A stretch of DNA of 64,000 bases from Anolis carolinensis. Its lineage: Eukaryota. Below the pieces are notes generated by a model. It saw only the letters and a list, made by a program, of their open reading frames with translations, was not told where the DNA came from and did not search any database. Location of the stretch: positions 67,316,201-67,380,200 of the forward strand of contig NC_085843.1 in the NCBI RefSeq assembly GCF_035594765.1. Reading direction: 5' to 3'. A program made the position numbers and the translations under genes. This document shows, in pieces, positions 1-64,000 of this stretch. Positions within the stretch are counted from its first letter, which is position 1; every line of letters starts with the position of its first letter.

Positions 1-481
1 TCGAAGACCTTGAGGGATGGCTCAGTGATGAGGACATGGCCCGTTGGTGGCAGCTTCTCGAACTCTAAGACATAGCCATCTTTGACAATCCGGAGAACCC
101 AGGCATCTGATGTGATACTCTGCAAAGTATTTTCAAAGGAGGAGAGACGGTCACCAAATTGAGGGCTTTGGGGCTATTGTAGAGTCTGAACGGGTGGAAG
201 ATGAAGAGAGGTGGAGGTGGCAGTGGTAGGCGAGGTGGAGCAGGTACTGAGGGGTACACCGTCAAACCCGACGGCGGGATTGGTTATTATTCGAAAGGGC
301 ACAACCACGGTGTTTGGAAGGCTGTTGGTGGCGCTGTTGCTGATGCTGCTGATTGGGTTGCAGTGGCCTACGGTGTGCCTTTAGCCCTGGGACTGAAAGG
401 GCTGATGTCCGTATCTATGGAACCGTTGGGGGTACCAGCGGGTCCTCTGGGCATGAGTTTGCTGTACTCCACATTTGGTTG
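1..481 (-). mobile_element. DIRS-like (tyrosine recombinase) retrotransposon: gag end and RT N-terminus, continues beyond the window start
   Basis: Minus strand ~165-60 translates as PQFGDRLSSFENTLQSITSDAWVLRIVKDGYVLEF, the typical DIRS pre-RT motif (GGRL..F...W..IT.D.WVL..I..GY.LEF). Joins to 2990+ once the L2 is removed (DDKLKFNQ|MWSTANS). Confidence 0.85.
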
Positions 482-2935
482 CTAGGATCTTAAAGTCTTG
501 GGATCCATAAGCCCAGGAGGCTTATGGATCCTGATGGATTCCTGATGGCTCTTGGGGATTTTCCTGCCACTTCGGTAGGTGATTCTGTCAAAACCCTGGC
601 AGACCTCTATAATACGGAGGTAGCCAGGGCAGTTGACACAATCGCTCCTGAGCATCTTCTTTCACAACTCAGGTATAAGTCAGCCCCCTGGTACAACAGG
701 GAGCTGGCAGCGCTGAAGCAAGTGAAACGGAGACTAGAGCAGCGTTGGCGTACTTTGTACAGCAAGTCCGACCGTGCACGGTCTAGAGCTTATTTAAGAG
801 CCTATTCTGTGGCAATGAAGGCGGCAGAAAAATCATATATTGCCGCCAACATTGCATCTGCAACCGTCCAAGAGAGCTGTTTCGAGTGGTCAGGGGACTT
901 TTAAACCCTGCCCATCCAGAGACCCCTGACCAATCGGCAGCTCATTGTGATGAATTTGCTAGGTTCTTTGAGGATAAAGTCGCTCGGATCCGCTCTGACT
1001 TAGACACCAATATTAGTGCAGTCTCTGTGGATGTAACTGAGGAATCTGCTTGTCCCTGTTTAATGGATTCCTTTTGGTTAGTTCGGCCCGAGGACGTGGA
1101 CAAGACCTTGGGAGAAATGAGGCCGACTACATGTTCTCTAGACCCTTGCCTGTCCTGACTTATAAAATCAGCCAGGGGAGACTGGCGGAGTGGGTGAAGG
1201 TGCTGGTTAATGCCTCCTTGACCCAAGGCACAATGCCAATTAGATTCAAGGAGGCAGTTGTAAGACAATTATTAAAGAAACCAGCACTGGATCCCACTGA
1301 CTTGAATAATTACAGGCCAGTATCAAATCTCCCCTTTTTGGGCAAGGTTCTAGAGAAGGTGGTGGCTTCACAACTCCAAAGTTTCTTAGAAGACACCGAT
1401 TATCTGGATCCATCTCAATCTGGTTTCAGGCCTGGTTACGGAACTGAAACGGTATTGGTCGCATTGGTGGATGATCTATGAAGAGAGCTAGACAGGGGGA
1501 GTGTGTCACTGCTAGTTCTCCTGGATCTCTCAGCAGCTTTTGATACCATCGACCATGGTATCCTTCTGGGCCGTCTCTCTGAGATGGGGCTTGGGGGCAC
1601 TGTTTTACAGTGGCTCCGGTACTTCTTGGAGGGGTGGACCCAGATGGTGGAGCTGGGAGACTCCTGTTCGACTCCTTGGCCTGTGGCCTGTGGGGTCCCT
1701 CAGGGTTCAATTCTGTCCCACATGCTGTTTAACATTTACATGAAACCGCTGGGAGAGATCATCTGGAGTTTTGGAGTTTGGTGTCAAATTTATGCAGATG
1801 GCACCCAACTCTATTACTCCTTTCCACCAAAAGCCAAGGATGCTGTTCTGATCCTGAACCAATGCCTGTCATCAGTGATGGACTGGATGGCCAACAAACC
1901 AAAACGAAATCCAGACAAAACAGAGGTACTCCTGGTCAGTCGTAATCCCAGACGTAAGGGTGTGGGATTACAACCTGTGCTGGATGGGGTCGCACTCCCC
2001 CTGAAGACACAGGTTCACAGTCTGGGGGTGCACCTGGACCCATCGTTGACCCTGGAATCCCAGGTGTCATCGGTGGCCAGGAGTGCCTTCGCACAGCTAA
2101 AACTTGTGCACCAGCTGCACCCATACCTTGAGACACCAGACTTGGCCATGGTAGTCCATGCCTTAGTCACATCCCGTTTAGACTACTGCAACGCTCTCTA
2201 CATGGGGCTGCCTTTGAAGATAGTTCGGAAACAACAGCTAGTTCAGCGATCGGCAGCCAGGTTACTAACTGGAGCACCGTACAGGGAGAGAACTACTCCC
2301 GTGTTGCAGCAGCTCCACTGGCTGCCGGTCCGTTTCTGAACTAAATACAAAGTGCTGGTTGTTACCTATACAGCCCTAAATGGCTTAGGTCCAGGGTATT
2401 TGTCAAATCACTTCTCCCTGTATAGACCATCTCGGGCACTTCGGTCAGTGGAGGAGGCCCTGCTCTCGGTCCCACACTCGTCACACGTGCGGCTGGTGGG
2501 AATGAGAGAGGGGGGCCTTCTCCGTGATTGCCCCGCGCCCCTAGAACTCCCTCCCTAAAGAAATAAAAATGGCCTCCACCCTCCTCTCCTTTAAGAAACA
2601 GTTAAAAACACATCTTTGCACCTTAGCATATGGAGAGGAGGAGGACTAACATAACTACCACCCCATAGCAGCTATGGTCTAAGTGAAACTGAACAACTTG
2701 GTCACTTTAACTGGTCCAGTTATACACTCGCTCTGTGCAATAATGTTTTTACTGATTTTCACATTTAAATTCATTGTTTTTTAATGTGGAATTTTTATTA
2801 TAATGTGTAAGTTATTGTCATTTTATACTTTTGATATTATGAAGAAATTGTGGCATTGAATGTTTGTCATTTATATGTATGTTAACAGCCCTCAGTCCCT
2901 TTGGGGAGAGAGGGCATTCTAGAAATAAAGTTTTA

Positions 2936-2982
<47 letters not shown>
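482..2982 (+). mobile_element. L2-clade LINE, 5'-truncated, degenerate ORF2 (RT)
   Basis: ORF pieces with YRPVSNLPFLGKVLEK, QSGFRPGYGTET, LLDLSAAFDTIDH, GVPQGSIL, YADGTQ, SRLDYCN and LHWLP; in-frame stops and frameshifts; (TTA)n tail at 2933-2982; TTGGTTG on both sides (475-481, 2983-2989). Confidence 0.95.
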
Positions 2983-2984
<2 letters not shown>

Positions 2985-2989
2985 GGTTG

Positions 2990-4725
2990 AACTTTAGTTT
3001 ATCGTCCATTCTGGCATTGAAGAGCCCCAGTGTGTCGAAGGGAAGGTCCTCGATGACCTGCCTGGACGAGGATGATAGGCTGGACGATCTAAGCCAGAAA
3101 TGGCGTTGAATGGCGGCTGCATGGGCAATCATTTTGCTAGCGGTATCACCTGTGTGCTTTGCCATCTGGATCTGATGGTGAGCTAGAGTCTGCCTCTTGT
3201 TGTAGGGTTGTGAGGACCAATCAATCTTCATCAGAGAGCTTCGAGAAGCAAGCTTGGGCTTTTTCCCACAGTATTTGCTAATAAGCCCCCATGCAGTCCC
3301 TGTAGTTAGCCATGCCTCGATCCTCTTTGAAATTGGATGTATCGATGATGGGGTTTTCCAGGGGGGCTGAATAACATTGAGCAGGTATGGGAGGAAAGGC
3401 AACAAAGTGGTCAGAGGAGCTTCTGCCTGGACCCTGGGTCTGTGGCTGCTTAGGAGGTTTGTTTTATTTCAAGGCCAAGGGCATCAGCCATTCCTACCAT
3501 TTGATCAGCGAAAGCACGATCATTGTTGGTAGGAGATGAAAGGTCGACCTCATAGACTTCTGGAGCAGGCAAAAGGTCAAGGCTTAGTGACAAGACCAAG
3601 TCTAAATGCACAGATTCTGAAAGGTCATTGTCTTGCTCATCATCTTTGGTACCTTGAGGATAGGATGCCATTGCATCAGGAAGCTGTAAGGCAGGTAGGT
3701 GGGAAGAAGAGGCTGGTCGAGGGTCCTTTGAAGCGGAGGCTTGTACGGCTCTAGCAAGATGAGTCATTTGCCTACCCCTTTCTGGCATCACCGAGGGTGG
3801 GAACAGTTCCTGGCAGGTTTGAAGTTGTTGTGCCCAAGTCTCTGGAACTGACACCTGGACCACTGTCTAAGTAGAGTGGTGGGGTGAGTCCTGAATTTCG
3901 CCCTCAGACGACTGGTGGATCAGCGATTTGGATGACACCTCCTAGGTTGCACCGGTTGGATCAGTGAGGACTTTCTCGATGAGGTGGCTGAGGAGGAAGG
4001 AACATTCTTCTTAGAGGAGGCTGAGGAAGAGGAACGCTGCATCAGCCTCTTTTTTGAAAGAGACTGTTTCGATGGAGCCCTCATTGATTTGCCTGGCATT
4101 AGCGGGATTGGGCAGTAAGGTGCCAAGTCAGATTGAGCATGGCGTGTTTCCTCATAGACCCATTTGAATGTGATCTTCATCACCGATATTGAGGAAGGGA
4201 TGCCACGTGGGATTGAAGTCGAGGTTGAGGAAGGGCTGACTGCCTGATCAAGTCGACACTGTGGCAGTGGTTACTGTGCAGGGAAGTTTCAGGGCTTTGG
4301 AAATCTTTGAGGCCTTCGAAGTCATTGAGTGGCCTTTAGTGGAGCTAAAGTGGAGGATGAGGGTGGAGGTGCGAGAGATCTCTGGGCCATGAAGGCGAGG
4401 CAATGGTGGCAAGATCCGACCACGTGGCCCTCACCCAAGAAGAGGAAGCATTTAGCATGCCCGTCTGAATCGGGGATCTTGGCTGCATATTGCATGCATC
4501 TTTTAAATCGAGTAGTAGACATCAGGAAGATTCCAAAGTGAACTTTGCAGCAGAAAAAAAGGAACTGGGGAGTGTGCGCCCAGGGCTGTCTTTTATACCC
4601 TGTGGGGAAGGGGGCAGGGTTACCGCCAAAATGTAAAAGGTTCAGCTTGGAAGATTTTCCATTGGAGCCTGCACAGGCACAGATATCTCCACTAGTGTGC
4701 ATTCACAGAGTACACAAAGAAGAAA
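2990..4725 (-). mobile_element. DIRS-like retrotransposon: left terminus and degenerate gag (LAP2alpha-like)
   Basis: N-terminal Cys/His motif FKRCMQYAAKIPDSDGHAKCFLFLGEGHVVGSCHHC (ORF 4322-4702); RHFWL...IEDLPFDTLGLF (ORF 2980-3405); minus-strand terminus TTTCTTCTTTGTGTACTCTGTGAATGCACAC. Confidence 0.85.
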
Positions 4726-4729
4726 CAGC

Positions 4730-4920
4730 ATTGTTGTGTGCCATCATTTCTGACTTATAGACACTGTGTCATGGATTTTTCTTGGCAGAATTTGTTCAGA
4801 GTGGGGTCTACATTTGCCTTTCTATGGGGCAAAAAAACCCGTGACTTGTCCAGTGGGTTTACATGATTGACCAGGAATGCAAACTCATATATCTCAGTGT
4901 CCTAGTCCAACACTCAAATT
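4730..4920 (-). mobile_element. Old tRNA-derived squamate SINE remnant
   Basis: Similar to the copies at 52777-52890 (+) and 61575-61730 (-): tgtgcc..atttctgacttat...gtgacttg...tagtccaacactca. Confidence 0.6.
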
Positions 4921-5296
4921 ATGATATCAAAATTCAGCTGGGTCTTTGGAATAGTGTCATAATTCTGTGCATTCCCCATTAAAAGATAACATTCTGTAAT
5001 GGCATCATATACAATGTCATTGGCAGCTGGTAACTATTGTATTACTTTAAATGTCATATTTGACTTATCTTACAGCATAGATGGATAAATAGATTGATAG
5101 GTAGATAGAGAGATAGATATTGCTCTTTGGCAGCAGGTGTCCAAAACAGCTAATGTTTTTAAAAGGCAAGCTTCCACTTAAGCAAAAGGTCTATCCTTCT
5201 TTGTAATAACTTTACACATATTTATATAATGGAAGGAAAAAGGAAGAGAGGACGACCATGGGCAAGATGGATGGATGGTATCCTTGAAGTGAATGT

Positions 5297-5329
5297 GTTG
5301 TACTTGCGCCAAGGGGCAGTTCTGGTACT

Positions 5330-5361
<32 letters not shown>

Positions 5362-6111
5362 CAGTATTTATATTCCGCCCGTCTCAGCCCGAAGGGGACT
5401 CAGGGCGGATCACATTACACATATAAGGCAAACATTCAATGCCTTAACATAGAACAAAGACAAGACAAACACGGGGCTCCGAGCTGGCCTCGAACTCATG
5501 ACCTCCTGGTCAGAGTGATTCATTGCAGCTGGCTGCAGCTGCTTGCTCAACAGCCTGCGCCACAGCCCAGTAAAATTGCTAGTAGGAGGAAAAGGGATAA
5601 TGCTGAGCAGGTGTTTGATGAGGAACAGCAAGTAAAGCGGATTCGGGAAATACTTATGGCTCCTACTGATGAGGAGACGTTTGAAGGCTTCTCTAGTGAG
5701 GAGGACTCAATGGAGGAAGATGATGGGTTAACAGAAAGTAGAGGAACTAAGAGGTCAACTCGGGAGCAAGAGTCAGATGAGGAAAGGGAAAGAAAGAAGA
5801 TTCGTGATATACTTACTGCTCCCACGGAAGATGAAACGTTTGAAGGTTTTTCTGGGGATGATGGGTCTGAGAGTGGGATGGAAGATGCTGCAGATTGGAC
5901 TCAAGTAAATGTGTGTGCAGCACCAGATTCTGAGGGTGCATCGGGAGACTAGCATGCTACTGGTACACCAGAGACATGGGGAGATCTAAATCTTGAACAA
6001 AGATGGCGTGATTGGAGGGCTGGTGGGCGAGGTTCACATATGAGATCAAGATCAGCTGTGGATAATGATAACAGGGCGGAGGCCTCATCATCATCAGACT
6101 CCGAGGTGTAA
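5297..6111 (+). pseudogene. LTR(U3)-encoded acidic ORF with two FxGF motifs, disrupted by a SINE and one TAG (5950-5952)
   Basis: VVLAPRGSSGT / SKIASRRKR..IREILMAPTDEETFEGF..IRDILTAPTEDETFEGF..TWGDLNLEQRWRDWR..MRSRSAVD..SDSEV*; colinear with copy 2. Confidence 0.8.
5331..5568 (-). mobile_element. Anolis SINE2-type SINE (tRNA-like head, L2-like tail), short variant
   Basis: Reverse complement matches the head (gggctgtggcgcaggctgttgagc) and the tail (gtgatccgccctgagtccccttcggg...aatataaatactgtaaataaa) of the copy at 11447-11909. Confidence 0.85.
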
Positions 6112-6259
6112 GTTAAAAGTGGAATTGAAAGTGAAGGTCCCTTGCAGAAGGCAAGGTGTCGTTTTTGGGACATTGCTTTTCGCTGCCTGTTCTCCTTGGG
6201 TCATGGCTGTACAGTTTCATGTTCTGAATCCGGATTGATTCCTGCTTTGGTGTTCTTGA

Positions 6260-6595
6260 CTTGGCATTTCTGGCTTGCCGTTCCTGGCTTCTGAATCCAG
6301 TTTGGCTCCTGACGACAGCGTTCGTTCCTGCTTTGGCGTCCCTGGCTTGGCATTTCTGGCTCCTGAATCCAGTTTGGCTCCTGACGACAGCATTCGTTCC
6401 TGGCTTGGCGTTCCTGGCTCCTGAATCCAGTTTGGCTCCTGACGACAGCGTTTTGCTCCTGGCTTGGCGATTCCAACTTGGTGTTTCTGGCTTCCACTGG
6501 CTCCTGAATCCGGTCTGCTTCCTGACGACAACAGTGTTTGCTCCTGGCTTGGCATTTTTGGCACCTTTTGGCTTTTGAACTTGGCTTGGCTTTTG
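6260..6595. repeat. Imperfect tandem repeats inside LTR A copy 1 (core ggctcctgaatccagtttggctcctgacgacagc)
   Basis: About four copies with variable spacers, directly visible. Confidence 0.85.
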
Positions 6596-7704
6596 GCAAC
6601 GGTATCATTTGCACTCATTATTTAAGAGCGTTTGGCGCTTCCCTGACTCTGTGCCACAGCATAGCGTGGCGCTTGTTTCAGTGAATGTTTTAGTTACATT
6701 TGAACCGGATTATCAAGCTACATAATCTGGGTTATCTTTCTGATCCTGTTTTGTGCCTTTTCTTGAAGCAAAGATGTTTACTTTTGGTGGAAACACTGAA
6801 GTTAAGTGTTTATGAGTTCTATTTATCATTTAATAAACATTTGCTGACTTTATTTATTGTGTGTGGCTCTTTAAGAGGAGTCTGTATCGTGATAGAATGG
6901 CTTCACCTTGAAGGAGCTGGGGATGGCGACGGCCGACAGGGAACTCTGGCATGGACTGGACCATGAGGTCACAAAGAGTCGAAAACGACTGAGTGAATGA
7001 AGAGAGCTATATGGGATTCAATACATATAGCAATTGTTTTTGTTTAGACCTGCATGACTAATTTCCAGGTTCCTAGAAAAATGTGCTTGATTGTGACTGA
7101 ATAGTGTTCTCTGAAGTTGAAAAATAGTAATTCTCTGAATTCTCGGCCTTCATTTATCACTCTTATCTGCTTTACTACACTTTTCAAAATGTTCATTCTC
7201 AAATTTACCTTTCTATAGTGACTAACAGCTAGTAGAATTTAGATTTTTATTTCTAAAGGGTACCCTTTATGTTGATTGTATCTTCCTAAGAGATCCCAGT
7301 GAAATGCCACTGAAGAGATTTACCCTGAGGTTGCCTTAGAGTAATTTATGTGATTTATTTTGCACAACTTAGCAATAATCATTAAAGTTCATTAGATTAG
7401 AGGGAGAATCATTGTCACACTGTCATCCGGATGCATGGGCTAATTTCAGTGGTGATGCTTAGTGTTTTAATTATGCAAACCTCCCCACTCCTTTACATCC
7501 CACACTTCTAATGAACTGCTCAAAGGAGCTTGAAAACTCAACAATTTTACGTTACACAATGGATTTTATGCATATATTTGTGTGAAAGAAAGGGAGAGTA
7601 TACAGGCATTGTTACATACAGCAGACTGTTAATAGTCTGAACTGGTCCCAGTTCATCAGTTTGGGCCATAGTAACAAGAGTTTCAATGTATAGTTACCAT
7701 GTAG

Positions 7705-8296
7705 GGCTGTGTGGGTTCTATTTTACATAAGCACGGCTGCAAGATTAACATTGTCAAAAGTATGGAAAGGGAAGGAAATCCCTACCATGGAAGACTGGGT
7801 ACTGAAAGTATTGGATATAATACAAATGGATATCCTAACTCAAAAGATAAAAGAAGGGAAAAACAGAATGGACTGGTCCAGTTTCATAAAATTTATTTAA
7901 AAAAAAAAAGGAATGGATTTTAAGATAGATCTGACTCATATATAAAGAAACTCTTTTTTGGACTACTTTTTTGGAATCCTGGGTAGAGAGAGATCTGGAA
8001 AATAAGAATCTCCAAAGAATGAAAGAAGAAATCCTAAAGTGCTGATGGGAAGTCTTCCTCTGTTTTTTTTTGGGGGGGGGAGGGGGAGAGGGGGTTGTCG
8101 TTTTTTTTGTTTTTTGGGGTTTTTTGTGGGGTTTTTCTGTTGTCCCTCTCTCTCCCCCACTCACCCACCTCCTACTACCCCAAACTTTCCCAATTCAAAC
8201 GATCTTATTCTCCAACTGTGTCTTTATCCCTTTCTAATTATTCCCTCATATAGCTGTATTTATGATTCACAAAAGAAATAAAATTATTTACAAAAA
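7705..8296 (+). mobile_element. L1 3' end fragment
   Basis: TAARLTLSKVWKGKEIPTMEDW...DWSSFIKFI is an L1 ORF2 C-terminus; G-rich then pyrimidine-rich UTR; AATAAA plus A-rich end. Confidence 0.8.
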
Positions 8297-9119
8297 CATA
8301 AGAATCAAATGCACTGTTGAAGGATTACTTTATCAGTGGAATTATGGCTAATAAAATTTGATGATTGATGAGATGTGGTGTAGGAAATAAATAAATAATA
8401 GTCAGGTATCCTAAAAACAGCATTTTTATAAGATACATAAAGTTGTTGTACAGCTTTATTTGGCATTGATACAGCCTACTTTGGCTCTGGGCATCACCAG
8501 GACAAGCTGATACTATATTCACAGCTCATACAGTCACAGCACCACTCTGCTTGGCACTGTATGATCCCCAAGTATAATGTTGTGTAAGAAACACTACAAG
8601 CCATGCTAGATACTAAAATCTGGAAACCAATAATGATGTGGAGCCCTTTCATATTACACAGTTATAGCAGCATGATGTCACTTTAACTGCGATGGCTAAA
8701 TCCCATAGAATCCTGGGGTTTGCAGATAAGAGCTCTCTGGATGACAGTTGTATAACCTTCGAATTCTTGGATTCTATAAGATGTCACGACTGGACTTATC
8801 GTCAGGGGAAACCCTTTTTTTTTTATAAGATGTATACGTGACAGTTAATGTAGAGAGTGCTGTAGGTGCTATAGTTTTTCAGGTGCTTTTTTGATATCAA
8901 ATGTAGTGATGGCAACCCAAGGGAGAGAGGATTCCTCCCCCCCCCCGCTCATTTCTTTTAGTGTGGATTAGCAGTAGGGACTCCCTTGCATTTGAGGGAG
9001 TCTCAATAAGGACACCAGTTGGGGCTGATCCAACATCAGGCATGTTGGATCAGGCCCTGATTATGGGTCTGTATAGAAGAACCCTCTTGCTGATGTAAAA
9101 ACTGTATGAAGGACTAGAA

Positions 9120-9680
9120 TAGTTATTATTATTATTATCTTTATTTTTATCCATCTTTTCTCCCACTATAGGAACTAAAGGCAGCTTACAATAAATATAA
9201 ATCAGTACTAAAACAGTATAAATACATTAAAATATAAAATAAAATTAAAAATATTTAAATCATTTATTTAATTAAAATAATAAAATACATTAAAACTCAA
9301 TCCCCAGCACCAAATCCTAGTCATACTGTTCCCTGATGCCCACCTATCATTTGTTCATAAATGCCCAATGACAGTGGAATGTTTTCATCTGCCTCTGAAA
9401 GACAAGCAAGGACAACCATCCTGCGTCTCTTTAGTGTCAGGAAGTAGCCACCAAAAAGGTCCTCTACCTTGTTCCCAGAAAACAAAATTGAGAGGGTGGT
9501 GGGTCAGAGAGAAGGCCTTATCCAGATGGCCTTAGCGTTCTGATAGGTACATCAGAGAGACGTGGTCCTTCAAATAACCTAGACCCTATATAAGGCTTTA
9601 CAAGTGAAAATCAGCACTTGGAATTTCACCCTGAAATGGGTAGGTAGCTAATGCAGCTGTTGCGATGGGAATAAATAAAG
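9120..9680 (-). mobile_element. Old L2 3' end remnant
   Basis: (TTA)n and AT-rich tail followed by reverse-complement L2 3' sequence (gccaccaaaaaggtcct..., gagaaggcct..., cagcacttggaatt). Confidence 0.6.
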
Positions 9681-9834
9681 GGTGGCAGACTGAGGGCCCA
9701 TCCAGACAGGCCTTTAAAACAAGACCTGTTTCACTTTTACTAGAGGCATCCAAAAGACACTTCTGGTAAAACTGAATTAATTTGGATTAAACCAGGATTT
9801 CCCTAGTTTGATCCAAATTAATTAGACACCCCAT

Positions 9835-10125
9835 TAGATCTGGGCCTTCCTGACTAACATTTATAAAGCTCCTTAAACTCTTCCTGCTCAAGAAAGCCTT
9901 TGTGGGATGCTATGCAATGATGCTAAATGGTTAGGAAGACCTATAGGTTTGTTTTGTACGATTGGGTTAGTATAATTTCTTGTATTGAACTTTGATTAGC
10001 ATTTACAGCATGTCTAATATTTATGGTTTTAACTTGGTTTTAACTTTTACATTGTATGTTTTATTGGCTGTAAGCCGCCTTGAATGGGGAAAGGCAGGAT
10101 ATACATTTCTTAAATAAATAAATAA
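9835..10125 (+). mobile_element. L2 3' tail remnant
   Basis: ctgtaagccgccttga...ggcaggatata...(TAAA)n. Confidence 0.6.
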
Positions 10126-10801
10126 GGTGCACAATATTGCAGACTTGATATCACAATTCTCATGCAACATGTCTTCTCCATCTCACATCTCCATAATTTT
10201 AAATTGCACACAGAGAAAATTAAAACCATTCTTATTGTATTATGCTTAAGGATGAGGGCAATAGCAAATACCGAGAAAGGCTAAACAACATTCTTTTTTG
10301 AATAAATATCTCTAATGGTTATTTGCTGTAGTGGACCAGGTATATAAAACATGATTAAATCTTGTGTTTTATTGATGTATTGTAGATGGAGGGAAAGTTA
10401 ATGGTGTAGTTAGCCTGAGTCCTCTTGCCTTTCTTTTCTCATTTTCTAAGCTGCAGTGCCATAACCTTTAGCTAATAACAGCAACTCCCTACTGAGTGTG
10501 CATTAAATTGAACAGATGAATGGCAGCATTTTAAAGCAGATCTGATAACCTAGGCATGCTTGAGGGGTTTAAAGAGGCCACGTTCAATAGAGAAAACTAC
10601 TGGACACTTGAGGTTTGTCATATTATTCTGGTAGAAAAAAAGGAAAAAGACATTTAAAAATCAATTGCACCATTGAGAATATGAAGAAGGAAAACCAAAT
10701 AGGGAAGAAGGTGCATGATATGCTATGAAAGAAAACAGCTAGCACAGAAACAAAAAGCCTTAATGGAAGGCATGATATTTGAAGCACTCCTTTTGCATGG
10801 T

Positions 10802-10846
<45 letters not shown>
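10802..10846. repeat. (TCTA)n microsatellite at an L2 tail
   Basis: Direct observation. Confidence 0.95.
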
Positions 10847-10978
10847 TTCCATCATTTCTACCCCACCCTTCTCACCCGAGGGGACTCAGGGCAGCTTACA
10901 AACTGGCAATTAATGCCGATACACCATAATACAATAAAATAAAACATTAAAACAGTTAAAACAGTGTAATATACAATA

Positions 10979-11279
10979 GGTAAAGGTAAAGGTTTCCCCT
11001 GATGTTAAGTCCAGTCGTGACCGACTCTGGGGGTTGGTGCTCATCTTCATTTCTAAGCCAAAGAGCTGGCATTATCCATAAACACCTCCAAGGTCATGTG
11101 GCTGGCATGACTGCATGGAATGCCGTTACCTTCCCGCCGAAGCGGTACCTATTGATCTACTCACATTTGCATGTTTTCGAACTGCTAGGTTGGCAGGAGC
11201 TGGGGCTAACAGTGGGTGCTCATTCCGCTCCCGGGATTTGAACCAGTTCAGCAGCTCAGTGCTTTAACAGGGGCCCCTA
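10979..11279 (-). mobile_element. Sauria SINE
   Basis: ggtaaaggtaaaggtttcccct tail, gcggtacctattgatctactcacatttgcatg core, tRNA-like head; 12-bp TSD TAATATACAATA (10967-10978, 11280-11291). Confidence 0.9.
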
Positions 11280-11446
11280 TAATATACAATATACAAAGTT
11301 TAAAACAGTGCAAAGTGCATATGCCATTCGTCCACCAGACCTTGTACAAAAGCCTTATTCCAAACCAAGTCGAAGCCAGTAAAAACTTATTATTTAAACG
11401 CTTGCGCGCATAGCCAGCTGTTCAGTTTCTTTTTGAACCCCAGAAG

Positions 11447-11909
11447 GGCCGGGCTGTGGCGCAGGCTGTTGAGCAGCTGCAATAAATCACTCTGACCATG
11501 AGGTCATGAGTTCGAGGCCAGCCCGTGGCGGGCTGAGCACCCGTCAATTAAGAATAAAAAATAGCCCCTGCTCGTTGCTGACCTGGCAACCCGAAAGATA
11601 GTTGCATCTATCAAGTAGGAAATAAGGTACCACTTATAAAAAAGTGGGGAGGCAAGTTTAACTAATTTATGGCCTGGAATGAGGAACTGCCTTCAGAGTG
11701 GATGATGAAGCAGCTGCTCCCCCCTGTGGCCAGAATCGAACATCTCCTCAGGAAAAGGTTAAATTGCCTCTGCGTCTGTCTGTCTCGGTCTCTGTTTGAT
11801 GTGTTTATGGGCATTGTGTGTTTGCCCTATGTGTGATCCGCCCTGAGTCCCCTTCGGGGTGAGAAGGGCGGAATATAAATACTGTAAATAAATAAATAAA
11901 TAAAATAAA
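11447..11909 (+). mobile_element. Anolis SINE2-type SINE, full length
   Basis: Pol III-like head (tgtggcgcagg...gagttcgaggcc), L2-like 3' end, (TAAA)n tail. Confidence 0.9.
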
Positions 11910-12760
11910 TGGAGCCTGCCGGATGTCGCTGGGGAGGGAGTTTCACAGCCGAGGAGCCACCACTGAGAAGGCCCTGTCTCTCGTCCGCACCAGCTGCACT
12001 TGTGAGGCGGGTGGGATCGAGAGCAGGGCCTCCCCAGATGATCTTAAAGTTCCCGTAGGCCAACCTCTGCATAAGATGTAGAACACAATAATATGACATG
12101 TGACAGGACAGAAGATTTTTAGATCTGGATGCCTCCGCACTGAAGCCTTGTGAGTGGGTGAATTGTTTGCATTGGTCAAAGGAGTTATGTCTCAAGCAGA
12201 GCTCTGGCTCTCAGTGATTTAACTGATTTAAGAATTGGTGTCCAAAGGAAGATCAAAATGTGATGTAGATAAAATTATTTTAGGTTAGTGCTCTGATCCA
12301 ACTTTATACAACGCAATTTGTGCCTTGCAATGCTACACACTTCAGAAAATTTGGAACAGGTTGTTTTTTTTTTTTGTTACACTGACTTGGATTATACCAG
12401 ATTTTTCATCCCTAATGTTTAAACTCAGTTGATACTCAAATGGAGGTATTGTTTTTGCCACTTCCAATGTCTTGCAGAGCTTACAGAGAATTTAATTTGG
12501 CATCCAGGGAGATCTTACTTAGCTGATGGCAAACTTAACAGACATCAAAGGAGCCAATCTTTTACTTTAAAATAGAAATAGTCAATCATTAAGATTGATC
12601 CAAGTTATTTAGATTGTATCAGATGGTTTGTAATTGAAACAAACTTGAAGCAGCTTTGGAAAATCTAACAAGGTACATTACAATGTCTGCTATCAATCAT
12701 AATAATCTAGCAGATACATTTTTTTTTTGCTGTGTCAAGTTCCCAAAGACTTTTTTTTAC

Positions 12761-13605
12761 CTCCTTCTCTGGAGGTTAGTAAACAGAGATAAAAGAAAAC
12801 TACTACAAGATAGTATGGAAATGGTATTTGACCCCAATAAAGATACATAATATGGATAAGAGTTTTTCGGAAAAATGTTGGAGGGTTGTCAAGAAAGGGG
12901 GACATATATTCATATATGGTGGGAATGTAAGTATGTACAGAGTTTTTGGGGAAAGGTCATAGTAGAAATAGAGAGTATCATGAAGAAAAAATTAATACAA
13001 ACCCAGCGACTATACTATTATCTATTTGTAATACAGATGAATGGAAAGAAAATGAAAAGAATTTGGTAACAATGTTGCTAACGGTTGCAAGGTTATTAAT
13101 AGCAAGAAATTGGAAAAGGGAGGTGGAAATTAAAATAGAAGATTGGTACAAGGAAATTTGGAAATTAGCAATAAATGATAAATTAACATGCAATTTAAAT
13201 GTCAAAAAAGGCGTAAGAAAGAAAAATGATTTTGAAAGTATATGGAAGAAATTTATTGAAGAAACATTAAGGAGAGAAGATGGGAATAGACCCCCACCAG
13301 AAGAAATGAGGTTCTGGTTGGACTATAAAGAAATGGACTCCGGTGATGGGGAGCAGAACGGGTAGAACACTGGGGGAAGGAAAAGACTTGAATTGTAAAG
13401 AATTTTCTTTTCTTTGTAACAAAATTAATAGTAATGTAATAAAAAATATTTTTTAAAAAGTAAACAGAGATTGGATGGAGAGCCATCTCTTGGGGTTTCT
13501 CTCATTCTTGCCATTAAAACCTTCGACAATACTTTGCTCTAATTGTTTGCATGACAGGGTTTTGGACTGGATGACCCTTGTGGTCTCTTTCAAGTCTATG
13601 ATTCT
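12761..13605 (+). mobile_element. CR1 3' end remnant split by an L1 insertion
   Basis: ctccttctctggagg..aaacagag..tggatgg..ccatct, then ggactggatgacccttgtggtctctttcaagtctatgattct. Confidence 0.7.
12791..13458 (+). mobile_element. L1 3' end, 5'-truncated insertion
   Basis: Zinc-knuckle region GCQERGTYIHIWWECKYVQSFW and LLTVARLLIARNWK; A-rich end; 13-bp TSD AGTAAACAGAGAT (12778-12790, 13459-13471). Confidence 0.9.
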
Positions 13606-14272
13606 GTCATGCTAGGTTTACCTTAGAGTAACCAAAAATTGAAGTCAATTTGAATGACAATAATAAAATTGGAAAGAAACAGGAACAAAAATTGTGTCTT
13701 TCCAGTATTTTTAGTTAATCTCTTATCTATATATATAAAAGGGTGATGGAATCGCGGCACTGAGCAAAACAACAAAAGTAAAGGCCCCCCAACCTTGAAA
13801 TTTGACAACACAACCCATCATCCACGCCTTAAGGTTGAAACAACAAAAAATCACGTCACACACCTCCACATGAACAGAACCCACAACACACCATCGGGAG
13901 CCATGCCGGGAGGGAAAGAGAAAGCATAATGGCCGCCGGCAAGAGGGAAGGCAGGCAATGGGAAAAAGCTGTCCCCTGGGTCCTAGCGCTCGCCCATCAT
14001 CAGAATTATTTATCTCCACTATCCCTTATCCAACCTTCTACAATATCCAACCCATTTTAATAATATTTTAAATATATGCTATGAACCATGACAATCAACA
14101 CAATCTGACTCCTAATATTTTAACAAGCTTAAAATCACAACACCAAATGAAAAACAACACTCTTAAAACACAGGAATACCAGACATTAAACAATCAGGGC
14201 CAGCTAACACCTCCCATGATCTGCCATGCAGGACACAATCCGAGCACTCCCAACAGATAGCCACCCAGCCTC

Positions 14273-14273
<1 letters not shown>

Positions 14274-14322
<49 letters not shown>
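14274..14322. repeat. (AAT)n microsatellite
   Basis: Direct observation. Confidence 0.95.
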
Positions 14323-14326
<4 letters not shown>

Positions 14327-14694
14327 TGTGGACTAAAGTCAAAACATATCAAGTAGTCTCCACTATTTAAACAATTTCTGAAGACTCCAATTGGATTTGG
14401 CAACCCTTACAGTTTCCTTTAAACATTACAGTCTGGAAGATACTACTGTAAATTACAACAGTTGACTGTACTTATTATTTTCATTATTGTTGTTAACTCT
14501 CAGGTAATAATGTTTGCACATGATGCTCTAAATAACATAGTGCATTTTATGTTTTGAATCTTCATACTATTTACTTATCTTTTTCACATAGAAAGAAGAT
14601 AGCTCTACACTCAGAGAGGCCTGACTATTTCTGTGGCCCTTACATGTCACATCTCTTTTTCTGTTTTGAACCTTTAGAGTGTTTGCTTATCTCT

Positions 14695-15145
14695 TCGACA
14701 AACTCCTGACAGATGGCCAGCCAATATCTCCACAATCTCCACCATAAAAATAATAATAGTATCCTACAGTCACAGAGATAGGAGAGACCCCTAAAGGCCA
14801 TCCAGTCCAACCCCTTCCTGCCATGGAGAACACAATCCAAACACTCCTGACAGATGGCCAGCCAATATCTCCACAATCTCCACCATAAAAATAATAATAA
14901 AATCCTACAGTCACAGAGATAGGAGAGACTCCTAAAGGCCATCCAGTCCAACCTCTTCCTGCCATGGAGAACACAATCCAAACATTCCCAACAGATGGCC
15001 ATACAGCCTCTTGATAATAATAATGCTAATAACAATATCACGGAATCCTCATGTTTGCAGACAGCCCTAAGAATCATCCAGTACAACCTCCTTCTACCAT
15101 GCAAGACCACACAATCCAAACACTCCTGACAGATGGCCATCCACC
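14695..15145. repeat. Tandem ~140-bp repeats built on a CR1 3'-end fragment inside Helitron 1
   Basis: Recurrent aaggccatccagtccaacc...acacaatccaaacactcctgacagatggcc, similar to the CR1 end at 38870-39004. Confidence 0.75.
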
Positions 15146-15526
15146 CACTATATAATAATAATGATGATAATAAAGATAATAATCATGATGATAACAGCAA
15201 CAATGATAATAATAATAATAATCATACAACTATACCATCCAATAATTTAGAGACACCCCTAACGGCCATCCACCCCAACCCTTTCTACTATGCACCAAGA
15301 CACAATCTAACCATTCACAACACTTGGACAATGTATGCATACTATACAATACTACACAGCGACAAAGACCCCCTCTACTCTCACCACTTTCACATTACAC
15401 AAACAACCAAATACATACTAAACATAAAGACAACCATACAACAGACATTCAATACCATCACTAGCTCAAATTTCTCACCAACACCACCAGACAACGCCAC
15501 AGCAACGTGTGGCCGGGCACAGCTAG

Positions 15527-17804
15527 TCTATATATATATTAAAGGATAAAGTTGTTTGCAGAGTGACTATAACAACAAAACTAAACGCCCCAGTAATACA
15601 AAACTTGGCAACACAATGCCAAAGCCTTCCCTCCCAGTTGTAACAACACAACCACACCACAAAACCACAATCCAGACCCACAAAACTCACAACAACGCAT
15701 CGTGACTATAACAACACAACTAAACGCCCCAGAAATACAAAACTTGACAACACAACACAAAAGCCTTGCCTCCCAGTTGTAACAACACAACCACACCACA
15801 AAACCACAATCCGGACCCACAAAACTCACAACAACACATCATGACTATAACAACACAACTAAATGCCCCAGAAATATTAAACTTGGCACACAACTAAATG
15901 CTCCAGAAATACAAAACTTGACAACACAACGCAAAAGCCTTGCCTCCCCGTTGTAACAACACAACCACACCACAAAACCACAATCTGGACCCACAAAACT
16001 CACAACAACGCATCGTGACTATAACAACACAACTAAATGCCCCAGAAATATGAAACTTGCCAACACAACGCAAAAGCCTTCCCTCCCAGTTGTAACAACA
16101 CAACCACACCACAAAACCACAATCCAGACCCACAAAACTCACAACAACGCATCGTGACTATAACAACACAACTAAACGCCCCAGAAATACAAAACTTGAC
16201 AACACAACACAAAAGCCTTGCCTCCCAGTTGTAACAACACAACCACACCACAAAACCACAATCCGGACCCACAAAACTCACAACAACACATCATGACTAT
16301 AACAACACAACTAAATGCCCCAGAAATATTAAACTTGGCACACAACTAAATGCTCCAGAAATACAAAACTTGACAACACAACGCAAAAGCCTTGCCTCCC
16401 CGTTGTAACAATACAACCACACCACAAAACCACAATCTGGACCCACAAAACTCACAACAACGCATCGTGACTATAACAACACAACTAAATGCCCCAGAAA
16501 TATGAAACTTGCCAACACAACGCAAAAGCCTTGCCTACCGGTTGTAACAACACAACCACACCACAAAACCACAATCTGGACCCACAAAACTCACAACAAC
16601 GCATCGTGACTATAACAACACAACTAAATGCCCCAGAAATATGAAACTTGCCAACACAACGCAAAAGCCTTGCCTACCGGTTGTAACAACACAACCACAC
16701 CACAAAACCACAATCCTGACCCACAAAACTCACAACAACGCATCGTGACTATAACAGCACAACTAAACTGTATGGCCATCTGTCTGAGGGGTTTGGGTGG
16801 GGTCTTCCTCCATGACAAAAAGAAAGAAAGGGGTTGGGCTTGATGAAAACTACAAATCCCAGCACCCCATGGCATGGAGTCCATGCATTTCAATTAGAGG
16901 CCTCTTCCTTCTCCCTTTCCCCGCCATCCAACCCACTGACCCAGTTCCATGGCTCCGCAGGCAGGAAAGGCTGGGACGGATAGAACGAAGGAAGGAGGGA
17001 AGGGAAGCGAAGGAACGCCAAGGACAAGAGCCCTCCCTCTCTGCCTGGAAGGCCAAGAGCAAAAGGGAGAGAAAGACCATTGATCCAGTTATATTTACCC
17101 TCCTTTCTGACCAGTGTGTTCTTATCAGCGAGCTCAGGATTGGAGCAGAGAAAGGAATAGCATAGGAATAAAGGAAACAAGGAGAGCACCCACTCTATCT
17201 ATCCATCTACTCATCTATCCATCCACTCACCCACTAATAATAAACACCTACACAGGCAAGATTCATCCATGCTCTGAGTCTGCAAGGCCATTCAGTGCTC
17301 ATCCACCTCCCAATCCCTACATTCACACTTGGCCTCCAAAAAAAACAATGACAATAATAACAATGACAACAACAACAATAAGAATCAACACCATCACAGG
17401 CAAGAAGCAGCCAGGCACTGAGGCTGAGAGGCCAGTCAGTGCTACACTGGGCCTCCAAAAAAAATACAGTAGCATCTACCTTATCCAACCTTCATGACCA
17501 CAACAACAACAACAATAATAAACACCTACACAGGCAAAACAAAAAAAAAAGACTATTGTACCACAATAAAAAATATAAACCGCACTCAGCAGAATCAGAC
17601 ATCACGATTAACAACAAACCAAAGACAATAGGGATCTCAAGCAATTATCAATCACCACAAAAATTGAAGAAGGTAACAGACTTCAAATACTACTACTAAT
17701 GTGAGTAAAAAGAAGGGTGGAGGTGACAGCATAAATACAACCCAATGTAGACTGACCAACACCACCAGACTAAGCCACAGCAACACGTGGCCGGGCACAG
17801 CTAG
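15527..17804 (+). mobile_element. Non-autonomous Helitron 2, directly abutting Helitron 1
   Basis: TCTATATATAT start immediately after the CTAG of Helitron 1; ends GCCACAGCAACACGTGGC..CTAG|T; 17545-17804 is homologous to the 3' end of Helitron 3. Confidence 0.9.
15563..16768. repeat. 139-bp minisatellite with 452-bp higher-order structure
   Basis: Unit starts at 15563, 15702, 15841, 16015, 16154, 16293, 16467, 16606 and 16745. Confidence 0.95.
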
Positions 17805-18628
17805 TATGTAATAATTTTTGTGCTGAACTAAAACTACAGTGGGATGGAGTATAAGGCAATGAGATGTAGCATTCCTTATATTTATATTGTTGCTATTGTT
17901 AATGGCTATCATAGATTCCTCATCCCTGCATGACAAAGAAAAACACCACAGTTGTTGTTTGTTAGCAACAATAATGGCAAAAATTGGTGAGTTTTCAAAA
18001 AGAAAATTGAGAAAAATGTACAAAACCTCTCACAATCTTATCCAGTCAGAACTAAACTTACCTTTCTCTTATATTCATGTTGAGGAAAAAACTTAGGGAA
18101 TATTTCCATCCCTTGTAGGAAATGTTTCACATATATAATTGTCTGCTGAGAGCATAAATTGGATGATTGAGGGGAATAAAGAGGCTCTTTCACTCTGGAC
18201 CACATACCAATAAATCTGAAATATTGTTATAAAAAAAGCATGATTCCCTCATTTAATATTGTATCACATATTTCAGTAACTTCAAAAATATGACTCTCAA
18301 TTCTTGCTTCTCCTTCTCTCTCCACAAGTTTGATCTATTAGATTCCTATTCTTGTAAACACTGAAACAGACAAGTTCAAATTCCTCCCAGCTAAACATCT
18401 GCTCCAAGGTTGAGGTCACTGACTGCTGTATGCCCTAATCAGGAAAGACACTCCAGACCATAAGATGCAAGGGATGGAAAACTTAGGGTGCTTCAAACAT
18501 ACAGCAAGGCCACATTCAATCTGTAGGTTAAATAAAAAAGGAACAAAAACAAAGTTTGGCTATGAAATGTGCTAAACAAATAAATAAAACAGAGTGACTA
18601 GGTGCCATGCTCAAGATTTTAGGAAGAA

Positions 18629-18906
18629 CAGGGCCGTAGCCAGAAAAAAATTTCGGGAGGGGTTTTGAATTTTTTTGGAGGGGTGGATTGAACCCCTAGC
18701 ACACACCTCTCCCCACTACAAACCTGTCAATATCTTCTTGAAATAGTGCCTGGAGGGACTCTTAATGTTTTGCATCTCATAGACTTAGCATGGGGATTTG
18801 GTTAACCAGTTAAAATTCATGAGTAAACCAGGTTTTTTTTTTATAACCTGCAAAAAATTTGGGGGGGGGGGTTAACCCCTAAAACCGCCACCTCGCTACA
18901 GGCCTG
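18629..18906. mobile_element. hAT-type MITE
   Basis: Imperfect TIRs CAGGGCCGTAGC / GCTACAGGCCTG; perfect 8-bp TSD AGGAAGAA. Confidence 0.9.
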
Positions 18907-21900
18907 AGGAAGAACCTTTCTAGTGCATCTAATGATACTTTGAAAGCACTTTTTCATAATATAGACTTGGAGATTGCCTCTTTGGACTACATTATGTAGT
19001 CTCTCCCCCCCCCCCCAAAAAAAAATAAAGAAAAAAATCAAATATTATTGAATGAATGTTAATCTTTGTTCATTAAAACAACATACCTTTTCAAAGCATT
19101 AGGATGCATTTGGCTACACTCCCAGTGAGGAACTCAGGAAGTATCATATAACAGGGCCCTATTCACTCTATACAATTGTAGTGCTCTTATTCCACTGCAA
19201 CTGCCATCGCTCCATCCTGTGAGATCCTGAGGTTTGAAGTTTTGGAAGGCACAAGAGCAATCTGGCAAATAATTCTAATATTCCTTCCAGTGCATGATTA
19301 CACAGTACACAATAGTGGCATTAAAAATGGAATCATAACGCTATGATTATGCAGTGTGAATGAGTCCCAAGCCCCAATGTTTTGTTCATCTAGGCCCTTG
19401 TGACCTTCATAGGACCTCAATAGATAGCTGCTAGGCTCCGTTTCCATGTGCTTAGGAAACGGAACCCCATGGGAATCCCATGGAGGCCATCACATAACAT
19501 CACATAAGGGCACTTCCGGTGGGGCTCTATGAGGCTCTGTTTCCTAAGTGCAGTCCCTGCTCTGTCTGATGAACTCAGTCTGCAGGAATTCTCTCAAGTT
19601 GAGGTCTTTCCCATTCGGCAGGGGGAAATACATCAGTTTCAAATTTTCTATACCACTTTTCCATGTCAATATGAAAAATACAGTTATTCCTAGCACTGAA
19701 AGAACAATGCTGTAACTACTTCTGATATTTGTATTACAGATAAGAAGTCTCTCTGGAAAAACAAGAGAGAACAGGCACACAATTCAATATTAATACTGCT
19801 GAATACACAGTGATTTAACCCTAGACTGTTAAGCTTTAAGAACTCAAATCATTGTGCCTCCATGGATCTAATTTGAAACAAATCTATTTTATTTCTCTTG
19901 TGTTTGTTAAAAACAGACAAACTGGAAGCTCCTATCTCAAGAATTTGGTGAGATTTGATAAGTACTTTCCAGAAACATTCCTTGACCCTCATGTTTCCAT
20001 AGCATTACACCATGACCATTAAAGTAGTATTGAACTGCATTAATTCCCTGCATTGTAGACATTCCCTGAAATGCAAATTCATTCATTCAAAGTTTCTGTT
20101 GTCTCAAGGCTTATGGCAATGAAATATATACCATGCAAATCTCTATGAGTGCCAGTCATAAAATGTGGTACTTCACATTTGTTTGATAAGTCTCAGGGCA
20201 CAACAGGAAGCACACATCAGACTACTGTCTAACATTGAAAGTGAGTGGAATCAATGTGAGTAAGCACATCTAACCCTACAGTGAATTAGAGTCATTTTTC
20301 TTTGTTTCTTTCTTACTGGTAAAGTCTTTTAGTAGTAGAAGTAGTGATGCACTTCAACAATTCAAAGAGTCATTTTCTTTCTCTCCTTTTCTACTCAAGA
20401 AACTGTTAAGAAATCTAATAGCTTGTTGAGGCTATGAGAAGAAAGAATACACCACAGGAGGTAGTCCTAGGCTTCTTCCATTAGGTCAGTTATATAGCCT
20501 ACTCCTGGAGAAAGACACAGCTGCCCCATGGAGCCACTGCTGAGTGCACCATGACACTTCCTTGATTGACAGCAGGGAAGGAAATAGATTGAAGTGCAAA
20601 GCAGAAAGGAAATCTGTAGTGTTGAAATCTTTACTCTATTTCCACTAGGAGTACGTTATTCTTTCATATCTTAGTATTATTATTCCTGTTGTTACAGTTA
20701 TTATTTGTACCCCAACTTTTCCCCAGATAGAGTCTTAGAGTAACTTAGAGTTAAAAATTGCAGAAGCTAAAACACAATAAATCAATTTTTATATAAAAAT
20801 CCAGTTTAAAATAGACCATCTCAAATATGTCAGTGTCACTAGCTCCTACAATGATCTTTTCACATTTTTTCCCTAGCTTGTCTATAAAACAGTTGGCACA
20901 CATACAACTAGTAAAAGGCTGAGGAAGTGCCTGTCTGACCCATCCCAGAGTGATCTGTGGCAGATTAGCTCCAGTTTATTAGGACAGTGTGTTTATGATT
21001 TTTTTAAATACTAGAAATGCAGAAAGGAATTTGTGCATTGAATATATTTTTAAATTTAATGTTTGCTTAACTTCATGACACTTTCCAGCTAACTTTGTAA
21101 ATATGAAAAGTTCAGTCTCAGTGGAAATATGGATTAATTTGGTTCTTTCCAATTTTCCAGTAAATATAAAGTTAGGTTCTAAAAGCATTTTAAAATATTA
21201 ATACTGCTGAAATGATCACAAACACCACAAGTTTGAAATCTTGTTTATGAATGACAAAAATAAGGTGACATTGTTAAATAATTGATAGTGACTTTGAAGA
21301 AATGGGAAGTGATGTGTTGGGTAGGCAGTGTTAAATATGGTGGCTAATTAGAGAGACAGCTTTCAACATAAACATTTTAGTGTGTTGAGAACCGGGAAAA
21401 AGGAAATGCAGAAGGATGTGGTTTGCAAGGTATTTTCAGAGCGGTGAATGATTTCAGCAGCAATCATGTTGTGACCACAATGATGGCATGTGATCATTTT
21501 GTTTCATATAAGAAGAATTTTTTAAAAAATTCACAAAATTATGGAGAAAATTAGAATGTACAGCAGGACAAATCCAAATCTAAACTGGTTTTATGGGCCT
21601 GTTGTTGTAGGCTAGTGGCCCATAATGCTTCTATATGACTCTGCTATTCCTGTGATGAAATTTAAGTGCATGGCATAATTTAAATGGAAATGTTTGTAAT
21701 CCCAACTGATAGTTTCAATTTCGATATATTGCTATTGCCAAAATTGAATAGATACAGAGATTAATTTTTGAAAATCTGCTCCTGTGATTATTGGAATACC
21801 CACAACACATTTTAACTTCTATATTTCAGCAGTCCCTATGTCTCCATGGGATCCAAATCTGCAATTTTCACTGACCACAGACTGTCATCTCTTATGCATA

Positions 21901-23880
21901 TGAAATGCAGACATCTGTGTACATATTGTTTCTTTTATTAATGGAACACTATCAAAAGTCTGTTTTGGCATCTATGGAGGGTTCTGGAACTGATCCCCTG
22001 TGGATTTGGCGGGCCCTCAGCATTTCATTTGGGGCTTATCTACACAGTCCTAAAACTGGGTCTAGAAAAATGGATTAGCTTGTGGCATCCAGATGATATT
22101 TCAGGCTAATCCATTTCAAACTGAAGTAAACTGAATTTACTCAGTTTCATCCAGGTTTTTTTTTTTTAAAAAAAAGGTCTGGATCTTTGGAGGTATGTGT
22201 AATTGATAGTTATAAACTTTAAGAATATTATCAGGATTGCCATGGAAACACGGCAAATATGGGAGAAGTAGTGTCAACAGTATCTAAGAGAAATTGTCTA
22301 GTTTTTAATTGTTATTTCAACAATGGAAGTCCTCCCAGTAATCAGATATTATTCTATATATGTATTAATTCTGGCATGTGTTTATATCATACAGATGACC
22401 ATGTTCAGAATGAATTGGGGCCAGGTGCACTACTTCCATTTATCTTGTTTTTGTACATAAATTATAAAATATACTTCAGAAGCAATATTTGGAAGCTGTG
22501 CCATGCTAAACTTAAGGGCAATTAAAGGTCTGCCTCCATAAATATCTTTCATAGAAAATGCACATTAAAAGCTTGATGGAACCAAAATTCTATGAGAGAT
22601 CTTGAGATAATTTAGATTAGTGTTGTTTCTTTCCATTCACCTGTTTTATTTTGGATTCTTTAACAGACTTGGGATATACCTTGGGCTACATTTAAATTAA
22701 AGACATGTATTTGGAGCTTCAGCAGCTTTAACAGTGAGTGAATTTAAGAAATGCCATTTCTGATGTATTGTTGAATTTAGAGGAGTATACTCTGTTGTGC
22801 ACAGTCCTTCTCTCAAGGTTGTCATTGTGTAAATTTATTTCTGCTTTGTGTGGGCTCATCCATTGAACTGAACTGACAGTTTATTTATTTATTTTACTGA
22901 ACTTTACTGAGTACAGCTCAGGGCAATGTGTTTTGCTTAACATTGAGTAGTGCTATAGGTGTCCTGTTTTTATTGTGGTTAGCAAGGTAGAAAAGCAATA
23001 AACCTCTCAAACCTTGATATGAAATCAGACCCTTCAGGATATAATCAAGTGTATAATGTCAGTTTCCTCCTCCTAAATGGCCTATGTTATATATTTAAAA
23101 TATTGTTAAAGGTTTCTTGTCCTTCTTATGTCCTTATTCTAAACATATTTAAGTAGATGTTCATTTCATTAAGATATCGCCACAACATACTTGCTAGTAA
23201 ATGTATTCAGAAGTAAACCCCACTGATTTTAATGGGGCTTTATCCCAAATAACTGTAGAAAGAATAACGATCTTAAGATAATTTTTTCTTTTCCATAGAG
23301 AAATAATGGCAGAGCTAGAGCATATTTTCAACTTTTATCTGAAAAGTTGTGTGTCTTCAGATTGTTTCCAATTTACATCCACCAAATAAGTCTTCCAAAG
23401 GGACCTAAAATGTGGGCCCAATTTGATGTCCTGGATGCTGGATCAGGCCTACATGATGAGCCTGATCCAGCATCCAGGAGTTGGCAGGGAGTTCCCACTG
23501 CCTAGCATGCTGCTTGTGTTATAGCTGTCCGCCCCTGTGTCATGGCTGTTTCTTAGGTGGACTGGTTGACATCAGCCATTGTGCTGCTTGCTAAAGTAAC
23601 TGCTGGAGGGAAGGAAAGCCCCTCTTCCCCATCATCCTTAGTGAGACCATGATCTGGCTGAGGGCAACCACAACATCCAGGAGAAGGTAGATGGGTGTGC
23701 CATGATTGGGAACAGTCATGATATGGATCGAGGGGGTGGGATGAGTGTCAAGACAGCTGTGGACAGTTTCAGTTAAGAATCAACCCATCTGTCTTGACAC
23801 TCCTAACCTGGGAAAACCCTGAATCCTGCCTCAGGATTAAGGTTTTTTTCTCAAGTCATGTTAAGGTGATCTTCCCCCGG

Positions 23881-24844
23881 TGTCAAGACCCAGGCTGCAG
23901 AGCACCAATAACCATACACAGAGGCCAGAATCTATCTAATATCTTTATTGAAGGAGTATATAAAGTTAATAAAAACAAGTGTAGAAAATAGTCCAGAATT
24001 AGACCTTTCAGGAAAGGTCAAAATTAGTCCAAAGAAACAATGTCCAATATGAAATATTAAGGTCCAAAGTTGTAATCCAATAACCGAAACACTCACTTTG
24101 CCAGGCAAAGTGAGGGGAGATGACAAGGTCCTTTAGTCCATGAACTTGAGCGAGGCTATGGAGTAACTTGAAACAAGGCTTGGTACAAGGCAGCAAAGGA
24201 ACGAGAAGCAAGGACAAGATCAGTGGAATTACTTGGCAAAATCCGGGAAACAAGGCAAGGCTGAGTCCTGGAAAAACAAGGCTAAGTCCTAGGAAACAAG
24301 GCAAGATCCGTGGAGGTAAACAAGGCTGAAAACGGGAACGAAGGCTTGGAAACAGGAACGAAGGCTTGGAAACAGGAGCGCGCTGTCCACACACAACTTA
24401 CTCCCGTAGCTGACGAATTGACTCCGCAAGAACCCTTTGTGGGCAAAACACCTAAATAGGGTCTAGTTTTCCCACCAAAGAGCAGTTCTCTGGGGAACCA
24501 GAAACGAAAGCTAATCTCTGAGTCCAGATGCATGACTCCTTAAAGTTTCCCATGGAAAGCAGGCTTAATCAGCTGAATACTTAGCAGCTATCCTAGCACT
24601 CCTGCGAGACGCTGCTTGAACTCCCCTCTGTTGTTTACAAAACTCGTGGCGAGAAAACACAGGAGATTTAGGCTCAGGGCTTGTTTGACAGACTTCTGGA
24701 AGACAAATCTCTTGCAGGTGCAAGGTTCCCAAATCTGGCTGGGAAAGTTCCAAATCTGACTGAGACGGTGAAAAACCCAAGTTTTCCTCTTCATCTGGCA
24801 CTACAGTGCCAGGAATGGGACTACATGGCCCATGACTCATCACA
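23881..24844 (-). mobile_element. Solo LTR, family B (probably Gypsy-type)
   Basis: TG...CA termini; 5-bp TSD CCCGG (23876-23880, 24845-24849); minus-strand AATAAA near 23945; internal short tandem repeats. Confidence 0.9.
24565..24843 (-). CDS. LTR(U3)-encoded 92-codon frame (EEENLGF ... RRSARIA), possibly the pol/integrase tail
   Basis: Open from LTR base 2; same length as, and gaplessly alignable with, 35303-35581. Expression from this solo LTR is not shown. Confidence 0.6.
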   Translation of the reverse strand: MMSHGPCSPIPGTVVPDEEENLGFSPSQSDLELSQPDLGTLHLQEICLPEVCQTSPEPKSPVFSRHEFCKQQRGVQAASRRSARIAAKYSAD

Positions 24845-24953
24845 CCCGGGTAAACCTAGGTCAGCCCCTTTCGGTCACCAAAAAAAGGATGACTAATCTA
24901 AGGTCATCCAGAGGGTTTCCTTTAACTGAGAAGAGATTTGAACCCTTATCCCT

Positions 24954-38425: not shown

Positions 38426-38584
38426 CAGTTTTATCCAGTACAGACTTCTGACATAACTGTGCTGAGAAAATATGCCTTCCTCCATATTATCTTTCATCAT
38501 GGACCCTAAAGGTTATTGGCCTATATAAGAAAAAACAGTGAAATTGCCTATAGAAGCAAATGTAGATTTGAGAATGGGAGAGTT

Positions 38585-38810
38585 AGACCCCTTCTACACA
38601 TCCCAGGATCTGATCCTAGATTATCTTCTTATCCCAGATTATATGGCGGTGTAGACTCAGGCCCCTTCTACACTGACCTATATCCCAGGATCTGATCCTA
38701 GATTATTTGCTATATACGTGATTATATGAGTCTCCACTGCCAGATAATCTAGGATAAGCAGCCAACCTCAGATCAAATCTTGGGATATAAGGACAGTGTA
38801 GAAGGGGCCT
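38585..38810. mobile_element. Palindromic MITE cluster (CCCCTTCTACAC...GTGTAGAAGGGGCC)
   Basis: Inverted termini and tatcccaggatctgatcc..gattat arms; recurs at 40612-40750, 41840-42360 and 49200-49800. Confidence 0.7.
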
Positions 38811-38864
38811 TGGATTCTCATCATAAAATCATTAAAGTAACTGTGAAGTAACAGTAGCCTACTC

Positions 38865-39004
38865 ATAGAAGCATAGAATCATAGAATCGTAGAGTTGGAA
38901 GAGACCTCACAGGCCATCCAGTCCAAACCCCTGAAAGAAGCAGGAATATCTCATTCAAAGTACCCCCGACAGATGGCCATTCAGCCTCTGCTTAAAAGCC
39001 TCCA
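38865..39004 (-). mobile_element. CR1 3' end
   Basis: (CATAGAAT)n terminal repeat, gagttggaagagacc, cagcctctgcttaaaagcctcca. Confidence 0.85.
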
Positions 39005-39843
39005 AATTATACTTAGTGCATAAATCCAGCAAGCTTTATAAAATAACTTTCCAAATTAATCACATTTGGTTCAGTTCAGATATATTCATTACATGTTATT
39101 ATTTTTATAATGACTCTTATTTTTTGTTTAAATATGGATCTGCAAGGGTTTGGTGGGATGGTTATTTGTCTATGTACTTTTCTTTTTTCTGGCATTGAAT
39201 ATTTGCTGACTTTGTTGTTCACCACCCTTCAGGAATATAGGACAGTATATAAATACGGTTTTATTATTATTATATCAATTTGGACACGTCTACTCAAATT
39301 GCAGTTGGTGAGGCCTATGTTCAGTTGACATACACTGTATCTGTGATGGACATTTATAACAGTTTGATACCATTTTAGCTGTTATGGAACCTTCCCAGGG
39401 AAGCCTCACGTATTTGTAGTTTGGTGAGATGATAGAATTTTCTGGCAAAGATCTCAATATACTCCTACTATAAATTATAGGTAATAGAGTTCTTTCAATG
39501 AAAATTCTGAGTAGCTGATCAAACTACAGATTTCAAAATCCCATAAAATTAATCCATGACAATTGCAATAGCATCCAAGTGTGTAGCTAGCGATACCGAG
39601 TCTTAATCAAACAAGTATAGACATGCATGTAGATATGGTAAAATCAAATCAACAAAACATTACAGCTTGATCTACACAATATTTTCATGAAGGAAATAAA
39701 CTTGTAGAAATAAAGAATTCAATTAGTAAAAATGTTCAACTCTTGGTTCATCTGACAGTGGTTTTGAAGCTATGCAGGAGGTGCAGGTATAGTAGAAACT
39801 GGCAATTTCTTCCTCAGATACATGACATCTTCATCCTCTATGA

Positions 39844-39977
39844 CAGTGGTTTTTAACCTTTGGCCCCCAGCTGTTTTGGACTACAACTCCCAGAAATTCT
39901 AGCTGGTTTACCCACTGTTAGGATTTCTGGGATTCGAAGGCCAAAACAACTGGGGACCCACAGGTTGGGAAACACTG
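39844..39977. mobile_element. Short palindromic hAT MITE (URR1-like)
   Basis: Homologous to 38078-38212; TSD CTCTATGA/CTTTATGA. Confidence 0.85.
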
Positions 39978-40164
39978 CTTTATGATTCTGTGCACGCCTT
40001 GGAAAGAATACCCTCTGGTCTGTCTTGGGAGTATATATGCAGCTGCTTTGCCAACCCCTAATTGACCATTAGATTGAATTTAGCACTTTATTTCCAGCCC
40101 TGGCCTGCTTTTTGCGCAAGGCCATGCCCAGCCCTCTCTAATTTCTGATCTTGCCCACCATATT

Positions 40165-40389
40165 CCTGGTTCTGATTATTGATGTTTGCTTTGATTCATT
40201 TTAATGATGTTTTTATATTTTGCTGTTTTTAATTGTTTAATTAGATTATTTTATGTTTTTTATGCTTTCAAATGTGCTTTTAGTTGATAAATTCTGTTGT
40301 TGCTGTGCTTGGTCCCGCTTGTAAGCCGCCCTGAGTCCCTTTGGAGAGATGGTGGCAGGAAAAATAAAATTATTATTATTATTAGTATT

Positions 40390-40445
<56 letters not shown>
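40165..40445 (+). mobile_element. L2-type 3' tail with (TTA)n
   Basis: tgtaagccgccctgagtcccttt..aataaa(tta)n. Confidence 0.7.
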
Positions 40446-40611
40446 CCCTGCTGCCTTCTCACCTTCCCACCTTCATTGGTTTAGAGATGTTTCATATGTG
40501 ATGCATGTGTTTTAATGTTTATGTATTGTCACAACACAGGCAATGTGGCATAGAGACTGGAGTGAGGTCTTATGGGAGTTGAGATGTGGCAAAAAGGCAG
40601 AACCCTGGCTC

Positions 40612-41731
40612 AGGGCCCTATATCCCAGGATCTGATCCCAGGCTTTCTGTTTATCCCAGATTATATGGCAGTGTGGACTCATATAATCCAGTTTAAAGCA
40701 GAAAGTCTGGTATCAGATCCTGGGATATAGGACCTGTCTGGAAGGGCCGTTAGGGGGCTGAAGTGCATGTCTACACATAAAACGATAGAGAATCATTCAA
40801 TGGCTGTGTGTCCAAGTAGATTTCACAGCTCTGGTTTTCCTTCTCAGCCAAGCCAGAAGTGGGGGACATCAGATAACAGTCACGTTATTTGAACTATGAG
40901 TCCAAAGCACCCTGCAGCTGTCATAAATAAGGTGTTGTTATACCCAAGGACATTGTTGGTGTGTGTGTGTGGGGGGGGGGGGGCTTCCACACAGCAGTAT
41001 AAAATTCAAATTGAACTGGGTTATGTGGCAATGTGGATTCAGATAATCCAGTTCAAAGCAGATATTGTGAATCATCTGTCTTGATATTCTGGATTATATG
41101 TCTGTGTGGAAGGGTCCAAAGATGGAGAGGGGTATGTATGTGCATGTATGTGCCTGTATCCCTTCTCCACATTATGACTTCAATGTTAGAGCTACAAAGT
41201 GTGTTACACTGATTAAATAGATTCTCAGCTGTGAATAACAATTATTTTAAGTCATGAGTTACACTGAAAGCTAGAGTTCTCAGTTCCCAGGCTGCAACAT
41301 GACAATCCATCTTCCCATCTGTATCTTGGAGGCTTCCCATTGCAGTCAGAGCCGGTCCAAGATAATTTTCAAGTGTAGGCGAACAGAAATTTTGGAACCC
41401 CCCCCCCCCCAAAAAAAAAAACCAATCACTGAACTACTAGGTTGGCAGAAGCTGGAGCTAACAGCGGGAGCTCACCCTGCTCCCCAGATTCAAACAGCCA
41501 ACGAATTATTGGGTTGCTGACCTGAAGGTGACAGCGGCGGTGGCCGTTACCTTCCTGCCAGAGCAGTACCTATTGATCTACTCACATTTGCATGTTTTCA
41601 AACTGCTAGGCTGGAAGAAGCTGAGGCTAACAGCGAGTGCTCACTCCGCTCCCCAGATCTGAACCTGCAACCTTTCGGTCAGCAAGTTCAGTAGCTCAGT
41701 GGTTTAACCCACTGCGCCACTGGGAGCTCCC

Positions 41732-41808
<77 letters not shown>

Positions 41809-42360
41809 TCACACACACACACACCCATATTCCTCCTCCAGGACCTTCACCTACATTGGCCTATATCCCAAGATCTGATTCCAGATTATCTGTTTATCCC
41901 AGATTATCTGGCAGTGAAGATTAATATAATCCATTTCAAAACCTAGAATGAGATCCTGGGACCATGCTCACCACTTGCACTAGATTATGATGGCAAGGAT
42001 CATTTTTCCCTAAGGCCCCTTCCACACAGCTGAATAAAATCCCTCATTTTCTGCTTTGAACTGGGATATAAGGCAATGTGGACTCAGATAACCCAGTCCA
42101 AAGCAGACACTGTGGGATTTTCTGTCTTGATATTTAGGGTTATATGGCTGCGTGGAAGCAACCTAGGTTATCTGAGTCCACACTGCCATATATTCCAATT
42201 CAAAGCAGATATTGTGGGATTTTCTGCCTTGATATTCTGGGTTATATGGCTGTGTGGGTTGTCTGCGTCTACATATAACCCAGATATTCTGGGTTATATG
42301 GCTGTGTGGAAGGCCCTCAAGGCCCTTTCTACACTGCCATATAATCCAGATTATCAAATC
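40612..42360. mobile_element. Cluster of palindromic MITE arms, Sauria SINE fragments (41430-41730, minus) and a (CA)n(TA)n microsatellite (41733-41823)
   Basis: Repeated ggttatatggctgtgtgg, ccacactgccatata and aaagcagatattgtgg motifs; SINE core gtacctattgatctactcacatttgcatg. Confidence 0.7.
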
Positions 42361-42372
42361 AGATCACCCACA

Positions 42373-42403
<31 letters not shown>

Positions 42404-42734
42404 TGCATTTATATCCCGCCCTTCTCACCCCAAAGGGGAATCAGAGTGGCTTACAAATTAAATTTAAATACAATATTATATTATTAACATAGCACGAGAC
42501 TGGCAATAAATTACCATATTGTACTATATCTATATATTGTAATATTATTATTAATATTACATGTAATATATGATATATAATTTATATTAATATATTATAT
42601 TATTAGTATTATATTTTATTACAAAATAATATTAATATTATATGCATATACAATATATTATAATATATATTATTGTAAATTATATTGTATATATGTATAT
42701 ATGTATATATGCATGTGTGTATACAAACACATAT

Positions 42735-43670
42735 ATTAGGAGAAAGAACTCTTGTCTGCTTGCATTTGCCACCTTGATTAGCATATGGCCAGCAGTTTCA
42801 AGGCCTGGCTGGTAGCTGCCTGGAGGAATCCTTTGTTAACACCTCCCAACAAAGGATTCCTTTAGGCAGGAATCAATGAAGTTAACCCACATGTTGAAAC
42901 TAGATTATATGACAGTGTAGATGGGGCCTTAATTGAACTCTACTGTGCACCATTTTTTTTGGGGGGGGGGATATAGCAATAGTATTATTCTGCTTCTAGA
43001 TATTTCTTTAAAATCTAAATAAGGTAGTGTAGAGGGATACATGGAAAACTACTGGGTTGCCATTTGCTGTGGCTTTTATTGTGCTTTTTGCTGCATGGAA
43101 GCAGGAGGGGGTTGGACTAAATGGCCTTTCTGGGTCTCTTCCTACTCTCCCTAATACCTCCTTAGAGCATTCCTTCTCTTGGTTTCTCTTGAAATCCACA
43201 AGCATGTGGACAATTTCAACAGAAAGAAGGAAACCATGATAAAAATGAACAAAATCTGGAAACCAATATTTGAAAAACTCTAAAATCAAAACAGTAAACA
43301 AAGAGCAAAATCCAAAAGTTGGGGGAATCAAAACAAAAATAAATCATTAAGTGAGGTTTATTTATGTCCAGGGTGGGAGAAAGAACCCTTGTCTGTTTGA
43401 GGTACTGTGAATGTTGCAGTTTGCCACCTTGATTAGCTTATGGCCAGCAGTTTCAAGGCCTGGCTGGTAGCTGCCTGGAGGAATCCTTTGTTAACACCTC
43501 CCAACAAAGGATTCCTCTAGGTAGAAATCAGCCAGGCTTTGAAACTGCAAGCCCATTCAATGCTAATCAAGGTGGCCAACTGCACCTCAAACAGACAAGA
43601 GTTCTTTCCCCCACCCTGACTTGAAGGCACCGAAACAACAGCTCCCAGTATCAAGACAGACATCACTGCC
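42735..43670. mobile_element. Penelope-like element fragments, including inverted terminal pieces
   Basis: EIHKHVDNFNRK..MNKIWKPI (end of the GIY-YIG domain) at ~43190-43270 (+); aacacctcccaacaaaggattcc motif and its inverse at 42820-42865 and 43480-43515. Confidence 0.75.
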
Positions 43671-43671
43671 A

Positions 43672-44060
43672 TGCAGGGCGGTGGGCGGGGCCAGGCAGGA
43701 GGCGGGGCCACCCAACCAGCCTGGTCCCGCCCCCGCACGGCCTGGCCCCGCCCCCTGCATGGTCTGGCCCCGCCCCCCACCTGGCTGACGCTGTTGCAGC
43801 CTGCCTGGGCCTTCCCTCACAGAGAGAAGGCCCACGCCGTGGTGGGAAGGCCCGGGCCTGGTCGTGGTGGGGCCAGGCCCTGCGGTCCACAGTGGGAGGC
43901 CCCAGCCGGGCTGGCCCCGCCCCCTGCCTGGCTGCCCTTGCTGCTGCGGCCTGCCTGGGACTTTCCTCGTGGAGGGAAGGCCCGGGCTGAAGGGCAAGGA
44001 GGCGGGAGATGGCGCCATCCTCCCAGGGGGCTCGAGGGCTCCCCCAGGAGGGAGGCGCCA
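43672..44060. repeat. GC-rich degenerate repeat (ggccccgcccc / cctgcctgg units)
   Basis: Direct observation; contains an internal ~150-bp duplication. Confidence 0.7.
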
Positions 44061-44222
44061 CAGGCAAATGACTATTTTGCCTGACGATTGAACCGCCTCT
44101 GATTGCAGTCTTCCCAGGGGCTATATGAAGTACTCAACTCTGAATCAGTCCCCAGATAAGTGGCCTGTGTAGATGTGTCCTTAGTCATATTTAGAGCTGA
44201 CTCACTGAACTCAATGGAGACA

Positions 44223-44440
44223 TATTTATTTATTTATTTACAGTATTTATATTCCGCCCTTCTCACCCCGAAGGGGACTCAGGGCGGATCACATTATAAC
44301 ACACATAGGGCAAACATTCAATGCCCATAAACACATCAAACAGAGACTGAGAGACACACACGCAGAGGCAAGTTAACTTTCTTCTGAGGGGATGTTCGAT
44401 TCTGGCCACAGGGGGGAGCAGCTGCTTCATCATCCACACT
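44223..44440 (-). mobile_element. Anolis SINE2-type SINE, 3' half
   Basis: Reverse complement matches 11697-11900. Confidence 0.88.
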
Positions 44441-46639
44441 GGGTCTTAATAGCTGTCTACAGAATTACAGTCTATGTTGACTCCTATTTACTGCATGGTT
44501 TCAGCTCTAAGTATGATTCAGTCTAGAATTCTTATATTTTGCACAGAATTCTCCTGAAAATAGCTATGTAGTCTTAGGAATGGCAAAGTAATGCTAAGCC
44601 TCCCTGTATTCCTACTTTTCTTTTTCACAAAAATTGAGATACATATAAGAAATACATGCTTTGGATCAACCCATTAATTATCATATTCAGTGGTGCTTTG
44701 TTTACTGCTTATCTCTTCCCCAGTGTAACCATCTTGGCAAGAATGGTGGGCAGACACAGGAACAGGACTTATAGATGCCTTTCCCAAGTCCTTTATGACT
44801 AATAGTTTGCGTGAAGTGCTAATAATCAGCTCAGCATGATCAAAAATGTTTCTACAAGGATGTGTGCAATACTAGTACTTGTCCATTTCAGTGTTGATGT
44901 GATAAACTCTCAAACAAGTAGGGAATTGCAGTGTTTCTGAGAGTAATTATTTTCTAACTGATAGCTAATCCATAACATTAGATGTAATTATTTTGATTGA
45001 AGAACCGAGTTCATGCAGTGGAGAAAGTTTGAAACAAGTTTGACTAGATGCAATCAATATGATAAAATATGCAACAAGTTACATGGAAAGTAGATAGTTC
45101 ACCTTCTCTAGCATTTGGCAGCTGTCAGCCGGCACCGGTATTAGAGAACACGTGGATTGATGGTGAAAGGATGACTTGCATTTTGGAGAGAAATTAAATT
45201 GAAAAATGGAATGCCATCCTCCTTTTGGTATTGCGGAAGTGGTTTTGATCCTTGCATGCTGTGAAGATGATGTTTATTAAAAGCTTTGAACATGTGAGAC
45301 GGAACAACTGTTACTTTAATCATTCTAACCTTGACTGGCTCAAACCTATTAAAGGATGCAATGCTTCCTCAAGCTATTTTCCCCCCGCTTTCACCCCCTT
45401 CCAAGCACTGCCAAAGCAAGCCATTTGGTTCATTTGTCAGATACAAAGCTCAAAATATGTCTTCTGGGCTGAATTGTCATATGCTGCTGCTGTATTAATT
45501 AAGGAACAAACTTCAAATACTTCCAATCCTGGGTGACTTGGAAACATATTAGACCCCCTGGGCAGCTTTTCCAACTGTTATCTCACTTTCTCACCATGCT
45601 CATATCTTCTCAATCACCTACATGCTTCTTCTCTCACTCCTTTTTTTGTTTTGTTTTTTTTTTTTGCTTCTCTGTAGTGGATTAAAATTTATCTCTGTTC
45701 AACAATGCCTCAAGTTCATTTCAGCAGCCTGGTACCCTGTTTTCTTCTTCTTGCTTTCACAAAGGCAAAGATATGTTTTTTGCAGTCAGTGGTATTTGTA
45801 AATTATTGTGGAGAAAAAAATATTAAAACAAGATGTAGGTTGGTAATTAATTCACCCTCAACAAACTGAATTAAGATTTAATCAGACCAAATTGAGGTGA
45901 ATGTTAGCCTTCCATGGCCCATAGGTGTCCCTATTATGAGGAGCCAATATATTTTTAATTCTTTCTCTTGTGAAATATTGATCCTTAATTTGGTTTTGGG
46001 GAGAGGAAGAAGATCTGTGTCTGTGTGCTCATGTATCTATATATAGAATTTAGGAATGTTACTTCTTGTACTACAATTCTCTGAACATTTTGTACTGTAA
46101 CAGCCTGAAACTAAGCTGCATTAGAAATATAACTAATTCAAATTCTTTTCTAAGAGATAACCTTATAGTCTATTTTAATTTAGTGAAAAAAGGGGGATTT
46201 TGTGGTACTTTCAAGGTTAACTAATTTTTTTCAGCTAAACTTCCATGGACGTTTTTATTTAGACACTTTCTTCAGATGAATGCAATAAAGGCTCAGTGGA
46301 CAGACAAACACAAACAGTAGGGTGTTTAGAAAAGTGGGAAATATAATGTAATATGCAGGAAAAACATGCTGGAAGATGATGGAGTGGAACATTCAGTCTT
46401 AATGGTAGTCACCAAGAGTAGTTAAAAGGAGGACAGATTTTCCTAAGTTATTTTGTTTCTCTGGCCTCATATACATACAGAAATAGATAAGTATGTGAAC
46501 ATACCTAGAGAAAAATAATTGCACTGCAGGTGGGGCAAAATGTCTTTCAATGCCCAGGATTTGATGCAAACTCTAACCAAATCCTGCCAATAAGACTTCA
46601 GGAAAAATCCATAAATGTAATCAAAATCCAAGTTTAAGT

Positions 46640-46988
46640 TCCAACTATAGAGGCAGAAGAAAAAGAAAAAAAATTGAAATATTATATGCTGGAGTCCAGA
46701 AGGAAATTGATCACATACCAAAACAAAATGTCTTGTTACTCATAGGCAACAGGAATGCAAAATTAGGAAACAACGCAGAATAAAGCTTACAGGAAACATT
46801 GGCATAGTATCACAAAATGATTCAGGACAACGATTGCTTGGGTTTTGTGAGACGAAAAGTCTGCAAAAATATTCTTCCTATGAAAAAGCTGCACCCATGG
46901 ACATCACCTGATGGACAATGTAGAAATTAAATACTTAGTTAGAAGTAGAAAACAGAGAAGCTTCATTCTCTCTGCAAAAACAAGACTA
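46640..46988 (+). mobile_element. RTE-clade LINE endonuclease fragment, degenerate
   Basis: IEILYAGVQKEIDHIPKQNVLLLIGNRNAKLG..QNDSGQRLLGFCE..WTSPDGQCRN. Confidence 0.8.
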
Positions 46989-49125
46989 CATTGGATGCAA
47001 GCTGGATAGCAGGCTGATTTATAGTCCCTGGCTTATTTATTATTTCCTGATATCCTCTCAGTGCATTAGTTATGCAATTTGAAGTCCTAGACCATATCTT
47101 TATGGTACACAAGTGATGTTTTTATTGTGGAATTCTCCACTTGTTCATCAGGTGTTATCTAATGTCATCTAACTTTCAGGGTTAGCTTTGATCAATCTTT
47201 GTGATTTATGTTTACATATTTTAAAGGAATATCTGACAGTCTTCCCAGACTTGAAACCTAACCAAGGCTTTCTTGTTTATTATAAGATAGAAAATTGGCA
47301 GACATTATTAGTGAACATGATATATAGTCTATACATTATATAACTTTTCATTGTTGTTCTATAAACAGGCTGAGGGGTTGGTCACTGAAATTTTTCTAAC
47401 CTGTAACAACGCTCACATGTATTGTTTTTGCATATAATGTGTACTGTGTTGTTAAGATTCTCACTCATTTGTAATTCTCCTCAACATGTTATCCCAATTC
47501 TTCAGAAATAATTTTAATAGTTTCTTTTGAGTTTTTTTTTTAAAAAAATAGAACATTATTTCTATCCTCATTTGCAGCATACTACAATTGGTGATATGCT
47601 GTGATATACTGATCAAATGATATTGCTACTAAATTCATGGTGTTTTAAAAAATTCTAATTTGAAAAAAGACAATTTGTTTTCCCTTCCTGATAGCTGTAG
47701 TTGGCCCCTTCACTATATACTGGGAAAAGAAATATTTATGTTTCATTGAAGCTATGTTCTTACTTTATTTAGGAGAATGCCAAAACAAATTGTATTATGA
47801 TACATTTCTTTCTGTGTTGAAAATAGACAAGTGCAGAATTGGATTGGCAGAAATAATAATTTCACTTCTCCAGTTGTGCTAAAGCAATATTAAAGTAATT
47901 GTGAGAAAGCTCAATTCTTTTGCAATGCTTATTTGTTTCCTGCCTGCTGATGTTATGCTTTTAACATTTCACCCATTATAGTGTTCAAAGAAGGAATGTT
48001 TCTCTCTGGTCCATGGAATCAGAGCAGCATTCATAAAATACCAAAAGCAATGACCTTTGAGGCAGCAACAATTCAAAAGATTTCTTTCTCTGTGTTCTTT
48101 GCCACAGTAAATGCCCTTTATTTTTTATTCTTCATTTATCATCTGAGAACAGCAGGAGTTGATGTCTAGCCTAGTGTTTATTAGTTATTTGTGTTCAGGA
48201 TGATTACAAAAAAAGGAATAGCTTCTGTTTTTCCGTGTCAAAATTGCCTTTAATCGTCTGTATATGTCATCCTTAAAACATATTCTTCAGTGCCATGGCA
48301 TGTCAATTAAGTTACTAAAAATCAAGAATCACAATCACAGTAGATACAATTATGGAATAAGATGGTAAGTTTCTGTTTGTTGTTGAATAATGTTGATGTG
48401 GTCTGTCAAGGAAAGAAAACATTTACGTGGTAGCAATTAATCTGGAGTCCTTGATTCCATCCATGACATTTGGTTTTATAAAATGATTTGTAAAGTCGAA
48501 CTGCAGCTTAAGTAAAAAGACCTACAAAAATAATATGTAGAAGTTGCTTATTGTTCCAAATGCCTTCAATTCACTGAAACATGTACAGTAATATAGAAGC
48601 AGTGGAAGCAGTGGATGTGGCAGTGTGCCTTATTTCAAGGTTGGGAATTATGTGGCCTTCCAGATGTTGTTAAACTGCAAGTTGTAACATCTGTAGCCAG
48701 AATATCCAGGGATGAGGTATGCTGGTATGTAGCATAGGCATGATCAAAATATCGAAATGATTCTTAATTCGGATTAATTTCAGATGTATCCGGCTTTTTG
48801 AACTGGTATCCGAGGCAGACTAGCACAGCCATTAAGCTTGGTAATTCGAAGCATTGTCACCCTACTCTTGTTATATCGCTTTATTTTTTTCGTTATTTTT
48901 TCCCCCACAAAAATATTTTTTAAAAAATAAAAAATTAATGCAACGGAATTTGATTGGGAACGCAGCACAGCCAAACATGGATCGGCTCCCTGACCAATCA
49001 GAGGAGTCCACAATGGATGCAAGGGTGGGGGCCAATGTCCTCTGCGTGCTCATGCTTTAGTTTTCTAGAAAAGCGTGCGAGGGTGGGTGGATGGATGGTG
49101 TAGTCTGTGGGCTGGGGACATATAT

Positions 49126-49185
49126 TCTCCTCCTCCTCCTCCTCCTCCTCCTCCTCCTCCTCCTCCTCCTCCTCCTCCTCCTCCT
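49126..49185. repeat. (CCT)n microsatellite
   Basis: Direct observation. Confidence 0.95.
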
Positions 49186-49464
49186 CGTTTGCAAGATCAG
49201 GCTGGATCTACACTGCCCTATATCCTAGGCTCCTATCCCAGTTTATCTGATTTAAACTGGATTATATAAATCCCCACTGCCATATATTCTGACATAAGAA
49301 GAAAAGTGATGGGTCTTGGCACACAGCTGTGAATCCTGGGGGAGTTTTGGGAAGGTTGACTTTTGGGAATTGTAGTTCACCCATACATGTTCTCATGGGA
49401 GCATTCATAAAAAACAAAAGACTGAGGTTTTTTCCTAAAACATAGTGTAGCATCTGAAAAAACA

Positions 49465-49660
49465 CATCCCTGAGCGCTTTCCCTCCTGGATTAAAAGCGG
49501 GATAAGCCCCATCGAAGAAGTTCACTCACTGGTTTAAATGTGGGATAAGCCCATCGAAGAAACTTACTCCTGAGATCTTTCCCTCCTGGTTTAAAAGTGG
49601 GATAAGTCCCATCAAAGAAACTCACTACGGAGAGCTTTCCCTCCTGGTTTAAAAGCGGGC
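49465..49660. repeat. Short tandem repeat ctttccctcctggtttaaaag.gggataagcccc.tcgaagaa
   Basis: About four imperfect copies. Confidence 0.8.
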
Positions 49661-49818
49661 TAAACCTCATTACCTCATTAGAGTGTGGAAGAGTAATAAT
49701 CACTAATCAGGCTGGATCTACACTGCCCTATATCCCAGGATCTGATTCCAGATTATCTGATTCAAACTGGATTATATGAGTTCCCACTGCATATAATATT
49801 GGATAAGAAGTGACAGAT

Positions 49819-52189
49819 TGTTTGTCCTGTTTTCTTCTTTATTGCTCTTTGTGGTTTACTTTATTTTAGATTAATAACTTTAGCTTATTTTCTTTTGTCC
49901 ATTCTTGTAGTATCTGTGGAATTGTTCTAAAATATCCCGGTCCTTTGTATAGGTCTTGTCCCCTATGGTTGTGTTGCTCTTGTTTCTTTTTACTAAGTTT
50001 TCTTGAAAGCCATCTTCCCGGCTTGTTGGTATTTTGAAATTGGTATTGTTTTAAAAATTTTAGATCTTTTGCCAACTGGTCCAACTCCATAAAATTCTTT
50101 TGTTTATTCAAAAGGTTCAGTTCTTGTTTCAGTTTATTGTTTCCTGGTTGGCGCTTTAACTTTTTCTCTGTTGTTTCTATTTCTCTTTGTAATTCTTTTA
50201 ATTTCTGGGTTTTCATCTTGTTTCTGATGCTGTTTTGTTGGATGAAGTGGCCCCTCATCACGGCCTTACTCGCCTCCCAAGTGATTTGATTGTCCGTGTC
50301 CTCTGGGGAGTTTAGTAGAAAGTATTCTGTTAGAAATGTTTGGTTTTTTAGTACATCATCTTCTGATCTTAGCAGATTGTCGTTTAGTCTCCATTTTTTG
50401 TTTTCATTTCTTTGATTTATAACGATTTCCAGGGGGCAGTGGTCCAATATATGTCTTGGTAGTATTTTAATTTTGTCGATTTTAGAAGTGAGGGTCTTAG
50501 AAGTCCAGGCCATGTCTATACGGGACCATCCTTTATGCCTATCATTGATGTGGTGTACTCTCCAAGCATCTTCCAGAGCAAGATCTTTTTTGAGTGTCAA
50601 AATTTTTTCTGGTAATTTCCTTAATTTTAGTAATCCTTTTAAATTTTTTGGTGGGTTCGTATCTTGTTTTACTTCCATCACCCCATTAAAATCTCCAATT
50701 AACATTATGTCGTATGTTTCTTTTTCTATGATAAATTCTTTACGTTTTTCTATGAATTTTGTTTTGGGGCATATGCTCATTTGGGGCATATATGTTGCAT
50801 ACCAGTAGTTTTCTTCCCCCTTTTTCCAACTTCACTCCAATAATTCTGCCCTCAGAGTTTTTAAATGCTAAACTTGCTTGTAATGTGTCTTTAGCAAGTG
50901 GACATAGCACTAAACGAAACATGCAGAATAATCACAGGACGCCTTAAACCTACACCTGTTGATAAACTCTACAAGTTAGCTGGCATTGCCCCTCCTGACG
51001 TGCGATGGGAAGTTGCTGCTAACTGTGAGAGAAATAAGGTCGAACATTGTGAAAGCCATCCACTGCATGACTATTAGACTCCTCCCATCAGACTCAAATC
51101 AAGGAAGGGCTCATGAGAACCACCACTCCTCTTGATGTTCCTCTAGCAGCAGCAAGGGTGTCCCTCTGGGCAGCTAAACCTGGCAATTCCAACAGGATGG
51201 CCCCCCATGAGGGTCTTCCTCCTGGGGCAAACCAAGAATGGGCAGCTTGGAAGTCCCTGAACAGACTCAGAAGCGGAGTGGGCAGATCTAAAGACAACTT
51301 GGTGAGGTGGCACTACCTGGAGGAATCCTCCACCTTGTGTGACTGTGGAGCAGAACAAACAATTCCGCATTTGTATGCTTGCCCACAATGTCCTGCCTCA
51401 TGCACGGAGGAGGAGTTGTTTAAAGCAACGGACAATGCGGTTGCTGTTGCCCGCTTTTGGTCTAAAACTATTTAGTTGTTTGTGATTTCCTCTATTTTTA
51501 TCATCATTTTTTTTAAAAAATGTATTTGTTATGCAATGCTTTTGACATGAAATAAATAAATGTGTCTTTTACATAGATCACCACTCCCCTCTTCTTTACC
51601 GGTGCTAATGAATGATATTCCTTCCCAAGCAGTTTTTGTGTTAGGTGAACAGCATGTTTTTGACTTGTATATGTCTCCTGAAGGGCTATAAGGTCGTACC
51701 TCCCTTTCTTGAGTTGATTTAGTAGTTTTTCCCTCTTGTTGGGGGAGTTCAGCCCATTGACGTTATTTGAATAGCATTTTAGGGACCACTCCATGACTTT
51801 ATTTACCTTCTACCTCCTCCACCACTCTTTCCAGTGTCGCCTTTGCCATTCCAGGTGGTAATTCACATTTTGGCTTTCCTTTTTTTGTTTTTTTAGAGAT
51901 TTTTATACCAACCCACGATAAAGAAGAAAAGGAAGAAAGGAAGTTAGATACTTTTTCCTTTTCTCTCTCTCTCTTCTTTCTTTTCTTTTTTTTCTTTTTT
52001 CTCTCTCCCCTTTTTCAATTTTTTAAAAATCATTTTATCTTATTGTCCATCCCCCGGTAGTTTTTTTCCCTTTTTTTACCCCCCTTTCCTGTCCCCCTCC
52101 CATTTCTCCCTCCTTGGTCCCCTTTCACCCCTCCCTTGCTCCCCCCCCCCGAAAATCCCTCAATAAAAATTATTAAAGAAAGAAAGAAA
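49819..52189. mobile_element. L1 insertion with inverted 5' part (ORF2 endonuclease on minus; 3' UTR and A-tail on plus)
   Basis: Minus: SNNVNGLNSPNKR, LQET, RGVVIYV, NIYAPN, IGDFN, SRID, DHCP, WRLN, WEASKAVMRG. Plus: pyrimidine-rich UTR, AATAAA, A-rich tail. Flanks AAGAAGTGACAGAT / AAGAAGCGACGGAT. Confidence 0.8.
50893..51558 (+). mobile_element. Vingi/Ingi-type LINE 3' end nested in L1 ORF2
   Basis: WKSLNRLRSGVGR..CDCGAEQTIPHLYACP; (TAAA)n tail; 11-bp TSD AATGTGTCTTT (50882-50892, 51559-51569); the L1 frame rejoins as YVKDT|LQASL. Confidence 0.88.
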
Positions 52190-52405
52190 AAGAAGCGACG
52201 GATCTGGAACACACTTGGCACAAAGACCCAATATGTCCAGCTGTGAATCCTGGGGGAGTTTTGGGAGGGTTGATTCAAGACCTTTGGGAATTGTAGTTCA
52301 CCCACATCCTCCTTATACATTTTCTCATGGGAGCATTCATAAAAACAAAAGCCTCATAGGAAGAAACAGCGGCCCCTTGTTGGGACAGCATGGTGTAGTG
52401 TAGGT

Positions 52406-52776
52406 CAGGGGTCCTCAAACTTTTTAAGTGGAGGACCAGTTCACAATCCCTCAGACTGTTGGGGGGGCAAACTGTGGTGAAATATTCCAAATTAGGATTG
52501 TTGTTGTAGTGTGCCTTTAAGTCGTTTCAAAATTAGGTCAACTCTAATTCGAAGGTTTTAGGACAGGGGTCAGGTAAATGGCATTGGAGGACCGCATCTG
52601 ACCCATGGGCCAGGCCATAATTTGGGGACTCCTGGTCTAAAGTTTAGGACAGGGGCCAGGTAAATGGCATTGGAGGGCCGCATCTGGCCCGCAGACCGGG
52701 CCATAATTTGGGGACTCCTGGTCTAATGTTTAGGACAGGTAAATGGCATTGGAGGGCCTTAATTTGGGGGACTCTG
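52406..52776. mobile_element. hAT MITE with a triplicated right end, inserted in the head of a tRNA-derived SINE (52388-52890)
   Basis: CAGGGGTCCTCAAACT start; three copies of aaatggcattggagg...aatttggggact(c)ctg; SINE A-box tggtgtagtg(g) on both sides. Confidence 0.75.
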
Positions 52777-53684
52777 GTGTAGTGGTTTGAGAGTTGACTA
52801 CAATTGTGGCTTAATTCCCCAATCAGCCATGGAAACCCACTTGGTGATCTTGGGCAAGTCACACACACTCAGCCCCAGAAAATCCAATGAAACAGTTTCA
52901 AACCAGGTACAGATTTCCTTATTCAGAGGCTGATGGCCATCTGTCAGGAGTGATTTGATGGTATACTATGATTTCTGTTCCTGGGTGATAAATGTCATTT
53001 CCTACTTGGTTCTGTCATAGAAACATGGCAAAACTTTACACAGCCAAATTTTTGTCTTTTCGTAAGGGACATGGGTCCCCCTGGGGGAGAAGAGTGGTAT
53101 AAAAAAATAAAATAAATAAATAAAGGTGCTATGATAGCACATTATGATTTCCTGGGACACTGTCCATCAATTTAACAAAGTTTCAGCCACAAAAACAAAG
53201 TTTATCAAGTAGAACAATGACTTTCAAAGTAAAGACAACCCAATGAAACAGGAAATAAGACTTTCAAACCAGGAACAGGTTTCTTCAATTATTAAAAAAA
53301 TTGTTTATTATAAAAGCTATGAAAATTCACCAAAATCAGAGGATATAGGGAACATATTTGGTGAGCTAGCAGAGTTGAATGTGTTCTCCCACTGTACCAA
53401 ATTTGATCAGGATAGCTCAAAAAATGAGTGTGGGAGAGCCCTGTAAAAGCCCCCCCCCCCGGTGCTGTTTTTTTTTCACGACTGCGCATGCGCGTCTGCC
53501 ATTAACAAACCAATTTAGAGCATTACAAATTTTTGGAAATATCCAAAAATTTTGAGGGGAAAAATTGGAAATAGTTTCTAAAATGAAGCGCTGGCGCCCC
53601 CACTTTAGAAGCGAGAACTGAACCATTTTTTTCATTGATCGCTCATGCCTAATGTAACATGTACTTACTTAAGTGATCCCTCCG

Positions 53685-53885
53685 AATATGATTGTCTGAG
53701 TATGATTGTCTTCCAGGTGTAGTGTCCTGGTGGTAGATATGTAGGTGATTGTGGAGCCCTGTTCTTGACCCACATGCTCCTTCACAGTGTGCACATTGGT
53801 TTCCAGGTGGAAGGTGGTCCCGATCAGAGTTGGTTTGGCATGCCATCCTCTTGGCACGTTTCCTGTAGCATGTAGTCCAACAACA
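53685..53885 (-). mobile_element. RTE-type LINE 3' end with C2H2 motif
   Basis: RKRAKR..CAHCEGACGSRTGLHNHLHIYH. Confidence 0.75.
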
Positions 53886-55734
53886 TAAGGAGTATTGCAT
53901 GGTTGCATGGTTCTAGCATCTTTCTCTCCAAGTGAAAACAAAACAGAGGGGGTCAGCCTGGTCTCACATGAAAAGGAATTCCCCAGTCTTGCCAGCCCAT
54001 ATATTTGGCCCATATAGACAAGTGTTTTATCTCTTTTGTGTATACAAGAAAATATTTTTATGAGGAATCACTACATTTCTAATATGGGACAATTGAGGGA
54101 TGCACATATTAGTTCTATATACTCAAAAATAAATCCCACCAAATTCAGTGAGTTGCAATCTTAGTGGAATAAACCTTGGGCAGGGGAAGATATGCCTCTC
54201 TTTTCATCTATTTTCCTTCCTTCTGCAGATGACTTCTGTGCTTATTTTAATTATGGCAAAATCTTGTAAGTGCCTTGGAATTTGCCTAGAACATTAAAGA
54301 CAATGTAATTATGCTAGCAAAACTAGTGCTCAGGTGAATCAATAGCAAATGAAAGGTATACTGGCCTAGAATTAAAAATAAGAATAGAGGTGACTTTACA
54401 ACCACGTGTCTTTCTTTTTCATCCTCCAGGTTATAGAAAACCTATAATCTCCCCTTATGCTCTCAAGTGACAAAACGTGATTTATAGCTCAAAAATATTT
54501 TTAAATGGGTTTATAGCAGTTGTGCTCACGAAAGGGACTTGAATGACAGCACAGCAGATTGAAGTATTCTATTTTTAAAGAGAATTGCCGCTGAGGCAAG
54601 AGTGACATAAGCTGCCTTCAGCTTTCTTGTTCATTATTATCCAGCAGTCACTGCAACATACATCTGAGATGTTATTAGCACAATATTTAAAACAATGTAT
54701 TCACTCACTATATTCAGAAAGGAGACCACCATAGTATGTCAGGATGTTACTTTAGACTGATGATTGCATGAGCTATTCAAAAATGTTATGGAGCGAATCT
54801 ACACTGACATGGGGCCTATCTAGAGTATCTTATTCTGAAGTTCCCTCAGAAAGTATGGAGGTAGGAGGGAATTCTGACAATCTGGTAGTGTTGAATCTGG
54901 TTTGATAGCATGAGACAGTCACTCTTACTGTCCATTCCTATTCTCCATATTGTGGAAATCTCCAAGTATGATATGGATCTTACTAATTGATTTGGGCAAT
55001 GAGGTAATGTGGGACAATGTACCCCTCTTCTCCTCCTTCCCTTCCTCAATCACTCTGTCCCTCCATCTGATGTCAGGTGATGGCCAGCTAGTACGACACC
55101 GGTTGTGCCTGGAGACCACTGCAACACAGAGAACAGGAGGGGATGGTAAGTGACATATGTTCCCAGATTGCCCAAGCAATGAAAACAGATGTGTCCATAG
55201 GAAGACCTGCCAATGGGGCAGTACAATCTCTGTGTTATTTGCTATTTCCATATATTGGAATAAGTATGTCAGAGTGTAAGAAGGTTACTGGAACACTTGT
55301 GATGCTTTGGCAATGGCAACCAGCACATTCTACACACTTGATGACCTTGAACTAGGAACATATTGTCAAAAACTGAGACTGTGGCAAAAAAGTGAAGTAG
55401 ATTTAGATTCAACAGCAAATCAAAACTGTGAAAACATGCTGAGCAGAATTCTGGGAAATGTAGTGTAGGGCAGGGGCTTTTGAATTCTCTGACATAGGGC
55501 TCCTCATCTTCTCAAACCACATTTCCCAAAATTTGTTGCTTTCTCAGTCTCTTTCCCAGCTAACTCTGCTTTCTCCCTTCTTCTTCCCTCGCCTAATGGT
55601 GACAGGCCATTAATTTAAAGAGGAAATACAGTGTTTTTGGCTTTGCTTTGTTTCCTTCCACTGAAAATGAAACTGACTTTGGGAGGCTTTCAAGGTATAC
55701 AAAATTTAAACAAAAAAAGTCCAGCGTTTCCCTA

Positions 55735-57780
55735 GATGCCCTCTCCAACCCCGCCGAAATTGGTCTCCTTGGTTCACTGAGGAACTTTGACCGATGAAGC
55801 GGGAAAAGAGACAGCTAAAGGGCGTGTGGCGACAACTCCGTGACAGAGAATTGAGATCAGCTTACAGGGCATTTATGGAGTCCTATGAGCATGCTATCAT
55901 CGAAGCAAAGCGAGTATATTATGCTTCACTAGCTCACGCCTGGCAAAATTGTTCAAAATAATTCGATCTCTAACGACGGTCCCTACTGTCCCAAAAAATG
56001 ATTATCAGGTTCTTTAAGCCAAGGCCTTTCAGAGCTATTTTGCAGACAAGATCTCGCTACTACGCCAGGACCTCCCCGCCACAATTGATACAATGAGAGA
56101 ACTTGAGACTCTGTGGCCACTTGCTGGGCCCACCCTTGATCGGTTCATCCTGCTGGATGCAGAGGCTGTTGATAGGCTTATAGCTGCAGCTAGACCGACC
56201 ACTTGCTCCCTCGATCCATGTCCCTCTTGGTTAGTGAAATCCTGCTTGGAGGGATTATGCAACCCTCTGTTGAAGATAATAAACAGCTCCCTTGAGCAAG
56301 GAGTTTTTCCAGAGGGTTTAAAAAAGGCTGTTGTCTCTGCCCTGCTGAAGAAACCAGATCTAGATCGCTCGATTCCCTCCAGCTACCGCCCAGTTTCGAA
56401 TCTTTCGTTTCTGAGCAAGATGATTGAGAGGGCAGTAGCGGAGCAGTTGCAGCAGTTCCTAGACGACACAGTTGGACTGGATCCCTTCCAGTCCAGCTTC
56501 CGTGTGGGGCACGGGACTGAGACAGTGTTGGTCTCAATCACAGATCATCTTTGATGCCAGCTCGACCAGGGCGGATTGGCGCTGCTTGTGTTATTGGATC
56601 TCACAGCAGTATTTGACACAGTTGATTATAATCTTTTGACCCACCGCCTGGCCGTTGTTGGAGTCAGGGGGACAGCTTTAAATTGGCTGACCTCCTTCCT
56701 TCAAAACCATGGACAGCAAGTGGAGAGGGGAGGCCTGGTCTCTGAAAGGTACTCTCTATTTTGTGGGGTTCCTCAGGGGGCCATCCTCTCCCCTCTGCTG
56801 TTTAACATCTATATGCAACCACTTGCTCAGCTGGTTCGAGATTTCGGGCTTGAGTGCTACCAGTACACTGATGACACTCAGCTTGTGTTGAAGATGGAAG
56901 GCCGACCAGACTCTGTACCCAATAACTTTCATCAATGTCTCGAGGCCGTTACTGGATGACTACGTGCCAGCAGGTTGAGGGTGAATCCAGCAAAGACAGA
57001 GATCTTATGGCTGGGCCGACCGGGCAATGGGGATATCCAGTTGCCTACCCTGGATGGTGAGGCACTATGCCCGTCATCACTGGTAAGGAGTCTGGGAGTC
57101 CTTTTGGACCCTTTGTTGACAATGGAGGCCCAGGTCTCCACCATTGGCAGTACCGCCTTTTTTCATCTGCAGCAGGTTAGACGGCTGGCCCCCTATCTGT
57201 CTAGAGACAACCTAGCCACAGTGATCCAGGCCATGGCCATCTCAAGACTGGACTACTGTAACACCCTCTACATTGGCCTTCCTCTGTCGGTGATCCAGAA
57301 GCTCAAGTTGGTACAAAATGCAGTGGCTCGGCTTCTTGCAGGAGTCCCGTTGAGATGCCACATAACACCAATCTTATTACCACTGGTTACCAATTGAGCA
57401 CCAGATCGCCTTCAAAGTGATGGTACTTACCTTTAAGGCCTTACATGGTCTGGGGCCGATGTACCTGAGGGACCATCTCACCCCCTACTAACCCCAGAGA
57501 TCCCTCCGTTCTGAGGACCAAGACATATTGGTTCCTAGTTTTAAGATCTTGTGCCTAACATCAACTAGACGCAGAGCCTTTACAGCAGTGGCACCATCAC
57601 TTTGGAACACACTGCCACCTGAAGTTTGTGCCTTGTGGGACATATCAGTCTTCCGCAGGGCATGTAAGACACACCTGTTTTGGCAGGCTTTTGATTTCTG
57701 TTATTACTGTTTTTAAATTGTTTTAGATTTTACTATGTTTTGGCAGCCCTAGGGGAGTGGCGGCATATAAGTTCGAAGAA

Positions 57781-57815
<35 letters not shown>
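55735..57815 (+). mobile_element. L2-clade LINE, second family, 5'-truncated and degenerate
   Basis: TTCSLDPCPS, YRPVSNLSFLSK, LLDLTAVFDTVD, GVPQGAILSPLLFNIYM, YTDDTQL, SRLDYCN; (TAAA)n tail. Confidence 0.95.
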
Positions 57816-60800
57816 AATGTAGAGGAAAACAAACCCTGGTAATGGCTGAGAAAGAGCATATGATGCAGCAAGTACAGCTGCACTCAGCCCCATTGCCCCC
57901 ACAGAGAGATTGCTTGCTTCAACCTGGAAAAAATTATCAGGATATACTAATGAAACTAACAAATATTTCTGGAATTTTGTGTGTGAAGCTGTTTTGCTTC
58001 ATTTGGGCTGGTGTTTGTGTGTGTGTGTGTGTGTGTGTAGAGGGGGCGCGCATTTTTTTTGGCAGTTCATATCTACAAATTGCCAAATTTGTCTGAAATC
58101 TGAATCAGACATGCAAAGTTTTGCACAGTATTAAATACCCTCTGGCTCCACCCTATCATGTGCAGTGTCTTAGCACACAGAGCCTCATGCAAACATCTCT
58201 GTTCTCTATCCCGCTATCCCAGTGCCATTTAATACACACCTTCCTCTGTTCAATTTGCAAGTACAGAAAGGTGTTAATGAAGGAGGCAGAAATGTTTTTC
58301 CAGATCACTCAGGCCACTGGCAAAGATACAATGAACTGGGCATAGTTTCTCATACATTTTAAATGTCCCATATAATTATAACTAGAACTGTGTCACTAAT
58401 TTTCTATCATTTTTTCTATTTCCAAGCTGGGGGAACAATGTTTCAATGGGAAGGGCCAAAAATAATTGAACTGTAAATTAACTTGGTTAACTACTAAACA
58501 ATATATAGCCTCATTGGGCTATTTGTTGCTTCTGTTCCACAAAGACACCAGGATACTGCATGTAGCTTTTAGATATCTCCATTTGTTTTAAGATTAAGAC
58601 CAGATCTACTAAATTTATTGTGGATATATGAATAATGTGTTTCACAGACTGAAAAATTACACAAATTGAATTAAGTGTGTTGTAGCCAACAGCAACTGAA
58701 ATTAAAATATACACTTATTGTCTATGCTAAGGATTTAAAAAGGGTCCCAGTTTGAGAAGTTCCCTAGTGGGAAAATCTCTTATGATTAATTTGAATGCCT
58801 AAAGTAAACAACTAAAGCCACAGTGGAGCAACTGTCAGCTTAGCTACCAGTGTAACAAAGGAATGATATGCTGTCAACAACTTATTTATAGAGCAGAGGA
58901 TTTAAAAAATGTGTAAATATTACAATAATGTCAAGTGAAGCTTCCACTTGCCATGCTGATATGCCTTTGTAAAATGCATTGGGAATCGAAGTCTACATTT
59001 TGCTTGAAGCATCACAGATTAGATGGGTTACAAATATGCATAACATTTAGCATAGGAATGGCTCTCAAAGATCTAACTACCACCCTTTAAGTTTTATGCA
59101 TATCAGTTATCCTCTGTTATTCCTTGTTCTTCATGATCCCTATAAAATCATTGCTAGCAATTTAGTTAACCAATTGTAAGTTTCTACGAGTCATACAGTG
59201 TGGGGTGGAGAAAACCTTACCTGGCTTTGAGCAATCAGCAATGCTAATCCTGCATTGAAGACAGGAGAATGAGTTGTGATGCCCTAATCAGACAGTGACA
59301 TGGGGCAGGCATGACATAAGTATGTACATTGCCAGTAACTCTCACATGTAGTATAACGGCATCTTGCTTCTGGTCTCCTTCCTACAGAGATGATCATAGT
59401 GAGTGCTGACATCATGTGTCCAGGGATTCTAGTGATAGGAATCATTGCAACATTTAGAAAAGTGCATATTTTGAATATTAATTGAGTTTCCTTTCATATA
59501 TTGATTCAAAAGTGCATAATTATGTGAATTATTAGTAATAGTTTATAGCAAACAATGAAGTGAATTCATTTCTCCACATTCCTCTCTACTACATGTTCCA
59601 GTCCTAAGTCTATGGGCACATCTACATTAACCACTTAAGTGTGTTTCAAACAGATATTGAAGAAAGTGGTTTTGCTGTGCAGATGACTGTCAGAGTTTGG
59701 AAGTAACTGGCATATATAAAATCGTAAATTGCTGGATCATTCAGACCTAGCCACATAATGAAATGCTGTGCCACTCAGGCCTAGGCCTAGTCATTTAGTA
59801 AAGCGCTGTGTCACCATGATTAGTGGCTGAAGCAACGGAGGAGGTATAAAAGCAAGTATTTCCCATGTGCTCAATGATGATGGGCAGATGATGGAGAACT
59901 GTGAGAGTAGTTGATGAATATAGAGCTAGAAAGTGTGTTTTGTATATATCTGTACACATCTTCTGCAACTATTGAAGATAAAGCCTACCTGCATAAGGAA
60001 AGAACAACTGTGTTTGTAGTCTGTGTTGTTCTTGCAGTGCCATTCATACACCACACAGAGGGAGCTTGGATTCTAACTAGATTGGGGCTTGGAGACACTT
60101 CCAGCACTCTATTAAGGCCTTGGAAATATCTGACAATGACTACATCTAAAATACTGGAACCAGTTTGAGTCTCGTATGGCAATTACACAAGCCACACAGC
60201 ACTGACATTCATTAAGGGCTTTCTTTTACATGCTTTTGTGGAAGTTCCTGATTAAATGATCAATGTAGGGCCTTTAATTCAGAATATATGGGATAGAGAA
60301 GAATTCTGGGTTGTTTTCTTTTTCCCATGAAATTGTCTGATTCCTCATTTCTGAACCAACATGAGAATAGACAAATAAAAGGTCCTTCAAAATTCACCGC
60401 TTTGTGCATTTTATTAGATTTTCCTGTACAGTGGAGTAAAAAGCCTGCAGAACTTTGCCAAGAATATAATCAATTTTAACAGAAACTAATTAAATATATA
60501 AATAACACTGTTACTTTGAAAATCCACCATAGATACCATAAATAATTTCCAATACCTTCACTAGAAGTCTTTTTGTTATCACCCTACTCTATTTAAACTG
60601 TTCAGCAGATAACTATGTTTTGCTATTGCTCAATTTTTGCTTCTTCCCATCTGTTTATATTTTACACCTTTGGTGCTTTGTCACTTCTTCTCCTCCGCTT
60701 GTGTTCCTTTCATTTCTCCGGTTTTCAACAAATCTTTCTCCTTTCTTTCACTAACTGAACAGGTGGCAAGCCAGCTGGTAGTAGAATGAAAAATTAAAAG

Positions 60801-61574
60801 CAGTGTACAATGTGAACATAAGAAACAGGAAATCAGACAGGAGTGGGAGGGCGAGCAGTAGGATGGGACAAGAATGGTATTTGCAATGAATATGTCATGG
60901 GAGCAAGCTTGAGTTAATTAACTACTAAAGTACTTCCTAAATCTGATACCTGCATTTTGACAGATAAGTTAATTGAATGCCTGTTCAATGCCATATCATA
61001 TGCTAATCAGAAGTAATTCAAAAATTATATATTTGTACCATTTTCCACATGGATGATCATCTTCTACTTAGTTGAGTTCAGACATAGGTCAGTGAATAAT
61101 GAGTTGTTTTTTTAAAAAAACAAGTGTTTTATTAAGCCTTTTTGTTTTTACTGAAATATTAATATTATAATATGTCTGAAGTGCTATCACTTTGCAGTAT
61201 GCATCCACTTAACCTAAATATCTCATGCTTCCTTCATCTCAAAATGCTTGATTCTATGCTTCTTGAACCAAAATAAGGAAAAATAAGGAAAAGATATATA
61301 GGAGGACTATGGAATAAGAGGCGGGGAGGAAGAGATGAAAGGGAAGGATGACCCTTAGAAAATATTGAAAAAATGAAGTGGTCAGGAAATAAAATGGAAA
61401 GCAAAAGAGGAGTTATGACTGAATTTAGTGTAGCTTCACAGTCTGTACATGCTATGTATTCTTTTCCAGACCTAGATGTTGCACATTTCAGGTTTCAAAG
61501 TATAGTGGAGTCAATGATTTGTAGCTGAAAATGTTTACAATGACACCTCAGAAGGTCCAGAGTTTTTGAGATGC

Positions 61575-61730
61575 AGTTGTTCTGTGCAAGTCAGTTCTGA
61601 CTTATGAAACCTTCAAAGCAACCCTATCACAGGGTTCTCTGTGGCTAAAATGGTGTGATTTGCTCAAGATCATAAAGTGGCTTTCTATGGTTGAACCCTG
61701 ATCTCTAGAGTTGTAGTCCAATGCTCATTA
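61575..61730 (-). mobile_element. Old tRNA-derived SINE remnant
   Basis: Similar to 4730-4920. Confidence 0.6.
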
Positions 61731-62177
61731 ATATAAATAAATGCTCTCAACAACAAATGTTCAGATGATAAACAAGAATATATATACAATAACATGAGAA
61801 CCATTTGCACAAGGAAATGAGAAACATTTATTTAATCCTGATTTGATGCAAATAATATGCATAAAAGCTTAAAACTTGAAAACCGCATGAGGTGCAGAGC
61901 TGAGTCACTGCCTGACATTTTACCAGAATGGAGCTACTGTACAGGACATATTCATAACATGTCCTGTGGGCTGACTGTGATGTACAGAGACAAACTCCTA
62001 CAGGCTCAGCATGAAAGACTTTGAATTTCTTGTGAAACTGAATGAGAAAGTATTCTATTAAGGTATTTTATTGAGACTTTTGAATACTGGTACTAGAAAC
62101 TATGTAAAACAGTACAGAAAGGAGAAACTATTCAGAATTTCCTTTTAATGGGCAAACAAGATTTTTTTATATATACA

Positions 62178-62500
62178 CAGTAGAGTCTCACTTATCCAAC
62201 ATAAATGGGCCGGCAGAACGTTGGATAAGTGAATATCTTGGATAATAAGGAGGGATTAAGGAAAAGCCTATTAAACATCAAATTAGGTTATGATTTTACA
62301 AATTAAGCACCAAAACATCATGTTATACAGCAAATTTGACAGAAAAGGTAGTTCAATACGCAGTAACGCTATGTAGTAACTACTGTATTTATGAATTTAG
62401 CACCAAAATGTCACGATGTTTTGAAAACATTGACTACAAAAATGCCTTGGATAATCCAGAACGTTGGATAAGCGAGTGTTGGATAAGTGAGACTCTACTG
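62178..62500. mobile_element. Tc1/mariner/pogo-type MITE
   Basis: Perfect TIR CAGTAGAGTCTCACTTATCCAACA; homologous to 33059-33381. Confidence 0.92.
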
Positions 62501-62677
62501 TGTATATATAAGGGCTTTCTTTTACATGCTTTTGTGGAAGTTCCTGATTAAATGATCAATGTAGGGCCTTTAATTCAGAATATATGGGATAGAGAAGAAT
62601 TCTATATATATATACTTTTTAATAGTAGCATCAGCAAGATATTGGTCAATGTTATATATTGGACTGAAGTAGCTCAT

Positions 62678-63253
62678 GTTGTAGTTGGGCCAAGGGGCAG
62701 TAATGGTTCTATGGGTGAAACAGCTAGAAGGAGAAAAAGGGCTAATAGAGAGCAGGTGCTTGATGAAGAATAACAAGTAAAGCGGGTCCGGGAAATACTT
62801 ATGGCTCCTTCAGAGGATGAGACGTTTTATGGGTTTTCTAGTGATGAGGAGTCCATACTAGATGATGATGATTTCACAGAGAGTAGAGGAACTAAAAGGT
62901 CTACTCGAGAGCAGGAGTCGGATGAGGAAAGAGAAAGGAAAAAGATCCGGGATATACTCACTGCTCCCACTGATGAGGAGACTTTCAAGGGGTTCTCTGG
63001 GAATGATGGGTCTGGGAGTGAGATGGAGAATGCTGATTGGACACAAGTAAATGTAGATGATGAGCCAGTTCATGGGGCTGCATCAGGAGTTTGGCAAGCC
63101 TCTCATACTTCTGGGACATGGGGAGATCTAAATCTTGAACGGAGATGGAGGGACTGGAGGGATGAGAGGCAAGGTCCACTAACAAGATCAAGATCAGCTG
63201 TGATTGATGAGGAAAGGGCGGAGGTCTCATCAGCATCGGACTCCGATGAGTAA
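62678..63253 (+). pseudogene. LTR(U3)-encoded acidic ORF with two FxGF motifs; one premature TAA (62771-62773), 62801-63253 still open
   Basis: VVVGPRGSNGSMGETARRRKR..VREILMAPSEDETFYGF..IRDILTAPTDEETFKGF..TWGDLNLERRWRDWR..LTRSRSAVID..SDSDE*. Confidence 0.82.
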
Positions 63254-63431
63254 GTTAAAAGTAGAGTTTAGAGAACTATTGCCTTGCAGAAGGCAAGGTG
63301 TCGTTTTGGGGACATTGCTTTGTCGCTGCCTGTTCTCCTTGGGTCCTGGCTGTACAGCTTCCTGATAATCCGGATTGAATCCTGCTTCAGTGTTCCTGGC
63401 TTCTGACTCCAGTTCGGCTCCTGACAACGCC

Positions 63432-63710
63432 GTTTTCAGTTTGGCGTTTCTTTTGGCTTTCCTGCTTCGATATTTCCAGTTTGGCGTTTGCTTTGGCGTT
63501 CTTGCTCCAGCGTTTCCAGTTTGGCGTTTGCCTTTGCGTTTCTGCTCCAGCGTTTCCAATTTGGCATTTGCCTTGGCGTTCCTTCTCCAGCGCTTCCAGT
63601 TTGGAGTTTGCCTTGGTGTTTCTACTCCAGCGTTTCCAGTTTGGCGTTTGCCTTGGCGTTCCTGCTCCAGCGTTTCCAGTTCGGCGTTTGCCTTGGCGTT
63701 CCTGCTTTGG
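63432..63710. repeat. 39-bp tandem repeat in LTR A copy 2 (ccagtttggcgtttgccttggcgttcctgctccagcgttt)
   Basis: About seven copies, directly visible. Confidence 0.9.
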
Positions 63711-63899
63711 CATCCCTGCTTTGGCACTTCTAAGTTAAGTGTTTCTGAGTTTAAAATATCATTTAATAAACATTTAAGAACTTTCCTTAATGTGTGTGGC
63801 TTTTTAAGAGCTGTATCACGACAGCTCACCTTTTTTCTTTGGCTCAGCACTAAGATTACCTTATGTGTAGTGTGTCACAAAACTGCGATCTGCAGAGGA

Positions 63900-64000
63900 G
63901 ACCCTACTCTCAATCCCACCCCGTTGCAAGCACAGCTGATGGAAATGAGGAGGCCTTCTCTGTGATTGCTCCCTGCCTCTGGAACTCCCTCCCAAAAGAA
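63900..64000 (+). mobile_element. L2 3' region fragment running off the window
   Basis: gaggccttctctgtgattgctccctgcctctggaactccctccc matches 2510-2560. Confidence 0.7.

What the first reader, a model, noticed from the sequence alone, without database searches (positions are those of the whole stretch)
5296..63823. All four solo LTRs are open in the same register from their second base, suggesting pol/integrase reads into the 3' LTR
Seen: the LTR starts read T|GTT GTA CTT (5296), T|GTT GTA GTT (62677), T|GTG ATG AGT (24844, minus) and T|GTA GTG TCT (35582, minus). In each case this is the conserved frame, beginning with Val, and family C has no ATG near the edge. The frames stop just upstream of the TATA-like box, so the LTR's own promoter could not transcribe them. 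Inference: they are the C-terminal tail of an internal ORF, most likely integrase, crossing the polypurine tract into U3 (an arrangement like nef or sag). U3 would then act as a swappable cassette of integrase targeting motifs. Established precedent for tail-based targeting: Ty5-Sir4, Ty1-AC40, MLV-BET and chromovirus chromodomains.
Basis: partly seen in the sequence, partly recalled or inferred. Interest (0 to 1): 0.8.

Follow-up and report, generated by a model that had tools for sequence, protein, structure and literature searches.

The report
Integrase tails encoded inside lizard LTRs
In these lizard (Anolis-type) Ty3/Gypsy retrotransposons the polymerase/integrase gene runs across the polypurine tract and ends 90-190 codons inside the 3' LTR, and that LTR-encoded tail carries short motifs that look like host chromatin-tethering signals, so the four solo LTRs in the window still show the relic of that tail.

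Summary
The observation mostly holds. LTRs B and C are open for exactly 92 codons from LTR base 2. A2 is open for 190 codons apart from one in-frame TAA. A1 has the same frame, but a nested SINE and a TAG break it. The frame is truly coding: A1 versus A2 gives dN/dS 0.33.

Three two-LTR Anolis carolinensis elements (L001, L005, L006) and one Podarcis element (L004) carry a pol frame (RT-RNaseH-integrase). That frame crosses the polypurine tract, enters the 3' LTR at base 2 and stops just before the TATA-like box. The L001-type tail is homologous to the window's family A tail. I could not obtain full-length copies of A, B or C themselves.

The new point is what the tails contain. Family A has two helix-acidic-FxGF modules that match the LEDGF/HRP2 IBD-binding consensus D/ExExFxGF exactly. 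B, C and the Podarcis family end in RRSAR[L/I], the core of the HMGN/Dsup motif that binds the nucleosome acidic patch.

An ORF that extends into the 3' LTR and carries a targeting motif is already known from plant CRM chromoviruses. This is therefore a new vertebrate variant of a known kind. Any tethering function is inferred from the motifs, not shown.

The parts
5296..6895 (+). Solo LTR A1 (family A), TG..TA ends, TSD GAATG, inserted in the 3' end of a LINE ORF
   Evidence: direct reading; 80.5% identical to A2 over 694 nt
5332..5569 (-). tRNA-type SINE nested in the A1 tail ORF; it shifts the frame (approximate borders)
   Evidence: 92% match to a SINE in L001
5569..6111 (+). A1 tail ORF after the SINE: 127 codons, TAG at 5950-5952, 52 codons, stop at 6109-6111; D/ExExFxGF motifs at 5668-5691 and 5827-5850
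62677..63823 (+). Solo LTR A2 (family A), TG..CA, TSD GCTCA
   Evidence: direct reading
62678..63253 (+). A2 tail ORF from LTR base 2: 31 codons, TAA at 62771-62773, 159 codons, stop at 63251-63253 followed at once by GTTAAAAG; D/ExExFxGF motifs at 62813-62836 and 62972-62995; predicted helix just before the second motif
63431..63706 (+). 40-nt tandem array in the non-coding part of LTR A2 (A1 has 72/58-nt units at 6252-6474); AATAAA near 63768
23881..24844 (-). Solo LTR B, TG..CA, TSD CCGGG
   Evidence: direct reading
24565..24843 (-). B tail ORF, 92 codons from LTR base 2 plus stop; RRSARI at 24606->24589, 8 residues before the end
34719..35582 (-). Solo LTR C, TG..CA, TSD GTGTC/GTGTT; its 3' part is 76% identical to B (23929-24031 vs 34769-34871)
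35303..35581 (-). C tail ORF, 92 codons from LTR base 2 plus stop; RRSARL at 35344->35327. The frame happens to stay open about 105 codons upstream into flanking DNA, which has no retroelement similarity

Best explanation
The four LTRs belong to a squamate lineage of Ty3/Gypsy elements related to chromoviruses. In this lineage the pol reading frame does not stop before the polypurine tract. The tract itself is coding (R-G-D-G/S). The frame enters the 3' LTR at its second base (nnT|GTn, hence Val) and runs 92-190 codons through U3, stopping 0-120 nt before the TATA-like box.

U3 of the 3' LTR is part of the genomic RNA, so this stretch is translated as the extreme C-terminus of integrase, after its SH3-like (GPY/F) domain. 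In a solo LTR or a 5' LTR it is only a silent copy. That much is shown for relatives and inferred by homology for the window's families.

The tail is disordered and carries short linear motifs:
- Family A (and the Anolis L001 type) has one or two modules made of a short helix, an acidic linker and FxGF. These fit the D/ExExFxGF consensus that cellular partners use to bind the integrase-binding (TND) domain of LEDGF/p75 and HRP2.
- B, C and a Podarcis family end in RRSAR[L/I], the core of the HMGN/Dsup arginine-anchor motif for the nucleosome acidic patch.

My inference is that the tail tethers the integrase-cDNA complex to chromatin. It would do so through an H3K36me3 reader for the FxGF type, or directly on the nucleosome face for the RRSAR type. 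In this it would take over or add to the role of the chromodomain found in the nearest relatives. Because it lies in U3, it is copied to both LTRs at each cycle and travels with the promoter.
For: Coding nature:
- dN/dS is 0.33 between A1 and A2.
- B and C align gaplessly over 92 residues with 24 identities; 0 of 20,000 shuffles reach this.
- Only 2.5% of random positions are followed by 92 or more open codons.

Continuity with pol:
- L001 has a pol ORF of 897 aa with RT, RNase H, H2C2, rve and SH3_Tf2-1 domains that ends 139 codons inside the 3' LTR.
- L005 and L006 have 1,214-codon open frames with the same end.
- More than 15 Anolis UniRef Pol models keep integrase plus tail through to the DSDE[DE]L end.
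- In Podarcis, L004 has the tail of P0124 mapping to both LTRs. The junction reads GGGAGGGGGATGG|TGTGATGG and the stop lies 8 nt before GGATAAAAG. Five P. muralis Pol models are continuous across the junction.
- L003 shows the same junction.

Homology of the window's family A to these tails.

Motifs:
- In a six-frame translation of all 64 kb, D/ExExFxGF occurs only 4 times, all in the A LTR ORFs. RRSAR[LI] occurs only twice, in the B and C ORFs.
- Composition shuffles give 3e-4 and 1.5-3.5e-5.
- FxGF recurs in the tails of three squamate sublineages, and RRSARL in a fourth.
- AF2 puts a helix (pLDDT about 86) just before the second FxGF, in an otherwise disordered chain.

Motif definitions come from PMC8022399, PMC9987994 and PMC12487698.
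Against: - No two-LTR copy of families A, B or C proper was recovered.
- For B and C the link to pol rests on the shared register, the same overall layout and the RRSAR motif. BLASTP against the Podarcis tail is not significant on its own (E 0.07-0.1).
- The L004 copy itself has frame breaks, including one just upstream of the polypurine tract.
- The motifs are 6-8 residues long and no binding was tested.
- The 'GF' sites in B and C do not fit FxGF.
- The helix-to-FxGF linker in family A is about 7 residues, at the short end of the published 8-16.
- The AF2 model is low confidence overall (pLDDT 57).
- Targeting transcribed gene bodies would be an unusual strategy for a retrotransposon whose relatives carry chromodomains.
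Confidence: 0.8

Rival explanations
1. The LTR ORF is a separate accessory gene (like sag or nef), translated from its own start or from a spliced mRNA, and is not part of integrase.
For: B and the L001/L004 types have an ATG at codon 2 (VM...). Gene predictors have called the LTR ORF on its own (P0003, P0001).
Against: The frame is continuous with integrase in L001, L005, L006 and in many Anolis and Podarcis Pol models. C and A have no ATG at the edge. The register is fixed at LTR base 2 in every family. That is what read-through from a coding polypurine tract requires, and an independent gene would not need it.
Confidence: 0.05
2. The tail is translated as part of integrase, but its role is not target-site tethering. 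It could serve nuclear import (basic RRRKR/RRGRK runs), regulate integrase stability or Pol processing, or simply be the tolerated read-out of a U3 enhancer. On this view the motif matches are coincidental or serve another partner, for example other TND proteins.
For: The tails are disordered, acidic and fast-evolving. Basic runs sit near the LTR start. The L003 tail has neither motif. TIM-like motifs can bind several TND proteins (PMC9987994).
Against: The exact D/ExExFxGF and RRSAR[LI] strings are unique to these ORFs in the 64 kb and very unlikely by composition. They are the best-conserved parts of tails that otherwise diverge across Anolis and Podarcis. The tail also sits where relatives and plant CRM elements carry their targeting domain (PMC3059260).
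Confidence: 0.12
3. The open frames are chance or non-coding conservation of U3 regulatory sequence.
For: Solo LTRs are not expressed as such. 2.5% of random positions give 92 open codons.
Against: dN/dS is 0.33, with third-position excess. Four LTRs share the same register. B and C are gapless at the protein level although the rest of their LTRs is full of indels. The frame is demonstrably continuous with pol in relatives.
Confidence: 0.01
4. Some solo-LTR ORFs have been taken over as host coding exons.
For: The Anolis gene models P0001, P0002 and P0004 start or end in such ORFs.
Against: These models are chimeras with LINE or SINE sequence. The A copies in the window carry stops and a SINE. 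There is no orthologue evidence.
Confidence: 0.02

Closest known systems
Plant CRM-clade (group A) chromoviruses, e.g. CRM/Beetle
   Same: The gag-pol ORF extends past the polypurine tract into the 3' LTR, and the LTR encodes the putative integrase targeting domain, the CR motif (PMC3059260, PMC3605345).
   Different: The hosts are plants. The CR motif is unrelated in sequence and its partner is unknown, with centromeric targeting. Here the hosts are squamate reptiles and the tails carry FxGF or RRSAR motifs.
Chromovirus integrase chromodomain (nearest relatives in Podarcis and other vertebrates)
   Same: It occupies the same position after the integrase GPY/F-SH3 module. The nearest non-Anolis integrases carry PF00385.
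   Different: The Anolis L001 type has no chromodomain hit. In Podarcis the chromodomain lies upstream of the polypurine tract and the motif-bearing tail is an extra, LTR-encoded part.
LEDGF/p75-HRP2 IBD (TND) ligands: IBM/TIM of MLL1, JPO2, PogZ, IWS1, ASK, MED1; HIV-1 integrase-LEDGF tethering
   Same: Family A matches the D/ExExFxGF consensus exactly, twice. The motif is preceded by a helix and an acidic Ser/Thr-rich linker, as in TIMs (PMC8022399, PMC9987994). In concept it parallels lentiviral integrase tethering.
   Different: HIV integrase binds the IBD through a folded dimer interface, not a linear motif. No binding data exist here. I found no retrotransposon integrase with FxGF in the paper library.
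HMGN nucleosome-binding motif RRSARLSA; Dsup; yeast Dot5 HMGN-like motif
   Same: B has RRSARIAAK, C has RRSARLAE and Podarcis has RRSARLKA. All contain the RRSAR core whose arginines anchor in the H2A-H2B acidic patch (PMC12487698).
   Different: The motif sits at the end of a retroelement integrase tail and has no other HMGN similarity. It is probably mimicry or convergence. Binding is untested.
MLV integrase C-terminal tail-BET ET domain; Ty5 integrase targeting domain-Sir4
   Same: A short unstructured peptide at the integrase C-terminus determines chromatin tethering.
   Different: Those peptides are encoded upstream of the LTR and have different motifs and partners (from my own knowledge, not tested here).
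Retroviral U3-overlapping genes (HIV nef, MMTV sag)
   Same: There is coding sequence inside U3 of the 3' LTR.
   Different: Those are separate genes with their own starts or spliced mRNAs. Here the U3 coding sequence is the end of pol itself.

Membership tests
Ty3/Gypsy (Metaviridae) LTR retrotransposon | LTRs with TG..CA ends and a short target-site duplication | tested here: met
   All four window LTRs have 5-bp TSDs. L001, L004, L005 and L006 do as well.
Ty3/Gypsy (Metaviridae) LTR retrotransposon | Internal order gag - protease - RT - RNase H - integrase | tested here: met
   Met for the relatives only. L001 ORFs hit Ty3_capsid/DUF4939, RVP_2, RVT_1, RT_RNaseH, Integrase_H2C2, rve and SH3_Tf2-1 in that order. 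The window holds no internal part.
Chromovirus | Chromodomain at the integrase C-terminus | tested here: not met
   The Anolis L001 pol has no PF00385 hit, and the window tails have no Pfam hit. The nearest Podarcis and other relatives do carry PF00385. The lineage therefore derives from chromoviruses, but the Anolis type lacks the defining domain. This could not be tested for A, B and C, which have no internal sequence.
Elements whose pol ORF extends into the 3' LTR (as in plant CRM group A) | An uninterrupted frame from integrase across the polypurine tract into the LTR of a two-LTR element | tested here: met
   Seen in L001, L005 and L006. The Podarcis Pol models plus the L004 LTR mapping show it too. 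For window families A, B and C it is inferred by homology and register, not seen directly.
LEDGF/HRP2 IBD-binding motif (IBM / TIM with FxGF) | Sequence consensus D/E-x-E-x-F-x-G-F | tested here: met
   Family A has DEETFEGF and EDETFEGF (A1), and EDETFYGF and DEETFKGF (A2). B and C do not meet it (NLGF, EMGF).
LEDGF/HRP2 IBD-binding motif (IBM / TIM with FxGF) | Upstream short alpha-helix and acidic, phosphorylatable linker in a disordered region | tested here: inconclusive
   AF2 gives a helix at residues 50-63 (pLDDT about 86), then 7 residues APTDEET, then FKGF. The rest is disordered. The linker is slightly shorter than the published 8-16, and the model is low confidence.
LEDGF/HRP2 IBD-binding motif (IBM / TIM with FxGF) | Physical binding to the IBD/TND | not testable with these tools
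   Needs pull-down, ITC or NMR with the lizard PSIP1/HDGFL2 IBD.
HMGN-type nucleosome-binding motif | RRSARLSA core with the two anchoring arginines | tested here: met
   B has RRSARIAA, C has RRSARLAE and Podarcis P0009/P0124 have RRSARLKA. The RRSAR core is exact, and the last three positions match in part.
HMGN-type nucleosome-binding motif | Acidic-patch-dependent nucleosome binding | not testable with these tools
   Needs EMSA or cryo-EM with wild-type and acidic-patch-mutant nucleosomes.
HMGN protein family (membership proper) | Homology beyond the motif (NLS, full NBD, regulatory C-terminal domain) | tested here: not met
   The B and C ORFs have no Pfam hit at E<=1. The similarity is limited to 6-9 residues.

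The most novel reading that the evidence does not exclude
Squamate Gypsy elements have placed their integrase targeting peptide inside U3 and filled it with mimics of host chromatin motifs. One is a linear LEDGF/HRP2-binding FxGF module. This would be a retrotransposon reaching the lentiviral tethering solution by motif mimicry. The other is an HMGN-type acidic-patch anchor, which would be the first such motif on a mobile-element integrase. Because the peptide lies in the LTR, it can be duplicated (family A has two modules), replaced or exchanged together with the promoter by LTR recombination. One integrase backbone could thus have several interchangeable target specificities.
Probability: 0.4. 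Interest if true: 0.8.

Novelty: new variant of a known kind. Interest (0 to 1): 0.62.

Why it matters
If the tails do tether integrase, they offer a natural, compact set of integrase targeting peptides in a vertebrate. Some would be read by an H3K36me3-reader adaptor and some by the nucleosome surface itself. That makes three questions directly testable:
- how retroelements switch target preference;
- whether use of LEDGF is older and wider than lentiviruses;
- how far the HMGN/Dsup motif is spread ('an untapped realm', PMC12487698).

There is also a practical point for annotation. Open frames at the 5' edge of squamate LTRs are pol tails, not genes, and several Anolis gene models are chimeras built on them.

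Tried and rejected
- Pfam on the five stop-free ORF pieces gave nothing.
- The word search with the C tail gave nothing. With the A2 tail it gave one Anolis gene model, P0001, whose locus is not on record.
- The big profile search with the A tails found only 4 proteins, none of them a Pol. These were chimeric or ORF-only models, but P0004 led to L001.
- tblastn of Pol proteins against the window found no internal Gypsy sequence, so nothing could be tested inside the window.
- Scans for B/C and A relatives in viral contigs, and for a 22-mer shared by the B and C LTRs in metagenome contigs, found nothing.
- BLASTP of B and C against the Podarcis tail aligns only the RRSAR motif.
- The integrase tree was meant to test whether tail type and integrase phylogeny disagree, which would indicate swapping. 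The squamate clade is supported (96/93) but unresolved inside, so there is no verdict.
- I considered and rejected the idea that the open frame upstream of LTR C (35582-35896) is internal element sequence. It has no retroelement similarity, and the LTR has a TSD.
- The window has no N.
Broken frames were searched as separate pieces.


Full report
WHAT IS IN THE WINDOW. The window is lizard DNA. Every protein relative found is from Anolis carolinensis. The sequence is full of LINE, SINE and Helitron pieces. It contains no N, and I took nothing in it or in the fetched loci for human.

The four features are real solo LTRs with TG..CA ends and 5-bp target-site duplications:
- A1: 5296-6895 (+), TSD GAATG.
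- A2: 62677-63823 (+), TSD GCTCA.
- B: 24844->23881 (-), TSD CCGGG.
- C: 35582->34719 (-), TSD GTGTC/GTGTT.

A1 and A2 are one family, 80.5% identical over 694 nt. B and C are related to each other through their 3' parts.

THE OBSERVATION. Reading from LTR base 2:
- B and C are each open for exactly 92 codons.
- A2 is open for 190 codons, with one in-frame TAA at 62771-62773.
- A1 is broken. A SINE of about 238 bp (5332-5569) follows codon 12 and shifts the frame. The homologous frame resumes at 5569, has a TAG at 5950-5952 and stops at 6109-6111.

The title claim is therefore true for B and C, nearly true for A2, and true for A1 only after allowing for the insertion.

In this window 2.5% of random positions are followed by 92 or more open codons, so the coincidence of register is far beyond chance. 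More important, the frame behaves as coding sequence. A1 versus A2 gives dN/dS 0.33 (bootstrap 0.21-0.52), with 24/27/64 differences at codon positions 1/2/3. B and C align over all 92 residues without a gap and with 24 identities, which 0 of 20,000 shuffles reach. The rest of their LTRs needs many gaps. The stops lie 0-120 nt before a TATA-like box, and AATAAA lies near the LTR 3' end.

THE DECISIVE TEST, DONE ON RELATIVES. The window has no internal Gypsy sequence, so I looked outside it. A profile of the family A tails found four proteins among 1.8 billion. None was a Pol, but one was P0004, an A. carolinensis gene model. Its locus, L001 (CM069369.1), holds next to it a full-length element on the minus strand:
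- The LTRs (16697-17751 and 11598-12652) are 99.6% identical, and the TSD is ACTCG.
- The ORFs hit the Ty3 capsid, the protease, RT, RNase H, the integrase zinc finger, the integrase core and the Tf2-type SH3 domain, in that order.
- The RT-RNaseH-integrase ORF (14928->12235, 897 aa) does not stop at the end of the internal region. It reads GAGAGGGGATAG|TGTTATG as ..R-G-D-S|V-M.. and goes on for 138-139 codons inside the 3' LTR, stopping just before CATAAAA.
- The T of the LTR's TGT is the third base of a codon. This is the same register as in all four window LTRs.

This copy has a frame break inside RT, which I only note.

Two more copies on other chromosomes confirm the arrangement. L005 (TSD TTTAC) and L006 (TSD GACCC) have LTRs 99.4-99.5% identical and a single open frame of 1,214 codons that ends at the same place in the 3' LTR. 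A word search with the integrase-plus-tail part found the Anolis UniRef Pol models P0005, P0006 and P0007. Their clusters hold more than 15 models that keep integrase and tail in one frame.

LINK TO THE WINDOW'S FAMILIES. The L001-type tail is homologous to the family A ORF. BLASTP gives 2e-11 and tblastn of P0005 against the window gives 8e-12. In the multiple alignment, the first residues of the L001-type LTR line up with the first module of family A. Family A then has a second, tandem copy of the module.

Pol models P0009, P0119, P0124, P0125 and P0126 read ..chromodomain..P-G-R-G-D-G|V-M-A-W.. and end ..P-R-R-S-A-R-L-K-A.. about 20 residues before the stop.

P. lilfordi locus L004 holds a two-LTR copy (8045-8684 and 13057-13697, 99% identical, TSD AGGAT). 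The last 115 residues of P0124 map to BOTH of its LTRs. The LTR begins TGTGATGG, as does window LTR B. The tail starts at LTR base 2, and the stop is 8 nt before GGATAAAAG. That copy has frame breaks, one of them just upstream of the polypurine tract. Continuity across the junction is seen in the five P. muralis models. A Logan contig of unknown species (L003) has the same junction, AGGGGGGATGG|TGTTGTG, followed by 110 more codons.

For family A the support is homology to demonstrated cases. For B and C it is the shared register, the layout and the shared terminal motif.

WHAT THE TAIL CARRIES. The tails have no Pfam domain and are predicted to be mostly disordered (AF2 mean pLDDT 57).

Family A contains two modules of the form basic/aliphatic helix (..KKIRDIL..), a short acidic Thr/Ser-rich linker, then T-F-x-G-F-S. 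All four instances (5668-5691, 5827-5850, 62813-62836, 62972-62995) fit D/E-x-E-x-F-x-G-F. That is the consensus by which MLL1 and other cellular partners bind the LEDGF/p75 integrase-binding domain (PMC8022399). The layout of helix, acidic linker and FxGF is that of TND-interacting motifs, in which FxGF is the part needed for LEDGF and HRP2 (PMC9987994). AF2 places a confident helix (residues 50-63, pLDDT about 86) just before the second FxGF.

B and C end in RRSARIAAK and RRSARLAE, and the Podarcis family in RRSARLKA. RRSAR is the core of the HMGN motif RRSARLSA and of the related Dsup motif, whose arginines anchor in the H2A-H2B acidic patch (PMC12487698).

In the six-frame translation of the whole window the first pattern occurs four times and the second twice, and only in these ORFs. 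Composition-preserving shuffles of the tails give 3e-4 and 1.5-3.5e-5. FxGF recurs in the tails of three squamate sublineages (Anolis L001 type; Podarcis P0012/15/16; P0021/23/26/31). Chromoviruses outside the squamate clade have short tails of 80-105 residues that hold only the chromodomain.

HOW IT MOST LIKELY WORKS. Two things are shown: the LTR-edge frame is coding, and in related two-LTR elements it is the end of the integrase frame. Translation follows from retroelement biology: U3 of the 3' LTR is in the genomic RNA, so the tail is translated, whereas the copies in 5' and solo LTRs are silent.

What the tail does is inferred from the motifs. I think it tethers the integration complex to chromatin, either through a LEDGF/HRP2-type H3K36me3 reader (FxGF type) or directly on the nucleosome acidic patch (RRSAR type). 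This is the role of the chromodomain in relatives and of the LTR-encoded CR motif in plant CRM elements. I put about 0.9 on the pol-tail reading for family A, about 0.75 for B and C, and about 0.5 on tethering as the function.

The 'swappable cassette' idea is plausible. Related integrases carry different tails, family A has a duplicated module, and the location in U3 allows exchange together with the LTR. But the integrase tree is unresolved inside the squamate clade, so swapping is not demonstrated.

COMPARISON WITH WHAT IS KNOWN. An ORF that crosses the polypurine tract and places the integrase targeting peptide in the 3' LTR is established for plant CRM group A chromoviruses (PMC3059260, PMC3605345). 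That is a closer precedent than nef or sag.

I found no paper in the held library that links a retrotransposon integrase with FxGF or with an HMGN-type motif. This absence concerns that library only. I therefore file the finding as a new variant of a known kind: a known architecture in a new host group with new, recognisable motif content.

LIMITS. Families A, B and C proper remain untested at full length. All functional statements rest on short motifs. 

Noticed in passing
window 14702-16767: There is a large tandem array: 139-nt units with 313/452-nt higher order at 15563-16767, and 141-nt units at 14702-15001. It is very C/A-rich on the + strand (GC skew about -0.44), which causes the composition anomaly at 14-18 kb.
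   Followed up: partly
window 5230-5295 and 6896-7000: LTR A1 is inserted into the 3' end of a LINE ORF2. The two flanks read as one protein tail once the LTR and one TSD copy are removed. LINE RT pieces also lie at 1050-2336 and 56093-57394.
   Followed up: partly
window 32290-32880 (+): There is a Pif1-type helicase fragment (Pif1_2B domain), probably a Helitron remnant.
   Followed up: no
window 5332-5569, 11694-11904, 42385-42458, 44223-44441: There are several copies of one tRNA-type SINE with a (TTTA)n tail. One of them is nested in the A1 tail ORF. A 92% copy is in Anolis locus L001 (5151-5384).
   Followed up: partly
window 63431-63706 vs 6252-6474: Between the stop/TATA region and the poly(A) signal, LTR family A carries a tandem array whose unit differs between the two copies: 40 nt x 6.9 in A2, and 72/58 nt in A1.
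   Followed up: no
window 33058-33382 vs 62177-62501; 60213-60307 vs 62509-62603: Another repeat lies just upstream of A2 (93% identical copy at 33 kb). There is also a perfect 95-nt duplicate 2.3 kb apart. The nature of both is unknown.
   Followed up: no
P0001, P0002, P0004 (Anolis carolinensis gene models); L001 10001-10942: Public gene models are chimeras that begin or end in LTR tail ORFs: LTR ORF plus LINE RT in P0002, and a SINE-derived N-terminus plus LTR ORF in P0004. These are likely annotation artefacts.
   Followed up: partly
window 63130-63175 (A2 tail residues about 120-132); L001/L003/Podarcis tails: A second conserved block, rich in Trp and Arg (..RRW[RK]xWR..), is predicted helical (pLDDT about 76). 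It recurs in Anolis, Podarcis and L003 tails and has no assigned partner.
   Followed up: no
L001 12653-12664, L003, L004 13045-13056: The polypurine tract is itself coding and conserved as R-G-D-G/S across Anolis, Podarcis and an unidentified species. It is therefore under a double constraint, as plus-strand primer and as protein.
   Followed up: partly
L006 1-992: A further LTR of a related family (77% identical to the L006 element's LTRs) lies 4 kb upstream of that element.
   Followed up: no

What the first reader, a model, noticed from the sequence alone, without database searches (positions are those of the whole stretch)
5731..5826. Direct evidence of purifying selection on the LTR A reading frame
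Seen: hand alignment of 5731-5826 with 62876-62971 (32 codons, TESRGTKRSTREQESDEERERKKIRDILTAPT) gives 13 nucleotide differences, all third-position synonymous, and no replacements. Each copy has one private premature stop where the other has a sense codon (TAG at 5950 vs TGG; TAA at 62771 vs CAG), as expected for decay after insertion. Both frames end at the same TAA just before a GTTAAAAG TATA-like box. Inference: the two source lineages diverged under selection on a protein encoded within the LTR, a region usually treated as non-coding.
Basis: seen in the sequence. Interest (0 to 1): 0.85.

Follow-up and report, generated by a model that had tools for sequence, protein, structure and literature searches.

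The report
Retrotransposon integrase tail mimics LEDGF partners
The conserved reading frame in these lizard retrotransposon end-repeats is the tail of the element's integrase enzyme, and it carries repeated short motifs resembling those that host proteins use to bind the chromatin reader LEDGF, so it likely steers where new copies insert, much as HIV does by another route.

Summary
Observation confirmed: 13 of 13 differences are synonymous third positions. The block is the best part of the frame; whole-frame dN/dS is 0.34 (p 1e-6), 0.52 without the block. The two copies are solo LTRs of a Gypsy retrotransposon in a lizard genome. The frame is not a separate LTR gene. In 6 of 9 loci with internal sequence it continues the integrase SH3 (GPY/F) domain in frame. 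In a young sister family a 1,214-codon pol frame runs 138 codons into the 3' LTR. Coding into the 3' LTR is known from plant CRM elements. The new part: the tail lacks a chromodomain and carries 1-3 helix + acidic linker + FxGF motifs. A profile of them finds one hit among 177,635 PDB sequences, the JPO2 motif bound to LEDGF/p75 (E 5e-5); single copies score weakly. Best reading: an integrase targeting tail that mimics host LEDGF/HRP2 ligands (about 55%). Binding and insertion bias are not shown, and copies are depleted on small contigs. New variant of a known kind.

The parts
5296..6894 (+). Solo LTR, subfamily A (TGT...ATA, decayed ACA end), 5-bp target-site duplication GAATG
   Evidence: ends match 30 genome copies
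5330..5568 (.). SINE inserted in the first codons of the LTR-coded frame (boundaries approximate; Sauria SINE is a recalled name)
   Evidence: repeats elsewhere in the window; absent from other A copies
5569..6111 (+). Integrase C-terminal tail frame in U3, copy 1; private stop at 5950-5952; terminal TAA 6109-6111
5635..5691 (+). Motif 1, KRIREILMAPTDEETFEGF: predicted helix, acidic linker, FxGF
5731..5826 (+). The finding's 32-codon block: basic/acidic spacer plus the helix of motif 2
5794..5850 (+). Motif 2, KKIRDILTAPTEDETFEGF
6112..6154 (+). TATA-like GTTAAAAG and inferred transcript start GCAGAAGGCAA at 6144 (U3/R boundary)
   Evidence: 11 nt pair with the primer-binding site of a two-LTR family member, one G-U wobble; same spacing in the sister family
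62677..63823 (+). Solo LTR, subfamily B (TGT...ACA), 5-bp target-site duplication GCTCA
62678..63253 (+). Integrase C-terminal tail frame in U3, copy 2 (191 codons from LTR base 2); private stop at 62771-62773
62780..62836 (+). Motif 1 of copy 2, KRVREILMAPSEDETFYGF
62939..62995 (+). Motif 2 of copy 2, KKIRDILTAPTDEETFKGF
63254..63296 (+). TATA-like box and inferred transcript start at 63286

Best explanation
The frame is the last 190 or so residues of a Gypsy retrotransposon integrase, encoded in U3 of the 3' LTR, and its tandem helix-acidic-FxGF motifs likely bind the host chromatin readers LEDGF/p75 or HRP2 and would thereby tether the integration complex to transcribed chromatin. Shown: pol reads in frame through the polypurine tract into the LTR; the frame is under purifying selection, strongest at the motifs; the family has no chromodomain at this position; solo LTRs carry the tail only as a decaying by-product of LTR duplication. 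Inferred: the frame lies upstream of the transcript start, so it is expressed only from the 3' end of full-length RNA; the tail stays attached to mature integrase; it is disordered apart from short helices (predicted); CK2-type phosphorylation would tune affinity; binding and targeting are untested. Odds: integrase tail about 0.93; LEDGF/HRP2-type binding used for targeting about 0.55.
For: Junction: SH3_Tf2-1 (E 4e-15) and the tail share one open 324-codon frame in L062, downstream of RNase H, integrase zinc finger and rve. Same frame in 6 of 9 loci with internal sequence, stop-free from GPY/F to motif 1 or 2 in 5. Sister family D (52-53% identical): L151 has 99.6% identical LTRs, the 3' one starting at 6237, and a pol frame 3010-6651; 19 of 20 D loci read 203 codons from GPY/F to the stop; D tail pN/pS 0.16. 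Selection at the two motifs: dN/dS 0.09, p 8e-7. P, F, G, F are invariant in 15 motif stretches otherwise 38-90% identical to the first; a third repeat occurs in subfamily C. The motif profile hits 1 of 177,635 PDB sequences at E<=10: 6EMO, LEDGF IBD-JPO2 motif 1, KEVADIFNAPSDDEEFVGF, E 5.1e-5, with the same 8-residue spacing. The window peptide alone ranks 6EMO first of 7 (E 0.45). AlphaFold places helices at 30-42 and 82-95, directly before each linker, in an otherwise low-confidence chain. The review PMC9987994 defines the motif as helix + 8-16-residue acidic linker + FxGF, the last read by LEDGF and HRP2. Control: 0 of 65 readable chromovirus tails from metagenome loci contain any FxGF. 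The host has PSIP1 (P0010). An unnamed integrase, P0006, has chromodomain plus two acidic FxGF motifs.
Against: The PDB match depends on the query: none for a 90-aa stretch, E 0.45 for one window peptide, 6EMO not among 4 hits for the family-D peptide, E 0.2 and second rank for the whole-tail profile. The successful profile was cut around the FxGF after I had recalled the resemblance. Of the LEDGF-partner fusions in the PDB (JPO2, IWS1, MLL1, PogZ) only one was hit. P0006's motifs barely score on the profile (0.3 bits). Motif-bearing families are depleted outside the six largest contigs: 2 of 80 (A/B) and 10 of 146 (D) against 15.3% expected, while the tail-less family E has 22 of 150 (D vs E p 0.04). 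If the small contigs are gene-dense microchromosomes (recalled), that is opposite to simple gene targeting; the lists are top-score samples and post-insertion loss was not modelled. Family F keeps its chromodomain and also reads about 95 codons into its LTR without the motif, so LTR coding predates or is independent of it. Clear homologues of the tail were found only in this species or unnamed records.
Confidence: 0.55

Rival explanations
1. The frame is the integrase tail and is selected, but the likeness to LEDGF ligands is incidental: the helix-acidic-aromatic repeats bind another partner (another TND protein, histones, import receptors) or serve in particle assembly.
For: Short acidic motifs match by chance more often than E-values suggest; weak single-sequence scores; the most conserved block includes a basic stretch (RGTKR, RERKK) upstream of the FxGF; depletion on small contigs.
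Against: P, F, G, F invariant across 15 stretches, three tandem repeats and two families; sole PDB hit is a LEDGF ligand with the same spacing; 0 of 65 control tails have FxGF.
Confidence: 0.24
2. The motifs do bind LEDGF/HRP2, but not to choose insertion sites: the tail, attached or released by the element's protease, stabilises integrase, recruits elongation factors to new copies, or competes with host ligands.
For: TND-TIM contacts organise transcription elongation (PMC9987994); LEDGF also affects lentiviral integrase multimerisation (PMC5053271); contig distribution shows no enrichment on small contigs.
Against: The tail sits where chromoviruses carry their targeting module (PMC3059260); the motif-bearing families lack the chromodomain.
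Confidence: 0.15
3. A separate accessory protein is made from the LTR frame, from its own ATG or from a spliced RNA, like Nef or MMTV Sag.
For: Subfamily B has an ATG at 62711 and family D one just inside the LTR; gene callers list such products (P0129, P0004).
Against: Subfamily A lacks that ATG; the frame is open across the polypurine tract from the integrase in families A-D and F; it ends before the inferred TATA and transcript start.
Confidence: 0.05
4. No protein-level selection: the third-position pattern reflects chance, DNA-level constraint or the antisense frame.
For: The antisense frame sharing third positions has dN/dS 0.28-0.29; codons 151-180 have low synonymous divergence.
Against: Run of 20 against a shuffled maximum of 11; sense frame has no shared stop, all five other frames do; in-frame fusion to pol.
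Confidence: 0.01

Closest known systems
Plant CRM group A chromoviruses with the CR motif (PMC3059260, passages read)
   Same: [quoted passage not shown]
   Different: Plant clade, centromere targeting, partner unknown. Here a vertebrate family with tandem FxGF motifs. No sequence comparison with the CR motif was run.
TND-interacting / IBD-binding motifs of JPO2 (CDCA7L), IWS1, MLL1, PogZ, JIL-1 (PMC9987994; 10.1101/624023; PDB 6EMO)
   Same: Helix, 8-residue acidic S/T-rich linker, FxGF; tandem copies; disordered context.
   Different: Carried by a mobile element's integrase rather than a host protein; binding untested.
Lentiviral integrase-LEDGF/p75 tethering (PMC5053271, passages read)
   Same: Integrase would use the same host domain to reach transcribed chromatin.
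   Different: Lentiviruses bind through the folded catalytic core dimer and N-terminal domain; here a linear host-like motif on a C-terminal tail.
Integrase tails with short host-binding motifs: MLV-BET (PMC5053271), Ty1-AC40 (PMC7459421, listing only), Ty3, HTLV-1-B56 (listings only), Ty5-Sir4 (recalled)
   Same: A short C-terminal motif on integrase recruits a host chromatin or transcription factor.
   Different: None of the listings or passages I saw names an FxGF/TND motif or LEDGF for a retrotransposon.
Tf1/sushi-type self-priming Gypsy elements (PMC4600332, passages read)
   Same: SH3_Tf2-1 domain; primer-binding site complementary to 11 nt just after the TATA box.
   Different: No chromodomain in families A-D; clade assignment against named references not tested.

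Membership tests
Ty3/Gypsy LTR retrotransposon | pol order RT - RNase H - integrase | tested here: met
   L062: partial RVT_1 (E 5e-5, under cut-off), RT_RNaseH, Integrase_H2C2, rve, SH3_Tf2-1 in that order
Ty3/Gypsy LTR retrotransposon | TG...CA LTRs, short target duplication, polypurine tract before the 3' LTR | tested here: met
   5-bp duplications at both window copies; GGAGGGGGATAG before the LTR; two-LTR member L264 with gag
Chromovirus (Tf1/sushi type) | GPY/F motif at the integrase C-terminus | tested here: met
   SH3_Tf2-1 E 4e-15
Chromovirus (Tf1/sushi type) | Chromodomain after GPY/F | tested here: not met
   No Chromo family at E<=1 in the two tail-bearing frames; present in family F and P0006
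Chromovirus (Tf1/sushi type) | Self-priming primer-binding site | tested here: met
   L264: 11-nt pairing with one G-U; L151: 11 nt
Chromovirus (Tf1/sushi type) | RT phylogeny inside the clade of named chromoviruses | tested here: inconclusive
   No named references held; a 131-column integrase tree joins A-C with D (100/99) but deep branches are weak
TND-interacting motif (LEDGF IBD-binding type) | Short alpha-helix with hydrophobic anchors | tested here: met
   Predicted only: helices 30-42 and 82-95, block pLDDT 63-73
TND-interacting motif (LEDGF IBD-binding type) | Acidic linker of 8-16 residues with S/T | tested here: met
   8 residues between the last anchor and F (MAPTDEET, TAPTEDET), as in 6EMO; at the lower limit
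TND-interacting motif (LEDGF IBD-binding type) | FxGF | tested here: met
   invariant in 15 of 15 aligned stretches, which were selected by a pattern requiring it
TND-interacting motif (LEDGF IBD-binding type) | Measured binding to a TND; CK2 phosphorylation | not testable with these tools
   needs bench work; S/T-x-x-D/E sites are present (consensus recalled)
CRM CR motif | Sequence similarity to the CR motif; centromeric location | not tested
   treated as an analogue only
Independent LTR gene (Nef/Sag type) | Own conserved start or spliced mRNA, stop between pol and the LTR frame | tested here: not met
   no stop between integrase and tail; ATG absent in subfamily A

The most novel reading that the evidence does not exclude
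A vertebrate Gypsy lineage replaced its chromodomain with tandem mimics of the host's LEDGF/HRP2-binding motif, written into its LTR, and so converged on the HIV integration cofactor by a different interface; the LTR-coded integrase tail is a swappable module of chromatin-binding motifs across lizard Gypsy families, with thousands of genomic copies recording the result.
Probability: 0.5. Interest if true: 0.82.

Novelty: new variant of a known kind. Interest (0 to 1): 0.62.

Why it matters
How vertebrate Gypsy elements choose insertion sites is little known, and LEDGF use by an integrase has been described as lentivirus-specific (reference title in PMC9987994). A retrotransposon integrase with host-like FxGF motifs would be a second, independent route to the same tether and an example of a mobile element mimicking a TND-interacting motif. 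It is directly testable with short peptides, and the same genome holds natural controls: families with the motif (A-D), with a chromodomain (F) and with no tail (E). It also warns that LTRs of such families are partly coding, which matters for LTR-based dating and neutral-rate estimates.

Tried and rejected
Complex prediction of the lizard LEDGF domain (P0010 400-488) with the window peptide: no verdict, score 0.33 against a mark of 0.34, controls 0.00-0.01; peptides are outside the tool's tested range; not used as evidence either way. Pfam on the two window frames: nothing above cut-off. Protein search for longer homologues of the tail: 0 of 1,355 candidates. Profile search of 1.84 billion representatives: 4 hits; three named as this species, one unnamed and close to family D. 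ESM Atlas on P0006 170-350: chromodomain clusters only. Sequencing runs: no RNA holder on record; 4 runs of contigs laid on L151 listed no GT-AG joint among the 15 joints shown, 2 more not shown; contigs cannot show absence, so splicing is not excluded. Pattern search for the family's primer-binding site: 0 hits, because the one natural example has a mismatch. I first took L062 for a full-length element; its upstream LTR is a separate fragment. The contig count for family E was typed as 24 and corrected to 22. Host-gene context: the 80 long stop-free stretches scanned (of 155 of 75 aa or more) gave only mobile-element families and one weak hit under its cut-off, so whether the window lies in an intron is unknown. 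The Nature Communications paper on the LEDGF motif was not held. Earlier-findings look-ups returned nothing. Literature searches listed no paper on an FxGF motif in a retrotransposon integrase; subscription journals, Repbase and Dfam were not searchable, and the family itself is probably catalogued. No supplements were read.

Full report
Observation. The two stretches align without gaps; 13 of 96 columns differ, all at codon position 3, and both give the same 32 residues. The stops at 5950 and 62771 and the shared terminal TAA before GTTAAAAG are as described. With transition weighting 26% of single changes in the block would be synonymous, so 13 of 13 has p about 3e-8; allowing for the choice of window, the observed run of 20 consecutive same-position differences exceeds the maximum of 11 in 20,000 shuffles. 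The block is the extreme of the frame. For the window pair dN/dS is 0.34 over 180 codons (p 1.3e-6), 0.52 without the block (p 0.006), 0.35 for codons 1-150 without the block, 0.09 over the two motifs described below, and 2.84 (p 0.14) for codons 151-180. Over 30 x 30 genome copies it is 0.36; within subfamilies 0.80 and 0.63. These pairs are not independent. The antisense frame that shares third positions also gives 0.29, but only the sense frame has no stop shared by half the copies in either subfamily.

What the copies are. Both are solo LTRs: 5296-6894 with duplication GAATG and 62677-63823 with GCTCA. First looks in the 1.85-Gb genome returned 900 and 1,384 candidates, 40 scored each; I took the best 30 of each. 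Relatives named by NCBI and UniRef are from Anolis carolinensis and their contig lengths equal those of this genome. Copy 1 is interrupted by a SINE near its 5' end.

The parent element. Some copies are preceded by a polypurine tract and internal sequence. L062 holds part of RT, RNase H, the integrase zinc finger, rve and SH3_Tf2-1 in Gypsy order, and the SH3 domain and the LTR frame lie in one stop-free 324-codon stretch. A search with the junction gave 9 loci with internal sequence. In 6 (L066-L070, L072) SH3 and tail are in the same frame, one of them with a stop at the SH3 end; L071 and L073 are shifted near the tract, and L074 ends before the LTR. A sister family D shares the tract and junction. 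In L151 the LTRs are 99.6% identical, the 3' LTR starts at 6237 and the 1,214-codon pol frame ends at 6651, 138 codons inside it. Of 20 D loci, 19 read 203 codons from GPY/F to the stop, with pN/pS 0.16 in the LTR-coded part and 0.10 just upstream. A-C and D form one side of a branch (100/99). So the frame is the integrase C-terminus (shown), not a free-standing gene.

Position relative to the promoter. In L264, a two-LTR member, the bases after the 5' LTR pair over 11 nt (one G-U) with GCAGAAGGCAA, which lies 24 nt after GTTAAAAG; family D shows the same at 25 nt. This is the self-priming arrangement of Tf1-type elements (PMC4600332, passages). It supports the TATA reading and puts the whole frame in U3, upstream of the start (inferred). 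A solo LTR's own promoter would not transcribe it; the copies in the window are decaying by-products.

The motifs. The tail has two repeats in A and B, three in C and one in D. In 15 natural stretches, picked by a pattern that requires the motif, P, F, G and F are invariant. I recalled the likeness to LEDGF-binding motifs and then tested it. A profile of the 15 stretches hits one of 177,635 PDB sequences at E<=10, the JPO2 motif 1 fused to the LEDGF integrase-binding domain (6EMO, E 5.1e-5), with identical spacing. Four other query forms were weaker: no hit, first rank at E 0.45, absent, second rank at E 0.2. The review PMC9987994 (part 1 of 6 and passages read) defines these motifs as helix, 8-16-residue acidic linker and FxGF, the last recognised by LEDGF and HRP2, and under viral mimicry names only lentiviral integrases. 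The JIL-1 preprint (passages) gives a fly example. AlphaFold predicts a disordered tail (mean pLDDT 53) with helices just before each linker. None of 65 readable chromovirus tails among 80 metagenome loci has an FxGF; most appear to be non-animal elements (recalled impression), so this control is loose. P0006, an unnamed integrase, has a chromodomain followed by two acidic FxGF motifs that score poorly on the profile and sits apart in the tree with weak support; it may be an independent or older case. The lizard has PSIP1.

Results against. Copies of motif-bearing families are rarer than expected outside the six largest contigs (2 of 80, p 5e-4; 10 of 146, p 0.003; expected 15.3%), while tail-less family E matches expectation (22 of 150) (counts read, tandem duplicates not removed). 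This shows a non-random distribution but not the direction that simple gene targeting predicts if small contigs are gene-rich. Family F keeps a chromodomain and also codes about 95 residues in its LTR, with no hit to the motif profile in 30 loci. The tail's clear homologues are confined to this species in the collections searched.

Mechanism. Shown: pol reads into the 3' LTR; the tail is selected, most strongly at the motifs; the chromodomain is absent. Inferred: the tail remains on integrase, each motif folds onto the LEDGF or HRP2 domain as JPO2 does, tandem copies add avidity, and the PWWP domain of the host protein holds the complex on H3K36-methylated chromatin (established for lentiviruses, PMC5053271, passages). 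I put this at 0.55; another partner or role for a selected tail 0.24; LEDGF binding for a purpose other than site choice 0.15; a separate accessory protein 0.05.

Comparison and novelty. Coding into the 3' LTR with a targeting module in place of the chromodomain is known from plant CRM group A (PMC3059260, passages), and short host-binding motifs on integrase tails are known. It works like those; it is not a CRM element and fails the chromodomain criterion of chromoviruses. Eight literature searches (listings only apart from the five papers named) showed no report of an FxGF motif on a retrotransposon integrase. Interest 0.62.

Noticed in passing
L234-L263 (family F), e.g. L241:1966-2640: Chromodomain-bearing Gypsy family with the same polypurine junction; pol reads about 95 codons past it. 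The tail has DEEENLGF and many copies end in RRSARIAAK, which resembles the HMGN nucleosome-binding core (recalled, untested).
   Followed up: partly
L100-L129 (family E), e.g. L153:6459-6510: Young family with a single 1,553-1,601-codon frame ending right after SH3; a pyrimidine run ending in CAG, like a splice acceptor, lies between the stop and the polypurine tract.
   Followed up: no
P0006: Unnamed integrase with chromodomain, two acidic FxGF motifs and a basic C-terminal stretch; possible intermediate or independent gain.
   Followed up: partly
L071:2259-2384, L073:2254-2379, L072: Subfamily C has a third motif repeat that is reduced by deletion in A and B.
   Followed up: partly
window 6250-6570 and 63430-63710: The LTR downstream of the inferred start holds subfamily-specific tandem repeats of variable copy number (about 72 and 40 bp periods).
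   Followed up: no
window 31760-32880: PIF1 helicase pieces (PF05970, PF21530), probably a Helitron remnant.
   Followed up: no
window 1041-2336, 56018-56956, 51516-51809: Reverse transcriptase and endonuclease pieces of non-LTR retrotransposons.
   Followed up: no
window 14700-16770: Long tandem arrays (periods about 140 and 450 bp) seen in the self-comparison.
   Followed up: no
L096 (G000:C2:143718346-143718648): Intronless PSIP1/LEDGF retrocopy, 95% identical to the gene, with one stop in the integrase-binding domain.
   Followed up: no
G000:C4:80.50-80.52 Mb and C1:26.75-26.76 Mb: Family-D copies in tandem about 5.2 kb apart.
   Followed up: no

What the first reader, a model, noticed from the sequence alone, without database searches (positions are those of the whole stretch)
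62678..63253. LTR-encoded protein with two tandem LEDGF/TND-binding-like (FxGF) motifs: a candidate retrotransposon chromatin-tethering module
Seen: the U3 part of solo LTR family A encodes about 190 aa with a basic patch (RRRKR) and two copies, 53 codons apart, of helix-AP-acidic-FxGF. Copy 2 has VREILMAPSEDETFYGF (62786-62836) and IRDILTAPTDEETFKGF (62945-62995). Copy 1 has IREILMAPTDEETFEGF (5641-5691) and IRDILTAPTEDETFEGF (5800-5850). Established: a short amphipathic helix, an acidic CK2-phosphorylatable linker and FxGF form the IBM/TIM motif. JPO2/CDCA7L, PogZ, IWS1, MLL1 and MED1 use it to bind the LEDGF/p75 and HRP-2 integrase-binding domain and related TFIIS N-terminal domains. From memory, the JPO2 motif reads roughly VADIFNAPSDDEEFVGF, which parallels these down to the AP dipeptide. 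Lentiviral integrase uses the same host domain through a different interface. Inference: this element mimics the host motif, bivalently, to reach transcribed chromatin or elongation factors, either to target integration or to support its own transcription. I know of no description of this in LTR retrotransposons but cannot search the literature.
Basis: partly seen in the sequence, partly recalled or inferred. Interest (0 to 1): 0.92.

Follow-up and report, generated by a model that had tools for sequence, protein, structure and literature searches.

The report
Retrotransposon integrase tail mimicking LEDGF-binding motif
Two dead solo LTRs of a lizard Ty3/gypsy retrotransposon preserve the end of its integrase gene, a disordered tail with two selected copies of the peptide that the host protein JPO2 uses to dock onto the chromatin tether LEDGF. 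The element may therefore steer its insertions as HIV does, but by mimicry; binding is untested.

Summary
Two solo LTRs (5296-6894 and 62677-63823; TG..CA ends, 5-bp target duplications) share a 191-codon frame. It holds a basic patch and two helix/AP/acidic/ExFxGF motifs at exactly the stated coordinates.

The frame is a relic of real coding sequence. dN/dS between the copies is 0.31 overall and 0.08 in the motif blocks, and 0 of 500 neutral simulations reached 0.31.

A profile built only from the LTR motifs, searched against all PDB sequences, gave one significant hit. It was the solved LEDGF/p75 IBD-JPO2 motif 1 fusion (6EMO, E 1.5e-4).

In a sister family in Anolis carolinensis (loci L002 and L003) the homologous tail is the last 139 codons of a 1201-aa Pol. 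It follows the integrase SH3 domain and reads across the polypurine tract into the 3' LTR in the same phase as here. No full-length element of the two-motif family itself was seen.

Related families carry 1, 2 or 3 motifs.

Binding to LEDGF/HRP2 and any effect on integration sites are untested. No TND sequence was available, so no co-fold was run. I found no paper describing this.

The scan has noted the same motif in LTRs and integrase tails on other pieces of this genome.

The parts
62677..63823 (+). Solo LTR, copy 2 (1147 bp), TGTTGTA...CACGACA
   Evidence: Flanked by identical 5-bp target duplications GCTCA at 62672-62676 and 63824-63828. About 80% identical to copy 1. Multi-copy family in four public runs.
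62678..63253 (+). Relic of the LTR-borne end of pol: 191-codon integrase-tail frame with terminal stop at 63251-63253. Broken by one in-frame stop at 62771-62773.
   Evidence: Translation. dN/dS 0.31 against copy 1. The stop at 62771 is absent from copy 1 and from nearly all family contigs laid there. BLASTP E 2e-10 to the LTR-borne Pol tail of L003.
62726..62740 (+). Basic patch RRRKR (NLS-like by inference)
   Evidence: RRKR in copy 1. GRRGRK/GKRGRK at the matching place in L001-L003.
62786..62836 (+). IBM/TIM-like motif 1 (VREILMAPSEDETFYGF)
   Evidence: Matches ExFxGF with an 8-residue acidic S/T linker. Compared with the bulk of the family, only a synonymous change and the x of FxGF differ.
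62945..62995 (+). IBM/TIM-like motif 2 (IRDILTAPTDEETFKGF), the best conserved block of the tail
   Evidence: AF2 predicts a helix over residues 50-63 of the 159-aa piece, ending at the DIL just before the linker. Invariant E-R-E-R-K, D-I, A-P, F, G-F across five family members.
63119..63163 (+). Second conserved block WGDLNLERRWRDWRD (predicted helix, function unknown)
   Evidence: Conserved in copy 1, P0001, P0002 and L001-L003. AF2 helix over residues 121-132.
63431..63706 (+). 40-bp x 6.9 tandem array in non-coding U3
   Evidence: TRF. Copy 1 has a different 58/72-bp array at 6252-6474.
63765..63770 (+). AATAAA poly(A) signal near the LTR 3' end. It sets the LTR orientation, so the frame is sense.
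   Evidence: Conserved in copy 1 at 6832.
5296..6894 (+). Solo LTR, copy 1 (1599 bp including a SINE inserted at about 5330-5566), inside a BovB-like LINE tail
   Evidence: Target duplication GAATG at 5291-5295 and 6895-6899. The host LINE reading frame resumes across the insertion (read directly).
5578..6111 (+). Copy 1 tail frame relic (in-frame stop at 5950-5952, terminal stop at 6109-6111)
5641..5691 (+). Copy 1 motif 1 (IREILMAPTDEETFEGF)
5800..5850 (+). Copy 1 motif 2 (IRDILTAPTEDETFEGF)

Best explanation
The frame in the U3 part of both solo LTRs is the fossil of the last roughly 191 codons of pol of a Ty3/gypsy retrotransposon of the green anole.

In the living element, Pol (protease, RT, RNase H, integrase) does not stop before the 3' LTR. 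It reads across the polypurine tract into U3, so the integrase ends in an LTR-encoded, acidic, disordered tail. The tail carries a basic NLS-like patch, two copies of a short helix plus CK2-type acidic linker plus ExFxGF, and a Trp-rich helix. The ExFxGF unit has the architecture, and nearly the sequence, of JPO2/CDCA7L motif 1, which binds the LEDGF/p75 integrase-binding domain.

Proposed mechanism: the tail docks the integrase or intasome, bivalently, onto the IBD/TND of LEDGF and/or HRP2. These proteins read H3K36me2/3, so new copies would be biased into transcribed chromatin. The tail would stand where chromoviruses carry a chromodomain.

Shown here: the LTR anatomy, purifying selection focused on the motifs, the specific match to the solved JPO2-LEDGF motif, and integrase-to-LTR continuity in a homologous family.

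Inferred: the same continuity for this two-motif family, binding to LEDGF/HRP2, and any targeting effect. The two window copies themselves are dead relics.
For: LTR ends and 5-bp target duplications.

Selection between the two copies:
- dN/dS is 0.31 overall, 0.08 in the motif blocks and 0.47 elsewhere.
- Differences by codon position are 24/27/64.
- 0 of 500 neutral simulations reached 0.31.
- Where copy 2 differs from the family bulk, 11 of 21 codons change synonymously. Inside the motifs only synonymous sites and the x of FxGF differ.

Match to known motifs:
- A profile of 9 LTR motif instances against 177,635 PDB sequences gave one significant hit, 6emo_A, the LEDGF/p75 IBD-JPO2 M1 fusion, at E 1.5e-4.
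- The published IBM core (S/E)xFxGF and the TIM features (helix, 8-16 residue acidic S/T linker, FxGF essential for LEDGF/HRP2) are all met at sequence level.
- AF2 gives a disordered chain with a helix ending right before the motif 2 linker.

Link to integrase:
- L003 is a full-length element with 99.7% identical LTRs and target duplication ATGTG. Its 1201-aa Pol has PR, RT, RNase H, Integrase_H2C2, rve and SH3_Tf2-1 (residues 976-1032). Its last 139 codons lie in the 3' LTR, with a purine tract just upstream.
- That tail matches the window tail at BLASTP E 2e-10.
- LTR base 1 is a third codon position in the window copies and in L001, L002 and L003 alike.
- dN/dS of the sister tails is 0.14-0.17.
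Against: - No binding datum and no co-fold. No TND/IBD sequence could be obtained by reference.
- No full-length element of the two-motif family itself was seen. The integrase link rests on a sister family with no detectable nucleotide similarity to this LTR and 49% identity over 41 residues.
- The PDB match rests on 19 residues. Other solved IBM/TIM chains did not reach E 10.
- Expression could not be judged. The runs labelled RNA were guesses, and their depth profiles looked like the one run labelled DNA (also a guess).
- Insertion-site preference is unknown. The copies whose target could be read lie in other repeats (BovB, CR1).
Confidence: 0.55

Rival explanations
1. The tail is an integrase tail, but its motifs act through a different partner or step. 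Candidates are another TND (IWS1, TFIIS, Elongin A, MED26, PPP1R10), or recruitment of elongation factors to boost the element's own transcription rather than to choose integration sites.
For: TIMs are a general code read by several TNDs, and multi-TIM proteins assemble elongation complexes. The tail has a second conserved helix of unknown partner.
Against: All known LEDGF/HRP2 partners have the FxGF part, and it is essential there, whereas many other TIMs lack it. The only PDB hit is the LEDGF-bound JPO2 motif. The position at the integrase C-terminus is where other elements carry targeting modules.
Confidence: 0.15
2. The conserved peptide serves a function unrelated to TNDs, for example CK2-regulated nuclear import, integrase stability or particle assembly. 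Its likeness to JPO2 would then be convergence on an acidic, aromatic motif.
For: Selection proves function, not partner. The match covers only 19 residues. No structure or assay exists.
Against: The likeness goes beyond the required positions. It shares the helix register, the A-P dipeptide, an 8-residue linker, E-x-F-x-G-F, and acidic S-rich residues after the motif. It was also the single significant hit in the whole PDB.
Confidence: 0.18
3. In this family the U3 frame is a separate accessory gene, like MMTV sag or foamy-virus bet, expressed from a spliced or internal transcript.
For: Copy 2 has an in-frame ATG at codon 12 and another at the start of motif 1. Gene predictors have called such ORFs (P0001).
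Against: The frame is open from LTR base 2 in all lineages, and no ATG is conserved between copy 2 and L001-L003. The homologous tail is contiguous with integrase in L002 and L003. The phase relative to the LTR start is identical.
Confidence: 0.07
4. The frame is a chance open frame, or a passively carried host exon (CDCA7L) with no function in the element.
For: The likeness to JPO2 M1 could reflect capture of a host exon. Origin was not testable here.
Against: dN/dS is 0.08 in the motifs, the frame is kept at about 80% nucleotide identity, and it is conserved in five diverged family members with 1-3 motif copies. Capture would explain origin, not lack of function.
Confidence: 0.03

Closest known systems
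JPO2/CDCA7L IBD-binding motif 1 (solved with LEDGF/p75 IBD, PDB 6EMO); the IBM/TIM class generally
   Same: Short hydrophobic helix (I/V-x-x-I-L/F), x-A-P-S/T-acidic linker of 8 residues, E-x-F-x-G-F, acidic S-rich residues after it, a disordered context, and more than one motif per protein. It was the only significant PDB hit of the LTR motif profile. The features match the published definitions.
   Different: Here it is carried by a retrotransposon integrase tail encoded in an LTR, not by a host transcription factor. There is no similarity outside the motif. Binding is untested. Whether it arose by capture or by convergence is unknown.
Plant CRM group A chromoviruses (CR motif)
   Same: [quoted passage not shown]
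   Different: Different host kingdom and a different motif. The CR motif has no known partner and is linked to centromeres. Here the module is a recognisable host SLiM pointing to H3K36me3 readers.
Lentiviral integrase - LEDGF/p75 (and HRP2)
   Same: The same host domain (IBD/TND) is proposed as the tether, and the expected outcome is the same: integration in transcribed gene bodies (section on viral mimicry).
   Different: From established knowledge, lentiviral IN binds through its folded catalytic-core dimer interface and N-terminal domain, not through an IBM-like linear motif. Here the host's own linear motif is copied.
Integrase SLiMs of gamma- and deltaretroviruses (MLV IN C-terminal tail with the BET ET domain; HTLV-1 IN LxxIxE with PP2A-B56)
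   Same: A short linear motif in a disordered integrase segment copies a host ligand to recruit a host factor (HTLV/B56: papers listed; MLV/BET from my own knowledge).
   Different: Different motif and different host partner. Those motifs are not LTR-encoded and not tandemly multiplied.
Chromodomain of chromoviruses; Ty5 targeting domain with Sir4
   Same: A C-terminal integrase module that tethers to a chromatin feature (chromodomain: background; Ty5 from my own knowledge).
   Different: No chromodomain is detectable in the L003 Pol or in the window tail. The predicted target is active rather than silent chromatin.

Membership tests
IBM/TIM (LEDGF/HRP2 IBD-binding, TND-interacting motif) | Core (S/E)-x-F-x-G-F | tested here: met
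   All four window instances read E-T-F-x-G-F. The definition comes from PMC7337902.
IBM/TIM (LEDGF/HRP2 IBD-binding, TND-interacting motif) | Acidic linker of 8-16 residues rich in D/E and S/T (CK2-type sites) between helix and FxGF | tested here: met
   The linker is x-A-P-S/T-(D/E)3-T, 8 residues, with S/T followed by an acidic residue at +3. The feature is as described in PMC9987994. Phosphorylation itself was not tested.
IBM/TIM (LEDGF/HRP2 IBD-binding, TND-interacting motif) | Short alpha-helix with aliphatic/aromatic anchor residues N-terminal of the linker, in an otherwise disordered region | tested here: inconclusive
   AF2 (5-sequence alignment, mean pLDDT 57) predicts a helix over residues 50-63 ending at the DIL before motif 2, with local pLDDT up to 86. 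Motif 1 sat at the N-terminal edge of the folded piece and was not predicted helical.
IBM/TIM (LEDGF/HRP2 IBD-binding, TND-interacting motif) | Sequence likeness to a motif solved in complex with the IBD | tested here: met
   The profile of 9 LTR motif instances against the PDB gave 6emo_A (LEDGF/p75 IBD-JPO2 M1) at E 1.5e-4. The next hit was at E 0.14 and unrelated.
IBM/TIM (LEDGF/HRP2 IBD-binding, TND-interacting motif) | F-to-A-sensitive physical binding to the IBD/TND | not testable with these tools
   No IBD/TND sequence was available by reference for complex prediction. A wet assay is needed.
Ty3/gypsy LTR retrotransposon (LTR) | TG..CA termini, short target-site duplication, poly(A) signal near the 3' end, multi-copy | tested here: met
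   TGTTGTA..GACA ends, 5-bp duplications on both window copies, and AATAAA at 63765 and 6832. Contigs of many diverged copies lie on it in four public runs.
Ty3/gypsy LTR retrotransposon (LTR) | Internal gag and pol with PR-RT-RNase H-IN order | tested here: inconclusive
   Absent from the window, where both copies are solo LTRs. Present in the sister family: L003 has gag (Retrotrans_gag, Ty3_capsid) and a 1201-aa Pol with PR, RT, RNase H, H2C2, rve and SH3_Tf2-1.
LTR-encoded integrase C-terminal extension (as in CRM group A) | The pol frame runs uninterrupted from the integrase across the PPT into the 3' LTR | tested here: inconclusive
   Met in L003 (ORF 7181-10786, LTR from 10369) and in L002/P0004. 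For the window's family it is only inferred, from tail homology (E 2e-10), the same phase, and a frame open from LTR base 2.
Chromovirus | Chromodomain at the integrase C-terminus | tested here: not met
   No chromo-domain hit in the window tails, their relatives or the L003 Pol.
Stand-alone U3 accessory gene (MMTV sag-like) | Own conserved start codon or splice acceptor inside or just before U3 | tested here: not met
   No ATG is conserved among copy 2 and L001-L003. The frame is open from LTR base 2. Splicing was not testable.

The most novel reading that the evidence does not exclude
A vertebrate Ty3/gypsy lineage that has no chromodomain instead carries, inside its LTR, a host-derived or host-mimicking JPO2-type LEDGF/HRP2-binding motif in 1 to 3 tandem copies. 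It uses the motif to tether its integrase to H3K36me3-marked transcribed chromatin. That would be an independent, mechanistically different invention of the lentiviral LEDGF strategy. Sister families may swap in other chromatin SLiMs, such as the HMGN-like RRSARL tails noted elsewhere in this genome, which would make the LTR-borne tail a plug-in targeting cassette.
Probability: 0.45. Interest if true: 0.85.

Novelty: new variant of a known kind. Interest (0 to 1): 0.72.

Why it matters
Where mobile elements insert shapes both their own survival and host genome evolution. Known tethers are few: chromodomain to H3K9me, Ty1 to Pol III, Ty5 to Sir4, MLV to BET and lentivirus to LEDGF.

A retrotransposon that copies the host's own LEDGF/HRP2 ligand would be a new solution aimed at the same host hub as HIV, reached through the cellular binding groove rather than the lentiviral interface. 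It gives a directly testable prediction: FxGF-dependent, CK2-enhanced binding, and gene-body bias of young insertions. It offers a natural series of 1, 2 and 3 motifs for studying avidity. It would also show that LTR U3 can act as an exchangeable coding cassette for integrase targeting peptides in animals, as was seen before only for plant centromeric elements.

Tried and rejected
- **Pfam on the tails and relatives:** nothing above noise.
- **phmmer of the whole 159-aa tail against the PDB:** only a spurious acidic match to a plastid protein, E 0.022.
- **HMMER against 1.84 billion representatives:** only three short gene models, P0001-P0003, and no Pol.
- **Word-indexed searches:** the single tail, and P0002 region 1-153, added nothing. 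Only the profile search found the integrase-linked P0004 and P0005.
- **Exact look-up:** P0001 is not on record. P0003 gave only a 1.1-kb solo-LTR contig inside a CR1.
- **Other collections:** the metagenome scan found no relative. The ESM Atlas gave no usable hit. The findings search by sequence was blank.
- **Laid contigs:**
  - They showed a multi-copy family and that copy 2's stop is private.
  - They gave no upstream letters at the LTR start.
  - They gave no usable evidence of transcription, because the "RNA" labels were guesses and the profiles resembled the run labelled DNA (also a guess).
- **PDB chain retrieval:** a PDB chain cannot be fetched as a protein id. No TND partner was therefore available, and complex prediction was not run.
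- **Papers:** the three primary IBM/TIM papers are not held. Definitions were taken from PMC9987994 and PMC7337902.
- **blastn of the window LTR against L002 and L003:** no nucleotide similarity.
- **Rejected readings:** a host gene exon (target duplications, multi-copy), a gag start (the frame ends 570 bp before the LTR end, and U3 is not in the 5' transcript), and a chance ORF.

Full report
**Observation**

The window holds two copies of one LTR family on the + strand. Copy 2 runs from 62677 to 63823 and is flanked by GCTCA on both sides. Copy 1 runs from 5296 to 6894 and is flanked by GAATG on both sides. Copy 1 lies inside the 3' end of a BovB-like LINE, whose reading frame resumes after the insertion, and is itself split by a SINE at about 5330-5566.

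Both copies begin TGTTGTA and end GA(C/T)A. Both carry AATAAA about 60 bp before their 3' end. They are about 80% identical over the alignable part.

The four motif strings are at exactly the coordinates given. A strict pattern finds only these four places in the six-frame translation of the window, and none in 50 shuffles.

The frame 62678-63253 has 191 codons, starts at the second base of the LTR, and ends at a stop shared with copy 1. Each copy has one further in-frame stop, at a different place.

**Is it coding?**

Yes, in the ancestors of these copies.

- The two copies differ at 115 aligned positions of the frame, distributed 24/27/64 over the codon positions.
- Nei-Gojobori dN/dS is 0.31 (dS 0.55, dN 0.17).
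- In 500 simulations of the same number of random changes the ratio averaged 0.84 and never fell below 0.35. On average 5.3 stops arose, against 2 observed.
The two helix-plus-motif blocks (44 codons) have 17 synonymous and 9 non-synonymous differences (ratio 0.08). The rest of the frame has ratio 0.47.

Contigs of four public runs of the same organism laid on copy 2 show many diverged copies of the family.

- The in-frame stop of copy 2 is not shared by the bulk of the family.
- Of the 21 best-supported codons where copy 2 departs from the bulk, 11 are synonymous.
- Inside the motifs, the departures are synonymous or fall on the x of FxGF.

**What the frame belongs to**

U3 is transcribed only at the 3' end of the element's RNA. 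The frame is open from LTR base 2, and there is no ATG conserved among lineages. This suggested the tail of an upstream gene.

Single-sequence searches found only short gene models that start at internal methionines (P0001, P0002, P0003). A profile of five tails then found two Anolis carolinensis proteins, P0004 and P0005. Each has a Tf2-1-type integrase SH3 domain (Pfam E 8e-17 and 4e-18), and the tail with one motif follows it.

Their loci in assembly GCA_035594765.1 are full-length elements.

- L003 has LTRs at 5181-6322 and 10368-11509 that are 99.7% identical, with target duplication ATGTG.
- L002 has LTRs that are 99.1% identical, with target duplication GTATG. It carries about 1.9 kb of extra sequence between the RNase H and integrase parts.

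In L003, a gag ORF (Retrotrans_gag, Ty3_capsid) is followed by one 1201-aa ORF. Its domains are protease, RT, RNase H, Integrase_H2C2, rve and SH3_Tf2-1 at residues 976-1032. The 3' LTR starts at 10369, right after a purine run. The last 139 codons of Pol are therefore LTR-encoded.

The first LTR base is the third base of a codon in L001, L002, L003 and in both window copies. The LTRs start alike: TGTT(G/A)T.. then TTG.GCC.

The L003 tail matches the window tail at BLASTP E 2e-10, with 49% identity over the 41 residues around the motif. The sister tails are themselves under selection (dN/dS 0.14-0.17, against 0.03 for the integrase proper).

I conclude that the window frame is the relic of an integrase tail. 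I did not see a full-length element of the two-motif family itself, so this step is inference by homology.

**Family variation**

- The sister family has a 138-codon tail with one motif.
- The window family has 191 codons, that is 138 plus 53. The two motif units are 53 codons apart. They resemble each other at nucleotide level (62909-62998 against 5605-5694, 77%) and in their lead-in (basic, REQ, acidic, K-K/R-I/V-R-D/E-I-L).
- P0001 and P0002 have a third, more degenerate motif between the DWTxV and WGDL blocks.

Across all members, three blocks are best conserved: the E-R-E-R-K..D-I..A-P..F.G-F block, DWTxV, and a Trp-rich block (WG.L.L..RW..WRD).

**The motif compared with the known class**

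A profile built only from nine LTR motif instances (A1) was searched against all 177,635 distinct PDB sequences. The single significant hit was 6emo_A, the LEDGF/p75 IBD-JPO2 M1 fusion, at E 1.5e-4. It aligns to KEVADIFNAPSDDEEFVGF. The next hit was at E 0.14 and unrelated.

The published definitions are met at sequence level:

- The IBM core is (S/E)xFxGF, and either F-to-A change abolishes binding (PMC7337902).
- TIMs consist of an anchoring helix, an 8-16 residue acidic linker rich in S/T that CK2 phosphorylates, and an FxGF. The FxGF is essential for all known LEDGF/HRP2 partners. JPO2 has two such motifs and IWS1 three (PMC9987994).

AlphaFold2 on the five-sequence alignment gives a mostly disordered chain (mean pLDDT 57) with two helices. 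One ends at the D-I-L just before the motif 2 linker. The other covers the Trp-rich block. Pfam finds no domain, and no chromodomain is present in the tail or in the L003 Pol.

**Mechanism and rivals**

The best-supported reading is that the integrase tail docks, bivalently, onto the IBD/TND of LEDGF and/or HRP2 and so tethers integration to H3K36me2/3-marked transcribed chromatin.

Rivals:

- Another TND, or a role in the element's transcription.
- An unrelated function of a selected acidic peptide.
- A separate U3 gene in this family.
- No function.

The last is contradicted. The third is made unlikely. The first two can only be separated by binding tests.

**Comparison with what is known, and novelty**

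An integrase frame that extends into the 3' LTR and encodes the putative targeting domain is known from plant CRM group A elements (PMC3059260). Linear-motif mimicry by integrases is known for HTLV-1 (B56; one search list) and, from my own knowledge, for MLV (BET ET domain). LEDGF/HRP2 tethering is known for lentiviruses, through a folded interface.

Six full-text searches combined LEDGF, FxGF, TND or TIM terms with retrotransposon, gypsy, LTR or transposon terms. None found a paper describing an IBM/TIM in a retrotransposon. A further search on Anolis gypsy integrases and chromodomains found none either. I rate this a new variant of a known kind.

The scan's earlier notes on other pieces of this genome report the same motif in LTRs and in a gypsy integrase tail. 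I used them as leads and tested the integrase link myself on L002 and L003.

**Limits and omissions**

The majority lines that the alignment tool prints were not used.
- The laid runs were contigs with guessed library types, so nothing can be said about expression.

Noticed in passing
window:63119-63163 and 5977-6021: A second conserved block of the tail, WGDLNLE.RWRDWR., is kept in all family members and predicted helical (pLDDT about 78). No known motif was assigned. It may be a second docking site.
   Followed up: partly
window:63431-63706 and 6252-6474: The non-coding U3 downstream of the frame holds tandem arrays that differ between the two copies: 40 bp x 6.9 in copy 2 and 58/72-bp units in copy 1. 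They may be enhancer-like repeats that turn over quickly.
   Followed up: partly
window:62167-62511: A 345-bp element with perfect 35-bp terminal inverted repeats (MITE-like) sits just upstream of LTR copy 2. It is 93% identical to 33058-33382. In the laid runs this stretch has summed contig depths in the millions, so it is an extremely abundant repeat.
   Followed up: partly
window:62509-62603 and 60213-60307: A 95-bp stretch is repeated with 100% identity 2.3 kb apart, next to the MITE-like element. Its origin, whether a local duplication or an assembly effect, was not examined.
   Followed up: no
window:5330-5566: A SINE-like insertion with a (TTAT)n end splits the start of LTR copy 1, removing the stretch between codon 11 of the tail and the basic patch.
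   Followed up: partly
window:32290-32883: An ORF with a Pif1 2B-domain hit (E 5e-14), probably a Helitron helicase fragment. CR1/LINE reverse-transcriptase fragments lie at 1503-2339 and 56093-56554.
   Followed up: no
window:24565-35581: The scan's note s1-545985 reports two other solo LTR families in this window with a colinear peptide ending in an HMGN-like RRSAR(I/L) motif. Together with the present finding, this hints that anole gypsy LTRs carry exchangeable chromatin-binding tail peptides.
   Followed up: no
L002:7472-9241: The L002 element is about 1.9 kb longer than L003. It has a 540-aa ORF on the opposite strand between the RNase H and integrase parts, probably a nested insertion.
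   Followed up: no
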